64,000 bases of DNA from Ophelia neglecta (lineage: Eukaryota), in contig OZ260661.1 of assembly GCA_965285935.1 (NCBI GenBank), positions 93,062,001 to 93,126,000 on the forward strand, in the 5' to 3' direction. Both the position numbers and the translations under genes were made by a program. Position 1 is the first letter of the stretch, and every line of letters starts with the position of its first letter. The notes below the pieces were generated by a model. The model ran no database searches. It worked only from the letters and a program-made list of their open reading frames with translations, and had not been told where the DNA came from. This document shows, one piece after another, positions 1-64,000 of this stretch.

Positions 1-3000
1 TCTCGCGGAGAGCCCGGACCCGCCGGCCCAACCGGCGAGAGGGGCGAATCTGGTTTACCAGGTCCTTCGGGACCAGCTGGACCCTCGGGACCGGCCGGCT
101 CCCCCGGACAAAGAGGAGAACAAGGACCAAGAGGAGAATCGGGAACTCCAGGACCATCTGGTACGTACATTTAAAGCTGGAATTAGAGATTTGATAGAAT
201 TATTAAACGATACAATATCTTCGGTATTTAATTATTCGCGGCAAATAATGGCGAACACTTTATTATTTCAGGATCTCCCGGTCAACCCGGACCGTCAGGA
301 TCTCGAGGTGAACCAGGACCCGCAGGACCACAAGGTCAAAGGGGTCAATCTGGTGAACGAGGTGAAACAGGACCGGCTGGTCCCTCCGGACCCTCAGGTC
401 CTGCTGGACCCGCTGGTGAAAGGGGAGAACCAGGCCCTGCCGGGTCACAAGGACCAAGCGGATCAAGGGGAGAGCCAGGTCAAGCCGGAGAGGCTGGAAG
501 ACCAGGCCCACAAGGGCAATCTGGATTCCCTGGACCTGCTGGACAAAGAGGCGAGAGCGGGCTTCCTGGCTCACCCGGGCCACAAGGACCAAGAGGTGAA
601 ACAGGTACAGCAGGAAGTGTCGGGGAACAAGGACCGCCAGGTCCCGCTGGATCTAGAGGAGAGTCAGGACCCGCTGGAACACCTGGCTCAAGGGGAGAAA
701 CTGGTCCCCAGGGACCTGCAGGAGAACGTGGAGAGCCCGGACCATCCGGACCCGCAGGTCCCTCTGGGCAAGCTGGACCCTCTGGGCCAGCCGGTCCCAG
801 AGGAGAGGCTGGTCCCCGGGGAGAATCGGGTACGCCAGGATCTTCTGGACAAAGAGGAGAGCCAGGAACAGCTGGTCCACGAGGAGAAGCAGGACCCCAA
901 GGTCCACAGGGCGCAAGAGGCGCTCCCGGTGAACGAGGAGAGTCAGGTACCCCAGGCTCTGCCGGCCAACGAGGAGAATCAGGACCACAGGGTCCAACAG
1001 GCCAATCAGGTCCTTCCGGACCTGCCGGACCCCCTGGACCAAGAGGTGAGACAGGACAAAGAGGTGAAAGCGGACCTCAAGGACCAGCAGGAACTCCAGG
1101 AGAGCGCGGAGAAAGCGGTCTAACAGGACCATCCGGTCCTGCTGGCCCAGCTGGTGAATCCGGAAGGCCAGGAGAACAAGGATCGCCAGGACCTTCAGGT
1201 AGGCTCATCTGTCGATAGTATTCTCTTCTTTGTTTCTTTCAATAGTTAACCTTCATTGACCATATAACATACATAAAATGTTTGGATAACATGGGATAAA
1301 CGCAATTTTGTAGGAGGACCTGGCCCAGCTGGCCCTGCTGGAAGCCGCGGAGAATCTGGCCTACCAGGACCCTCAGGTCCGAGAGGTGAGGCAGGAACTC
1401 CAGGAAGCCCAGGACAGCGAGGAGAACCAGGACCTGCAGGACCTAGTGGCCCAGCAGGAAGTCAAGGACCATCTGGGCCGGCTGGTTCCCCAGGGCCCAG
1501 AGGAGAGCGAGGCGAAACTGGTCCCGCCGGACCTGCAGGTAATTTCATGACCGGTCATTTGCGTACTTTATCTTCCCAATTGTTTATGCATTTGTCATTA
1601 GCTTTGAATCTTAGATAAATTATTGCAGCCTTTTATTGTTTACAAACTGAGGAACGGGTGATGAAATAATAAGAAGACAAATTTCATATTTACGGTAGAT
1701 ATGTCATTTTGCAAAAGCAAAAGTCTAAAAAGTGCCCTTGTCTGTATATTAAAGGAGAGTCAGGATCCCCTGGTCCAGGAGGAGAGAGGGGAGAGCCAGG
1801 ACCAGCAGGACCCAGTGGACCAGCAGGTCCCCGCGGTGAAGCAGGCCCTGCAGGGCCAAGTGGATCAAGAGGCGAGTCCGGACCAGCTGGACCAGCTGGA
1901 CCATCTGGACCTGCCGGTCAACGAGGCGAACCTGGACCCAGAGGAGAAGCTGGACCTCGTGGAGAGTCTGGAACTCCAGGAACACCAGGAGAGAGGGGAG
2001 AACCTGGTCTGTCAGGTCCAACCGGACAGCCAGGCCCATCTGGACCAGCTGGGCCTGCCGGCCCACGCGGTGAATCTGGACCCCGAGGAGAATCTGGCCA
2101 ACCAGGCCCATCAGGGCCGGCTGGACCCGCCGGCCCCGCCGGACCTAGAGGAGAGGTTGGACCACCAGGACCAGCAAGCCAAAGAGGAGAGCCTGGTGCT
2201 AGAGGTCCGCCGGGAGAGGCAGGTACCCCAGGAAGCGCTGGAGAGCGAGGCCCACAAGGTCCTCGAGGACAACCTGGCCCAAGTGGCCCGGCTGGTTCAA
2301 GAGGAGAAGCAGGAACACCAGGCGGACAAGGTCCCAGAGGAGAGGCCGGAACCCCAGGATCCCCAGGTACGTCATTTCACGAAAAAAATTGGACACTAAT
2401 AATGATTGTCAAGTAAGAACTATTTTTCATGTGTTTTGAAGGCCAATTTCTACATACGATTTTTATATGACTGGCAGGATCTGATGGAAGCCCAGGACCT
2501 GCAGGCCCTCGTGGAGAATCAGGAACTCCGGGAGGTGCAGGAGAGACTGGACCAGCTGGACCTTCTGGACCAGCTGGACCTGCTGGACCTCGTGGTGAGC
2601 CCGGAACACGTGGAGAGCGAGGAGAGGTTGGACCTGCTGGGCCTAGCGGACCAGCTGGACCTCGTGGAGAAACCGGACCTGCCGGCCAAAGTGGCCAGCC
2701 AGGACCTCGTGGTGAAACTGGTAAGTCCAGTCATTGGTTATAACGAAATAGACAAGCATTAACCTCCTTTTACACTTTACATAGTGATATGGTGAATGAT
2801 GTAGACGCTTTTGAGTCGGTATTTTAGGAAAACATTTATTTTTATGTTTAAAATTACAAAAGATAGATGTCTTGATATGATTTTGCGTCTATTTACAGGA
2901 TCCCCTGGACCTAGCGGACAATCTGGTCCTAGTGGACCAGCTGGACCATCGGGACCATCTGGGCAACCAGGTCAACCAGGATCAAGAGGAGAACCTGGAC

Positions 3001-6000
3001 CTGCTGGACAGCGAGGAGAAAGAGGCGAAGCTGGCCCTGCAGGCCCATCGGGAGACCCAGGACCGGCCGGTCCCTCTGGACCGAGAGGAGAGACCGGACC
3101 ACAAGGCGGACGAGGAGAACCCGGCTCACGTGGAGAAGCTGGACCTGCTGGACCATCAGGTTCGATCTTTTCTCCGTATTTTATACTTAAAGCGAAACTT
3201 CTTTAAGTATAAAGTATTCTAACTTTGTTTCCACATTTTATTCAATTATTAACTTTGCGTCCACAGGACAACCTGGCCCATCTGGACCAGCGGGTCCTCG
3301 TGGAGAAACTGGTCTCCCTGGAAGTGACGGCCAGCCCGGACCAGCTGGGCCTGCTGGCCCCGCAGGACCACGAGGCGAGGCCGGACCTAGAGGTGAGAGT
3401 GGAGAACCCGGCAGAGCTGGAGAACCAGGAAGAGCCGGTGAACGAGGTGAACGAGGTGAAGCTGGGGAGGCTGGACCGGCAGGACCAGCTGGATCTCCTG
3501 GCCAACGAGGACAACCTGGTGCAAGAGGAGAGTCGGGTCCTTCAGGCCCAGATGGCGGAAATGGACCACCTGGCCCATTGGGTCCAGCTGGACCAAGTGG
3601 CCAACCAGGACCAGCAGGTCCACGCGGAGAACCCGGACCGCGAGGAGAGTCTGGAACACCAGGCTCATCAGGCCCACGTGGGGAAGCAGGACCTTCAGGA
3701 CAATCTGGACCCTCTGGGCCAGCAGGCCCTGCTGGACCCCGTGGAGAAGCAGGACCTCGTGGCGAGCCAGGAGAGAGCGGAACACCTGGAAGCGCCGGGC
3801 CGCGTGGAGAAGCCGGACCCCGAGGAGAGTCGGGACCAGCAGGTCCTTCTGGATCTCCCGGAGAACGCGGATCTCCTGGATCCCCAGGAGAAGCAGGTAG
3901 ACCCGGCCCAGCTGGACCAAGAGGACCACGAGGCGAAACTGGTCTAGGTGGAACACCTGGCGAGAGAGGCCAACCTGGACCAGCAGGATCTGCCGGTAGG
4001 TTTCTTGTCAACGATGTTGCTAATTGATAGTCTCATGTCCGAGGGCACGTCTTTCATGGGATTGCGATCCATTGTAATTTATTAAACCATTAATTATTTC
4101 AGGACCATCGGGACCAGCCGGACCGGCAGGACCCCGTGGAGAATCAGGTTTACCAGGCAGCACTGGTGTCGCAGGGCCAGCAGGTCCAGCGGGACCAACC
4201 GGTCCCAGTGGAGGACCAGGGCAGCGAGGCGAAGCCGGCCCAAGAGGACAACCAGGATCACGTGGAGAGCCAGGGCCAACTGGGCCAGCAGGTTCTCCAG
4301 GACAGCGAGGTGAATCTGGAACTCCTGGATCAGCTGGACAAACTGGACCAGCTGGACAACCAGGACCTTCAGGTCCCGCCGGTCCTTCCGGACCAAGGGG
4401 TGAACCAGGAGCTCGCGGTGAACAAGGTCCTCGCGGAGAGTCAGGAACCCCCGGAACTGATGGCCGTCCAGGAGAGAGAGGAGAGTCCGGACCAGCCGGT
4501 CCATCTGGACCCACTGGCCAACCTGGCCCTCAAGGCCCCGCAGGACCAAGAGGAGAAGCAGGACCAAGAGGAGAGTCCGGTTCTCCAGGCACCCCTGGAT
4601 CAGCTGGACGTGACGGTGAGAATAGGTTTTCAGTTGTTATGTTTTAATTATATAGTTGAATTATGACCAGTGTATCAAAGGAAGCAGGGAGCGTTGACAT
4701 ATTTCATATACAAATTTTCTTACAGGTGAAGCTGGTCAACCTGGCCCAGCAGGGCCTGCTGGCCAATCGGGTCCCGCAGGACCAGCCGGGCCTGCCGGAC
4801 CTCGAGGAGAACGAGGAGAGTCAGGACCTGCCGGACAGCCAGGCCCAGGTGGAGAAAGAGGTCAGCCAGGTTCTCCAGGACCATCAGGTCCCGCAGGCCC
4901 CAGCGGCCCACGAGGTGAATCAGGCCTTCCAGGACCCCAAGGACAGCGAGGTGAACCCGGATCACAAGGACAACGTGGACCAGCCGGTGAACGTGGAGAA
5001 CCTGGCCCCGCTGGAGAAGCCGGCAGAGCAGGAGAACCTGGACCCTCCGGCCCAGCCGGAAGTCAAGGACCTTCAGGACCCGCAGGACCTGCTGGACCAC
5101 GAGGAGAAGCAGGACCGAGGGGAGAATCAGGACCACGAGGAGAGACTGGTCCTGCTGGCTCGCCAGGTACGTTTATATTCAAGATATATAATCATAAGTG
5201 ATTTCATTAGTGTATATTCAGAGATTGTTGCGTATGTGCAATTAAGCAGGCATGACTATTATATTATTATATTAAAGGATCTGATGGGCGACCCGGACCT
5301 CGTGGTGAACGAGGGGAATCAGGTACACCCGGTAGCCAAGGCGAAACAGGACCGGCTGGATCTGCAGGTCCCTCCGGTCCCAGAGGAGAACCTGGACCCC
5401 GCGGGGAAAGCGGAACACCAGGATCGGCTGGAGAAAGAGGAGAAACTGGACCAGCTGGTCCAACTGGACCGCAAGGATCTCGTGGAGAAAGTGGACCAGC
5501 CGGACCATCTGGACAATCTGGACCTGCTGGACCTGCTGGTCCATCTGGACCTCGAGGTGAGCCAGGCTCACGAGGAGAGGCCGGCCCAAGAGGAGAACCA
5601 GGTTCACGAGGTGAACCAGGATCCCAAGGCACTCCAGGTAGAGCAGGCGAGAGGGGAGAGGCTGGCCCACCAGGCGCCAGTGGAGAACCAGGAAGACAAG
5701 GCCCTGCCGGGCCTTCAGGACAGCGAGGAGAACCTGGCCCAAGAGGCGAATCTGGAACTCCTGGAACCCCCGGAAACGATGGATCACCAGGTATATTTAA
5801 CTTATCTTATACACGCCGCATGTGCTCATGGAGTCAATGAATTGAAAATGAGATTTCAGCCATCTTTTAAATTCGGTCATTTTAAAAGGTATGGTAATTA
5901 TTACTGTCACGGGCAGTTATTTATGATAAAGTTCTGCTCCCAGAGAGATCATCTGTGAGGTGTACAATGTGTACCGAGCTTTAAGTCAAAACTGGAATAA

Positions 6001-9000
6001 AACTTAAATAACACTTAAATTCTGGCACTATACATGTGTTGCTTGATTGTTTTTCTGTCAGGCGGAGCTGGACCAGCAGGACCTTCAGGTCCACGAGGCC
6101 AACCAGGACCAGCTGGACCAGCTGGACCCAGAGGAGAAGCTGGACCACGGGGAGAGACCGGACCCGCCGGACCATCAAGTCCACGAGGCGAGAGGGGTGA
6201 GCAGGGTCCACCTGGACCTCCAGGCGAAAGTGGACAACCCGGCCAACCAGGACGCCCTGGCCCAGCAGGAGAAAGAGGACCCTCCGGAGAACCAGGGTCA
6301 CCTGGACCATCTGGTGAAAGAGGTGAACCTGGATTGTCAGGTCCAAATGGTCAGCCCGGTCCATCCGGGCCCCAGGGACCATCTGGTCAAAGAGGAGAGC
6401 CAGGGCCAGCCGGCCCCTCTGGGCCACGGGGAGAAGCCGGGCCTCAGGGAGGTCTAGGTCCACAAGGACCCCAAGGTCCACAGGGATCTCGCGGAGAACC
6501 TGGACCCGCCGGACCATCTGGTCAATCTGGACCTGCAGGACCCGCCGGATCTCCTGGACCAAGAGGCGAGGCAGGACCAAGAGGAGAATCAGGAACCCCT
6601 GGAACCCCCGGACAACGCGGAGAAACTGGTCCAGCAGGCTCACCAGGGCCCTCAGGCCAGAGAGGTGAGGCAGGACCAGCAGGACCTGCCGGTCAGTCAG
6701 GACCTTCTGGACCTGCTGGCCCATCTGGCCCCAGAGGGGAACCCGGACAGAGAGGTGAGCCAGGTAGCAGAGGCGAACCTGGTTCTCGAGGAGAACCAGG
6801 AACCCCTGGATCTGATGGAAGACCTGGCGAGAGAGGACAAGCCGGACCAGCAGGCCCGGCTGGAGAAGCTGGTCGTCAAGGACCTGCTGGACCTGCTGGC
6901 TCCAGAGGAGAACCTGGCCCTAGAGGAGAAGCTGGAACACCAGGCTCCCAGGGCAGCCAAGGAGCTCCAGGTAATATATAGAACATGCAGTTTGTCTGCT
7001 TTTAAAGCATGTCAAACCAGTTTTCCGACATTTTGAGATATGTATTCAGGAATTATTATAACTTGGTCGGTTTAACTTAAAATTTTGAATTGTAAATAAA
7101 ACTCTTTTGCTTTTTACCTCCAGGAGAGGCTGGTCCCGCTGGCAGTCCTGGTCAACGCGGGGAGTCTGGACCAGCCGGCCCCGCCGGACCAGCTGGATCG
7201 CCAGGAGAGCGAGGGGAGACTGGTCCGTCCGGAGCTCCCGGAAGAGATGGCTCCAGAGGACAACCTGGCCCAGCGGGACCTTCTGGTCCCGCCGGGCCTG
7301 CTGGCCCACGAGGAGAGCCCGGCCCAGCAGGATCAACCGGAGAACGAGGAGCACAGGGTCCGGCTGGAAGCCGAGGACAGCCTGGAGAGCGTGGAGAGGC
7401 TGGTACCCCAGGAAATGCTGGACGAGACGGCGCACGTGGTGAGCCTGGACCTGCCGGACCCTCGGGTCCATCAGGGCCTTCCGGACCAGCAGGACCTCGT
7501 GGAGAACCAGGTCAGCGAGGTGAACCCGGCCAAAGAGGAGAAGCTGGTTCAGCTGGAACTCCGGGTAAGCAGTATTTCCAATCTTTCAGGAATAAGTCTT
7601 CTTAATGTTATTTGTATATGAACCTTAACCTTAAAATTCCTCTTTCTAACAATGAACATTGTTCTTTCTAGGATCCGCTGGTCCACAGGGATCACCAGGT
7701 CCGAGAGGTGAACGAGGCGAAGCCGGCCCCTCGGGTGGAGCTGGTCCATCTGGACCACAGGGCCCGAGAGGAGAGTCAGGTACCCCCGGATCTGCCGGAC
7801 CAAGAGGAGAGCCTGGCCAACGTGGTGAGCCTGGAAGAGACGGCACCCCTGGTACTCCAGGATCGCGTGGAGAGGCAGGTCCTCAAGGTCCAACGGGACA
7901 AGCCGGACCTGCAGGGCCCTCCGGACCGGCTGGGTCACGTGGAGAACCTGGACCAGCAGGACCACAAGGCTCTAGAGGCGAGGCTGGCCCTCAGGGACCA
8001 GCAGGATCACCCGGAACAGACGGTATGTACTCGGCAATTCAGTATACAGATCACGATTAAAAGTATTACTATCAGCCGATATCATTAGACAGTAAGAGAG
8101 ACGAAATACAGTGGTTATTAAATTTGTCTTTGAAACAAAATCGAGAAATTTTAGTTCATGCGTGTGCCTTTACAAATCTCCAGGACAACCCGGATCAGCC
8201 GGACCTGCTGGCCCACGAGGTGAACCCGGCCCTGCCGGTGCCGCAGGCCCACGTGGCCAGCCAGGTGAGAGAGGCGAACCCGGTACTGACGGACAACCCG
8301 GACGTGCTGGTGAGCGCGGACAGGCCGGACCCAGCGGCCCAGCCGGACCATCAGGTCCAGCTGGCCCCGCAGGGCCAAGAGGAGAGCCAGGTCAACGTGG
8401 AGAGTCGGGACCTCGTGGAGAACAAGGACCCAGAGGAGAAGGCGGTGAGTGTTAACCAAGGTTTACTTTCCTTACACGGTCCAAATAAGCAATGTAAAAA
8501 AAAAACCACTATTAAAATATGAGGCAATACCATACAAATTTTCCTTTTTGTTAAACAGGATTACCTGGACCAGGTGGCCCAGCAGGCCCAAGAGGCGAAC
8601 CAGGTACACCTGGTTCAGCCGGAGAAACCGGACCTTCCGGGCCAAGTGGACCATCCGGCCCCGCTGGACCTTCAGGTCCACGTGGTGAGCCTGGATCAAG
8701 AGGTGAGGCCGGAGAACCAGGCCCCGCTGGTCCATCAGGACCACGAGGAGAACCAGGATCCCAAGGATCCCCAGGAGAAACAGGTCCTGCCGGTCCATCC
8801 GGACCAGCGGGCCCCAGGGGAACTCCAGGAACCCGAGGAGAACCGGGTCAACGAGGAGAGCCTGGATCAGCTGGACCACAAGGACCACAGGGAGGTAGAG
8901 GCGAACGTGGAGAGGCAGGACCAGCAGGTCCCTCAGGACCACAAGGACCAAGTGGTGCCCCTGGACAACGAGGAGAAGCTGGACCCGACGGACAGCCTGG

Positions 9001-12000
9001 CCGAGATGGTAGCCCTGGTAAGTAGAAATTCAAATACCTGTATATCGATATTATTTATTTTTAAAGTCATTTTCCAACTGCCGATTTTCACACTACTGTT
9101 GTATGTCGACTGCATTTTACTTTTTCTCTCGTTGTCCAGGAGCACAAGGAACTACAGGTCCAGCTGGACCACGTGGTGAGTCGGGCTTGCCAGGACCCCA
9201 AGGATCTCGCGGAGAGCCCGGATCAAGAGGAGAGCCAGGATCAGCTGGACCGGCTGGAGGCCCCGGAGAACGAGGTCAACCAGGATCCGCAGGTCCTTCG
9301 GGCCCTGCAGGACCTGCCGGACCAGCAGGACCACGTGGTACACCTGGACAGCGTGGCGAGGCAGGACCTCGTGGAGAGCCTGGATCAAGAGGCGAACCTG
9401 GTACTGACGGATCTCCTGGATCACCAGGACAACGCGGCGAGCCCGGACCTCAAGGACCATCAGGGCAGGCAGGCCCAGCAGGACCTGCAGGATCCCGAGG
9501 AGAACCTGGACCAGCCGGACCAGCCGGACCGCGAGGACAGGCCGGAACTCCCGGACAACAAGGTAACTTTTTTATTCATAGTCAATATATAAGTTAAATC
9601 AAAGCATACATACGTGAGTATTTATTACAGAGGCCATCCGTTAAGGGAAGGAAATATATAACGTATTATAACGTTGTATTAACGCCCCTAACAATTCCGT
9701 TATATTGTCTTGTGCAGGATCCCAAGGTCCCGCCGGACCTGCCGGACAACGAGGTGAAGCTGGCCCGCAAGGACCATCTGGAGCTCCCGGACAATCAGGC
9801 CCAGCCGGACCACGGGGAGAACCAGGAACAGCAGGTACTCCAGGTCAAAGAGGAGAGCCTGGGCAACGCGGTGAATCAGGTCCAGCAGGACCTGCCGGAT
9901 CCCCAGGACAAAGAGGAGAATCTGGACCAGCCGGTCCAGCAGGACCAGCCGGTCCTGCTGGCTCGAGAGGAGAGCCTGGTGCCCGCGGAGAGGCCGGACC
10001 ACGTGGTGAATCCGGAACACCTGGATCCGCTGGCCCAGCTGGAGAACGAGGCCCAGCAGGACCCCAGGGAGGTGTTGGATCTCCAGGACCCGCTGGACCA
10101 GCAGGCCCTCGAGGAGAAACTGGCTTGCCAGGTGAACCTGGTGTAGGCACACCTGGACAAAGAGGAGAACCCGGAACTCCAGGAACTCCTGGAAGAGCAG
10201 GCGAGAGAGGTCCAGCAGGACCCCAGGGACCACAAGGACCTGCAGGATCTCCCGGCCCCCGAGGAGAATCAGGAACTCCTGGAAGCGCTGGACAAAGAGG
10301 AGAAACTGGACCAGCAGGACAGCCAGGTTCGAAACTTATACCAATATGTCATTATTTCTGTTACAATTTTCTGTATGAACAAGCGATTTTACTAATAATT
10401 ATTAATTCTTCATTTAATAGGAAGTGATGGCCGTCCTGGACCTGCAGGGTCTAGGGGAGAACCAGGCCCATCCGGATCACCTGGAACACCCGGAACACGA
10501 GGAGAACGAGGTGAACGAGGCGAGGCAGGTCCCGCTGGTCCACAGGGACCCGCAGGTACCCCAGGACAACGAGGTGAGCCAGGATCAGCTGGCACCCCAG
10601 GTTCAGCCGGACCTCAAGGAGAACGAGGAGAAGCTGGACCAGCAGGACAGCCAGGGCCTTCAGGACCGTCTGGACCTCAGGGCCCCGCTGGATTACCAGG
10701 AAGCCGAGGAGAAGCAGGACCCGCTGGACCCTCCGGTAAGTTGAGGGCTTCGTTTTCATATAAGTGGTTTAATCTATGAAAGATCAGAAAACAAAACATT
10801 GCCCAACTTAAATTATGAAGATTGTCAGATTCATTACAATGAATTGTTTTCTTGTAGGCGAGCCCGGACCTGCCGGACCAGCTGGCCCGAGAGGCGAGAG
10901 TGGACAACCTGGGCCATCTGGACAGAGAGGACAACCAGGAGAGAGAGGAGAAGCCGGACCTGCAGGCCCACAGGGACCAAGAGGCGAGAGCGGCACTCCA
11001 GGATCCAGTGGCCCGAGAGGGGAGCCCGGATCAGCAGGACCCGCCGGATCCCCAGGACCAGGTGGACCGCGAGGCGAACGTGGAGAGGCAGGGCCTCAGG
11101 GATCTCCTGGAACAAGAGGAGAGCAAGGACCACGAGGAGAAAGCGGCACTCCCGGATCAGCAGGACCAAGAGGTCAACCAGGCTCACCTGGTCCAGCTGG
11201 TCCAGCTGGAGGACGCGGTGAGGTTGGACCTCAAGGACCCGGAGGAGAGCCAGGTCAACGTGGTGAACCAGGATCAGTCGGACAGACAGGTACATGCGTT
11301 GTTATATAACATGCTTAACCCATGATCCTTCATAGAAGGTTAGAATATATATTTATATATATTTGACTATAATTTCTGAGATTCAAGTAGGAGAAACGTT
11401 TAATGGGTGAATCATTTTGCGTTCGAGCGTCTTTCCCCTATAGAATTCAGTACCATTATTTCACCCTATGTTCTTTATGTTAGGACCCCCCGGTGGTCCT
11501 GGTCCACAGGGACAGAGAGGACTTCCATCTCCTGATGGTGCCCCTGGTGAACAAGGTCCCCAAGGTCCAGCAGGACCATCTGGGCAGCCTGGACCAGCCG
11601 GACCACAAGGTGCAAGAGGGGAGGCCGGACCAAGAGGTGAGCCGGGTACGGCTGGCCAAGATGGGCAGCCAGGACAAAGAGGCGAGGCAGGACCTGCAGG
11701 TCCCTCAGGACAGCCAGGACCTGCTGGACCAGCAGGTCCCCAAGGTTCAAGAGGAGAGGCAGGCCCACGAGGTGAAGCAGGTCCTCGAGGAGAATCTGGA
11801 ACACCAGGAACACCGGGTATGTAATGTTAATTGCTTTTCTAAGATAACGAGGTTGAGATGATCATATGTTAACTATGTTCAGATAATCAATCACTGGTTA
11901 TACAGTCCTTAGTGTCTCCCCGAGCAGGTGATATGTTGATTTGACTGGAAATGTAAAACTGACATTTTCTCGATGCAGGTGAACAAGGCAGAGCAGGACC

Positions 12001-15000
12001 TGCTGGACCTTCGGGTCAACCAGGACCTGCCGGCCCTGCTGGAGCAAGAGGCCAGCCTGGAGAACGTGGAGAGGTAGGACCTGCTGGACCTGCTGGAAGT
12101 CGGGGTGAGCCAGGTCCCGCTGGACCATCCGGTCCATCGGGTCAACCAGGCCCATCTGGACAGAGGGGCGAACCAGGGCCCGCCGGCCAACCTGGACCAC
12201 GAGGAGAAGCAGGCACTCCAGGTACACCTGGTACAGCTGGTGAGAGAGGACCTTCAGGACTTCCTGGCCCCTCCGGACCCCAGGGTCAAAGAGGCGAGTC
12301 TGGCACACCTGGCACTCCAGGACAACGTGGAGAGCAAGGCCCAAGAGGAGAGTCTGGAACTCCAGGAACCCCTGGAAGACAGGGCGAACGAGGACAACCA
12401 GGATCTGCCGGTGAAGCTGGACCACAAGGTCCAGCGGGAACACCAGGACAAAGGGGAGAACCTGGCTCTAGAGGAGAGCCTGGTCCAAGAGGAGAATCAG
12501 GAACAGCCGGAACACCTGGTAGTTAACAATTAAATAGACATCATTCAAGGGTGGAATCTTGGGAAAAATTGTAAAAAATTTGACTTTAACTGTACATGAA
12601 CACTCAATAAGGTTGCCATGTGTTTAAATTCTTTCAGGGTCGGCTGGAGAAGCAGGACCTCAAGGACCCAGAGGCGAACCAGGACCAGCAGGCCCTGCCG
12701 GCGCAGCAGGCCCAGCAGGACCTCGGGGAGAACGCGGAGAGTCCGGTCCAGCCGGACCTGCCGGTTCTCGAGGTGAAGCAGGACCGAGGGGTGAATCAGG
12801 TACGCCAGGATCTGCTGGCAGAGCAGGAGAAAGAGGACCCGCGGGACCATCAGGACCTGCAGGACCATCTGGCGGAGCTGGACTTCCTGGCGCACGGGGC
12901 GAACCAGGCCAGAGAGGAGAACCAGGCACAAGAGGTGAGGCTGGACCTGCTGGCCCAGCCGGAGAGCCAGGAAGAGATGGCCAACCTGGACCCTCTGGCC
13001 CAGCCGGTCCCGCTGGACCGAGAGGAGAATCTGGTCCAGCAGGCAGCCCAGGACAACGAGGCGAACCTGGCCCAAGAGGTGAATCCGGAACACCTGGTAC
13101 CCCTGGCAGTCAGGGAGAAAGAGGTGAAGCAGGACCTGCCGGACCTTCAGGCCAAAGGGGACAACCCGGATCCGCTGGACCAAGAGGCGAACCAGGCACC
13201 CCTGGAACTCCAGGTGAAGCAGGAAGGCAAGGAGAGAGAGGCGAGGCTGGACCTGCAGGAGAGCCTGGACGCGCCGGCTCACCTGGTCCATCAGGACCAT
13301 CCGGACCCGCAGGACAACCAGGCCCTCGTGGCGAAACTGGACTACCAGGTCCATCAGGATCAAGAGGCGAGCCCGGTGCCCGAGGAGAACCTGGAACAGA
13401 CGGTAGGCCAGGGGAGAGAGGAACGCCTGGATCAGCAGGTCCATCTGGACCAGCCGGACCAGCAGGCCCAGCTGGCGAACCCGGCTCACGAGGGGAACCT
13501 GGAGAACGAGGACAACCCGGATCAGCTGGTCCCGCAGGTACAGTTTTTACACACATCATGCGATATGTCATGTTTTTAAATTGAAGCTGAAGCAAGAAAA
13601 AATTCACTGGCCATTCAACTATGTATTTGTAAATTGTTTCAGGACCATCTGGACCACAAGGATCCCCTGGTGAACGAGGAGAGCCAGGACCCGCAGGACC
13701 AGCTGGCCCTGCTGGCCCCAGAGGAGAACAAGGACCACGAGGAGAACCAGGAGCACCATCAGCTAGGGGTGAGCGCGGTGAGGCCGGACCTGCTGGACCA
13801 GCTGGACCATCAGGCCCAGCTGGACAACCTGGACCCCCAGGACCAGCTGGAAACGCTGGAAGCAGAGGTCAACCCGGACCAGCCGGTCCCCAAGGAGCTC
13901 GAGGTGAACCAGGGCTTAGCGGGCCTTCCGGCCCAGCTGGACCCGCAGGTCAAAGAGGATCTCCAGGAGAACGAGGAGAACCAGGATCACCTGGGGAGCG
14001 TGGAGAAGCAGGAACTCCCGGATCTAGCGGCCCACGAGGAGAAGCAGGTAATTAGATTAATGTTATAGTGACACCAATCACTTAGGTATATATTGTAAGT
14101 TCTCACACTTACGAACATTTAATTTGTTATAGATTTGAATATACAATGGTGCAATATTGACAGATATTTCACAGAGCAAAGTAATGGACAATACATTGTA
14201 TTAATTGTTTAAACTATTTAAATAAAGGACCCGACGGGCAACCAGGACCAAGCGGACCACGTGGTGAACCAGGATCCCAAGGACCATCGGGATCACCCGG
14301 ACCGGCGGGACCTTCCGGCCCAAGAGGAGAGCCAGGTCCTCGTGGAGAGTCAGGCTCTCCAGGACCACAAGGTTCACGTGGCGAGTCAGGCCCAGCTGGA
14401 CAAGCAGGTACACCAGGCGAAAGAGGAGAGGCAGGCCCAGCTGGTCCTCAGGGACCCTCGGGCAGATCTGGACCAGCAGGCCCAGCAGGACCAAGCGGAG
14501 AACCAGGATCACGAGGAGAACCAGGCCCACGTGGAGAATCAGGAACTCCAGGACAGGCCGGTCGACAAGGTGAAAGAGGAGAACCAGGTACTGCAGGCTC
14601 TCCCGGACCCGCAGGACCAGCAGGACCTAGAGGCGAGGCTGGACCACGCGGAGAATCCGGCCCAAGAGGAGAGCCAGGACCCAGAGGAGAATCAGGTATT
14701 TGATGTTGATTATCTAGATACAACTTTATGTCTGTAGCGCTCGTCACAACTTTAGTCGCACTCATCAGTATTTTTACGTAACCATCCCATTTTCTATTAA
14801 TAGGCACCCCCGGAACACCAGGATCTGCCGGATCAAGAGGAGAAGCAGGACCAGCTGGCCCCTCTGGCGGTGCTGGACCCGCAGGACCCGCCGGCCCAAG
14901 AGGAGAGGCTGGCCCAGCAGGATCAAGGGGAGAACCTGGCCCACGAGGTGAGACAGGTGAAGCTGGAACCCCAGGAAGTGCCGGACAAGCTGGGCCCCCT

Positions 15001-18000
15001 GGGCCTTCAGGACAATCTGGACCAGCCGGCCCAGCAGGATCTCCCGGACCGAGAGGCGAACCAGGATCACGTGGAGAGGCTGGACCAAGAGGGGAAGCAG
15101 GCACGCCTGGACAGTCGGGTACTCCTGGTCAAAGAGGAGAGATTGGCCCAGCAGGCCCAGCCGGGCCAGCCGGCCAAAGAGGAGAACCTGGTCAGAGAGG
15201 TGAGCCAGGACCAGCTGGACCAGCAGGTCCACGTGGCGAATCTGGTACTCCAGGATCAGCCGGGCGACCCGGAGAAAGAGGACCAGCAGGAGGAATAGGA
15301 CCTGCCGGACCCAGCGGTGGCCGTGGAGAAGCTGGCCCAAGAGGAGAAGCTGGACCGCGAGGAGAAGCTGGAACCCCCGGAACACCTGGTAAATTTTAAT
15401 AGGACTACCATCGTAATGAACAAAGATAAATGTGTAAAATACCCAGAATACCAAGCGGAACACATATGTTAAATATTCTATTATTTGTATTAAAGGTTCT
15501 CAAGGTGAGAGCGGACCGGCGGGACCACGAGGAGAAAGTGGACAGCCTGGCCCAGCAGGACAGCCTGGACCTAGCGGACCTGCAGGACCTCGTGGAGAAC
15601 CAGGCCCAGCCGGACCAGCTGGATCCCGTGGAGAAGCTGGACCAAGAGGAGAATCGGGAAGCGCAGGCATTCCCGGCTCTGCTGGACCAAGAGGAGAACC
15701 CGGCCCATCCGGACCATCTGGACCATCTGGTCCAGCAGGACCGAGGGGAGAATCCGGATCGAGAGGAGAACCAGGTCCTCGTGGAGAGTCAGGAACCCCC
15801 GGTACACCCGGCCGACAAGGAGAACGAGGACCAGCCGGCCCTGCAGGACCCGCTGGCCCAGCAGGATCACGGGGAGAAGCAGGACCCAGAGGAGAACCAG
15901 GTACTGATGGTTCACCGGGCCCCAGAGGAGAATCAGGCACACCTGGGTCAGCTGGATCACCAGGTCCTAGAGGCGAAAGCGGACCATCTGGACCAGCTGG
16001 ACCCGCCGGACCTCGAGGAGAATCTGGTACCCCAGGATCCGCAGGCCAGAGAGGAGAGTCCGGACCTGCTGGTCCTCAGGGACCACGTGGAGAGCCCGGT
16101 ATTTATTTTTCTTTTAATCTTCCGGACAAAATGTATATTAGCCAAGAAACTTGATGATCAAGAGGCAATGTATTATGTTATCTAGTATCTAATGTACTCT
16201 ACATTCGTTCATGTAAACAGTTCACATATTAGCGTTCTTTTTGTCACACTATATATTTCACAATCCCAGTGTACAAGGTTATTGTACATTTAAACTTGAG
16301 GGAGGTCTCATCACTGGTTTGAGCGCAACGGAAGAATAATAAATGACATCTGTTCCCTAAACAAAACCCCTTTCGTATCAGGAACTGCCGGAGAACCTGG
16401 ACCCGCTGGCCAGAGAGGAGAACCTGGACCATCAGGACCCTCCGGTCAACCCGGAACGTCTGGCCCGCAAGGACCACGAGGTGAGCGCGGAGAACCAGGT
16501 TCGGCTGGACAAAGAGGAGAGGCCGGACCATCTGGACCCGCAGGACAACCCGGCTCAGCTGGCACACCCGGTCAAAGAGGAGAGCAAGGTCCAGCTGGTC
16601 CATCAGGACAGGCTGGATCACCGGGACAACGTGGAGAGCCAGGACCAAGAGGAGAGGCTGGACTCCGAGGAGAGGCAGGAGAGCCAGGACGAGCTGGAGA
16701 GCGAGGTGGACCAGGACCAGCAGGCCCTGCCGGCCCAGCTGGACCCAGAGGCGAGTCTGGAACACCTGGCCAGCGAGGAGAAGCCGGATCACCTGGAACT
16801 CCTGGCAACAGAGGAGAACCAGGCCCAGCCGGAAGAGCTGGTAAGAATAATTGTATAAAATTCACGCTTACATCTCGTTTATTAAAGAAAAGGTACATTC
16901 TTATGCTGTGTACATTTCATGTGCACTGTATCAGTTTCATTTTACCCATGCAATTACAACATTTCCATAAAAAAACATGATTCATTGCAAAAGTTTCGGA
17001 ACTAACGGCACTCTAGACGAAAAAAGCAAAGCAAAGCCAGGCAGAAAATGCGGACATGCATACAGCGACATGCATATAGGCCATGGCGGGATAATTAGAT
17101 TTAGACCCAATTAAATAGAACTTTTTCAATCTGTACGTATCCTTGAAGTAGCGCACTGTATTATATATTGCAATTTTTCTTTTAGGTACACCTGGCTCAC
17201 AAGGACCACAGGGACCAAGAGGAGAATTAGGCCCAGCTGGACCACAAGGACCAGCTGGTGAACGTGGACAGTCCGGAGAACCCGGACCAGCTGGAACCCC
17301 GGGATCCGCTGGCCAGAGAGGTGAACCTGGTCAAAGAGGAGAGGCAGGCACTCCGGGCACGCCTGGAAGTGCTGGACAACGTGGGGAAGCTGGACCATCA
17401 GGACCACAGGGCCCAGCTGGCCCTGCTGGCCCAAGAGGAGAATCTGGACCAAGAGGTGAGCCAGGACCACGAGGAGAATCTGGTTCCCCAGGTAGCGCCG
17501 GACAGCCAGGTGAGGCTGGAAGAGCGGGTCCAGCCGGACCAGCTGGACCATCAGGCCCGAGAGGTGAAGCCGGACAACCGGGAGAACAAGGTCAACGTGG
17601 AGAGCCTGGACAACGAGGAGAATCTGGTACACCTGGTACCCCTGGAAACCGTGGAGAGCCCGGACCAGCCGGCCCATCGGGACAAAGAGGCGAAGCCGGT
17701 CCACAAGGACCTAGAGGTGAACCAGGACCAAGAGGAGAAGCAGGATCTGCCGGACCTGCCGGTTCAGCAGGGCCCCGAGGAGAACGAGGAGAGTCAGGCC
17801 CCGCAGGTCCATCTGGACCAGCCGGAGTACCAGGTCAAAGAGGCGAGCCAGGGCAGAGAGGAGAACCTGGAGCCCGAGGATCTGATGGCAATGCTGGATC
17901 ACCAGGTATGTATTTTTCACCTAAACCAATTGTATTTCTGGAAGTAGAAATACGTATGAAGCACAATTACTACTGCCTTGAATGTTCTTGTAGGCACTCC

Positions 18001-21000
18001 TGGAGAAGCAGGACCACAAGGACCAAGAGGAGAATCTGGCTTAGCTGGCCCATCCGGCCAGCCAGGTCCCTCTGGACCAAGAGGAGAGCCTGGAGAGTCC
18101 GGACAACCGGGATCTCCTGGACAACGAGGAGAAGCAGGCCCACGCGGAGAAGCAGGTACACCAGGTTCAGCGGGAACACCCGGTTCTCGCGGAGAACCTG
18201 GACCGTCCGGACCTAGTGGGCCAGCTGGTTCACCAGGACCAAGGGGAGAATCTGGACCGCGAGGCGAGCCTGGACCACCTGGAGAGGCTGGTTCTCCTGG
18301 CCAAGCAGGAAGAGCTGGAGAACGTGGACCTGCAGGTGAGGCTGGACCCTCTGGACCAGCAGGCCCAAGTGGCAATCGTGGTGAACCCGGAGCAAGAGGC
18401 ACGCCAGGACAAAGAGGAGAGCCTGGACCAGCAGGACCTGCCGGAGAGCGAGGAGAGTCCGGATCACCGGGACCTTCTGGACCTTCAGGACCTTCTGGAC
18501 CTGCTGGAGAGCCCGGACAAAGAGGAGAACAAGGACCACGAGGAGAAGCTGGGTCCCCTGGGCCAAGTGGACCTCGCGGAGAACCAGGTATATCTATGAA
18601 ACATACACTTGCAACAGTTTGCTGATCCATTGTAAATATTTTTTTTATATAATTGATAATCAGAGAGCCATGTCTGATCATTTCCTTATTCGCTTAAAGG
18701 TTCACAGGGTCAGTCTGGATCACCAGGACAGAGAGGTGAACCCGGTCCAGTAGGACAATCAGGACCTTCTGGACCTGCAGGCCAACCAGGACCTGCTGGA
18801 CCTGCAGGACCACGTGGAGAGCCTGGACAAGCAGGAACACCGGGCTCACGTGGTGAGGCTGGACCTGCTGGGCCCCAGGGACCACGAGGAGAGGACGGGT
18901 CGCCTGGAAGTCCTGGCCAGTCTGGATCTCCCGGACCAGCTGGACCAAGAGGAGAGACCGGCGAAAGCGGACCTCAGGGCCCGAGAGGAGAACCTGGACC
19001 AGCTGGACCATCTGGATCAAGAGGAGAGCGCGGTGAAGCTGGTTCGCCAGGTAGCCCCGGAGAAGCAGGACCTCAAGGTCCACGAGGAGAGGCTGGCACC
19101 CGAGGAGAGAACGGACAGGCCGGACCAGCTGGACCAGCCGGTCCATCTGGCGAGAGAGGCGAACGAGGACCGGCAGGACCAAGTGGTCCCGCTGGACCAC
19201 AAGGAACTCCCGGTTCACGAGGTGAACCAGGACCATCAGGGCCAAGAGGGGAAGCTGGACCACGTGGACAACCTGGATCACCTGGAGAAGCAGGTTTGAT
19301 ACATAACTACCTAAAGTCTCTGTAAAACATCACCAAAAAATGAAAAATGGCTTGAAAATAAAATTACTTCCATAATTTTACAGGTACACCGGGAGGATCC
19401 GGTCCAGCTGGACCTCGAGGCGAAATAGGACCAGCAGGACCTAGTGGCCAACCTGGACCATCTGGTCCTGCAGGACAAAGAGGTGAACCCGGCCCAGCCG
19501 GTCCAGCTGGCCAACGCGGCGAGGCCGGACCTAGAGGAGAGTCTGGTACACCTGGACAAGCTGGACGTCAAGGAGAACGAGGCGAGACTGGACCTGCCGG
19601 ACCATCAGGACCTGCCGGTCCATCTGGACCAAGAGGAGAGTCTGGCCCTGCAGGAGAACCAGGATCACGAGGTGAACCCGGACCTCAGGGACCTTCTGGT
19701 CAACGTGGAGAACCTGGATCACCTGGACCTGCTGGCTCAGCAGGCCCGAGGGGAGAGAGAGGTGAACCAGGCACAAGGGGAGAACCAGGCACCAGAGGTG
19801 AACCAGGACCAGCCGGACCAGCAGGACCACGAGGAGAATCTGGTAGTTAATATTTCCTTATTGTTCAAAGAACATACGAATTCGTTTCAATGGCCGCTTA
19901 ACTGCGGCGACTTTCTGAACGTACCGGTATATGTTATATAATTAATAGAAAATCAAGTTACTTTTTTGCAGTAACCGCCCTTTCTATTAAAGCAAATATG
20001 TTAATCTTACTAAAGACTAGTTATATTTGTTATGCAGGAACTCCTGGAAGTCAAGGACCATCTGGACCCAGAGGAGAAACTGGCGGACCCGGTTCTGCTG
20101 GAGAACCAGGACCAGCCGGCCCATCGGGACCACGAGGACAACCAGGACAGCGAGGAGAATCTGGAACTCCTGGAGAAGCTGGACCACGTGGAGAACCAGG
20201 ACCAGCTGGACAGTCTGGACGACCTGGCGAGAGAGGATCCGCAGGTCCACAAGGACCTCAAGGTCCAGCAGGACCAAGAGGGGAACCAGGTAGCCCTGGA
20301 CCCTCAGGCCAAAGTGGATCACCCGGACAGCGTGGAGAACCTGGAACAGCTGGAACACCAGGAACTCAGGGTGAGAGAGGAGAAAGCGGACCCGCTGGAC
20401 CGTCAGGCCCCGCTGGCCCATCCGGCCCTGCAGGACAACGGGGAGAACCCGGACCTGCCGGACCTGCCGGCCAGAGAGGTGAAAGTGGACAGCGTGGAGA
20501 ACCTGGACCAGCAGGGCCATCAGGACCCCGAGGAGAAGTCGGACCTTCTGGACCCTCCGGATTGTCAGGACCCGCAGGACCACGTGGAGAACCAGGATCT
20601 CCGGGACCAGCAGGACAAAGAGGAGAACCCGGCCCACGAGGTGAATCAGGCACACCAGGAAGCGCCGGTCAACGTGGAGAAGCAGGACCAGCAGGACCAT
20701 CAGGCCCGGCTGGATCCCCAGGACCACGAGGAGAAGCTGGCCAGAGAGGTGAACCAGGAGAAGCTGGACCACAAGGACCCAGAGGAGAGTTGGGCAGTGC
20801 CGGTCCTCCAGGTGAGCATTTTATTTTTGCCCCATTGAAAGAATCCAGATAAGAGTTTACAGGCCGGCGTATTTAGGCAGAACCAGATTCGTATTTGAAC
20901 GTGTTGGTTTTGCAAAAGTAGGCCTCGATAATGGCGAATAAAAGTTCACTTTGACTGACCACTCGTACCCTGAGCTGTGTATTAGACAGACCGTGAAGCA

Positions 21001-24000
21001 GCGGTCAATAATGTCTTGTGTAGAAGGTATAATTCATATTAGTTTGTAAAAACACTTAGTTTAGTCATTCCTATCAAAATATATCACTATTACACTGGGA
21101 AACTGGCTGTTTTGACTTAAGATAAATTACTATTGTGTAGGATCCGACGGATCACCCGGTCCGAGTGGACAACGAGGAGAGCCGGGATCCCCTGGGCCTA
21201 CTGGAGCCATTGGACCTTCAGGACCATCTGGTCCCAGAGGTGAGTCAGGACCCCGTGGAGAATCCGGTCCAAGAGGAGAGCCAGGATCCCCTGGCCCGTC
21301 TGGACAAAGAGGTCAACCCGGCTCACAAGGATCACCTGGAGAGGCAGGACCAGCTGGTCCAGCCGGACCACGAGGCGAAGCAGGACCCCGCGGAGAGTCT
21401 GGCACACCGGGAACACCTGGAACACGAGGAGAACCCGGACCAGCCGGACCCGCTGGTCAAAGAGGTGAATCCGGACCAGCTGGACCATCCGGACCCGCTG
21501 GAACACCAGGAGCTCGTGGTGAATCTGGAGAACCAGGACAGCGCGGTGAACCTGGTCCAGCCGGACCCCAAGGATCGAGAGGAGAATCTGGTAGGTTGAT
21601 TACTCAGAGCTGTCAGAATGTATTGCCGTTTGGCTTGCGTGGGGTCAACAATGTAGTAGCCATACGAGACTGCGAATCTGTTCTATATAGTTCCATGAAA
21701 GCATAAGCAGAAAATAGTGTTAACAAACTACTGCCTACTCTAGAAGATGTAATGCAATGCTTGTTTCTTTGTTTGTGGTTTGTTTATTTGTGAACCCCCT
21801 TTAGAGGAAAGTACACTATAAACATTCAGAAACTGGGTACAATACGAGATATTATGACAATAAGAAAAATGGTAACTTCACACCACAAATTGTGCTTTAG
21901 GCTATGTATTAATGTAAATGCCTATTATTTTGAAGACATTTTAAGTATTTTGCCCTATTTACAGGACCCGCTGGACCATCTGGACCAGCTGGACCAAGAG
22001 GAGAACCAGGCCCATCAGGACCCCAGGGTCCATCCGGGCCTGATGGCCAGCCAGGTTCACCTGGAGAGGCCGGTACCCGAGGAGAACAAGGCCAGAGAGG
22101 AGAACCAGGTCAAAGAGGCGAGGCTGGGTCACCTGGTCCAGCCGGACAAAGAGGCGAGCCAGGACCAGCAGGACCAAGTGGACCATTAGGACCATCAGGA
22201 CCAGCTGGACCTGCAGGAGAGAGGGGAGAGTCTGGACCAGCTGGACCCCAGGGATCCCCTGGAACAAGGGGAGAATCTGGGCCAGCTGGCAGCCCTGGTC
22301 CTTCTGGACCAAGAGGCGAACCAGGCCCGAGCGGACCTAGAGGAGAGCCAGGAACAAGAGGAGAACAGGGATCTCCAGGTACTCAAGGAGAGCGTGGCGA
22401 AGCAGGACCTGCTGGTCCCTCGGGACCACGTGGAGAGTCTGGACCGTCAGGTCCAGCAGGAAGTCCTGGTCCAGCAGGTCCATCTGGACCAGCAGGCCCA
22501 TCTGGACCCCGAGGGGAGCCTGGAACAAGAGGAGAGCCTGGACCAGCCGGTCCATCAGGACCGCGAGGAGAGTCGGGACCATCAGGCCAATCTGGACCTC
22601 CAGGAGAATCTGGATCACCAGGTCCCCGAGGTGAAAGGGGACAACCGGGATCCCGTGGAGAACCTGGACAAGCAGGTATGTGGCGACTGGACAAGAAAAG
22701 TCATACTTGTTCATACTTTGAAAAAAAATTATTTCTCATAAATGGGCCATGCTTATAAAAATGACCCGTGCTGGCTGGATAGTAGTTGTAAATTTCATCT
22801 CTGGGCTCAAGTGAAAATAGCGATTTATTTCACAACCATTGCAACCAACGGCTTTTTTAATTACAGGTGCGCCAGGACAATCTGGACCAGCTGGACCTCG
22901 TGGAGAAGCTGGTCCTGTAGGACAAACTGGCCAATCTGGACCAGCAGGGCCAGCAGGCCCACGAGGAGAAACTGGAGAGAGCGGCTCTCCAGGACCTAGA
23001 GGGGAATCAGGACAACGAGGAGAACCCGGACCCCTTGGCCCTGCCGGACCACGTGGAGAATCTGGCCCACAGGGACCTTCAGGACAATCTGGATCCCCAG
23101 GACCTAGAGGAGAAAGCGGAGAGCCAGGTTCAAGAGGAGAGCCCGGACCAGCAGGACCCTCAGGTCCACGAGGAGAGTCCGGTCCACCTGGAGAGTCGGG
23201 CACACCTGGAACACGTGGAGAAGCAGGACCAATCGGTCCCAGTGGCCCAGCCGGGTCACCAGGACCCCGAGGAGAATCAGGTACACCAGGAGAAGCAGGA
23301 CCACGAGGTGAAGCCGGTCCCGCCGGATCCCCTGGACAACGAGGAGAAAGAGGACCTGCCGGACCTCAAGGCAGCCCAGGTACCGCTGGACAAAGGGGAG
23401 AACCCGGACCTGCAGGCCCATCTGGCACAAGAGGAGAACAAGGACCTCGAGGAGAGTCTGGCACTGCAGGATCACCCGGTATGTTTCATATATTTAACAG
23501 GGCTATCCTTTGATACGTTTGATCATAGCCTAATTTTTGACAGCTACATAAGACAGTATTTTCTTATGCTTATGAACCAAATTTGTATCTTCTTTTGTAA
23601 CAAAGAAAATTTTAAAAATTGGTCAATGCCCAGTCATCTAAATGTATCTTGTTCTTGTAGGACCGGCCGGACCCGCTGGACCGTCAGGACCACGAGGCGA
23701 GGCTGGCCCAGCTGGACCAACTGGAGAATCTGGTGTATCTGGACCTGCCGGACCACAGGGATCTCCTGGTGCACGAGGAGAACCAGGACAGCGAGGTGAA
23801 CCAGGACAACGAGGTGAACCTGGACCCGCAGGACCATTGGGACAAAGAGGAGAACGAGGACCATTGGGTCCAGCTGGACCTTCGGGGCCGGCTGGCCCAG
23901 CTGGTCCATCGGGACCAAGAGGTGAAACCGGCCAACGTGGAGAGGCAGGCCCACTAGGACCATCTGGACCTGCCGGACCCGCTGGACAGCGTGGTGAATC

Positions 24001-27000
24001 AGGCCCTGCAGGGCCCACGGGAGAAACCGGACCAGCAGGATCACCTGGCGAACCTGGACCTTCCGGCCCACGTGGAGAAGCCGGCCCAGCTGGACCTTCA
24101 GGACAGAGAGGCGAGCCCGGGTCACCTGGGCCGCGTGGAGAGGCAGGACCAGCAGGTCCTTCAGGACCCCTTGGACAATCAGGACCACCAGGTCCAATTG
24201 GTGAATCAGGTCCTCGTGGACAACCAGGATCGAGAGGAGAAACTGGACCAGCTGGAGAACCAGGTTCGTAAAATATACTATATATTTTATAATATATAAA
24301 ATAATGAGATAATTGAAATAAATTGTTGCAGAATAATTTTATATGATCACGCTATTGTAGCATGGTATGAAGCAAATTCTATGTTTTATTTTATTATAGG
24401 TCCGGCGGGACCAAGTGGCCCATCTGGACCAAGAGGTGAATCTGGACCACAGGGACCAAGCGGTCCTTCTGGAACACCTGGCACACGAGGAGAGATTGGA
24501 CCACCAGGACCAAGCGGACAGCGCGGAGAAAGAGGACCAGCAGGAGAGGCTGGACCACAGGGTCCATCTGGATTAGCCGGACCACGTGGCGAGGCAGGGC
24601 CTTCCGGACCTTCAGGTCCTTCAGGTCCTTCAGGAGAACCTGGATCACCTGGACCTCGCGGCGAGCCAGGTCCATCAGGACAGACCGGACAACCTGGCCC
24701 TGCAGGTCAACCTGGCCCACGAGGAGAACCAGGGTCAAGAGGAGAATCTGGACAACGTGGACAATCTGGACCACCTGGACCAAGAGGTGAATCTGGCCCA
24801 CAAGGACAATCTGGCCCACCAGGGCCCTCGGGACCTTTGGGACCATCAGGACCTCGAGGAGAACCTGGACCAGCCGGACCAGGATTACCAGGACCTGCAG
24901 GTCCACGAGGAGAGTCTGGACCTCCTGGCCCAATAGGTTCGTACTTGCACCTGCTTTTTTTGTATATTTCAGAGGTTTGTTCTTGTATAAGGTATTTTTT
25001 CTCATATTGAAATGTAAACCCGATTTGTACAGTTAATAAATGGCCTTAAACATAATTTTTCTTAATTCTCACACAGGTCCATCAGGCCCATCTGGCCCAT
25101 CCGGACCACGAGGTGAATCTGGACCACCGGGTCCAGCTGGACAACCAGGACCTCTAGGACCATCAGGACAAAGAGGAGAACCAGGAAACAGAGGACAGTC
25201 AGGTCAACGTGGAGAAGCTGGTCCTCCTGGAGAATCCGGCTTGCCAGGACCAAGTGGTCCAAGAGGCGAGTCTGGACCACCAGGAACACAAGGAAACCAA
25301 GGACCTCCCGGACCACTCGGAGAAGCCGGCCCTGCTGGCCCCATCGGACAACGAGGTGGGCCTGGTCCAAGTGGACCACGAGGAGAAAGTGGCCCAAGCG
25401 GACCACCTGGCCAGAGTGGACCCCGAGGCAACGCTGGTGAACGAGGATCACCTGGAGAAGCCGGACCAGCAGGCCCAGCTGGACCACGTGGTAATCCAGG
25501 TTCTATTGGAACCCGAGGAGAAAGAGGACCACCAGGATCAATGGGACAGTCTGGTCCCCCAGGACCATCAGGCCCGCTCGGACCTGCTGGACCACCCGGC
25601 CCACGAGGTGAATCAGGTGGCTTGGGAGAACCGGGTCCTGCTGGACCCCCTGGCCCACTTGGCCGACCTGGTCCACAAGGACCATCTGGTCCATCTGGTC
25701 CCAGAGGAGAACCAGGACCGAGCGGACCATCTGGACAGGCTGGATTCCAAGGACCACGAGGTGAACCTGGAGAATCTGGACCACCAGGGCCGAGAGGAGA
25801 GAGTGGACCACTTGGTCCATCTGGCCCACCCGGAACAAGAGGAGAATCCGGACCACGAGGTGAACCTGGTTTACCAGGTCCCAACGGCCCAGCGGGAGGA
25901 ACAGGACCAAGCGGTCCCCCCGGACCATTAGGAGGACCTGGCCCATTGGGTCCACGAGGTCCATCAGGAGAAAGAGGCCCACAGGGTCCGAGCGGCCCAA
26001 GAGGAGAACCAGGACCTCCCGGACCATCAGGACAGTCAGGTAACCAAGGTCCTCCAGGACCACTAGGACCAATAGGACCACCAGGTCCACTTGGCGAAAG
26101 AGGAAACGCAGGGCCACCAGGGTCACAGGGTGAATCTGGTGACCCCGGAACTCAAGGACCTGCTGGTCCACCAGGACCGAGAGGGCCAAGCGGAGAACGA
26201 GGACCAGCTGGCGGAGTTGGTCCACCAGGAACCAGAGGAGAGTCAGGTCCACCTGGACGACCTGGGTCCACAGGAGCACCAGGTCCACTGGGAGGTAGAG
26301 GGCCACGCGGACCTATTGGACCATCTGGTCCTCTAGGAAGAACTGGAGAAAGAGGTGGACCAGGCGAGTCCGGACCAGCGGGATCACCTGGCTCCAACGG
26401 CCCACCCGGCCCCAGTGGACAGAGGGGACAACCGGGACCACCAGGAACAAGAGGTACAGCTATTTCAAAGTATAAACGTGTCGTTTAATGCCATTACAAT
26501 TATCAATAATTTCGAAGAAATTCTGGCTTAGTAACAAGTGGGAAAGAATCGTAACATAGGGACCCTGTATAACATTAGTTAAACCTGTATTTATAATGTA
26601 TATAAACAACTCGTGTTTGCATTGTGTAGGAGGTGACGGCTTGCCAGGAGGACCCGGACCTAATGGCAGACCAGGAGCGACTGGATGGACAGGTGCCCGA
26701 GGAGGAACCGGCTCTTCCGGATTCCCCGGACCATCTGGTCAGCGAGGTTTAGCCGGACCATCTGGTCCTCCAGGAGAGCAAGGTTTGCCTGGAGAAGATG
26801 GTCGCCGTGGAACCAACGGCCAACCCGGCGCAAGCGGACGCCCAGGTAAACACGGAAAATCTGATTTCTCCGAAGTAGAATAGGTTTTAATTGCAATGTC
26901 TGGTAATATTATGAGTAACAAGAACAGTATCATAATCTAAATTGATTCCCTACGGTAAAAATAATAAAATGGCAAGTAAGATTGATAACAATGACTTTGC

Positions 27001-28418
27001 AGGAGCTACTGGGTGGACTGGCCGACCAGGACCGAGTGGAAGCCCTGGACGCACCGGTGGTACTGGACTCACTGGCCCTACTGGCCGCACCGGATCTACA
27101 GGTAATCAATCAGTCTGTGTTTATAATTGATGCAGGTAATTTATAAATAGAATTAAAGATGCAGCTAAGTTGTGTAAGGTCAAATCCGCATAGACAAAGA
27201 ATTTTCATTAACTAAAGCTATGCTTAAAAATATTATTACCTTGTTCATGGTGCATCATTTATTTGCTGTCAATCCGTAGGTGGCACCGGTTTCGCTGGTC
27301 CTAGAGGTCCTCCAGGTCTGAGAGGCGAAAGTGGTCAACCAGGCCGACCAGGCCGTGACGGAGCTTCCGGAGCTACAGGCCCAACAGGTAGAGTACAGCC
27401 AGATGTTCTGATAGCGGGATACGAGCAAAGACAGACGTTGTTAAAGTTGCCTAGTCTAAACTTTTATCTCGTGGAATGATATCCCTTAAAAGGATCCATT
27501 AATTTTTAAATATCCAGGAATTTTTAACAGATTTAAAATATTATTGGCCAAAAAATGTCACTAGATTAGCCTCCGGTTTGAATTTTGTTCGATAACTGTT
27601 GTATTATTTGTTGTGTAGGCCGTACTGGAGCCACCGGAGCCACAGGTCTTGCTGGACGTTTGGGAGCCACTGGATACACTGGCCAGACCGGAGCCACAGG
27701 TTTCACTGGTCAAGCAGGACGACCAGGAGCCGGCTTCCTCGGTAAGACTTTCATATCTATTTCATGTCTCATTCGTTGGAGGAAAGTTTCATAAAGTCAG
27801 GATTGTGTTTGGAGTCACACTAATATTCACTAATGAACAAGAATAAGTAAAGTTCTAAGAATGTTTTGACAAGTTGCCTACCGCCTTTTCCTTTCAGCAA
27901 TGAACAGTAAAATGAACGAAGATGAGCAAGTTGAAAATAAAATCGCCGGCAAGTTAGGCGCGGCCTCCAATACACTGGGCACGACGACGATTGCGCTCGC
28001 CGCCTGGGCCGGTGTGGTGACCATGGCGCTCGCCGGTATGGTGGTGCTAGTCTTCAGGCGAATCCGTCGCGGTGGGGTTACCTGGTCCTCAAAGACCGAC
28101 GCCGAGTCGGGTGTGTCCAGTGAGACCTCCTCCGAGAAGTCCTCCGTCATAGACCTCAATGACGCCCAGTCAATTGCCCAGATGGGCTTCGCCAATGGCG
28201 GTTTGGACGCCGATTTCGAGGAGGAGAATGTGCAGCACGAGGAGGTGGATTTCGACACCGTTGACGGGCTGTACGATGACAACACGTCCGACGTGGCAGA
28301 CGTACACACCGAGGGCAAGCAGCCGCCATCTTTTAGTCGGGCCATCACCAAGAGCAAAAACAGCAACTCGCAAAACCTGCGTGGACTATTTTTACCAGAC
28401 TCGGGCTCATCCTTTTAG
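1..28418 (+). CDS. Giant Gly-X-Y collagen with C-terminal transmembrane anchor (5'-partial; 43 exons, about 7,204 aa in window)
   Basis: Exons bounded by GT/AG, read manually: <1-160, 272-1198, 1314-1538, 1755-2366, 2478-2720, 2899-3159, 3267-3995, 4103-4615, 4726-5166, 5278-5790, 6062-6970, 7124-7564, 7672-8022, 8184-8444, 8559-9017, 9140-9562, 9718-10326, 10421-10735, 10858-11289, 11484-11816, 11979-12518, 12638-13537, 13643-14047, 14228-14695, 14804-15388, 15496-16098, 16382-16840, 17186-17905, 17994-18587, 18700-19293, 19384-19842, 20038-20811, 21141-21590, 21965-22675, 22867-23478, 23661-24263, 24400-24936, 25077-26453, 26630-26845, 27003-27101, 27280-27387, 27619-27741, 27898-28418(stop). 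Sum 21,615 nt. All introns are phase 1, all internal exons are multiples of 3 (38 of 41 multiples of 9), and GC-rich exons alternate with short AT-rich introns. Confidence 0.92.
27990..28070 (+). other. Transmembrane helix plus stop-transfer basic cluster of the collagen (type I topology)
   Basis: [22 protein letters not shown] (22 uncharged, mostly hydrophobic residues) followed directly by RRIRR. The last exon joins in frame through a phase-1 splice (G|CA = Ala, then MNSK...). Confidence 0.85.
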
Positions 28419-30656
28419 ATATGTACAATGTGTAGCTGACTGACTGACAAAACTCACTAACTTATAAATGTCCAATAGCACCCGCCCGAGCGTGCTGCCA
28501 TGAGCAAAGGCATAATCAGAAGTATTGTAGACATTGTTAAATAGCTTCCATACAAGTTGACCTAATTTACTTATACTATAACTAACCGTGATAAGCACTT
28601 TTAGTGATGAAAACTGTAATTGTCGTTGTTCAATACAAATCAAACTTTATTATTAGTTAGGCTATAAATATAGATAATAGGTATAGGGGAAAATAACGCC
28701 TCGATCAGTTGTTTACTGGTAAGTTGGTGCTACGACAATTGTTAGGTTCATCAACCATCTGCCAATTATATTAACATATCAAAGCAACTTACGCCTGCAG
28801 GGGTCACTACCTGTCTTTCAAAAATGAAAATAATCATTATTGGGTGATATGTTTATTTTATGGATCTGATATTTTTCACTTTAAGAGTCTTAATGCATCT
28901 TGAAACTCATAGATCTGCTTTAATTCAGCGAGACATACATGGTAGTACTTGAATCATTTTTGGGCAAAATTCAATGAAGTCACGCTAAGTTGTATTCATT
29001 GGTTATTTGCAGCTAAGACGCCTTCTTGCCAAGTGGCCACAGTGTTGAATAATGGCTTTAATAATAATTAAAAAAATGATTTGCTGTTAGAAAACATCGT
29101 TATATATGTATATTGTTATTTTGTTACCATCTTAATTAATTAAATATCCATTGTTGCTGCCATCTTTTATCACACGAAAAGAAGAGTCCATGACATATAC
29201 AACACTCGTGAGCTTCAGTCCCAATCATTTTCATTTATGTTATTGCAGTCTAAAACAGGGCAAGTTTCCTTTACTATTTTGTACATATGAAACTCATTTT
29301 AAAGCATCCAGTTTCTGGAACATACGAACGTCTCTGGCATTAGCTTCGTTGTAATAAACAAATTAACGAAATAAAAATAATTTACATTAATTTTGTGTTT
29401 TTCGTGCATCTTTTTAAAGTTGAAAGAATGTTTAACAACAATATTCATAAGAATATGCTTCTACTTGAATTTAAGATTATTTGAACTTAATGTAAGCGAA
29501 TTAAATGTTAAAACCAATATAGAAGGCGTGTAATACCCTAACAATTTTATAACCTAGTTCTACTCGACCAGAATTTCAAATGGAAAACAAACAGCTTATC
29601 ATGAAAACAAGCCAATTAATTTTTCAAATTATTGCTATAATGAATAATCTAAAGATTTATTTTGCATTCAAATATCAAGAAATTAGTTTATAGTAAACTA
29701 GCATTATAGTGTCTTATATACTGTCCTGATATGGTCTAATATAGTGTAAATAATCTATTTTGAGCGAAGAGCAACATTACATAAAAAAGAATTATTGACA
29801 AACAGCAGAGGAGGGTATATATATAGATAAATATATATAGTTAGAAGGCACCGACGTATACAATGGCTTAAACTGGACGAGAAAAATAATGAGAAAGGGC
29901 GCCCAGACTGTCTTTAAATAGCACTAAACACTAAACAAACAGGTATTTTAATGCGCATGTCACCCACCAGACCGGTCGGTTTCACGCCGACCCCAGAAAT
30001 AGCTTTTTATTTATACCGTATCAAAGTTTGATGATCGCATACTGCTATCACACGACAGCCTTTGAAAGCATTCACTGTACATAGACATTTTATGATCAGA
30101 CACATTTTTCTCTGATCTCTGACGTTAGAACACGTCCAATCTTACAGCCACATTGCTGTTACTGGTATCGAGTTATTAAGAGTGTTTCAACATGATACAT
30201 TTATTTATCAGACACAAAGGCCTAAATAGGTTAATTCCGTGCCCATATATAGAGTAAATACAAGTTAGTTCGCGCCATGTTTAATTCCATTACCTATCAT
30301 TGGTCCACTAACCCTTGTCGCGCCCGTTGTGTGGGGTAAGGGACTGACTGCATGGAAATAAATGATGCGCCAAATTACACAAATTTACCCTATGATCTAT
30401 GTGATTTCACGTACGATAACTGCAAAAATGTTATATAAAGCTCAAGTTAAATTCATCTTAAAACGTTGTGAATATCCCGTCATCATTTTAAAAGTAGTAG
30501 CCTAACTATAAAACTAAACACCGTTGCATTTTTTATATAGAACAGGTACTGTCAGTGCACTACTATCACACTACCTGTTAGCAAGTACAGAATTAAAGGT
30601 TCGACGAAATATGTTTTTCACTGACTCCTAAAGGTTTATATTATGATTGATTATTA

Positions 30657-33600
30657 TTATGTTTGGGTGGACAACTTCATTGGCACAACTCCGAACAGTT
30701 TGGCGATGTCGTTCTGCAAATAAAGATAACGTTTGGTTACAGTCAAACAGTCCAACCTCTTTCTACGACACTATATAGTCTGGCTTGGTATTCATTGTGT
30801 CTCCGGATACCTCTCGGCAATGCTTACCGTTAGCTTCATTTTTATAATATTTACACAAGACAAAAGTAGTGTCAAAAGTGGTTGGCACAACTAACCGCAT
30901 ATTTGATTTGGTTAGGATGGTACGGTATTCCTCCGCGCTCGTCGCACTCTTTCATGTGATGTCGTTCGGGGTCACCAGGCACCAAAACGCTCCTATCTCC
31001 GGCCTGAAAGTAGTTTGAAGCTGAAGTTTGGAAATGCTGTTCTAGGTTCATCCGCGATTGGTATTGAAATTTATGTACTCCCCCAAAAAAGGCATATATA
31101 AACCTATTATCATTGTTCTCATATGGGATATAAGAATCTGGTAAGTCTGTAAGCTAAAGTTGATAAAGGGAGTTCACAAAATTCTAGTTGAGCATAGGCA
31201 TGCCCTGATGTGACACTTGTACGGAGGGGGGGGGGATAAATGGCATACCTATAGGGTGATTGTGTCTAAAATGAGGACTTGGGTCAAGTTGGCTTTTGAT
31301 TCGAAATGTAGATATCGTCAATTAGTTAAAAACCTCGAGTCGTTCTGTACTACTCGTCGCCACCCGCCGATTCGGGTTACCGTACGCCACTTTCCGTGCC
31401 CAGTTCCCTTTTTTGGCCACAGACTTACCGGCTCTAGGTTCCTACAGGCGTTGTTTAATGCGCTCATCCGTCCTTCAAATCCTGGAGAGAAGTTCTTTGG
31501 GTCGATGGCCATAAAACATTGTCCCTGTACAATGTGGGGGTATTGCAATACAAAATAAACGTTAATGTCATAACAAGCAATAAACCTTCTGTATCACTTA
31601 TTGCCAAGAGAGATTCCATTCAATGAAAAACGTAGTAAGCAAAAAAAACTATTTCTAATTTGTTATAGGATTTTTTTTTTTTGAACTAATGGTGCTCTTT
31701 TTTTTCTCCAAAAATATGAACCCAAATTGGCAGCCGACATGCGAAAATTAAACAATTCTCTTTATAGCTCTGAAATATTATGTCGTAAATTTGTCACAGC
31801 AGTGTCATTTCCCGAAGACCAATATAGCCAGATTATTATTACATCCTAAACAAGCTATTAAGCCCATAGTCCTGCATGGTTTACCATAAAAAATCAAAAT
31901 ATTCCCTTTATAGTTTGAAGAATTTGGCTAGTTAGGTATCTACACCAACCGCCATATCCTAGCTTGTTAACACTCACCAAGTTAGCAATTTCGGAGCTTG
32001 GCCCCCATTGTCTGATGTTGGGTCCGAAATTGGCTCCGCCTAATATCCCACAAAGAACTTCAACCATCATAGCCAGACCGTAGCCCTTGTAACCTCCTTC
32101 AAGACAGACACTAGGACTTAGGTGAAACATTTAAATCTGCGTTTTTATCTCGCCTTTAACACCCGTAATGGTATGGAGATTGCCATGGGGAAGTATGGGA
32201 GATGTGAAAGTTACCAAAAGTCCGTTTGCGTTGAGCGACTGTGACGAATATTGACACAATTAAAACAAATGTGGTATATTATAAAATGCCATCGAAAATT
32301 AAGCTCGCAGTTTGTTCGGTATGATAACAGATAGGCCTAGATGTAATTTTGACCAAAGTTATCCCTTAAACAAGAAGTACTAGATGTATAAATCACCTGC
32401 CCTGGCTCATCGCAAGCAACTGAACCATGAATAAATACTAGCGCTATATTAAAATTATTTTCTTCAGGTTAACCCAGAAAATAAACGTTCACTATCAAAT
32501 GTGAAAAGGTGAGCTTACTGCGAACGGTATTGAATACATTTCAGGCAAGATATAATTAATGTAGAATAAGTTATTTTTCATAATGCTGTCAAGTGGATAT
32601 AGAAAGCTCTGTGAATGACTTTACGGATTACAAGTCACATAATGAAAGGTGTTATCATTTGATTCATTCCCACCATAGGCCTACCAGATTCCTCGGTTCC
32701 TCCTAGAGGTAGTAACCCGCCTCTATGCAAAGCCTCACAAGGGTCGTGTGTCTCCTATAGATAAACGAGAAAAAAAAATTATCCCACTATTGAATACATT
32801 TCCGGCAAAATGGAAATAAATTCCGATTGGTAAGTGACCACAAAAATTAACCTTTTCATGATTGATATGACATTAAAACATGGGACACGTTATTGTTGGA
32901 TAAATGGGTACAATACTTGAGGATTAAATACTTTGAACCCTACTTTTCCTTCGCCATCACACCCCCAACCAGACGGAATATTCCTTCCACATCGCTCCGC
33001 GATTTCCAACTGATCAAGGATAATTAATGATTAAGTTCATCCACAATTAATATTAATAAATCGGTTGACTCATATCATGGCTCGGCTGTTTTCACTTAAA
33101 TAATTAGTTACAATATAGGTTAGTCCTCAGATTTTATATAAGTTATGCAAGTAATTAAGGTCTGAACTTTTCCCTGGGCGACCGATGTTGTAGCCATATC
33201 CAGAACCATGCTGTCGCTGTTTTCTGCAGGTGCGGCTAGGGAAATGGGGTTGGTTCCTAGGGCTGGCTGGGAATATAACAAGAAAAATTTAGCAGAGGGT
33301 CATTGACTGGACGGCCGTTTTGTCGGTGGCCCGCACAAATTTACAAATTCTACGGTCAGCTCGTTTATGTTAGCTAAACCAAGAAGAGGAGGAGAAAGGG
33401 CTTATCTCGGAGGATTGGGAGGAATAATTTTTGGATCGCGTTGAGGTCTGAAATTGAGATTTTTGTGCAATATTTTATCATTTCTTCCCACAAAAGCCCA
33501 TCTTATCGCCCAGAAGAACGATAATACAAGTGAAAGACCTGCTCTTATTAAACTTAAAAGCTGTGAAAGCCAGAATTGCTGTGCAGTTTTCCCGCCGATG

Positions 33601-36600
33601 TGTGAAAGCCTCGTTGTTTTTACACCCAATCCGGTCATCCACCAATGGGCAGAGGCCTTGAAGATCCAGTAGTGTAGAACTGTCACGCTTGGCTACATGT
33701 ACTTTATTATGTTCCACGAGTGTACTACTAACCTGAATCTGTCTGGCACCATATAGGCCTAAAACTACTCGTAACGACGCTAGGGACTAAGGCTCGTTAC
33801 AAATATGTCAAGTGACGTCTCAAATTCTGATTCTGAGGCGGAATCTCAGTACGAAGCTACACAAACAGAAAGTGATATCTTTAAAGAAATAAAAGAAACC
33901 TATGGACAACTACCAAGAAATGATTTTGTCAATGATCTTCGTAAGAAATTCGACTTTGATGACCTGAGGCACCATAGAGGTGCTCTCTATGATTATTGTA
34001 GAACCCATGTTGAAGGCACGCCACAAGGGCAATTGATTAAAAGACGATCGGAACAAATGGTCGCAGAGGACATATACATCCTCTTTCACTACGCTGAAGG
34101 AGATCGTTCACCCGATTTGGTTAAGATGCTTAACTCAGCATCTCGGAAAATCCTACTTAGCCAAACTATGGAAAGCAAAACATCTCCCATTGACGAGTCC
34201 GACCCACCCAACGCAGCAAGTGAAGCCGAGGACGTAGAAAGTGGAGGGGAGTTGGAAATATCACAGGACTCCTCTCCTGAGAATAGCCCTCGGGAGACTG
34301 AACAAGTTGAGTTGATCGCATTATGTAGAGAACTAATAAATGTGATTCAAAAAGAAAAAAGTGATTTCCTGTCTGAGATAAATGACTTAAAGATGGACAA
34401 TGCTCGTCTTAAACAGCGCATCGAAACACTCGAAGAAAATCATAAAATATCTTTACAACAAGCTGGTGAAATAAGGGCAAATTTCAATGGTCTGAATACC
34501 GCCGTGGACAAAGAAATAGCCGCTATCAGAGCATCACTTGTAACCAGGTGTGAAAACCTAGACAAAAGGCTCAAGTCTCAGAATTCTCTGACTTCAGAGA
34601 GAGAAAATTCACACACTGAGGCTGTGTTGGTTAACCAGACTGGCGTGTTAACTGATAACCTCACACGTACCTTGGACACTATCACCGACCTCGCCAACAA
34701 ACGAGCACTGGCATCGGAGAAACTGGAACAGGAGATGAGAAACATCACCGGGTCTATGAAAGAGAACGTTGTTGGTCTCCAAGCCAGAGTCCACTCCCTC
34801 TCTGACACAGTGACACAGATGTTGATGAGAGGGCCCAGGGGGCCACCAACTCCACCCATGACATATATTAGACCCCCGCCTCCTGTCCCTCACACTACAC
34901 ATCTACCGATCAATCCAGTTGGAATGGGCCTGCCGAACAAGGAGCCACTGCCCGTCTTGATCAGACAAGAACATTCGCCGGCTAGTGTTCTCGGCTCATG
35001 TCAAGCGCAGACAAAAAATGTGGAGAGCAGATCTCAAGGTTCAGGCCAGAAACAGGAGAGTACCAGTCAGGATAGGCCCTCCGAGATTGACGTGTCGTCT
35101 CCCCCACTGGCTTGCAGTTCTCAGCCTGTTGAGGAAAACCCGTGTAATTCGGTTGAAAATGACAGTAGGGTACAGTCTGAGAACACTAACATTATAACAC
35201 CTAGCTTGGCGTGTGACGAGCCAGCGACTGATCCGAGCGATTCACTCGAGGCGTTTCAAACTGTAAGAAGAAAGAGTAAAAATAGAGTTTTATATGTTGG
35301 TAATTTCAGAACAAGCTCTCTCGAAATGGCAAAAACAAAAATTGTTAATTATCTTTCAACAAGAAATGTATTTGTTAAGCAGTGTTATTCTCTTAGAGTC
35401 ACTGAAGAAGGATCTGGTTCTGTACGTGTAACAATACCTGCTGAGTCTGTAGCAACGCTGCTGACTAAGGGGTTTTGGCCTACAGGTGTTAGATGTCGTG
35501 AGTGGAAATTTGACGATTCTACTGCTTAATTATGGAACATACACTACGCATTATTTCTTATAACTGCTGGGGCGCAATGGCGTCTGCAATGTACTTATAT
35601 TACTTGATAAATATTTGTGATATTATGTGTATTCAGGAACACCATCTTAGTGCCTGCAATGCTGATTTTATGCGAACATTACATAGTGAGTTTAATTCTT
35701 TTGTGATAATTGATAGTCGCATGCAGGAGCTGAAGCATGGCAGGGCTGGTGGAATGGCCATTTTATGGCGCAAATCACTAGATTTTATGGTGTCTAAAAT
35801 TAATGATATATGTGATGACAGAATAATGGGCATTAAGGTGCATACGGCAAATACTGAAAAGAGTCTGTATATCTTTAATGTTTATATGCCAAGTAGTAAC
35901 TACTGTGAAGAAAGCTATCATGACTACTTGATCAAAATACAATCTTTAGTTAACTACTATAATCAAGAAGGCATGTGTGTTCTAGCTGGTGACTTAAATG
36001 CTCAAATGGGCAGATTAGCCGGTTCGCGTGGAAAAGAGCCGTGTACAAGGCGCGGCAAGGCATTGTCTGTTGTGTTAAATGAAATCAGTCTTCTGTCAGT
36101 AGTATGTCAGTCACTGTGTCAAGGTCCATTAGAAACTTTTCTTAAACATGGTACTAGCGATGGTACGCAAATAGACCATATCTGTGTCCCACCTGTCCTA
36201 TTAGAGAATGTAGTAAAATGTAATGTTTTTAAAGACTGTGTATCAAACACCTCAGACCATCTTCCTGTTTACTGTGAGCTTAATGTCTCCGTACCGCGCT
36301 ACTATGTAACAGAGGTTGACAGAGGTTATCTGAATTGGAAGTTGAGCGATATCCATTTATATCGTTCTACGTTAGAGATGGCAATCGAACCTATTGCAAA
36401 TAGATATGAATCAAATAGGTTACAGTCTCCTAGTGAAGTAAGTCTGATAGACAGTGTGTTGGAAGAGGCGATAAAAACTGTAAACAATGTAGCCGGGAAT
36501 TGCATACCTGTATCGCATAAGCCCCACTATCAAAAGCCCTACTGGGATACTGAATTGAACACACTTCATCGAAACCAAGTCCACTTCAGGCGCAGGTGGA

Positions 36601-39600
36601 TCGATGCAGGCAAGCCTAGAGGCAACGGGTTCCTACCATACAAGGAGTATAAAAAGGCGAAAACACAATTTAGGATAGCCCAGTATGTTAAAATTCGGCA
36701 GAGATTGGATGAGAGGACTGACAAAGTAGCATCCGACACCTCCCTAGAAGCATTCTGGCGCTATGTCCGCAGTAAACGAGTCACAGATGAAGGGCTCCAT
36801 CTAATAAAATCACAGGGAGTGACTTATTCGACTCCGGTTGACCTCCGAAATATGTGGGCCTCGCATTTTGAGACGCTTTTGAATGAGCAAGTTAATGAGT
36901 CAGACTGTTTTGATAATGATTTTGCCAATACTGTGAAAAGTGAACTGCAGATTTGTACAGAATCAGCTGATTCGCCAGAGCATGATTGTGACATTCCGTT
37001 GGAATCTATCTCTGCAGAAGAAGTGGAAAAGATAGCAAAATCTCTCCCCAACGGCAAGGCATCGGGACGAGATGGACTAGTTTATGAGCACCTGAAATAC
37101 GGAAGTCGCAGCTTATATAAACTACTGGCAATGCTCTATAATGATATCATTCTCACATGCCATATACCTCGTTCCTTGAAGCAAGGTGTGATTGTCCCCC
37201 TCTACAAGGGTAAAAAGAAGGACAAGACGGACAAAAACTCATACAGGGGTATATCTCTGATGTCAGTCTTGAACAAACTCTTGGAAAAAATTGTTATGAC
37301 GCGTTTAGAGCCCTGGATGGAAGAGAACTGTTTCCCCGGTCCACTGCAACATTGCAAAAGACTGTCAAATAATGTACTCCTGTCTTTCAGTGTACAGGAG
37401 AGCATTCGGTTTTTCAATGAACGCGGAGGCAAAGTATTTGCTGCATTTCTTGATATAGAAAAAGCTTTTGATCGAGTATGGTGGGACGGTCTACTACTCA
37501 AGCTGTTTAAGCTTGGGATTCGCGGCTGGCTGTGGAGATTGATCAGGGAATGGCTTGATGGCTCAAGTTCGTGTGTTTGGGTAAGCGGAGAATATTCTGA
37601 CTACTTCCCAGTCACACGTAGCATTAAACAGGGTGGAGTATTATCAACATTGTTTATGGCTATAGCCTACTACGATCTACATGAAACGATGACACAAACA
37701 GGAGACGGACTCCAAGTCAGAGGAGTGGACGTTGGAACTCCTACACTGGCAGATGACACTGCACTCCTCTCTGCTACACATGACGGCCTTCAAAGGATGC
37801 TGGATATGGCCGGAGAATATAGCCGTAAATGGAGGTTAATTTTCTCGCCATCAAAAAGTCAAGTCGTTGTATTTGGAGAAAGCACTGCTCAACATAGAAA
37901 AAACAAAGAAAATCGCCAATGGTATCTTAATGGCAAACCCATTGAAGAAGTTTTTAGACTTACCCATGTTGGAATAGAACTGTCGGCAAATTTTGTCTCT
38001 AGTTCTCGGACAGATTCAATGTGTAAAAAGGGTAGGCAGTTATTTGGGGGGCTGTCTGGCATTGGTGTCGTCAATAACCGGCTTAACCCATTAACGTCGT
38101 CGAAAGTGTGGACACAAATATGTCTCCCTTCGATGTTACATGGCGCTGAAATCTGGAATGACCTGTCGATATCAGAGAACAGCCAACTGGAAGTTGTCCA
38201 TCGGAAAGCAGCGAAATCCATACAAGGTTTCTTACCACGGACGCACACAGAGATTGCTTTGTCAGCCATTGGCTGGACCTCTATCGAAGCGATCATAGAC
38301 CAGAAAAAGCTCATGTTCATGCTAAAACTCGCCACACTTCCACAGACTCACCTAGCTGCGCCATTGTTTGAAATTCGACTCCAGAATTATGACTGCACCG
38401 ATACCAAAGATAGTTGTAAAGGTTTCGTGCCCGATGTTATGAGAATTCTCCAAAAATATGATCTGCAGGAAAGTTGGTTGCAATTTTATTCCTCCCTAAG
38501 TTTCCCTACAAAACAAACGTGGAAGCAAATTGTAAAGGAGGCGATTGCATCCAAAGAGTCAGTCCAGCGAAATTCTGTTGCTATTTCAAAGCCTGGTTGC
38601 GCTATGTTTCAAAAAATACATCCGCATTTTATTGAAACTCCTTTTGTTTTGTATGAGATTGCGAAGGTCAGTCCATCTTTACTTAATAATGTCATGAATC
38701 TGGTATATCTCTTCTCACTGTTTAATGATAATTTAGAAGTCTCGTGTGTATTGTGTGACGAGTATGTAATTAACCCGTTTGAACACATGTTTTGTGACGG
38801 AGGGTGCCTAGTCCTCACTGATTTGAGGAATATACTGTGGGAAGACATAGTAAATTTACTAGGGCCGGCAGACTTTGTCATGCTGTATAATCTGTCAGAC
38901 TCTCCACGGCTAGTCCCAGTCTTCCTTGGGAATGATGAAAGTTGTCAGATGGTAAATAGTTATGTTGACCTAGTCGAACTAGTCGTAACTACCTTCGGAA
39001 GATATGCCAAGGTAATGTTTTCATATTCGTATATACCAGATTGATTGATTCGTATATAGCAGATCTATTGAATTGTAACGCTATGAATGCCACTATGTCT
39101 GTTGAATGTAATTATCTTTGAATTGTAACGCTTTGAATGCCACTATATCTGTTGAATGTATTTATCTTTGAATGTCATAATGTCTACGGAATATATCCTT
39201 AAATTGATAAGTTGCTGAATATTGTGCCCGCTGAATTGTATATATGTTTACTATATGTAGCTCTGATTTAGTTCAGGAGAATAAACTTATAATAAACTTA
39301 TAATATAATAATAAATCCCACAGCCTTACCTTTCTGGCCCTGGTTGGCACCAAGAAGGGAATGGTGTTGCAGAATGCCATACCCTATTCGTATAGTTCAG
39401 GACATTCTCATTCATTAAAACAATAGTCATTTTTATCCACTTATGTTAACTGATTAGCAAAGGACTAGTTAGGAACTTATAAGATTAGATGACGTTTTAA
39501 CTTTGAAAAACATAACATCACCGCTCTGCTTCGATGTTTATTAGCCACAAAATGCGATGATTTAACCGTTTGAATATAGCGCATGGTAATAATTAACGAT

Positions 39601-42600
39601 GGGAATTCCATAAAAAATAAACATCAGTGCAATTACCAATAAGCCTTCCTTTTCTGCCATCATACTCCAATGTCCTGCTATTCCAAAATGATTACTACCT
39701 ATAATGAAAAATAACCGGAAAAATTAATATCACGTAAATATAATATAGTTTTGATGTTGTACGCACTAATGCAAAAATAAATGCGACTAAGTTTCAATAA
39801 ATTAAATCATATTTCGACAGGCAAGCTTTTTTTATTGACCTTGACCGACATACAACACGAGAGAAAAGAGAGAGACAGAGACAGAGACAGAGACATGGTC
39901 ATGACTGTTAACTTAAAACTCGTGTTAAAACTTAACGGGCCAATGTGGCAGAAAAACTAAATCTTTTTCATTGGTAAATTAACGAAAATGATACTCGACG
40001 CACCTTTCACAGAAACGAGGCCAATTCCAACATCTTTAGCTTTCTTTATGGCCAGCTCCATAGCGAATTTACTAACAACCTGCCCTGGAGGAAACAAAAC
40101 GAAGAATTTAAGTAACGTCCGCTATCACTTATACCTAGATCAAAATATGCCAAAAAAGAAAGTAGAAGGCTACAGTTTGCCATGCTCTGAAACAATGACC
40201 TCGAAACGAAATACAGACACCATACGACAATGGAGCCAATGTTTTCTTTTCAGAATACCGCCCCATCATTAATTTAAATTAAAAAGTTATAATGCCAATA
40301 CTGTGGTAGCTTTAGGTATATTGACTACTAATACCGGGAAAGCTGATTGGCTGCATATTTTTGCTGAAGAACTAATGTCATGGAACGTTTTATGATATAA
40401 CTATTAATACTTGTAAACTATACTATTTAACTGTCTTTTTTAACTATATGATTGCTGTGTACTATTTATCGTAAAGTACTAGTTAGCGATTCCACGTTCT
40501 GCATTATTTATCTGTAAATATTGTAAAATGCAAGGAATATATCCCCGTTTCCTTGTTCGGTAAGCCAACACAGTTTGTTGTTCAGTAAGCCAACACCCAT
40601 TTAAGCATTACTGGGGCATTATATTGCATTCCATTGGACCTATATATTCGATACGTTGCTTCAATTTTTCTGGGGTGGGAAGGGAGGGGGGGGGGGGTAT
40701 TAGCCAAGAGACTGATTATATTTCCAGGGTACGTACACTATTCCCCTTGTCAGTTTTACTGGTTACACTATAATTATGTTATTACATTTCTATAAATGCC
40801 TTTAACCAAAATATAGTTTACTGTGTCCTGACCATGTAGTTCTTCTGGTGTAGATACTGGCAGTGTCTTGACAGAAATTTCCGACGTTACTCATTTTGCT
40901 CACTTTAACGAATCCCAATAGCCCCGCTGGCCTATAGATTCTAGTAAGTATGATCGACGGATCCACCGACAATAGTATATATTAACAAATCACGCTAAAG
41001 ACTTGGTTCTTCACGCCCCCGGTTTCGATATAGTAGAGAGTTTTAGATTTTTCTGGCGTGTCTGTCCAGGACATGTGCGGCCAAGCCAACCAGGCAATTA
41101 GGTCAGAATAGAGCCTGTCGTAACAAAATTTGCGTATTGAAGGCGTCATTTTTGTCTGATTGGCTGGCTGATTGCCTCACAAATCTAAACTGTCAATTGG
41201 TTCATCGCATTCGCAGGGTATCCTAGTACCATTTCCATAATGATCCAGGAGACATGATCATCAATGAGACATCCCAGCAAACAGTTAACGTAACCGTAAC
41301 GTCCCCTGCTAGTTATTTGTTGGTTAGTTCCTAACATGTCATTAATTGACGGTCTGATAACATTCTACGAACGATACACACGCTCCAAACAGAATTATGA
41401 TGCATGTCCGTTATCACGTATCTCTGGTTATAAAAAACATGTTTACAATAGTGTACAACAATGCTAGGACTCATCTGCACAAATATTGCAATTACGTTCT
41501 CATTAGGGTATTTTCACGTTAAGACATGACCTGACCTAGCTCCTTATGTAAGGTTTAGTTTCGACTTTTTTTCAAGTATGTTCAATTACATTTTGCCTTA
41601 TTTTGTATAATATAAAAAAAAATGTCAATTTTATTATTAAGTTCTAATTTAACACATTATTTGTGTTTTGTGTTTTTTTAACCAGAACATTATTTTTAAT
41701 GCAACTCACTGGTACCAGCTCTGTCGAGGTAGATACACATGTATGTCACATTATAGGTTGCGGTGAACTAAATAGCAATTATTCCATGCAGTGCTGCCCC
41801 CTGGTAGGTGTTCCAGAGCTCTCTGGGCAATAATAAAGTTGGCCAAGCTGGCCTGTCATTGGGCAAAAAAGGTAGAAAACATATCCGGATTGCCTGGTTT
41901 ATGTGTTAATAGTAAAATTTAAATAGTATGCTTCTGATAGGTAAACAATTTTTGACCCGGGATGTTATCGTTGTGGAATTGTGGGATTGCGAAAGACACA
42001 TCTTCATATTTAGGGGTTCACTTGTGCGGTATGGCTGCCACATGTGACAAAAACAAGTAAAATGGCCACTTTTTCTTCAAGAGCCCCTAGCAATTTTTTT
42101 AGCACATTTGCTATGCTGAATTACATATATTTTTCCCTAATACTTAGGCCTCTAGGCAGATCTAGTCGCTATAGGCCTATGCAGATTATTGTTGTGAAAT
42201 ACGAAAAAATTACGTCGAAAAGCCTCGATTTAACATGTAAGAGATATGAGATTTATTTAGATCCCTGCAACCTATAATGAATACATACTCGTAAATCTTT
42301 ATGACCAAGAATAAGGTTGTGATGATATCAAGACATTGCTCTATCAGGTTATCAATAAAACCGATGAAAGATCTTTACCGTATTCTGAAATAACACCGCT
42401 ATTTCAAGAATGCTTGAGATAAGCAAGTGTATTGTAGCCATCTACACAGTTCGAACGCTGCTCCCCAGCAGTTCCCACAGTAGACATGCATCTACACTGG
42501 AGGCATGGGACAGGACATGTGAGGACACCACATGGGGGTACCAACACGTGTATTGGCCTCACTCAGGTGATCTGATAAGCGCTAGCCAATGGGTTAATGT

Positions 42601-45386
42601 TCTTACCCGTTCTTTACACCTGATTAGCTCACCTGATTCTGGTTATTTATTATGGTGGGGGGGGGGGGGGCATTTATGATCCCCCTGTCAGGGATTCTGT
42701 GACCCTCCTCCTCATCCGATACACCATTGACTATTAGACTCAATCCCTCCATCCTCTCTACTGGGTTATTTAATATTTTCGCTTGGCATTTAATACATTT
42801 TATTATTTTCTTATTGCAAATAGAAGCATGTAGAAGAGAACACAAAGTTTCAGCAAACGAAGTGGACTCGAAAAATGCAGAGGACTCTATAATAAGCTCG
42901 TTATCGGGAGAAGCAAAATCTAGTAAGTATCTGAAGTTATACTATCATTGATACTATCATATATGATATAGGCTGATGCTTAATAGGTCGCACATAGTGG
43001 GTCACAACTCCCATACCTACCATGTTTGTTATATTTTAGTACAATATCTTTATATAAAAGTAGCAATCTTTAAAAATATTAAAACAAATCACCTCAAGTC
43101 AAGTCTGAACATGTTTTAATGAAATGGATATTAAAAGTGCACATAAATCCTTTTGACAAAATGCAGTTTCACTTGTCCAATTAATCTTTTAATATTCAAA
43201 ATAAAATACCGATAGAGTGATGTAATTTTATAGTAAGACTTTGTTTAAGATAACTTATTAAAGAACTGTTTTTTTTTTACATCTTTGCCTATCCTACATT
43301 AAACAGATTTTCTCTTTAAGCAAAACCATGCAAGGACGGGCCGAGCATTACTGAATGACAAGTTTGGATAATTTAGTTCGAGCTAGTTAATAGATGCTTA
43401 CAGTGATAATGTAACTTTTACCCATAAGTATTAATTATAGAAACGTGTTTTTATTTGTTGATTTTTTACGCTACATAAATGTTATCAAAAATTTTCCTGA
43501 TTTTAATCACATTATTTTGGAAGGTAATGTCCTTATAGCAATTAGAAATTTTTCCATGGTGTCTTGCTTGTAGTGTTGACGCTGACAAATATCCTGATTT
43601 TGTTCCGAGTCACATGTATATAATATTGTGTAATGTTATGTTTACGTGAATATTATATTTACAGGCGGATGTCCCTATTTATATAATTCTACGGTTTCAT
43701 TTGAGTAACTTAACATATAAGTATAATGATTACCCTTGATGAGGCTAAGTAAGAGGCGGTAGACTGTCGCTAAATGTCTTAGTGGCTGTCGCTAAACGTC
43801 ATAGTGGCTGTCGTTTAATGTCTTAGTGGCTGTCGCTAAATGTCTTAGTGACTGTCGCTAAATGTGTTAGTGACTGTCGCTAGATGTCTAAGTGACTGTC
43901 GCTAATTGTCTTAGTGATTGTCGCTAAATGACTATGTGACCTACCCATAGCGTTATTTCCGTCCACCCACGCCGTGGCCGGGGACTCCTTCAGAATCAGG
44001 GGAGCGTTCGAACAAACAGTAGTGCCAGCCTTGATCTCGTTAAGGTACATTTCTGTGGAGGAATTGAGAACCCAAAGTTGTTTCAGTGTATATATAGTCT
44101 ATATATTCTATATAATTGGTAAGAGTTTGTTGAGGGATAGCAAGAAATTTCAAAAATAAATCCTTCCAGGAACAGCAAATTCAAGGTCATCTATAAGTGA
44201 TTGGAATCCGAGTCATATGGCCTAATAACAATGCGAGAAAGCAAGTGACCATATGGTATGACAAGTTGGTCTTGCATTGCCGCGATCATATTTTCATCCA
44301 GGCCTTCACAATACTGTAGGGGGCCTACGGGTCTATTTTTACCTTTCTGGGTTTCAAAAATACTTGTCCTGCTCACAGTGGTCGAAAGGAGGCAGTTAAA
44401 TATTTCCACCACAACATTAAAATAAAACATTAAGTCGGTGGCGTTAATACATGATACGTAACATTCGCCCTGAACGGACTACACAATCAGAGGCCATGAA
44501 AACATAGGGTAGACCATGATAGATTAAAACACGAAAATTGGACCAAAATGAGTTCACAATAAAATGCATTGTATAAATCTATTTCTGTCTTTCACATTAG
44601 TTGAATATTTGCGTTTTGAACAAATGATTAACAAATATATTTTCATTGAGTGGAATAAAACTTCAGACTAGGGCTAACTGCACGACCTAATCATCAATGC
44701 TTTAATATGCTTACTGTAACGGTACTTTATTAGAACTCTACAACTTTTTCTCGCTCTGAATTCGTCAATTGGAGATTTTCGCGAACGTCGAGACCTTCTT
44801 TCTTGTAATTTTGATGTTATTCTGCGCGCATAATTGATTGCTTTTCTTCATAAAGTTGTTGCACCCAAAAAATGGATTGAAAAGGACGACCTTGATATTC
44901 GGTATCGGTATCATTAGTTAAAATTGTGAGAGGTAGCTCCGATAAATCGCGTAGGCTAAACTCGTAGCCTTTTTGGTCAATATATATATATATATATATA
45001 TTACCAAATGCCCCGACATGCTGCATGGGCCCTGGTGTCTTTATGCGGAAAAATGGGTTACTATCTGATAGACCATGGGTCACTGACCAAGGGTTCTTGC
45101 CAAACATGTCTGATAAAATATATTCATAAATAGTATTTAAAGATGCATCATTCTAATAATCAACGCTTGTCAATGATGAGAGAATATCCCTGTAGTTTTT
45201 AGCAGATTCATTCGCACCTATTCTGTTGAGTCCGTGACTGTAATGTCCCCGGTAATCAGCGTCTAACAGATTCTCAGCAAACACGTCTGCCTCTTCCTCG
45301 GTAGCGCCAACCGCCATGATACAGCGTCTGTGAAATGACCTCACTTCCGGTATAGAAATCACCGGCCAATTCTTCTTGTCGTCCAT
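30657..45386 (-). CDS. Ldh_2 family (malate/L-lactate dehydrogenase type 2, YjmC/AllD/DpkA-like) NAD(P)-dependent oxidoreductase, paralog 1, 362 aa, 12 exons
   Basis: Exons (minus strand): 45386-45218, 44052-43945, 40084-40004, 39698-39637, 39383-39330, 33266-33168, 33009-32944, 32754-32685, 32096-31978, 31524-31429, 31003-30896, 30713-30657. Sum 1,089 nt, open frame. Family motifs [63 protein letters not shown]. Confidence 0.92.
33805..35529 (+). CDS. LINE ORF1 protein (coiled coil, Pro-rich linker, C-terminal RRM-like domain)
   Basis: 574-aa intact ORF directly upstream of ORF2. Heptad-like segment ([21 protein letters not shown]) and C-terminal LYVGN...SVRVTI...[11 protein letters not shown], a pattern typical of LINE ORF1 proteins. 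Confidence 0.85.
   Translation: MSSDVSNSDSEAESQYEATQTESDIFKEIKETYGQLPRNDFVNDLRKKFDFDDLRHHRGALYDYCRTHVEGTPQGQLIKRRSEQMVAEDIYILFHYAEGDRSPDLVKMLNSASRKILLSQTMESKTSPIDESDPPNAASEAEDVESGGELEISQDSSPENSPRETEQVELIALCRELINVIQKEKSDFLSEINDLKMDNARLKQRIETLEENHKISLQQAGEIRANFNGLNTAVDKEIAAIRASLVTRCENLDKRLKSQNSLTSERENSHTEAVLVNQTGVLTDNLTRTLDTITDLANKRALASEKLEQEMRNITGSMKENVVGLQARVHSLSDTVTQMLMRGPRGPPTPPMTYIRPPPPVPHTTHLPINPVGMGLPNKEPLPVLIRQEHSPASVLGSCQAQTKNVESRSQGSGQKQESTSQDRPSEIDVSSPPLACSSQPVEENPCNSVENDSRVQSENTNIITPSLACDEPATDPSDSLEAFQTVRRKSKNRVLYVGNFRTSSLEMAKTKIVNYLSTRNVFVKQCYSLRVTEEGSGSVRVTIPAESVATLLTKGFWPTGVRCREWKFDDSTA
35532..39044 (+). CDS. LINE ORF2: apurinic-like endonuclease plus reverse transcriptase
   Basis: 1170-aa intact ORF. 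Endonuclease motifs SYNCWG, CIQEH, AGDLNA, QIDHI, SDHLP. RT motifs [28 protein letters not shown]-terminal CxxC...H...C. Confidence 0.96.
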   Translation: MEHTLRIISYNCWGAMASAMYLYYLINICDIMCIQEHHLSACNADFMRTLHSEFNSFVIIDSRMQELKHGRAGGMAILWRKSLDFMVSKINDICDDRIMGIKVHTANTEKSLYIFNVYMPSSNYCEESYHDYLIKIQSLVNYYNQEGMCVLAGDLNAQMGRLAGSRGKEPCTRRGKALSVVLNEISLLSVVCQSLCQGPLETFLKHGTSDGTQIDHICVPPVLLENVVKCNVFKDCVSNTSDHLPVYCELNVSVPRYYVTEVDRGYLNWKLSDIHLYRSTLEMAIEPIANRYESNRLQSPSEVSLIDSVLEEAIKTVNNVAGNCIPVSHKPHYQKPYWDTELNTLHRNQVHFRRRWIDAGKPRGNGFLPYKEYKKAKTQFRIAQYVKIRQRLDERTDKVASDTSLEAFWRYVRSKRVTDEGLHLIKSQGVTYSTPVDLRNMWASHFETLLNEQVNESDCFDNDFANTVKSELQICTESADSPEHDCDIPLESISAEEVEKIAKSLPNGKASGRDGLVYEHLKYGSRSLYKLLAMLYNDIILTCHIPRSLKQGVIVPLYKGKKKDKTDKNSYRGISLMSVLNKLLEKIVMTRLEPWMEENCFPGPLQHCKRLSNNVLLSFSVQESIRFFNERGGKVFAAFLDIEKAFDRVWWDGLLLKLFKLGIRGWLWRLIREWLDGSSSCVWVSGEYSDYFPVTRSIKQGGVLSTLFMAIAYYDLHETMTQTGDGLQVRGVDVGTPTLADDTALLSATHDGLQRMLDMAGEYSRKWRLIFSPSKSQVVVFGESTAQHRKNKENRQWYLNGKPIEEVFRLTHVGIELSANFVSSSRTDSMCKKGRQLFGGLSGIGVVNNRLNPLTSSKVWTQICLPSMLHGAEIWNDLSISENSQLEVVHRKAAKSIQGFLPRTHTEIALSAIGWTSIEAIIDQKKLMFMLKLATLPQTHLAAPLFEIRLQNYDCTDTKDSCKGFVPDVMRILQKYDLQESWLQFYSSLSFPTKQTWKQIVKEAIASKESVQRNSVAISKPGCAMFQKIHPHFIETPFVLYEIAKVSPSLLNNVMNLVYLFSLFNDNLEVSCVLCDEYVINPFEHMFCDGGCLVLTDLRNILWEDIVNLLGPADFVMLYNLSDSPRLVPVFLGNDESCQMVNSYVDLVELVVTTFGRYAKVMFSYSYIPD
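39068..39170 (+). repeat. Two tandem 50-bp units in the LINE 3' UTR
   Basis: TTGAATTGTAACGCT(A/T)TGAATGCCACTAT(G/A)TCTGTTGAATGTA(A/T)TTATCT occurs twice. Confidence 0.85.
41035..41194. mobile_element. Possible short MITE
   Basis: Imperfect inverted ends GAGAGTTTTAGATTT / AAATCTAAACTGTC. Single copy in window. Confidence 0.3.
41755..42273. mobile_element. MITE (about 520 bp), copy a, in intron 2 of paralog 1
   Basis: Terminal inverted repeats AGGTTGCGGTGAACTAAATA ... TATTTAGATCCCTGCAACCT, flanked by AT on both sides. Reverse-complement homolog at 45414-45907. Confidence 0.8.
43762..43937. repeat. 22-bp minisatellite, 8 units, at the start of intron 2 of paralog 1
   Basis: Consensus GACTGTCGCTAAATGTCTTAGT in direct tandem, no spacers. 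Confidence 0.9.
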
Positions 45387-45413
45387 CTTGAAATCTCGTC
45401 ACCTGATGGGTGA

Positions 45414-45907
45414 AGGTTGCAGGGAACTAAATAAATCTCCTATCTCTTACATGTTAAATCGAGGCTTTTCGTCGTCTTTTTTCGTATTTTCGCAACAATA
45501 ATCTGCATATAGCGACTAGTTCTGCCTAGAGGCCTATGTATTAGGGAAAAAATATCAAAAATTCAGCATAGCAAATGTACAAAAAAATTTTGCTAGAGGC
45601 TCGAGAAGAAAAAGTGGCCATTTTACTTGTTTTTGTCACATTTGGCTGCCATACCCATGATACCGCACAAATGAACCCAAAAATATCCACATGGGTCTTT
45701 CGGAATCCGACATTTCCAAAACAATACCATCCCCGGTCAAAAATTATTTACTATTCATAAGCATACTATCTAAATTTTACTATTAACACACAAACCAGGC
45801 AACCCGGGTATGTTTTCTGCCAATTTTATTATTGCCCTGAGAGCTCTGGAACACCTACCAGGGGGCAGCACTGCATGGAATAACTGCTATTTAGTTTACT
45901 GCAACCT
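45414..45907. mobile_element. MITE copy b, inverted relative to copy a, 27 bp upstream of the paralog 1 ATG
   Basis: TIRs AGGTTGCAGGGAACTAAATA ... TATTTAGTTTACTGCAACCT, flanked by GA on both sides. Absent upstream of paralog 2. Confidence 0.8.
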
Positions 45908-46547
45908 GAACAAATATTGTTTAATTTTTCGCCGAAGAACGCCTAGGCCTTAGGTTTGAAATGAAATACTAGATCTATTTACCTAATCGGATCCAAGTCC
46001 CCAAACTATTGATTTGGGATTTTTTAACTCAGCCTATTAGTCCGATTCCCATTTTATTGATTGTTTATGATAGTTCATCTTTTGTTTACTATAAACGTTT
46101 TCTATTATATAAAATAGTGTCATAGCAAATGGTAATCATTATACAAGGTAAAATATTTGCTGTATAATATTGGCTCAAGTACTGTATGGGACAGCAATGG
46201 AACGGATAACATTAATATATTTTTTATCTTATGTTAAAGCCAGGCTGTTGCAACATTGACAAGACAACATATTCTATAAAATTAAAATATCCAGAAAATG
46301 TATAATATATAGGCTAGTTAGTATTATCCAAAGTGAATACGAACGACCTATACATCATAGATCGGGGTCGTCAAATAACAACTCTTACATCATAATAAGA
46401 CCCGAAAAAACAATCAATACTAGAAAAGCCTTTCAGAAAAGGCCAGCTGTGCTAGTCTGTTCAATGCATTTGAACAAGTAAAAGGTTTACTTTATTACAG
46501 TAGTACAGCGAGTCTCGTAACTGGGCTCACAAGCACATAGATGACAG

Positions 46548-47826
46548 CCCTGACAATGTTAGATAGTTGTATTGGGAACTGCCCAGCAGTGACCTAGGTA
46601 TTCCTATATGTCTATGGACCTCGCTGCTCAGCTGAAAATCAGCATCTACTGGTGTATAAATATTGCCTATAGCGTTAATAACGGAATACTTGACATTGGT
46701 TAGTTTTAAATGTAATGTATTCTTTCAAACCGAGATTCGGCAGATCTGAAAGCCTCAACAATGTTTGTAAATTGATTTTAGAAAAAGTCAAACGTGTTAA
46801 AGGAATTCCCCTACAGGTAACTGGATTTTCAGGTAAGTGGGTAAACGGCCTTCTTTCTAATCTCACGTTCCGGACGAAATGAATCAGTTTCTCTAACTCT
46901 CCCACAAGAAACGCCTTGGGTAAATTTTTAGACTTTCGACCATAAGGGTTTCTCGCAGAACACCTGTATCCAGGAAGAACCAAGCTAACTTGCACAGCCT
47001 TAAAGCCCATCATGCAAATTATTCGAAGCCAGGGTTCTACAGACGAGAATTAGCTAGCAGAGCTAACAAGCTGCTACGACATATATTATCTGAGCTGATA
47101 AACTTGCATAGATTGGTATTTCATTTTAAATATTAAGGACAAGACTAAAACACGATTTAAATAAACTGCAACTTTGCCCTTATTATCATATAAATTAGCA
47201 AACGTTGTAAAGTCGGTGTAAATAAAAAAAAGTTATTTGTGGCGAGCGTGTGGAATATATCAAGGCTTTAAAGAAGAAGACTCATATGTAATTACGGAGC
47301 TAAACCCTCAGCAAACGCGAGCCTACGTTTCTTACATCGGTCTGATAGTTATGGCAAAGGGCAAACATACCTTAAATATGTTACCTTGTTCCGTTTCTTT
47401 GCCGCAGTAGCTGACACTATATTGCTGGTAGACTAGCGCTTGGTTTCTGCTCTTGACTGAAATCAGACCCGCTGTGAAGTATAAAATAAGCCGAGTGATA
47501 ACAACCCTAACAATGTTAGATAGTTGTATTGGAAACTGCCTAAATGCCTATGTGCCTATGGATCTCGCAGCTCAGTTGAAAATCAGCATTTGTTAGTGTA
47601 TAAATATTGCCTACAGCGTTAATAACGGAATACTTGACATTTTTTTAAGGGAAGTTTTAAAGGTAATGCATTATTGCAAGACCGAGATCCTGCAGATCTA
47701 ATAGCCTCAACAATGTTAAACTTTGTCAATTGATTTTAGAAAAAAAATCAAACATGTTAAAGGAATTCTCAATTAGATGACTGCATTTTTATGTAGGTGG
47801 GTAAACGGCCTTCATTCTAATCTCAC
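46548..47826 (+). repeat. Diverged direct repeat of about 320 bp (46548-46866 and 47505-47826)
   Basis: Both copies run from CCCT(G/A)ACAATGTTAGATAGTTGTATTGG through TAAATATTGCCTA(T/C)AGCGTTAATAACGGAATACTTGACAT to GGTAAACGGCCTTC(T/A)TTCTAATCTCAC. Confidence 0.8.
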
Positions 47827-48046
47827 TTACGATAAGCAGTGAATATCGCCACAATAGCCAATGGACTGACCAAGATAAAAGTCAAGGTCAATAATCCCGC
47901 GGCTACAGACTGAACTGATCCAACAAATGAACAGTTTAACAGAGCTCCTCTCAACTCAATAAAATGAATGAGTATCGCAAACATGGATCCTAGCCATTTT
48001 TCTTATATCACCAGTGAAATGTTTTCTATAAGCTAGTGCTCTGTGC

Positions 48047-50222
48047 CACGGGGGGAAAGCGCGAACGTAAATCCTGGAGTAAACTTCGGAGGTTCGCGTG
48101 TCATGACCGGAGGGAAATAGGTAAACAACACGCCTTTAGCTCTCATAATTTCTCCCTTTGACAAAAATCACAAAAATCATGACGTTCTGAATAGCTGTAA
48201 AGGTCGAAATAGTAATTCAGGAATCTAAAAAGCCTAAAACCGCGTTGTTTAGTCGGCGGGATCATCGTTTATTTTTGAAAAAAATGTCCAGCCATTCTGC
48301 TCCATATGGCCCTTCTTCAAAGTTCAACTAGCGAAAACCACAGTAAAGTGAAGGTATATATCGATAAAGATGCTTCCAATGCCTAATGAGCAATGTGTAG
48401 AATGTACCAGTGCCCGCTAATTACTCTTATTCAATGCTGAAAATATAGAAACATGCCAATTTGGGCAGTGTTTCCTTTCGTGTGTGAGGCGCTGGAGGTT
48501 CGCGGGTCATGTCAACTGATCCAATGCTTTGGAATGCATTGGATCAGTTGATATGGTTGTACAGGTCAACTCGCCCAGTATAGGCACCTCGCTCAATACG
48601 CATTCTGCTTAGGTTAGGGCTCAACTGGGTCTATATGTTGTGCAATATATGTAATTCATCTCTACTTGCGAAAATATAATGCATATATATCCAGTGTTTA
48701 TTATCAGGCAACAATGAACGGACTGGATGATTCAACCCAGGAACCCCTGACCTCATCCAATTTCTCGCCGACAAGGAGATACACATTATAGTAAAACTTC
48801 TATCTCATAGTAGTCACTTTCACCTTGATACATGAAAAGTTTCACCAGACAAATGATACTTTATCTAATATATCTAGGTCTTTGCAGGAATCGAATGAAT
48901 TGCCCGCCGAAAAGAACCCATCCTACCATTAGGAAGTGAACGCAACCATCTCTAAAACGTACCTGGGAAACTAAAAGCTACTTGTACCTTTGTATGGTGT
49001 CTAAAAATAACTGAAAACAAATATTTTGTAGTGGGCTATGTCTTGATTCACCAAATCAAAGAAAGAACACGGGTCTCGGAAAGCAGACGGGTCTTGATCG
49101 CGGATTTTCATCATTGAACGGAAAGACTTCTGTAAAAAATCCTTCCAGTTAAAGTTGTCACTCCGATTCTCACTCTGTGAGAACAACATTTTTCTATAAG
49201 GTGTTTCTTGGGTGCTTGTAATACCAAAGCTGCAGGAGGAATAGCATTGCTGGTGTCCCTGAACAGTCCACAATTGCCTCAACATCTGTACGGGGAGAAG
49301 CGCCTTCGACTAGATTTGTTCCTGTGCAGGGACAGAAACGTTTTCCTTTTTTTTTTTTTTGATTTGTTCCTGTGCAGGGACAGAAACGTTTTCCTTTTTT
49401 TTTTTTTTTTGACTTTATTTAAGACCGGCTTCATTTTGCCTAGATCAATGAATTGTAAAGCGCTTTAGCTTTTTTTTGCATGTAGAAATTAACCTTAATG
49501 TGAAATTCTAACGTTTATCCTACTATGTGAGAAGATGTCAGCAAGACGGGACATAATTTTGCATGCGATAAATTCATGAGGAAAGTCCCATTCTTCCGAT
49601 ACATGAATAGGGAAGTACACACATATTGGAAACATTTGTGAACTGAACTGTGAATTAAAAATACCGGTCAGGTCAATGAAGTACTAGGCTTAGTCTATAT
49701 CAACTGATCCAACGCATTCCAGAGCAAAGACCTCCTAGTCATGACACGCGAACCTCCAGCGCATAACACACGAAAGGAAAAACTGCCCAAATTGGCATGT
49801 TTCTATATTTTCAGCATTGAATAAGAGTTATTAGGGGGCACTGGTACATTCTACACATTGCTCATTAGGCATTGGAAGCATCTTTATCGATATATACCTT
49901 CACTTTACTGTGGTTTTCGCTAGTTGAACTTTGAAGAAGGGCCTTATGGAGCCGAATGGCTGGACATTTTTTCCAAAAATAAACGATGATCCCGCCGACT
50001 TAACATCGCGGTTTTAGGCTTTTTAGATTCCTGAATTACGATGTCGACGTTTAGAGCTATTCAGAACGTCATGATTATTTGTGATTTTTGTCAAAGGGAG
50101 AAATTATGAGAGCTAAAGGCGTGTTGTTTACCTATTTCCCTCCGGTCATGACACGCAAACCTCCGAATTTTACTTTCGCGCTCGATTTACTCCAGGATTA
50201 ACGTTCGCGCTTTCCCCCTTTG
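48047..50222 (-). mobile_element. Long-TIR DNA transposon, copy A (internally deleted, non-autonomous)
   Basis: TIRs about 48047-48551 and 49700-50222, starting CACGGGGGGAAAGCGCGAACGT (right end decayed to ...CCCCCTTTG). Flanked by GTGC on both sides. Interior is the reverse complement of copy B minus about 520 bp. Confidence 0.88.
49313..49412 (+). repeat. Local tandem duplication (about 48 bp) in copy A
   Basis: GATTTGTTCCTGTGCAGGGACAGAAACGTTTTCC plus a T run occurs twice; single in copy B. Confidence 0.8.
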
Positions 50223-52447
50223 GTGCTCAAAGGACTGGTGCACAAGTTCATATTGGAGTTTCGTACATCCAGTTAATGCGTGTGTTAGGCGAGTGAAGTT
50301 CATGTACCAACTTCAAAATTTCTTTTAATGTGACAGGAGCTTGATAATGAAGATATTTGAGAGTATATTCGTAAAAAAATGCTCTACGCTCAGATACGTG
50401 TTACCACGTTTTTCAATTCTATCAAGAACACCAACGCTCTAGTCATAATTACCTGTAATAAAGCCGGCTGTTCTGTTTCAGAATCTTTGAAGATTGTTAT
50501 CACTTCGATGACCCCATATTGTTTAACCTATTGCAAACAATAATCAAAAACCTGCTGAACGACAGTAGTGTATACTTTATATACTAAGTATACTATAATG
50601 AGTTTGTGTCAACCTTTTATCTATTTGATCAATTACTTCATATCATATGATATATCGAATGTTACTAATTAAATGATAATGGATTTATAACCCAGCGTGG
50701 AATATAGCTATTTACTGCGAGGAATAAAACAATAAGAACAATTTGTTTGCGCGGAATAAACATACGTTCTGCGCGGAATTAGCGCTCGTTAAGCGAACTA
50801 AGAACTAAAATCCGGAGGAGTTCTGTGAGCTCCCCAACTAAATCACTACGTGTACTGATAAAAACAACCTGAGTGTTGTATAAATGATATCACGAGGTGA
50901 TGTAGAGGGGGAGCGGGGAGGGGCGTACACAAATTATGTTTGTGTATGATTTTAGAAGAACCGTGGAAAGGGGAACAAGAAAACAAAGGGTGCAGACCCA
51001 ATAGGCCTATCTTTACCCTCCCCCCCCCCCCCTCCGCTCCATAGAAAAAAATAATTAACGCTTTGTTCTTCTGATATTATAGTATTTCAATCTTTTATCA
51101 CATAAACATCGCTCTAAAATGGCAGTATTTGTTCGATATTTATCACGAAATTTAATGATAATCTATAATGTTGTGTACATCTCCTGCAGGGTAAACATGT
51201 TGCTAGAAATACAATGAGATGGGTGACAATTTAATTCCAAAAGTTTTATTTCATTGGGCAATATTCTTTTGCCAATTAATTAGATGTTGGTAATGCTTTT
51301 GTTGTCTCAAATATTACTTCTTATGAAAATGTAGGAAATAGGAAAAAGCTATTAGTTCATTGTACGCTAATTGACCCCTAAAATGAAAGAATAATTTCAA
51401 ATCATTATTCAGGGAAAACTTTTTTATACAAACAAGCTGTGATAGAAATAACCAACTTGTTCATTTAAACTTGAAGGAGCTACCATCTTTCATTTGTTTT
51501 GCTTTGGAACCTCCTTAAGGCATGCAAGCGTGGAGGGTCAGGAGGCAGCGCCTTCACATTAAATGTTTGCATTTAATGCCCGTATCGATGTGTCTGGGAC
51601 AACGGGCGGTATTTGATTTCAAAATCGTTTAGCCTTAGGTCCTTTTACCATTCGCTTAGCGCTCAAAAATTGAAACAGGTCTGAATAGTACCCATGAAAA
51701 CTTCAGACACGTTATGTTTATGCAGCTAGATTGTGTGAGGTTAAACACCTATAGGCGAAGTGTATAGGTTTATGCTTAAAAAAAATGATACAGTTTTAAC
51801 GTTTGATGATCGCGTACTATTATCATAAGACAGCTTTAAAAGTATTCACTGTACGTAGACATTTTTTGATCAGACACATTTTACTCTGATCTCTGACGTT
51901 AGAACACGTCCAATCTTACAGCCACATTGCTGTTACTGGTATCGAGTTATTTAGTCTGTTACAGACATAAAGGCCTAACTAGGTTAATTCCGTGCCCACA
52001 CATAGAGTAAAAACAAGTTATTTCGCGCAACATAAAATTCCACTCAGTATCATTGGTCCCTTAACCTATGTCGCGCCCTTGTTGGGTAAGGTCACTGACG
52101 GCGTGGAACTATATGATGCAGAAATTATAAAATTTTACCCAATGGGCTGATTAGGATTTATTTCAAATTGTATTTCAAGCTTAAGTTCAAATCAATTGAA
52201 ATTACTTTGTGAATACGCATCATCATTTTAAAAGTAGTAGTCTAACTGTAAAGAATTGTTTCGTGCACATAGTTGACTTTCATATATAGAACAGTCATTG
52301 TCAGTGTACTAGTATCACATCAATTGTTCGCAAAAACAAAAACAAAGGTTTCCACTAGATATATGGCTGATATGTTCTGGTCCAACTCAGTTATCAAATG
52401 GATTATTTTAACTGACACCTGAACGTTTATATTATGATTTATTATTA

Positions 52448-55400
52448 TTATGTTTCGGTGGACACCTTCATTGGCACTACTCCTAATTGTTTGGCGATGT
52501 CGTTCTGCAAATAAAGATAACTTTTAGATACACTCAAACAGTCCAACCTCTGTCTAAAATCATGTACGATATCAGTGAATCAAAACTAACAGGAGGGCCC
52601 ACTTCATACTACTCCGCGGGATTAAGTTTTTTGCGATACTACTTACTGTTTGGTACATTTTTATAATAATTATACAAGACTTTTGAGACTAAAAAGTATT
52701 GTGACTGTAAGGCACAACTAACCGCATATTTGATTTGGTTAGGATGGTACGGTATTCCTCCGCGCTCGTCGCACTCTTTCATGTGAAGTCGTTCGGGGTC
52801 ACCAGGTACCAACACGCTCTCATCTCCGGTCTGAAAGTAGTCCGTGTGTGTTATTTGATTTTAGTATAGGCCTAACACTACGTAACAGGAAAAAGCCAAA
52901 TAAAATCATTGTCATTGTCACTACCTATATATCTTCTCTTCAAATTAATGCAGGTGATGCAGCAATAGCAATGAACACTCAATTACAAGCACCCCTTAGA
53001 CAATGGCATGGGGATCCACTATATGTGTTTGTGAATAATAAATTTAAACAAATAGGAAAATACAGTAGCCCGTTGTAAATTTTAACTTTCCGCACACAGT
53101 TCCCTTTTTTGGCCACAGACTTACCGGCTCTAGGTTCCTACAGGCGTTGTTTAATGCGCTCATCCGTCCTTCAAATCCTGGGGCGAAGTTCTTTGGGTCG
53201 ATGGCCATAAAACACTGTCCCTGTACAATGTGGGGGTATTGTTAATAATTAATATAAAAAACACATTGATATCATAACAAGCAATAAACCTTCTGTTTCA
53301 ATTATACTGACTGAGATTGCATACAATGAAAATATGCAGTAAGCGAAAAAAAATTGAATTTGTTACGGCATTTATTTTGAACGAATGGTACTCATTTTTT
53401 GCAAATTAATATGAACCCCGATTGGCAGACAATTAAGGAGTTATTACATTTCCAACATACTGCAATTTCATTCAAAGTGTGTGGGGGGAGGGGGGAATCG
53501 CCAAGGGTAAAAACTCAGTAGGCGTTATATTGACTGCATTCATCCATACTTCACGTCATGTGAATAATGCTTTATAGTCATCCCAACATTTTTAATAAGC
53601 AGTTTAGATATATGTTTATTGATAAACCAAAATATATCACTTGCGGCCTGATCGTGTTTACTTCCGCCCTGAGTTTGTGTGTGTTGGTGAAATTCAAATT
53701 ATATTTAATTGTTACATTTAATATTTGAATATGCAAAAAGTGCTGCATCATGATCAGTGCTGGAAAAAGTGGATGTATATCGCAGCCGATCAAATAGTCT
53801 AATAGGTAAAAATATTTAATGTTTAGGAAATTCCAGGCCTATAGTTTCTGTTACTTCCGCGATTGATGTAGGCTTATTGATTATAGATTCAGCTATAGGT
53901 ATAGACCTAAACGAACTGTAATCAGTGCTTATCAACCATGCAACCCCCAACCCCTCGAAGACAGGTTAATACGGCTGTCAACCATGTTTTCAAACTTCAA
54001 ACAGTGTACTAGTGTACAAGTGTACTAGTGTAGCAACATTGCTTGGCTTCCCTCAGCTTGCCTGAGGCTAGACCGATAACTTCCGCTTTTACACAAAGCC
54101 ATGGAAACAGAAGTCTCCAGACAAATAACACACTACAGTTTAAGGTTACACTGGACGCTCGGTTACTCCCCAGACAAGTCCAAACGTAACTGGCCCTTAT
54201 GCCCCAGTTCATTGTAAGTTTACTACATTTTTATACGCTTTATTCCAGAATATACCAAAATACGGAAACAATATATATTTAGAAAAAAAATGTTCACATA
54301 TACCATGGCCACTGTTTACCTACCTTAAAATTATATTTATCATCGTACATGACATGCGAAAAATGAAACAATTCTCTTTATATGTCTGAAATATTTTGTC
54401 GTAGACAAAATTTGCAATTATGACGACAGTTTCATTTCCCGAAGACCAATATTACCAGATTAATATTACATCCTTAACAAGCTATTAAGCCCATAGTTCT
54501 GCATGTTTTACCATAGACACAGTTAAAATATTCCCTTTATAATTGGATAAAATTTGGGTAGTTTTGGATCTACATCAACCGCCATATCCTAACTTGTTAA
54601 CACTTACCAAGTTTGCAATTTCGGAGCTTGGCCCCCAATGTCTGATGTTGGGTCCGAAATTTGCTCCGCCTAATATCCCACAAAAAACTTCAACCATCAT
54701 CGCCAGACCGTAGCCCTTGTAACCTCCTTTAAGACAGAAAATAGGAATTTGGCGAAACTTCTAAAATGCCATCGAAAATTAACATCGCAGTTTGTTCCCA
54801 ACAAACAGATATATGTAAATTTGACGAAAGTAATCCCTTAAATAAGTAATATATGTATATATCATTTGCCCTGGCTCATCGCAATCCACCGAACAATGCA
54901 TTAATACTTACTTTATATTAAAAGAATGATCTTAACCTAAACTCTGTTAAACCCAGAATAACTCACGTTCACTATCAAATGTGAATGAGTCCACTTATTG
55001 CCAACGGTATCGAATACATTTCAGGCAAGATATAATTATTGTAGAACAAATTATTTTTCATAATGGTGTCAAGTAGATATATATTATAGAACAAGTCACA
55101 TCACGGGGGGAAAGCGCGAACGTAAATCCTGGAGTAAATCGAGCGCGAAAGTAAAATTCGGAGGTTCGCGTGTCATGACTGGAGGGAAATAAGTAAACAG
55201 CACGGCTTTAGCTCTCATAATTCCTCCCTTTGACAAAACTCACGAATAATCATGATATTCTGAATAGCTCTAAAGGTCGACATAGTAATTCAGGAATCTA
55301 AAAAGCCTAAAACCGCGATGTAAAGTCGGCGGGATCATCGTTTATTTTTGAAAAAATGTCCAGCCATTCGGCTCCATACAGCACTTCTTCCAAGTTCAAC

Positions 55401-58400
55401 TAGCGAAAACCAAAGTAAAATGAAGATATATATTGATAAAGATGCTTCCAATGCTTAATGAACAATGTGTAGAATGTACATGTGCCCGCTAATAAATCTT
55501 ATTCAATGCTGAAAATATAGAAACATGCCAATTTGTGCAGTTTTTCCTTTCGTGTGTGATGCGCTGGAGGTTCGCGTGTCATGTTAAGGAGGTCCATGCT
55601 CTGGAATGCATTGCATCAGTTGAAATAAGCCTAGTACTTTATTGACCTGATCAGTCATTTTAATTCACAGTTCAGTTCACAAATATTACCAACATGTGTG
55701 TATGTCCCCATTCATGTATCAGAAGAATAGGACTTTCCTCATGAATTTATCGCGTGCAAAATTATGTCCATTTTTGCTGACATCTTCTCACATAGTAGGA
55801 TAAACATTCGAAATTCACATTAAGGTTAATTTCTACATGCAAAATTTTTTGTGAAGTATGTTGCTTCTAACACTCTTACAATTCATTCATCTTGGCAAAA
55901 TGATGCCGGTCTTGAATAGAGTCAAGAAAAAAAGGAAAATGTTTCTGTCCCTGCACAGGAGCAAGTTTAGTGAATTTAAAGGCGCTCCGTACAGATGTTG
56001 AGGCAATTGTGGACTGTTTAGGGGCACCAGCAATGCCTATTCCTCCTGCACCTTTGGTATCACAAGCACCCAAGCAACATAAGGAAAATGAACCTTATTG
56101 GAAAGTGTTGATCTCCCAGAGTGAGAATCGGAGTGACAACTTTAACTGGAAGGTTTTGGTACAGAAGACTTTACGTTCAATGATGAAAATCGGCGATCAA
56201 GACCCGTCTGCTTGCCGAGACCTGTGTTCTTTCTTTGATTTGGTGAATCAAGACATATACCCATCACAAAATAATTGTTTTCAGTTATTTTTAGACACCA
56301 TACAATGGTTCAAACAGCTATTAGTTTCCCAGGTACGTTTTAGAGATGGTTGCGTTCACTTCCTAATGGTAGGATGGGTTCTTTTCGGCGGGCAATTCAT
56401 TCGATTCATGCAAGGACCTAGATGTATTGAAGAAAGTGACCAAATAACAGAGGGCACTGGCATTAATTTGCTGTGCCGAGTAAAAAATTGCCTTAAGGAG
56501 GCGCATATAGAGCTAAGCAGGCTAGTTCCTCGAGATGCAGAACCAGGTATACTCCCCAGTCTACAACTTGTTCCAAAATAATCGTCAGTGTCCAAGCACT
56601 ACGTTTTAGCAATAGACGGTAAAAAAGTTGCTATGGGCTTAACATAAAAAACCGGAGATGTCTATATGTTTGGCTTCGAAGATAGCCCAACATTGGGTGA
56701 CAGACAAAAAGAACTTGTAGAAGACTTGAAGTAAGTAGAATGTGCCTTAGAAGAACGACAATGCTTAAATGTCATCTTGAGAATGACACATAGGCTCAGA
56801 GAAGATACACGAAACATATAAGTAAATAACGTCAATTTTACGGGACAATCTATAGAAATGACTAATAAACACCTACGAACATTAAATTTTAGCACTGCAA
56901 ACATGTTATCATCAGCTGGAAATCTAGTAATAGCTTGGTTTCAACTAGTATCATTTGTCTGATGAAACTTTTCATATATCAAAGTGAAAGTGACTATTAT
57001 GAGAAATGTGAACCTGTTCTACTTGTCGGCGAGAAATAGGATGAGGTCTCCGTAGGCTTCCTGGGTTGAATCATCCAGTCCGTTCATTGTTGCATGGTAA
57101 TGAACACTGGATATGTATGTGCATTATATTTTCGCAATGAAAGATGAATTCATATAATGTACAACACATAGCCCTAGCTAGTTGAGGCCTAACCTTAGCA
57201 GAATGCGTATTGGGCGAGATGCCTATACTGGGCGAATTACCGTATCAACTGATGCAATGCATTCCAGAGCATGGACCTCCTGATCATGACACGCGAACCT
57301 CCAGCGCATCACACACGAAAGGAAAAACTGCACAAATTGGCATGTTTCTATATTTTCAGCATTGAATAAGATTTATTAGCGGGCACTGGTACATTCTACA
57401 CCTTGTTCATTAAGCATTGGAAGCATCTTTATCAATATATATCTTCATTTTCCTTTGGTTTTCGCTAGTTGAACTTGGAAGAAGGGCTGTATGGAGCCGA
57501 ATGGCTGGACATTTTTTCAAAAATAAACGATGATCCCGCCGACTTTACATCGCGGTTTTAGGCTTTTTAGATTCCTGAATTACTATGTCGACCTTTAGAG
57601 CTATTCAGAATGTCATGATTATTCGTGAGTTTTGTCAAAGGGAGGAATTATGAGATCTAAAGCCGTGCTGTTTACTTATTTCCCTCCATTCATGACACGC
57701 GAACCTCCGAATTTTACTTTCGCGCTCGATTTACTCCAGGATTTACGTTCGCGCTTTTCCCCCGTGCACATGCATAATTAAAGGTGGTTCTTTCCCCACC
57801 ATAGGCCTACCAGATTCCTCGGTTCCTCCTAGAGGTAGTAACCCGCCTCTATGCATAGCCTCCCCCGGGTCGTGTGTCTCCTATAGATAAACGAGAAAAA
57901 AATATTTACCCCAGAGCGTATTGGCAAAACGGAAATAAATTCCGGGTGGTTAGTGATTACAGAAATTATCCATGGTTGATATGACATTAAAACATGGGAC
58001 ACATTATTTTTTTGTTGGATAAATGGACATCTAGTCTCATTGGGAAAGATTTTTACGTGTTCTATAACCTCGGCTCCATGATTTATGGGCCATATAACTC
58101 CAGTTTTATTTACTGGGGTGCTGGGGATTGCTATTTGCGGGCCTGCACCTGGTGGTTCCTCGTACCAATTTTATTGACTATTCTTTGTCTGCCGGCTATG
58201 CACCCTTTTTCTCTTCAATTATGAGCCACAAATAATGTACCAACCTAAAAAAGTTTATGGTTAAGGAATAGGCCTGTAGAAAACTGATATTCTCACTGAT
58301 AATCAACCGGGCAGCATATGAGAAGTTGTGCACAGGCGACTTTTGTCAAATCTATTGGAATGACAACACTTGAATAATTTGAGCCCTACCTTTCCTTCGC

Positions 58401-61400
58401 CATCACACGCCCAACCAGAAGGAATATTCTTTCCACATCGCTCCGCGATTTCCAACTAATCGAGGATATTTAATGGTTAACTTTATCCACAAATAATTTT
58501 AATAAATCGATAGACTGATATCATGGCTCGGCAGTTTACACTTGAATAATTAGTTACAATATAAGCAGATTATAAATAAGTTATGCAATTGATAAAGGTC
58601 TTAACTTTTCCCAGGGCGACTGATGTCGTAGCCATATCCAAAACCATGCTGTCCTTGTTTTCTGCAGGTGCGGCTAGAGAAATGGGGTTGGTTCCCAGGG
58701 CTGGCTGGGAATGTAACAAGAAAAATGTGATATGGTTGGATAAGACCACGCGCATGCGTATACCTATTACTCTGTAGGCTCTTTATAGTCAGAGTGACAA
58801 GACGTAAATGGTGTCTGGGTGAATAGCATGTATTTAATAAACAATTCGAAGGGACATTAATGGGGCAATTACTCCCACTGTCTTACCTTCCTAGCCCTGG
58901 TTGGCACCATGAAGGGACTGGTGTTGCAGAATGCCATACCCTATTCGTATAGTTCAGGACATTCTTAATCAGTAAAAACAAATATCATTTTTACGACTTA
59001 TTATCAGTGGACTTATGAACTAATGTGGAGTCATGAATTTAGTGTATTAGTTGAAGTTTTAACTTGTAGGTATAAGATTACATCGCCGCCCTACACGGTG
59101 TTCATGAGCCACAAAACACGATGATTTAACCATTTGAACATAGCGGTGGTAATAATTAACGACAGTAATTCCAGAAAATAAACATCAGCGCAATTACCAA
59201 TAAGCCTTCCTTTTCTGCCATCATACTCCAATGTCCTGCTATTCCGAAATGATTACTTCCTAGAATGGAAACAAAACAACCCGAAAAAATTTATGATAAC
59301 ATAAATATAATATAGTTTGCTTTGTTGAACGTACTAATGCCAAAAAAAGACACTATAATTGAATAAACTAAATCGTAGAGAGACAGAGAGGGACAGAGAC
59401 AGAGCCAGATAGACAGAGGGACAGAAAGATACACAAAGACAAAGACAGACAGACAGACAGACAGGGAGATAGACAGACAGACAGAAAAACACACTGACCA
59501 ACACACTGACAGACATACGGACAGAGGGAGAGAAAAAGAGACAGAAATAGGGGCGAGAGCGAGAAACAGACACAGACATAGTACTGGGTGTTAATTAAAA
59601 ACTCTGGCATTAAAAGAATATCTTTTTCATCAGTTAATAAACGAGAATCACATTCGACCAACCTTTTACAGAAACGAGGCCAATTCCAACATCTTTAGCC
59701 TTCTTTATGGCCAATTCCATAGCGAATTTACTAACAACCTGCCCTGTAGGAAACAAAATTATAAAACGTCTTCTAACACTAAGACCTAGATCAGAAAATC
59801 CCAAACATAAATGGCGGAAGACCAAAGGGCACCATGATCTGAAACAAGGGCCTCGAAGCGCACATACAGACAACATACGACAATAGAGCTTAATTGAATT
59901 TAATTTTATAAAACAGTGCATATATTTGTTGTGTTTTTACCCTCAATAAAGGTTATCAGATAGTTCCCCGAATATTATCGCATTATGTAAGCAGGTAAAC
60001 TTCCTCCATGGTTACACCCTCCCATTTTCCTTAAATTAACATTTTAAGGGATTGTTTGGTAGACGCTGGCTAATTTCCTGATTTTGCTCGAGTCACATGC
60101 ATAAAGTATTGTTTTGTTATGTTTAGTTTAACTTTATATTTACAGGCGGATGTCCCTATAAATATAATTCTACTGCTTCATTTAAATAATTTAAATAAAA
60201 AACTAACGCTTAACTACTTAAGTGGGAACATAAATAATGATTACCCTTGATGAGGCTAAGCAAGAGGCGGTAGACCGTCGCTAAATGTCTTAGTGACTGT
60301 CGCTAAATGTCTTAGTGACTGTCGCTGTATGTCTCAGTGACTGTCGCTGTATGTCTCAGTGACTGTCGCTAAATGACTATGTGACCTACCCATGGCGTTA
60401 TTTCCGTCCACCCACGCCGTGGCCGGGGACTCCTTCAGAATCAGGGGAGCGTTCGAACAAACAGCAGTCCCTGTCTTGATGTCGTTCAGGTACATTTCTG
60501 TGGAGGATTTGAGAACCAAAAGTTGATTCAGTGTATATATAGTCTATATATAATTTAAATGAGTTTGTTGAAGGCTAGCATGAAATATCAAAAATAAATC
60601 CTTCTAGACACAGCAAATTCAAGGTCACCGTATATGATTACATGTTGATCTTTGATGGCTTACAGGAAGGAGATTGATTATGTCACGTGAACCCTTTGAG
60701 ACCCTTAGATGTTTTTGCGTATCACTTTTCTAAGACTAAAGAGCAAGCGTAGTTTCTTCATTCACAGAGAAGCGAAAGGCATTTATGTGATCGGCAGTCA
60801 ATGGCGCACGTAGTAAAGTGAGTGCGGCGCAATGTGGTTCCTATCGAGTTTTGTGTCCTTTATGACCTGCCATTTTAATTCACAAACGCCTCCAGCAGTG
60901 CTCATGTTTTGACTGTCCGCTGTGACGGCTTCAAAGTGCTATATTTTAAAGGCAAAAGTAACGGTTTGAACAGTAAGATCATACTTGATGTGCACTTCCT
61001 CACACAACTCACTGTCCAAGTCGCACGTTTGTCCTTTTCTTATCATCTTTATCCCGAAGCCGCGTCCATCTTTTCATTCAGGCCTCCACAACACCGTATA
61101 GGAGGCCTACGTGTCTATTTTCAATACACCTTGTGAGATTCAATAACACTTGCTCTGTTTACGGTGGTCGTAAGGAGGGTATTTAAATTATCCACAACAA
61201 CATTTAAGTCTAACTTTCCTTTCTTCTTCTACCTGCGCGGTGTCGGTTCGAAGTGAGGGTTATAAAGTGGACTTGGGATCCGACCAGTGGATCAGCTAAC
61301 TACCCTACATCTGTCCGGCTTTAGGCACAATCCAATCTGTTTCTCTAAATACTTCTATTTTATCGTGTTTTGTGTGTACGTTTGTGAGAGCTGACGGTGG

Positions 61401-61839
61401 CGTTGATATACATGAGGTATTCGACCTAAACTGGTGGCTAAACGGACTACCAGATCAGACGCCAAGAAAACAGTCAAATACTTCAACGACTGTGATAAAT
61501 TAAAACACTATGACTATATCCAAATAGTCTCACTATCTTATGAATTATACAAACATATAATGCATTATACAATCGCCTATAAATAGTATTTAAAGATGCA
61601 TCATACTAATAATCAACGCTTGTAAATGATGAGGGAATATCCCTGTAGTTTTTAGCAGATTCATTCGCACCTATTCTGTTGAGTCCGTGACTGTAATGTC
61701 CCCGGTAATCAGCGTCTAACAGGTTCTCAGCAAACACGTCTGCCTCCTCCTCGGTAGCGCCAACCGCCATGATACAGCGTCTGTGAAATGACCTCACTTC
61801 CGGTATAGAAATCACCGGCCAATTCTTCTTGTCGTCCAT
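52448..61839 (-). CDS. Ldh_2 family oxidoreductase, paralog 2, 362 aa, 12 exons
   Basis: Exons (minus strand): 61839-61671, 60497-60390, 59743-59663, 59259-59198, 58940-58887, 58704-58606, 58455-58390, 57880-57811, 54726-54608, 53220-53125, 52830-52723, 52504-52448. Same exon lengths, phases and motifs as paralog 1; no stop or frameshift seen. Confidence 0.92.
55102..57766 (+). mobile_element. Long-TIR DNA transposon, copy B, in intron 8 of paralog 2
   Basis: TIRs 55102-55623 and 57245-57766, termini CACGGGGG...CCCCCGTG, flanked by CACAT on both sides. Empty site present in paralog 1 near 32631 (CAAGTCACATAAT). Confidence 0.92.
55970..56820 (+). pseudogene. Decayed transposase-like ORF fragment inside copy B
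   Basis: The 203-aa ORF continues in frame past stops as [38 protein letters not shown] hydrophobic strand ending in Asp resembles the first catalytic Asp of an RNase H-fold transposase. A homologous fragment lies on the minus strand in copy A (about 48875-49300). Confidence 0.55.
59377..59578. repeat. Compound (GA/GACA)n microsatellite in intron 3 of paralog 2
   Basis: AGAGAGACAGAGAGGGACAGAGACAG...AGACAGACAG. A short version sits at about 39859-39894 in paralog 1. Confidence 0.85.
60273..60382. repeat. Same 22-bp minisatellite, 5 units, in intron 2 of paralog 2
   Basis: Same consensus and same position relative to the exon 2 donor. Confidence 0.9.
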
Positions 61840-62216
61840 TTTGAAATCTCAAAGGTTTATGGTTTAAATGAAATAGTAGGTCTATTTACGCATGCAAATC
61901 TCCAAAATATTAGTTCCCATATTGTTGATTGTTCAGGGAAAGTTTATCTTTAGTTTCCAATACGTTTTCCATCATATAAAATATATACGGTTGTTTAAAG
62001 ATAATAGCAAATGACATACCTCTGACTTTATATTCTTTTAAGTGTGTAAATCCTTGTACATATGAGACTAGGATAAACGAGCAAACCACGGGATATTCAC
62101 AATTTACTACAGCTATCTCGTTTACTGGTGATAAACTATGAATAACGACATTTGTAGTTAACCCTGAAATTATAAAAGAGCAGTGATGATCATCATAAAA
62201 GCTTGACAGGTAGTAA

Positions 62217-62973
62217 GGAAGTATTCATTGGTAGCATTGGGGGGGGGGGGGGACAAATTTTGAACCGACATCGCGACACCATCCCCCCCCCCCAACCACA
62301 CACACCTACTCTAAAAACGCGGTAATAACGGACCCCCTCTAAACACAAACACACCCACAAAAATACACACACACACTCCCCATCATCCTGGCTTGGCGGT
62401 TCACAATTTTATAACACTCCCTCACCCATTGAATGGGCAGAGTAAATAAATCGTGCACAAATATCGCGCGGAAAGAAAGTGTGTCAATGGGGAATAAAAC
62501 ATTCCACAAACACAGCCAAGAGGGCGAGTCGTGAAGAGTGCGCGCGTATAGTAAAGCGCATAACAAAAATGTGCAAGGCAAAGCGTGCGATTCCGAAAAT
62601 AAAGAGTCAGCTGCACGAAAAGAAAAGAGCGTGCTCAACGAAATAAAGAACACGTTCCACGAAAAAAATTAAACTAAATAGCGTGTATCACGAAGTAAAT
62701 AGTGAGTGAACGAAGAGAAGTGCGTGCAAAACATAAAATGCCTCAATTAATATGTGCGCAGTGACATGCGCAGCGAGAATAAAAGCACGAGCAAGGAGAC
62801 ACAGTACAAACTCACTACAAAGAAGCTACAACTTTTAGGCACAGACGAGCGAAATGAACAGTAAAATATAAAGCAAGATGCTGCGAATCCCTCCCCCCCC
62901 CCCCCCAAATTATTTTGGTCCCCTCCTCCAAATTTGCCCCCGCCCTCCCCCGATGTTAATAATGAACACTCCC
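62217..62973. mobile_element. Probable PIF/Harbinger-like MITE upstream of paralog 2
   Basis: Imperfect TIRs GGAAGTATTCATTGGTAGCA+G-run / C-rich+TGTTAATAATGAACACTCCC, flanked by TAA and TGA. No counterpart upstream of paralog 1. Confidence 0.5.
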
Positions 62974-64000
62974 TGACCGCTCTTACATCATTTATAGCTT
63001 AGACTTTGGTCTTTGGTGATAATAACAGGCTTGATGTGCAGGATAAACTTGGTTCGGAAAAGCAACAAATACTAGAAAAGTCTTTCAGAAAAGGCCATCT
63101 GTGCTAGTCTGTAGTCTGTAGTGCATTTATACAAGTAGAAATGTACGTGTTATTTCAATTGTTCCAGTCAAACGTCCTCAGACGGACCTACATATTCATC
63201 GGTTCATCAGACACATTCGTTAGCCACTTCGACTCCCTAAGGGAGCTCCCACGAATTTAATCACAAGGGGTCAAATCAGACACATTATTGATGTTTACTG
63301 TGTAACACAGTCCCATTCCTTATTAGTCCGGAGTGGGACAGAGTAGTGATGACTCCACAAAGGAGCGAAATTGATACTGTAGTGTCACTTCAATATTTGT
63401 TGAGTTTCTCTCCGTTTGGTAATTCGCTAATTGCATAGTATAAGGCATGAATTCAAGTGATGTTTAAATATAGGGCTGCATACCGGTATCCGATCCTACA
63501 CGTATAGTATCAATATTGAGGTATCAGTACCGGTATCGCTTTGAATGAACCATTTTGTAAATTCGATCTGAACGGGTGAAAGTCTACAACAGACGCATAT
63601 TTTACCAATTGCGTTAAAATGGCACAGAGTTCTGATCAGAGGGGCAGTGAAATGCTTTTTTTTTGCAAAACTGAGAAACGTCTGGGTCAAATTTGTAGAC
63701 TATCGGCCGTAAGGATTACTAGCAAGGAACACCTGAATCCCGGAAGAACGAAGTCAACTTCCGCAGCCTCAAATCCCATCATGCAATTTCTTCGAAGCCA
63801 GGATTCTACAGACGAGACATAGCTAGCAGAGCTAAAAAGCTGCTACAACACATATTATCTGAGCTGATTTACTTGCATAGATTGACGAAGGTGATAAATA
63901 TTTTATTTTTAATATGCTAAATTTAGGCCAAGACTAATACACAATTTAAATAAATTTCAACTTGATCTTAATGTTATTATATAAATAAGCGAACATTGTA

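What the first reader, a model, noticed from the sequence alone, without database searches (positions are those of the whole stretch)
1..28418. A single gene encoding a collagen triple helix of at least 7,000 residues (about 2 micrometres): candidate gene for the giant annelid-type cuticle collagen
Seen: 42 collagenous exons splice into one frame of about 7,030 Gly-X-Y residues (about 2,340 triplets), and the gene is still open at base 1. Established: the fibrillar collagen helix is about 1,014 residues (300 nm), with a rise near 0.29 nm per residue, so this helix is at least about 2 micrometres and each chain over about 0.6 MDa. The only collagen molecules I know at this scale are annelid cuticle collagens (vestimentiferan, alvinellid, nereid; roughly 1.5-2.4 micrometres by rotary shadowing), which I know mainly from biochemistry rather than full gene models. 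Inference: this is such a gene, and it is likely fragmented or missed by automated annotation.
Basis: partly seen in the sequence, partly recalled or inferred. Interest (0 to 1): 0.93.

Follow-up and report, generated by a model that had tools for sequence, protein, structure and literature searches.

The report
Giant membrane-anchored annelid collagen gene
The window holds most of one intact 39-kb worm gene for a 9,251-residue collagen chain whose roughly 2.5-micrometre rod fits the giant cuticle collagens of annelids. The chain is predicted to be tethered to the cell membrane by its far end, which I found described for no other collagen.

Summary
Window 1-27741 (+) carries 42 collagenous exons encoding 7,031 Gly-X-Y residues, and the gene runs on upstream.

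The full model has 63 coding exons over 39,080 bases and encodes 9,251 residues:
- a signal peptide and two VWA domains;
- one 8,640-residue helix (2,874 triplets, 7 tiny interruptions, about 2.47 micrometres);
- a 30-residue linker, one transmembrane helix and a conserved acidic 120-residue tail.

Of 62 introns, 61 are phase 1. No internal DNA repeat of 200 bases or more exceeds 75% identity. Exon lengths are conserved in two other species. Intron-free contigs from relatives join the helix to the membrane tail at my predicted splice site.

An inverted paralogue lies about 36 kb upstream. Its helix has 8,619 residues, and four of its interruptions match in place and type, so the two may be chains of one heterotrimer.

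The genome carries the annelid erythrocruorin-linker domain. [quoted passage not shown]

Size alone is not new: PMC12403961 (2025) lists annelid collagens of 7,719-8,859 residues. That paper mentions neither the membrane anchor nor the VWA heads. This scan had already noted such C-terminally anchored collagens, and this gene pair, on other DNA of this genome. Cuticle location and expression remain untested.

The parts
1..27741 (+). Coding exons 21 (its last 160 bases) to 62 of 63: 42 collagenous exons encoding 7,031 Gly-X-Y residues. The gene continues upstream of base 1. Upstream parts: start codon at L003:9339 (window -10661); exon 1 with the signal peptide L003:9339-9450; VWA1 in L003:9648-9945 plus L002:300-583; VWA2 in L002:1833-2441; first collagen exon from L002:2696.
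   Evidence: (exon table). All introns in the window are phase 1 with GT-AG ends. 53 of 56 internal collagen exons are multiples of 9 nt; the other three each hold a 2-residue interruption.
6178..6186 (+). Helix interruption Ser-Pro-Arg (glycine replaced), helix residue 3192. The paralogue gene A has Asn-Glu-Arg at its helix residue 3195.
10149..10154 (+). Two-residue helix interruption Thr-Pro, helix residue 4245. Gene A has Ser-Gln at 4248.
13759..13767 (+). Helix interruption Ser-Ala-Arg, helix residue 5183. Gene A has Ser-Asp-Arg at 5186.
24885..24890 (+). Two-residue helix interruption Leu-Pro, helix residue 7985. Gene A has Asp-Ile at 7979. The orthologue L012 has a break at the same spot (54 triplets, 2 residues, 6 triplets). 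L014 has one within one triplet of it (53, 2, 7).
27003..27741 (+). Exons 60-62: threonine-rich end of the helix (Gly-Ala-Thr and Gly-X-Thr cluster) ending in Gly-Phe-Leu, conserved in gene A and in relatives.
27898..27989 (+). Start of the last exon (phase 1, completes an Ala codon): acidic juxtamembrane linker of 30 residues with no furin-type site.
   Evidence: Relatives' intron-free contigs show the same Gly-Phe-Leu-Ala-Met junction.
27990..28055 (+). Transmembrane helix of 22 hydrophobic residues, with an invariant Trp, followed by Arg-Arg-Ile-Arg-Arg (positive-inside stop-transfer).
   Evidence: it holds the highest 19-residue hydropathy window of the whole protein, 2.25.
28056..28418 (+). 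Cytoplasmic tail of 120 residues including the Arg-Arg-Ile-Arg-Arg stop-transfer; the 114 residues after it hold 22 Asp/Glu, 7 Lys/Arg and 26 Ser/Thr. Motifs shared across the relatives aligned: Ser-Asp-Ala-Glu-Ser-Gly (Thr-Asp-Ala-Glu-Ser-Gly here), Ser-Ser-Val-Ile/Val-Asp-Leu, Asp-Phe..Gly-Leu-Tyr-Asp-Asp, and the end Gly-Leu-Phe-Leu-Pro-Asp-x-Gly-Ser-Ser-Phe. Stop codon at 28416-28418.
   Evidence: No Pfam family matched.

Best explanation
One intact 63-coding-exon gene (window -10661 to 28418, + strand) encodes a 9,251-residue type I membrane protein. It has a cleavable signal peptide, two MIDAS-bearing VWA domains, a single 8,640-residue collagen helix (about 2.47 micrometres), a 30-residue linker, one transmembrane helix and a conserved acidic cytoplasmic tail.

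I read it as one chain of the 2.5-micrometre-class cuticle collagen of an annelid. Its likely partner is the inverted paralogue about 36 kb upstream.

Inferred mechanism:
1. The three chains are held together in the ER membrane by their C-terminal anchors.
2. The conserved Gly-Ala-Thr cluster next to the membrane nucleates the helix, which zips towards the N-terminus. Anchor plus cluster thus do the job of the missing C-propeptide.
3. The conserved tail directs the molecule to the apical face of the epidermal cell.
4. There the rod is either released by cutting in the linker or stays as a tether.
5. The VWA heads, related to collagen-binding integrin I domains, bind neighbouring rods.

Shown here: gene structure, domains, conservation, and the helix-to-anchor junction in relatives' transcript-like contigs. 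Inferred: trimer composition, folding direction, shedding, cuticle location.
For: Gene structure:
- The 27,756-nt reading frame has no internal stop. Of 62 introns, 61 are phase 1; median intron length is 142 nt.
- Pfam finds VWA twice and Collagen. Cysteines occur only as two pairs flanking the VWA domains.
- The strongest hydrophobic window of the protein is the C-terminal helix, followed by Arg-Arg-Ile-Arg-Arg.

Not an assembly artefact:
- The longest exact internal repeat is 29 nt. No self-match of 200 nt or more exceeds 75% identity.

Conservation:
- In orthologue L012, 11 exons of identical length align without gaps over 1,905 codons. Identity by codon position is 0.72 / 0.86 / 0.43.
- A third species, L014, keeps the same block lengths.

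Transcript-like evidence from relatives:
- Five intron-free Logan contigs from five runs (L015-L019) and one JGI contig (L013) read straight from the helix through the same junction into the membrane helix and tail.
- Full-length transcripts of 7,719-8,689 residues are published for Paralvinella species.

Fit to cuticle collagen:
- Helix length is 2.47 micrometres.
- The commonest triplets are Gly-Pro-Ala (437), Gly-Pro-Ser (328) and Gly-Pro-Arg (251). The helix has no Lys, His or Cys.
- Glycyl-hydroxyprolyl-serine is a sequence of earthworm cuticle collagen (title). 4-Hyp at the X position is unusually high in earthworm cuticle collagen.
- There is no long-range residue periodicity. This fits the unstriated earthworm cuticle fibrils (abstract).
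- The genome has the annelid erythrocruorin-linker domain.

Partner chain:
- Gene A has 8,619 helix residues, four interruptions matching in place and type, and shared runs of exon lengths.

VWA2 is closest to collagen VI alpha-3 VWA domains and to the collagen-binding integrin alpha-2 and alpha-1 I domains.
Against: - There is no RNA, protein or tissue evidence from this organism.
- Exons 1-4 (signal peptide and VWA domains) are joined to the helix only by splice phase, proximity and the parallel layout of gene A. No relative's transcript covers that end, and the VWA2 search found nothing.
- A membrane anchor is unexpected for a collagen that, as I recall, can be extracted as free 2.5-micrometre molecules. 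No furin-type site lies outside the membrane, so release is unproven.
- The same genome holds other giant C-terminally anchored collagens, one of them threonine-rich like the Riftia cuticle collagen (notes, not tested by me). These compete for the cuticle role.
- The trimerisation test gave no answer.
- Published lengths (2.5 and 1.5 micrometres) and the two-chain make-up of Nereis collagen are from my memory; I could not read those papers.
Confidence: 0.6

Rival explanations
1. The gene is real and giant, but its product is not the bulk cuticle fibre. It stays anchored in the membrane as a tether or spacer, for example tying epidermal cells or their microvilli to the cuticle, or serving another tissue's matrix.
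For: - The transmembrane helix and a 120-residue tail with motifs shared across relatives, ending in a possible PDZ-type ligand, argue for a lasting cellular function of the anchor.
- No furin-type site lies in the linker.
- Other giant anchored collagens in the genome could supply the fibre.
Against: - Helix length, X-position proline with Ala or Ser at Y, the absence of Lys and the single globular end all fit the extracted cuticle collagen.
- A paired gene of equal length suggests an abundant structural heterotrimer.
Confidence: 0.25
2. The region holds several shorter collagen genes, or is an assembly artefact of a repetitive collagen array.
For: - There is no RNA from this organism.
- Collagen repeats can mislead assemblers, a caution also voiced in PMC12403961.
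Against: - All 57 introns between the 58 collagen exons are phase 1 with GT-AG ends and unbroken Gly register. There are no internal stops and no internal start or terminal exons.
- The DNA is unique: self-identity is at most 75% and the longest exact repeat is 29 nt.
- The same exon lengths occur in the same order in two other species and in the paralogue.
- Relatives have single transcripts of this size.
Confidence: 0.03
3. It is an unexpressed or decaying duplicate, with gene A or another paralogue being the working gene.
For: There is no expression evidence.
Against: - A 27.8-kb frame with no stop or frameshift is intact.
- Third codon positions are saturated (0.43 identity) while second positions are kept (0.86) against an orthologue, with not one indel in 1,905 codons.
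- The tail motifs are conserved.
Confidence: 0.03

Closest known systems
Giant annelid cuticle collagens (Nereis, Lumbricus, Arenicola, Alvinella; Riftia is shorter), and the 7,719-8,859-residue annelid collagen predictions in PMC12403961
   Same: - A very long, nearly uninterrupted helix with a globular end.
- Size class: 9,251 against 7,719-8,859 residues.
- Proline use: Gly-Pro-Y 44% and Gly-X-Pro 22.5% here, against 33-40% and 21-33% there; the earthworm Eisenia andrei (40% and 21.5%) is nearest.
- Gly-Pro-Ser and Gly-Pro-Ala are abundant.
   Different: - Neither the review nor the genome paper mentions a membrane anchor or VWA domains.
- Location in the cuticle is not shown here.
- The Riftia type is threonine-rich and shorter. 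This helix is only 3.4% Thr, apart from its two ends.
Membrane-associated collagens: MACITs (XIII, XXIII, XXV, C. elegans COL-99) and collagen XVII
   Same: Single-pass membrane proteins with a collagenous ectodomain. Helix nucleation next to the membrane is the accepted idea for them.
   Different: - They are type II proteins, with an N-terminal cytosolic domain and signal anchor (abstract of PMC4678570). This protein has an N-terminal signal peptide and a C-terminal anchor.
- From my own knowledge, their helices are interrupted and more than ten times shorter, and they carry furin sites. This one has no such site outside the membrane.
VWA-bearing collagens (VI, XII, XIV, XXII, XXVIII) and integrin alpha-1 / alpha-2 I domains
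   Same: N-terminal VWA domains with an intact Asp-x-Ser-x-Ser MIDAS motif. The best solved relatives are collagen VI alpha-3 and the integrin alpha-2 I domain.
   Different: No FN3, TSPN or C-terminal VWA was seen. Helix length and the membrane anchor have no counterpart in those collagens.
Head-to-head COL4A1/COL4A2-type collagen gene pairs
   Same: Two paralogous chains are encoded on opposite strands, start to start. Their helices are nearly equal in length and their interruptions match.
   Different: The starts lie about 36 kb apart, not around one short shared promoter. There is no NC1 domain. Co-assembly is inferred, not shown.
Fibrillar collagens
   Same: A long, continuous Gly-X-Y helix.
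   Different: - No C-propeptide: no Pfam hit in the last exon.
- Introns split the glycine codon (phase 1), rather than exons beginning with a complete glycine codon as in fibrillar collagen genes (the latter from my own knowledge).
- No Lys for lysyl-oxidase cross-links, and no D-period-like periodicity.

Membership tests
Annelid giant cuticle collagen (biochemically defined) | Triple helix of about 2.5 micrometres (1.5 in vestimentiferans) | tested here: met
   8,640 helix residues x 0.286 nm = 2.47 micrometres. The published lengths are from my memory of Gaill et al.; the review says only 'very long triple helix'.
Annelid giant cuticle collagen (biochemically defined) | Globular domain at an end of the rod | tested here: met
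   Two VWA domains (about 400 residues per chain) directly precede the helix. The review cites globular domains.
Annelid giant cuticle collagen (biochemically defined) | Imino acid at the X position followed by Ala or Ser (Gly-Hyp-Ala, Gly-Hyp-Ser); high X-position 4-Hyp | tested here: met
   Pro fills 44% of X positions. [quoted passage not shown] Literature basis. Hydroxylation itself cannot be read from DNA.
Annelid giant cuticle collagen (biochemically defined) | Organism is an annelid | tested here: met
   PF16915 (annelid erythrocruorin linker C-terminus) matches over the curated cut-off at two places on contig C9, with none in 14 control genomes. This is a single marker; the species is not identified.
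Annelid giant cuticle collagen (biochemically defined) | Protein present in the cuticle; made by the epidermis | not testable with these tools
Annelid giant cuticle collagen (biochemically defined) | Two distinct chains (reported for Nereis; from my memory) | tested here: inconclusive
   A paralogue with a near-equal helix and four co-placed interruptions lies head to head. Co-assembly is not shown.
Giant annelid collagens of PMC12403961 | Chain of about 7,700-8,900 residues with Gly-Pro-Y 33-40% and Gly-X-Pro 21-33% | tested here: met
   9,251 residues, 44.2% and 22.5% against Table 1 of the paper. X-position proline is slightly above their range.
Giant annelid collagens of PMC12403961 | Sequence orthology to APscaff0012.353.p1 or GWHPACBE014886 | not tested
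Type II membrane collagens (MACIT, XVII) | N-terminal cytosolic domain and signal-anchor (type II topology) | tested here: not met
   The N-terminal hydrophobic stretch looks like a signal peptide. The only strong membrane helix is C-terminal, with basic residues on its C-side.
Type II membrane collagens (MACIT, XVII) | Furin-type shedding site in the ectodomain | tested here: not met
   The only Arg-x-Lys/Arg-Arg match is the cytoplasmic stop-transfer sequence.
Fibrillar collagens | C-propeptide (COLFI) and exons that begin with a complete glycine codon | tested here: not met
   No Pfam family in the last exon. 61 of 62 introns are phase 1 and split the glycine codon.

The most novel reading that the evidence does not exclude
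The 2.5-micrometre annelid cuticle collagen is built as a type I membrane protein, a heterotrimer of two chains encoded head to head. A transmembrane anchor and a membrane-proximal Gly-Ala-Thr cluster replace the C-propeptide as the device that registers and nucleates a helix of about 8,600 residues. The conserved cytoplasmic tail lets the epidermal cell place each molecule before it is released into the orthogonal fibre lattice. That would be a collagen assembly route described for no other collagen that I know of.
Probability: 0.3. Interest if true: 0.85.

Novelty: new variant of a known kind. Interest (0 to 1): 0.62.

Why it matters
Annelid cuticle collagens have been known since the 1960s-1990s as the longest collagen molecules. 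Their genes were named only as long predictions in 2025, without domain analysis.

This locus gives a complete, checkable model. It has a VWA head, a helix of the right length and chemistry, a partner gene with matching helix breaks, and a membrane anchor in the opposite orientation to every membrane collagen I know of.

That makes three old questions directly testable:
- How can three chains of about 8,600 residues find their register without a C-propeptide?
- How does an epithelium lay down an ordered, unbanded fibre lattice?
- What are the two subunits?

It also gives annotators a template for genes that automatic pipelines break into dozens of pieces.

Tried and rejected
- RNA evidence from this organism: the look-up of sequencing runs listed only three runs of one study, none on record as RNA. 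Two local scripts on the closed machine did read the whole gene region, this intron included: a self-comparison and a comparison with L012.
- Searches were made exon by exon by reference. The joined frame was used only inside scripts for counting.
- Complex prediction on three copies of the linker plus membrane helix returned 'no answer' (score 0.07). It is not evidence either way.
- The search for homologous proteins with the VWA2 exon found nothing at E <= 1e-10, so the VWA-to-helix junction has no outside support.
- The look-up of encoding contigs with the LINE ORF2, tried to name the organism, found nothing.
- A paper search for the accessions GCA_029979725, JARPNT, SRR26183954 and ERZ25069296 found nothing. 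The listing of cluster members gave no names.
- The supplements of PMC8233474 are not held, and the old JCB papers are held only as abstracts. I therefore could not compare against a published amino-acid table.
- Long-range periodicity was rejected. No residue class exceeds the 99% shuffle bound in either gene. Exon junctions show no period: the best is 66 triplets, with a Rayleigh value of 4.45 against a null median of 4.15.
- The tail of gene B was not detected in gene A. Gene A has its own membrane helix but a different tail.
Full report
**1. Observation**

The + strand of window 7-27734 carries 47 uninterrupted Gly-X-Y runs totalling 2,367 triplets. The minus strand has 6 short runs totalling 37 triplets. 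The runs merge into 42 blocks.

Each pair of neighbouring blocks is joined by a canonical splice pair of the form G|GT...AG|GN. This splits a glycine codon after its first base and keeps both the reading frame and the Gly register. The one junction my script missed was resolved by eye: donor at 11290, acceptor at 11483, again phase 1.

The 42 collagen exons that overlap the window encode 21,094 nt = 7,031 residues = 2,344 triplets. G+C is 53-61% over the gene and 36-43% in the flanks. The window contains no N.

**2. The whole gene**

The window is G000:C1:93062001-93126000. I fetched upstream DNA.

- The collagen exons continue for 7.3 kb upstream of base 1.
- Ahead of them lie a VWA exon (L002:1833-2441), a VWA domain split over two exons (L003:9648-9945 and L002:300-583), and a first coding exon (L003:9339-9450). 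That first exon has a charged start, a 14-residue hydrophobic core and a small-residue cleavage region.
- Pfam confirms VWA in all three pieces and Collagen in the helix exon tested. It finds nothing in the last exon.
- Both VWA domains keep the Asp-x-Ser-x-Ser MIDAS motif. The protein's only four cysteines flank the two domains in pairs.

Assembled in a script, the model has these properties:

| Property | Value |
|---|---|
| Coding exons | 63 |
| Span | 39,080 bases |
| Coding sequence | 27,756 nt, no internal stop |
| Protein | 9,251 residues, about 836 kDa unmodified |
| Introns | 62 (61 phase 1, 1 phase 2), median 142 nt |
| Helix | residues 437-9076: 8,640 residues, 2,874 triplets |
| Helix interruptions | 7, each of two or three residues |
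| Predicted rod length | about 2.47 micrometres |

A probable non-coding leader exon lies just upstream and contains a hairpin. That hairpin is the subject of other notes of this scan.

**3. The C-terminal end**

Exon 62 ends in Gly-Phe-Leu. The last exon (27898-28418) is again phase 1. It encodes an acidic 30-residue linker, then 22 hydrophobic residues followed by Arg-Arg-Ile-Arg-Arg, then an acidic Ser/Thr-rich tail (120 residues counting that basic run), then a stop.

This hydrophobic stretch holds the strongest hydropathy window in the protein: 2.25, against 1.46 for the signal peptide. With an N-terminal signal peptide and basic residues on the C-side, the predicted topology is type I.

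The ectodomain has no furin-type site. There is no C-propeptide or NC1 domain.

**4. Is it real, and is it one gene?**

- *Uniqueness.* The DNA is not a recent repeat array. The longest exact repeat is 29 nt. No self-match of 200 nt or more exceeds 75% identity. Assembly collapse or expansion is therefore unlikely.
- *Relatives of the last exon.* A search of 1.84 billion representative proteins found 31 relatives, all short ORF calls of 125-252 residues from Logan, ENA, NCBI and JGI records without names.
- *Orthologue L012.* The best relative (63% identical) lies on a 73.7-kb ENA contig, L012, and is preceded by collagen exons. Eleven of its exons have exactly the lengths of window exons 49-51, 53, 54 and 56-61. 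They align without gaps or stops over 1,905 codons. Identity at codon positions 1, 2 and 3 is 0.72, 0.86 and 0.43. Exon length and protein sequence have been kept while synonymous sites are saturated.
- *Third species L014.* A contig of NCBI assembly GCA_029979725.1 shows the same block lengths, with one intron lost.
- *Transcript-like contigs.* Five Logan contigs from five runs (L015-L019) hold one open frame of up to 618 codons. It runs from a Thr-rich helix through '...Gly-Phe-Leu-Ala-Met...' into the membrane helix and tail, with no intron. The 3.7-kb JGI contig L013 does the same after 330 triplets. In my gene the same stretch is split by four introns, so these contigs look like spliced mRNA. 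They confirm, in relatives, the exact junction I predicted.
- *Published transcripts.* PMC12403961 reports assembled transcripts encoding 7,719-8,689-residue collagens in three Paralvinella species, and an 8,859-residue prediction in Alvinella.

No RNA from this organism could be examined.

**5. The conserved tail**

I aligned 18 tails. The Trp in the membrane helix, an Arg after it and an Asp in the tail are invariant. Shared motifs include:
- Val-Phe-Arg-Arg-Leu-Arg after the membrane helix;
- Ser-Asp-Ala-Glu-Ser-Gly;
- Ser-Ser-Val-Val-Asp-Leu;
- Asp-Phe..Gly-Leu-Tyr-Glu/Asp-Asp;
- the C-terminal end Gly-Leu-Phe-x-Pro-Asp-x-Gly-Ser-Ser-Phe, with or without one more hydrophobic residue.

In both end variants a Ser sits two places before a hydrophobic last residue. 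That is the pattern of a class I PDZ ligand; this reading is my inference. A tail kept this well implies cytoplasmic partners.

In this genome the tail matches only itself and one distant locus on C8.

**6. The partner gene**

Following a lead from earlier notes, I found a paralogue on the minus strand, gene A, between about -49,800 and -91,500. It has one VWA exon with a degenerate MIDAS motif, 67 collagen blocks mostly with phase-1 introns, and a last exon with its own membrane helix and a different tail. After hand-curating five junctions, I compared it with gene B:

| Feature | Gene B (this finding) | Gene A |
|---|---|---|
| Helix residues | 8,640 | 8,619 |
| Triplets | 2,874 | 2,866 |
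| Interruptions | 7 | 11 |

Four interruptions agree in place and type (helix numbering):

| Gene B | Gene A |
|---|---|
| 3192 Ser-Pro-Arg | 3195 Asn-Glu-Arg |
| 4245 Thr-Pro | 4248 Ser-Gln |
| 5183 Ser-Ala-Arg | 5186 Ser-Asp-Arg |
| 7985 Leu-Pro | 7979 Asp-Ile |

The last of these is also present in L012, and within one triplet in L014.

Runs of exon lengths recur in the same order in both genes: 441-351-261-459; 540-900; 459-720-594; 459-774-450. The pair is therefore an old inverted duplication of the whole gene. Near-equal helix length and co-placed breaks are what chains of one heterotrimer need. Co-assembly remains an inference. In gene A the donor after its last collagen exon is uncertain by six bases.

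**7. What it is**

- *Organism.* The genome matches Pfam PF16915, the annelid erythrocruorin linker C-terminus, over the curated cut-off. The organism is therefore very probably an annelid. The species was not identified.
- *Helix chemistry.* Per 1,000 helix residues: Gly 340, Pro 222, Ser 96, Ala 88, Arg 76, Glu 76, Gln 47, Thr 34, and no Lys, His or Cys. The X position is 44% Pro and 23% Glu. The Y position is 24% Ala, 22.5% Pro, 20.5% Arg and 18.5% Ser. The commonest triplets are Gly-Pro-Ala, Gly-Pro-Ser and Gly-Pro-Arg.
- *Literature fit.* Earthworm cuticle collagen contains glycyl-hydroxyprolyl-serine (Goldstein and Adams 1970, title seen). It has unusually high 4-Hyp at the X position (PMC8233474). 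[quoted passage not shown]
- *Proline use.* It is closest to the earthworm entry in Table 1 of PMC12403961.
- *No periodicity.* I found no long-range residue periodicity. That fits the unstriated cuticle fibrils noted for earthworms (abstract).
- *From memory only.* The 2.5-micrometre length for Alvinella, Arenicola and Nereis, 1.5 micrometres for Riftia, and two distinct Nereis chains.

**8. How it most likely works**

Shown: the domain order, the topology signals and their conservation.

Inferred:
1. The C-terminal anchors hold three chains side by side in the ER membrane.
2. The Gly-Ala-Thr cluster next to the membrane, conserved in genes A and B and in every relative seen, nucleates the helix. 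It may be O-glycosylated, as in the Riftia collagen named.
3. The helix then zips towards the N-terminus.
4. The tail sorts or holds the molecule at the apical surface.
5. The rod is then cut free in the linker or remains as a tether.
6. The VWA heads are closest to collagen VI VWA domains and to the collagen-binding integrin alpha-2 and alpha-1 I domains. They may bind Glu-containing triplets of neighbouring rods; Glu fills 23% of X positions.

The one structural test I ran on trimerisation gave no answer.

**9. Novelty**

A giant annelid collagen gene is no longer new after PMC12403961. That paper contains none of the words transmembrane, von Willebrand or VWA. My paper searches found no collagen with a C-terminal anchor; MACITs are type II. 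The architecture, the conserved tail and the co-registered gene pair therefore appear undescribed in the literature I could search.

Within this scan they are not new. Earlier notes on other DNA of this genome describe C-terminally anchored giant collagens, and notes upstream of this window describe this head-to-head pair. One of those collagens is threonine-rich, and its authors matched it to the Riftia cuticle collagen. Which of these collagens builds the cuticle here is open.

**10. Limits**

- There is no expression or protein evidence from this organism.
- The N-terminal exons are joined by phase and position only.
Local scripts did read them.

Noticed in passing
window 33805-39044 (+): An intact-looking LINE-type retrotransposon. 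ORF1 has 574 residues and no Pfam hit. ORF2 has 1,170 residues with endonuclease and reverse-transcriptase domains. It appears to sit inside an intron of the minus-strand Ldh_2 gene.
   Followed up: partly
window 31897-32130, 45156-45386, 59637-59921 and 61606-61839 (-): Exons of two tandem genes of the Malate/L-lactate dehydrogenase type 2 family (Pfam PF02615). Their first coding exons are almost identical, differing at 2 of 77 residues (45153-45386 and 61606-61839).
   Followed up: partly
L003:9020-9160 (window about -10980 to -10840): A probable non-coding leader exon of the collagen gene, with a GC-rich hairpin. The fold energy is -37.8 kcal/mol, but only z = -1.46 against shuffles. A donor at about L003:9160 and an acceptor just before the start codon suggest a 64th, untranslated exon.
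   Followed up: partly
G000:C1 about 92,970,500-93,012,200 (window -91,500 to -49,800), minus strand; loci L006-L011: Paralogue gene A: one VWA exon with a degenerate MIDAS motif (Asp-Ala-Gly-Glu-Asp), an 8,619-residue helix with 11 interruptions, its own membrane helix, and a tail unrelated to that of gene B.
   Followed up: partly
window exon table, all collagen exons: Another note on this window (s1-734196) proposes a 64-triplet period in exon architecture. Across the whole gene the exon junctions show no significant period: the best is 66 triplets, with a Rayleigh value of 4.45 against a null median of 4.15 and a 95% bound of 6.9.
   Followed up: partly
L012:12945-20519 (-): In the related species the gene downstream of the collagen orthologue is a myosin heavy chain (Pfam marks), not the Ldh_2 genes seen here. 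Downstream synteny is therefore not kept.
   Followed up: no
G000:C8:46005790-46006074 (-): The only other place in this genome that matches the gene B membrane helix and tail (34% identity, E = 3.8e-5). It may be the last exon of a further family member.
   Followed up: no

Follow-up and report, generated by a model that had tools for sequence, protein, structure and literature searches.

A giant annelid collagen gene with a terminal exon for a predicted coiled-coil stalk and C-terminal membrane anchor

Introduction

The collagen gene described here raises the question of how three giant chains could be brought into register. Its helix is eight to nine times as long as that of type I collagen, and the chain has neither a type II membrane anchor nor a globular C-terminal domain. 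To our knowledge, every membrane collagen characterised so far is of type II, and the secreted collagens that are well studied all use a globular C-terminal domain to bring their chains into register. The giant cuticle collagen of annelids has been known biochemically since the 1990s; its rod measures about 1.5–2.5 micrometres, compared with about 0.3 micrometres for fibrillar collagens.

We analysed a stretch of 64,000 nucleotides (the window) in which an initial annotation had placed a collagen with a C-terminal transmembrane helix. Coordinates are those of the window, and negative coordinates lie upstream of it. The 30 kb upstream of the window were also read, and the chain was analysed exon by exon, with the natural intronless contig L003 as the reference for a continuous model. 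The genome encodes an erythrocruorin linker C-terminal domain (PF16915, E 5e-14), of a family that we take to be part of the annelid giant haemoglobin; thus, the host is an annelid.

Results

Structure of the terminal exon

The features of the locus are listed in Table 1. The collagen helix lies on the plus strand, of which 1–27741 codes for collagen almost throughout, with 7,101 Gly-X-Y residues in the window against 111 on the other strand of the same stretch. The initial annotation had described a helix end of GRPGAGFL followed by a stalk of about 30 residues, a hydrophobic helix of 22, RRIRR and a tail of about 115 residues, and each of these elements was recovered with exactly these numbers. 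The codon split by the last intron, G27741 plus CA at 27898–27899, encodes Ala, and the frame is then open up to the stop codon. The phase-1 G|GN split at 27741 is that of the other introns read in the collagen gene. Numbered from the Met after this Ala, the stalk comprises residues 1–30, the hydrophobic helix 31–52, RRIRR 53–57 and the tail 58–172. From RRIRR to the C-terminus there are 22 acidic and 26 Ser/Thr residues.

Table 1. Coordinates of the collagen gene, its terminal exon and related loci
Feature	Position	Strand	Details
Collagen helix in the window	1..27741	+	47 Gly-X-Y runs, 7,101 residues
Last three collagen exons, short and of altered composition	27002..27741	+	Thr at Y in 62–67% of triplets (two exons); Pro at X rare, near 0
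Last collagenous exon	27619..27741	+	13 Gly-X-Y triplets, end GRPGAGFL, first base of split codon
Intron	27742..27897	+	Phase 1, GT..AG, 156 nt; position and phase shared with two other genomes
Stalk, predicted extracellular	27898..27989	+	Ala plus 30 residues; heptad a/d pattern, predicted coiled coil
Predicted transmembrane helix	27990..28055	+	22 residues; invariant Trp; family motif W-A-x-V-V-T-x-A
RRIRR	28056..28070	+	Putative stop-transfer, positive-inside cluster
Tail, predicted cytoplasmic	28071..28415	+	115 residues, acidic, predicted disordered, conserved short motifs
Stop codon	28416..28418	+	
Probable 3' untranslated region	28419..29375	+	GC 0.33; AATAAA hexamers at 29353 and 29370
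Gene A, head-to-head paralogue	between -51555 and -90000	-	At least 8,535 Gly-X-Y residues
Gene A, last exon	L023 8966-8517 (about 91 kb before the window start)	-	A-L-Q opening, stalk, membrane helix with Trp..V-V-T motif
Stalk/membrane-helix locus on C8	G000:C8:46004290-46007586 (L002/L016)	-	EGF, EGF, stalk, same helix motif; other tail

The exon contains no Cys and matched no Pfam family, the sub-threshold hits being chance matches. These results bear out the earlier statement that the chain ends without a Cys-bearing COLFI, C1q or collagen IV NC1 domain. A search of the ESM Atlas gave a best score of 0.81, and all hits were unrelated single-pass proteins that share just the look of a type I tail; the tail is named by neither resource. 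In the orthologous contig L006, the 3' untranslated region is about 1.1 kb long. An antisense open frame of 162 codons (27878–28366, minus strand) was also observed; it is most simply read as the shadow of a GC-rich coding frame.

Junction between the exon and the collagen

The junction was tested on contigs of relatives. In this species, the search for runs found three, all of one sample, and their contigs over 26500–29500 are genomic, span the introns and contain no spliced joint. With the terminal exon alone as query, seven close homologues and 31 cluster representatives at E <= 1e-3 were found, the closest representative at 1e-54; hence, the exon is more than a chance open frame. All of these homologues are 125–252 residues long, as expected if a gene caller of the prokaryotic type had called single exons.

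In at least four other samples, intronless contigs run from Gly-X-Y straight into the stalk, helix and tail at the predicted junction (G-F-L/M-A-M/L). L003 and L004, from two runs, carry one open frame of 2,660 residues, composed of 2,480 Gly-X-Y residues, G-F-M-A-M, stalk, helix and tail. The junction is identical in kind in L005, L006 and L007, from three further runs, and in L014, while the far more distant L013 (2,932 residues) joins collagen to a tail with 28% identity. The last six exons of the window, aligned singly, tile residues 1961–2660 of L003 without gaps. At its 3' end, about 20 nt past an AATAAA, L006 has 23 A, where the otherwise identical L005 has other letters. The A-run is therefore untemplated and L006 is a cDNA, the only one among the intronless contigs that is proven by its poly(A). 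The two genomes that share the intron are represented by the genomic contigs L008 (tail 82% identical) and L009 (65%), both from other species.

These contigs bear on the idea that exon 27898–28418 is a separate gene for a small single-pass membrane protein starting at the ATG at 27900. The exon does offer an open frame of 172 codons from this ATG, gene callers have called it as a protein of its own in every database, and its third-position GC is 0.70, compared with 0.22–0.29 in the collagen exons. However, the transcript contigs fuse the exon in frame with collagen. The first full codon, ATG here, is TTG in L008 and GTG in L009, directly past a conserved acceptor, so the ATG encodes a conserved hydrophobic core residue and is not an initiator. 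Furthermore, the VWA exons of the collagen gene are equally high in third-position GC (0.59–0.62), which indicates a split between non-collagenous and collagenous parts rather than between two genes. We rejected the separate gene, now an extremely improbable reading, on the in-frame joined contigs and the non-conserved ATG; the initial annotation had named separate transcription of the exon as fatal to its proposal, and the relatives' contigs contradict such separate transcription. Because orthologous transcripts join the exon to collagen and the position and phase of the intron are conserved, we consider it very probable, as judged from sequence, that this terminal exon belongs to the collagen gene itself and encodes the normal end of its chain.

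The initial annotation had also considered a different terminal exon with a conventional trimerisation domain. No other candidate coding exon was found from 28419 to the retrotransposon at 33805. No COLFI domain lies near the locus, the COLFI genes of this genome being at C1:56.46 Mb and on C4 and C9, and no C1q domain lies near it among the best 150 of 491 candidates. These results speak against a model in which the membrane form is one isoform and the bulk of the chain is secreted after intron retention or through an alternative last exon. Retention of intron 27742–27897 would indeed end the chain at a stop 17 codons past the helix. On the other hand, the membrane tail is present in 7/7 intronless contigs, the read-through peptide is not conserved (L008), and a chain that lacked the stalk would be left with nothing to set its register. 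We regard the isoform model as improbable.

Several features of the surroundings were observed besides. An apparently intact LINE-type retrotransposon lies at 33805–39044 (plus strand), 5.4 kb downstream of the collagen, with two long open frames; the first has 574 residues, and the other, of 1,170, contains AP-endonuclease and reverse transcriptase domains. In another species, a myosin heavy-chain gene lies tail-to-tail just past the last exon of the collagen (L009 12945–20519, minus strand), and no such gene was seen among the open frames downstream in the window. The genome also shows a very large expansion of C1q genes on contigs C5 and C12 of G000: all 150 of the 491 candidates that were scored exceeded the Pfam cut-off, and the genes often stand in tandem on C5 (8–9 Mb and 99–115 Mb) and C12 (69 Mb).

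The whole chain

The gene begins about 10.66 kb before the window, with its ATG at -10661. In the 36 residues of the first exon, a basic n-region is combined with a hydrophobic core of 13 residues (mean 2.68), which we called a signal peptide by eye and hydropathy, and a phase-1 donor leads to the VWA exon. Two VWA domains follow, the first matched in two halves (E 1e-19 and 9e-12) and the second at 3e-34. The triple helix begins at -7299, with 1,680 Gly-X-Y residues upstream of the window, and comprises in total 8,781 Gly-X-Y residues (2,927 triplets) in 65 runs within a chain of about 9,400 residues. At 0.286 nm per residue, the rod would be about 2.51 micrometres long, in agreement with the micrometre-scale rod proposed earlier.

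Pro occupies 43% of the X positions and 22% of the Y positions. The composition changes in the final 40 or so triplets, which consist of Gly-Ala-Thr-like units with Thr-rich Y positions, and this block is kept in L003, L005, L013 and L014. It may be a nucleation zone, possibly glycosylated as in Riftia. Codon usage is sharply divided within the one transcript (window 1–28415, L010/L011): third-position GC is 0.22–0.29 in the Gly-X-Y exons, even when Gly and Pro codons are left out, and 0.59–0.71 in the VWA and tail exons.

Membrane topology

The 15-residue flanks of the hydrophobic helix contain five Lys/Arg after it and one before it. It is the only long hydrophobic span and ends 120 residues from the C-terminus; in family members, a conserved tail of 110–150 residues follows it. 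We infer from sequence that the collagen chain is a type I membrane protein, as the initial annotation had proposed, because it has a signal peptide, two extracellular-type VWA domains in its N-terminal part, a helix that requires the ER lumen, and the five-to-one distribution of Lys/Arg.

Instead of spanning the membrane, the hydrophobic stretch might be a signal of the GPI type or lie buried in a soluble propeptide. Its hydrophobicity, and nothing more, would fit such a reading. Its length of 22 residues, its best 19-residue Kyte–Doolittle mean of 2.25 and the basic cluster and conserved disordered tail that follow it argue for a membrane span, so that the non-span reading is very improbable. 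A cleaved GPI-type signal was rejected, since such signals sit at the extreme C-terminus and the conserved tail past the span rules this out.

Predicted coiled coil of the stalk and membrane helix

Outside its heptad positions, the stalk shows little conservation. We anchored 38 family members on the invariant Trp and counted the fraction of Leu, Ile, Val, Met or Phe at each position. This fraction was 0.96 at position -35 relative to the Trp, 0.90 at -31, 0.61 at -24, 0.68 at -17, 0.95 at -10 and 1.00 at -3, compared with at most 0.15 at most other stalk positions; the weaker a/d positions (-28, -21, -14 and -7) reached only 0.24–0.45. An AlphaFold2 monomer built on alignment A1 gave one helix over residues 2–57 (pLDDT 76–93), in which the stalk is continuous with the membrane span. 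For the tail, disorder was predicted (pLDDT under 50 for the most part), apart from a single short and weak helix.

The initial annotation had also proposed trimer modelling of the stalk and membrane helix. Three copies of L003:7313–7642, a piece in which the stalk and membrane helix are accompanied by 44 residues of the triple helix and 12 others, gave a score of 0.50 against 0.06 for the best control, although this score includes the 44 collagen residues, which any model pairs and which hold the lowest-error contacts. Contact agreement between runs was at least 92%, and partner pLDDT was at least 77. The score mark was passed by 21/30 proteins solved as pairs and by 0/23 solved as single chains, a calibration made on two copies, not three. 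The contacts ran through the whole triple helix and then continued in a strict 3–4 (a/d) rhythm over residues 47–100, a stretch that takes in the stalk and the membrane helix with its Trp; the chains were parallel and in register with the triple helix. The model thus supports, but does not show, a parallel three-chain coiled coil of stalk and membrane helix. Since the collagen part pairs in any model, the conservation of the heptads is the more independent evidence.

The earlier proposal held that the membrane anchor itself aligns the three chains. Registration at the C-terminal, membrane side is supported by these results; the anchor alone is probably not the device, the heptad stalk being continuous with the helix. 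The registration device is probably a membrane-embedded coiled coil.

Conserved motifs of the tail

Four residues are invariant in alignment A1: Trp36, Arg56, Asp67 and Pro166. The conserved blocks of the tail are D-A-E at 67–69, SSVIDL, EVDFDxVxGLYDD, PxFxRAIT and, at the C-terminal end, GLFxPDxGSSF. A Ser/Thr-x-hydrophobic end is present in 20/24 complete tails despite register shifts (SSF, STF, SSFM, SSTF, SSFL). The protein of this locus has the features of the stalk–membrane helix–tail family, namely a heptad stalk, a Trp with a Thr five residues on, a basic cluster, a D-x-E motif and, towards the C-terminus, an FxPD block. The D-x-E presumably resembles a COPII export signal, and we take the end of the tail to resemble a class I PDZ ligand; both readings are leads, not findings. 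A word-indexed search among proteins of 1,460–4,650 residues, a range that leaves models of eight to nine thousand residues beyond its reach, found none carrying the tail.

Paralogues

The collagen gene stands head-to-head with a second giant collagen gene, gene A (Table 1). The last exon of gene A also encodes a stalk and a membrane helix, followed by a shorter tail that is unrelated to that of 27898–28418. A profile search of the genome with A1 matched the gene itself and one locus on C8, a distant paralogue in which two EGF-like exons, instead of collagen directly, precede the stalk. Both tail searches of the genome missed the gene A anchor, which was found by reading the 3' end of that gene; thus, the search of this genome was not exhaustive. 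The membrane helix is kept across paralogues with differing tails, an argument that the helix as such has a specific function.

Discussion

Our analysis established the gene model, its architecture, its conservation and the lack of a conventional C-terminal trimerisation domain. Taken as a whole, the reading that we consider likely is that exon 27898–28418 serves constitutively as the last coding exon in one member of a head-to-head pair of giant collagen genes, and that it encodes the end of a type I chain that is registered by a coiled coil of stalk and transmembrane segment, sorted through its tail, and then released or kept as a tether. In the proposed mechanism, three chains in the ER membrane would pair through the stalk and transmembrane segment into a parallel three-stranded coiled coil. 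This would set the register at the C-terminal end, from which the triple helix would zip from C to N, and the coiled coil would stand in for a C-propeptide or NC1 domain. The D-x-E pair, the acidic Phe/Tyr blocks and the Ser/Thr-x-hydrophobic end of the tail may bind cytoplasmic sorting or scaffold proteins. Such partners would export the rod and keep it at the apical or microvillar membrane, where it would either be cleaved, close to the membrane or inside it, and enter the cuticle, or be kept as a tether.

A more specific version, which we offer tentatively, is that the membrane-embedded C-terminal coiled coil is the selection and registration device of a 2.5-micrometre cuticle collagen, and that the tail lets the epidermal cell hold, export (D-x-E), scaffold (Ser/Thr-x-hydrophobic) and orient the rods before a juxtamembrane or intramembrane cut. 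If this is true, the orthogonal fibre layers of the worm cuticle would arise under the direction of the cell, and the exit of oversized collagen from the ER would be solved by the cargo itself.

The anchor could also be permanent, the product being a surface tether of the epidermal membrane or its microvilli to the cuticle or another matrix rather than a cleaved bulk fibre of the cuticle. The strong conservation of a cytoplasmic tail with an end of the scaffold-binding type is in keeping with a tether, and the stalk, besides being poorly conserved outside its heptad positions, contains no RxxR, dibasic or other recognisable cleavage site. However, the rod is as long as the extractable cuticle collagen of annelids, and two such genes stand together, as expected of an abundant structural product. 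A permanent anchor also overlaps with the likely model above instead of excluding it. We judge a permanent anchor to be possible yet doubtful.

If the model holds, it would be a third way of nucleating a triple helix. The question of how epidermal microvilli lay the ordered collagen plywood of worm cuticles becomes testable, as does that of how a cell exports cargo far larger than a transport vesicle. The module of stalk and membrane helix is small and portable, and could be attached to recombinant collagens as a tag that sets their register. The gene would then also provide a gene-level anatomy, with both ends defined, for a giant annelid cuticle collagen, of which giant models are already present in PMC12403961 with the anchor unmentioned.

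The gene product is fairly likely to be annelid cuticle collagen. This collagen has been described as a helix of great length that carries globular domains (Gaill et al. 1995; Mann et al. 1996; both cited in PMC11766948), and collagen models of 7,719–8,859 residues are reported for alvinellids and an earthworm (PMC12403961). The present chain likewise has a very long, almost uninterrupted helix and a globular end, with two VWA domains per chain. Its excess of Pro at X over Y is that of the earthworm collagen, and it shares the Thr-rich Y positions near one end. The gene is tied to the extracted protein by size and composition only. A membrane anchor is mentioned neither in PMC12403961, in which the word "transmembrane" occurs zero times, nor in PMC11766948.

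Membrane collagens are described as type II in the literature that we searched, and the MACITs were not found in annelids (PMC4678570). Our search of the literature for a type I or C-terminally anchored collagen found none; the orientation of the present anchor is the opposite of that of the membrane collagens described so far. The chain resembles the type II membrane collagens of vertebrates and invertebrates (the MACITs XIII, XXIII and XXV, and collagen XVII) in its collagen ectodomain, single-pass anchor and juxtamembrane coiled coil, which in those proteins nucleates the trimer, with possible proteolytic release. In contrast, those proteins have an N-terminal signal anchor and fold from N to C, whereas the present chain has a signal peptide and a C-terminal anchor. 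An N-terminal cytosolic domain with a signal anchor of the MACIT/XVII type was not found here, the 36-residue signal-peptide exon being joined to VWA. The coiled coil of the present chain also lies on the C-terminal side, its stalk lacks a furin-type dibasic site, and its triple helix, which is nearly uninterrupted, exceeds theirs about 15-fold in length.

The cuticle collagens of Caenorhabditis elegans, such as SQT-3 (PMC10538796), are likewise collagens of an apical cuticle that are at first epidermal membrane proteins, with possible release. Unlike the present chain, they are short, Cys-flanked and type II, and are cut by BLI-4 at an N-terminal RxxR. Short Cys-flanked Gly-X-Y blocks of the nematode type were not found here; the helix is long and nearly continuous, and the C-terminal part is free of Cys.

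The fibrillar collagens, with their COLFI C-propeptide, share with our model C-terminal registration followed by zipping from C to N, which for the present chain is a prediction; they differ in having the COLFI domain, which is absent here, as is any Cys in the terminal exon. The collectins (SP-D and MBL) have a three-stranded coiled coil directly C-terminal to the helix as a registration and nucleation element, as would the present chain; they are soluble and end in a lectin domain, whereas here the coiled coil would extend into the membrane and be followed by a cytoplasmic tail. Nucleation by a coiled coil that adjoins the collagen helix is a known principle, used by the type II membrane collagens and the collectin necks. 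The suggestion of a new route of collagen assembly therefore stands in part: the principle is shared with these systems, and the C-terminal, membrane-embedded position of the coiled coil is what is new.
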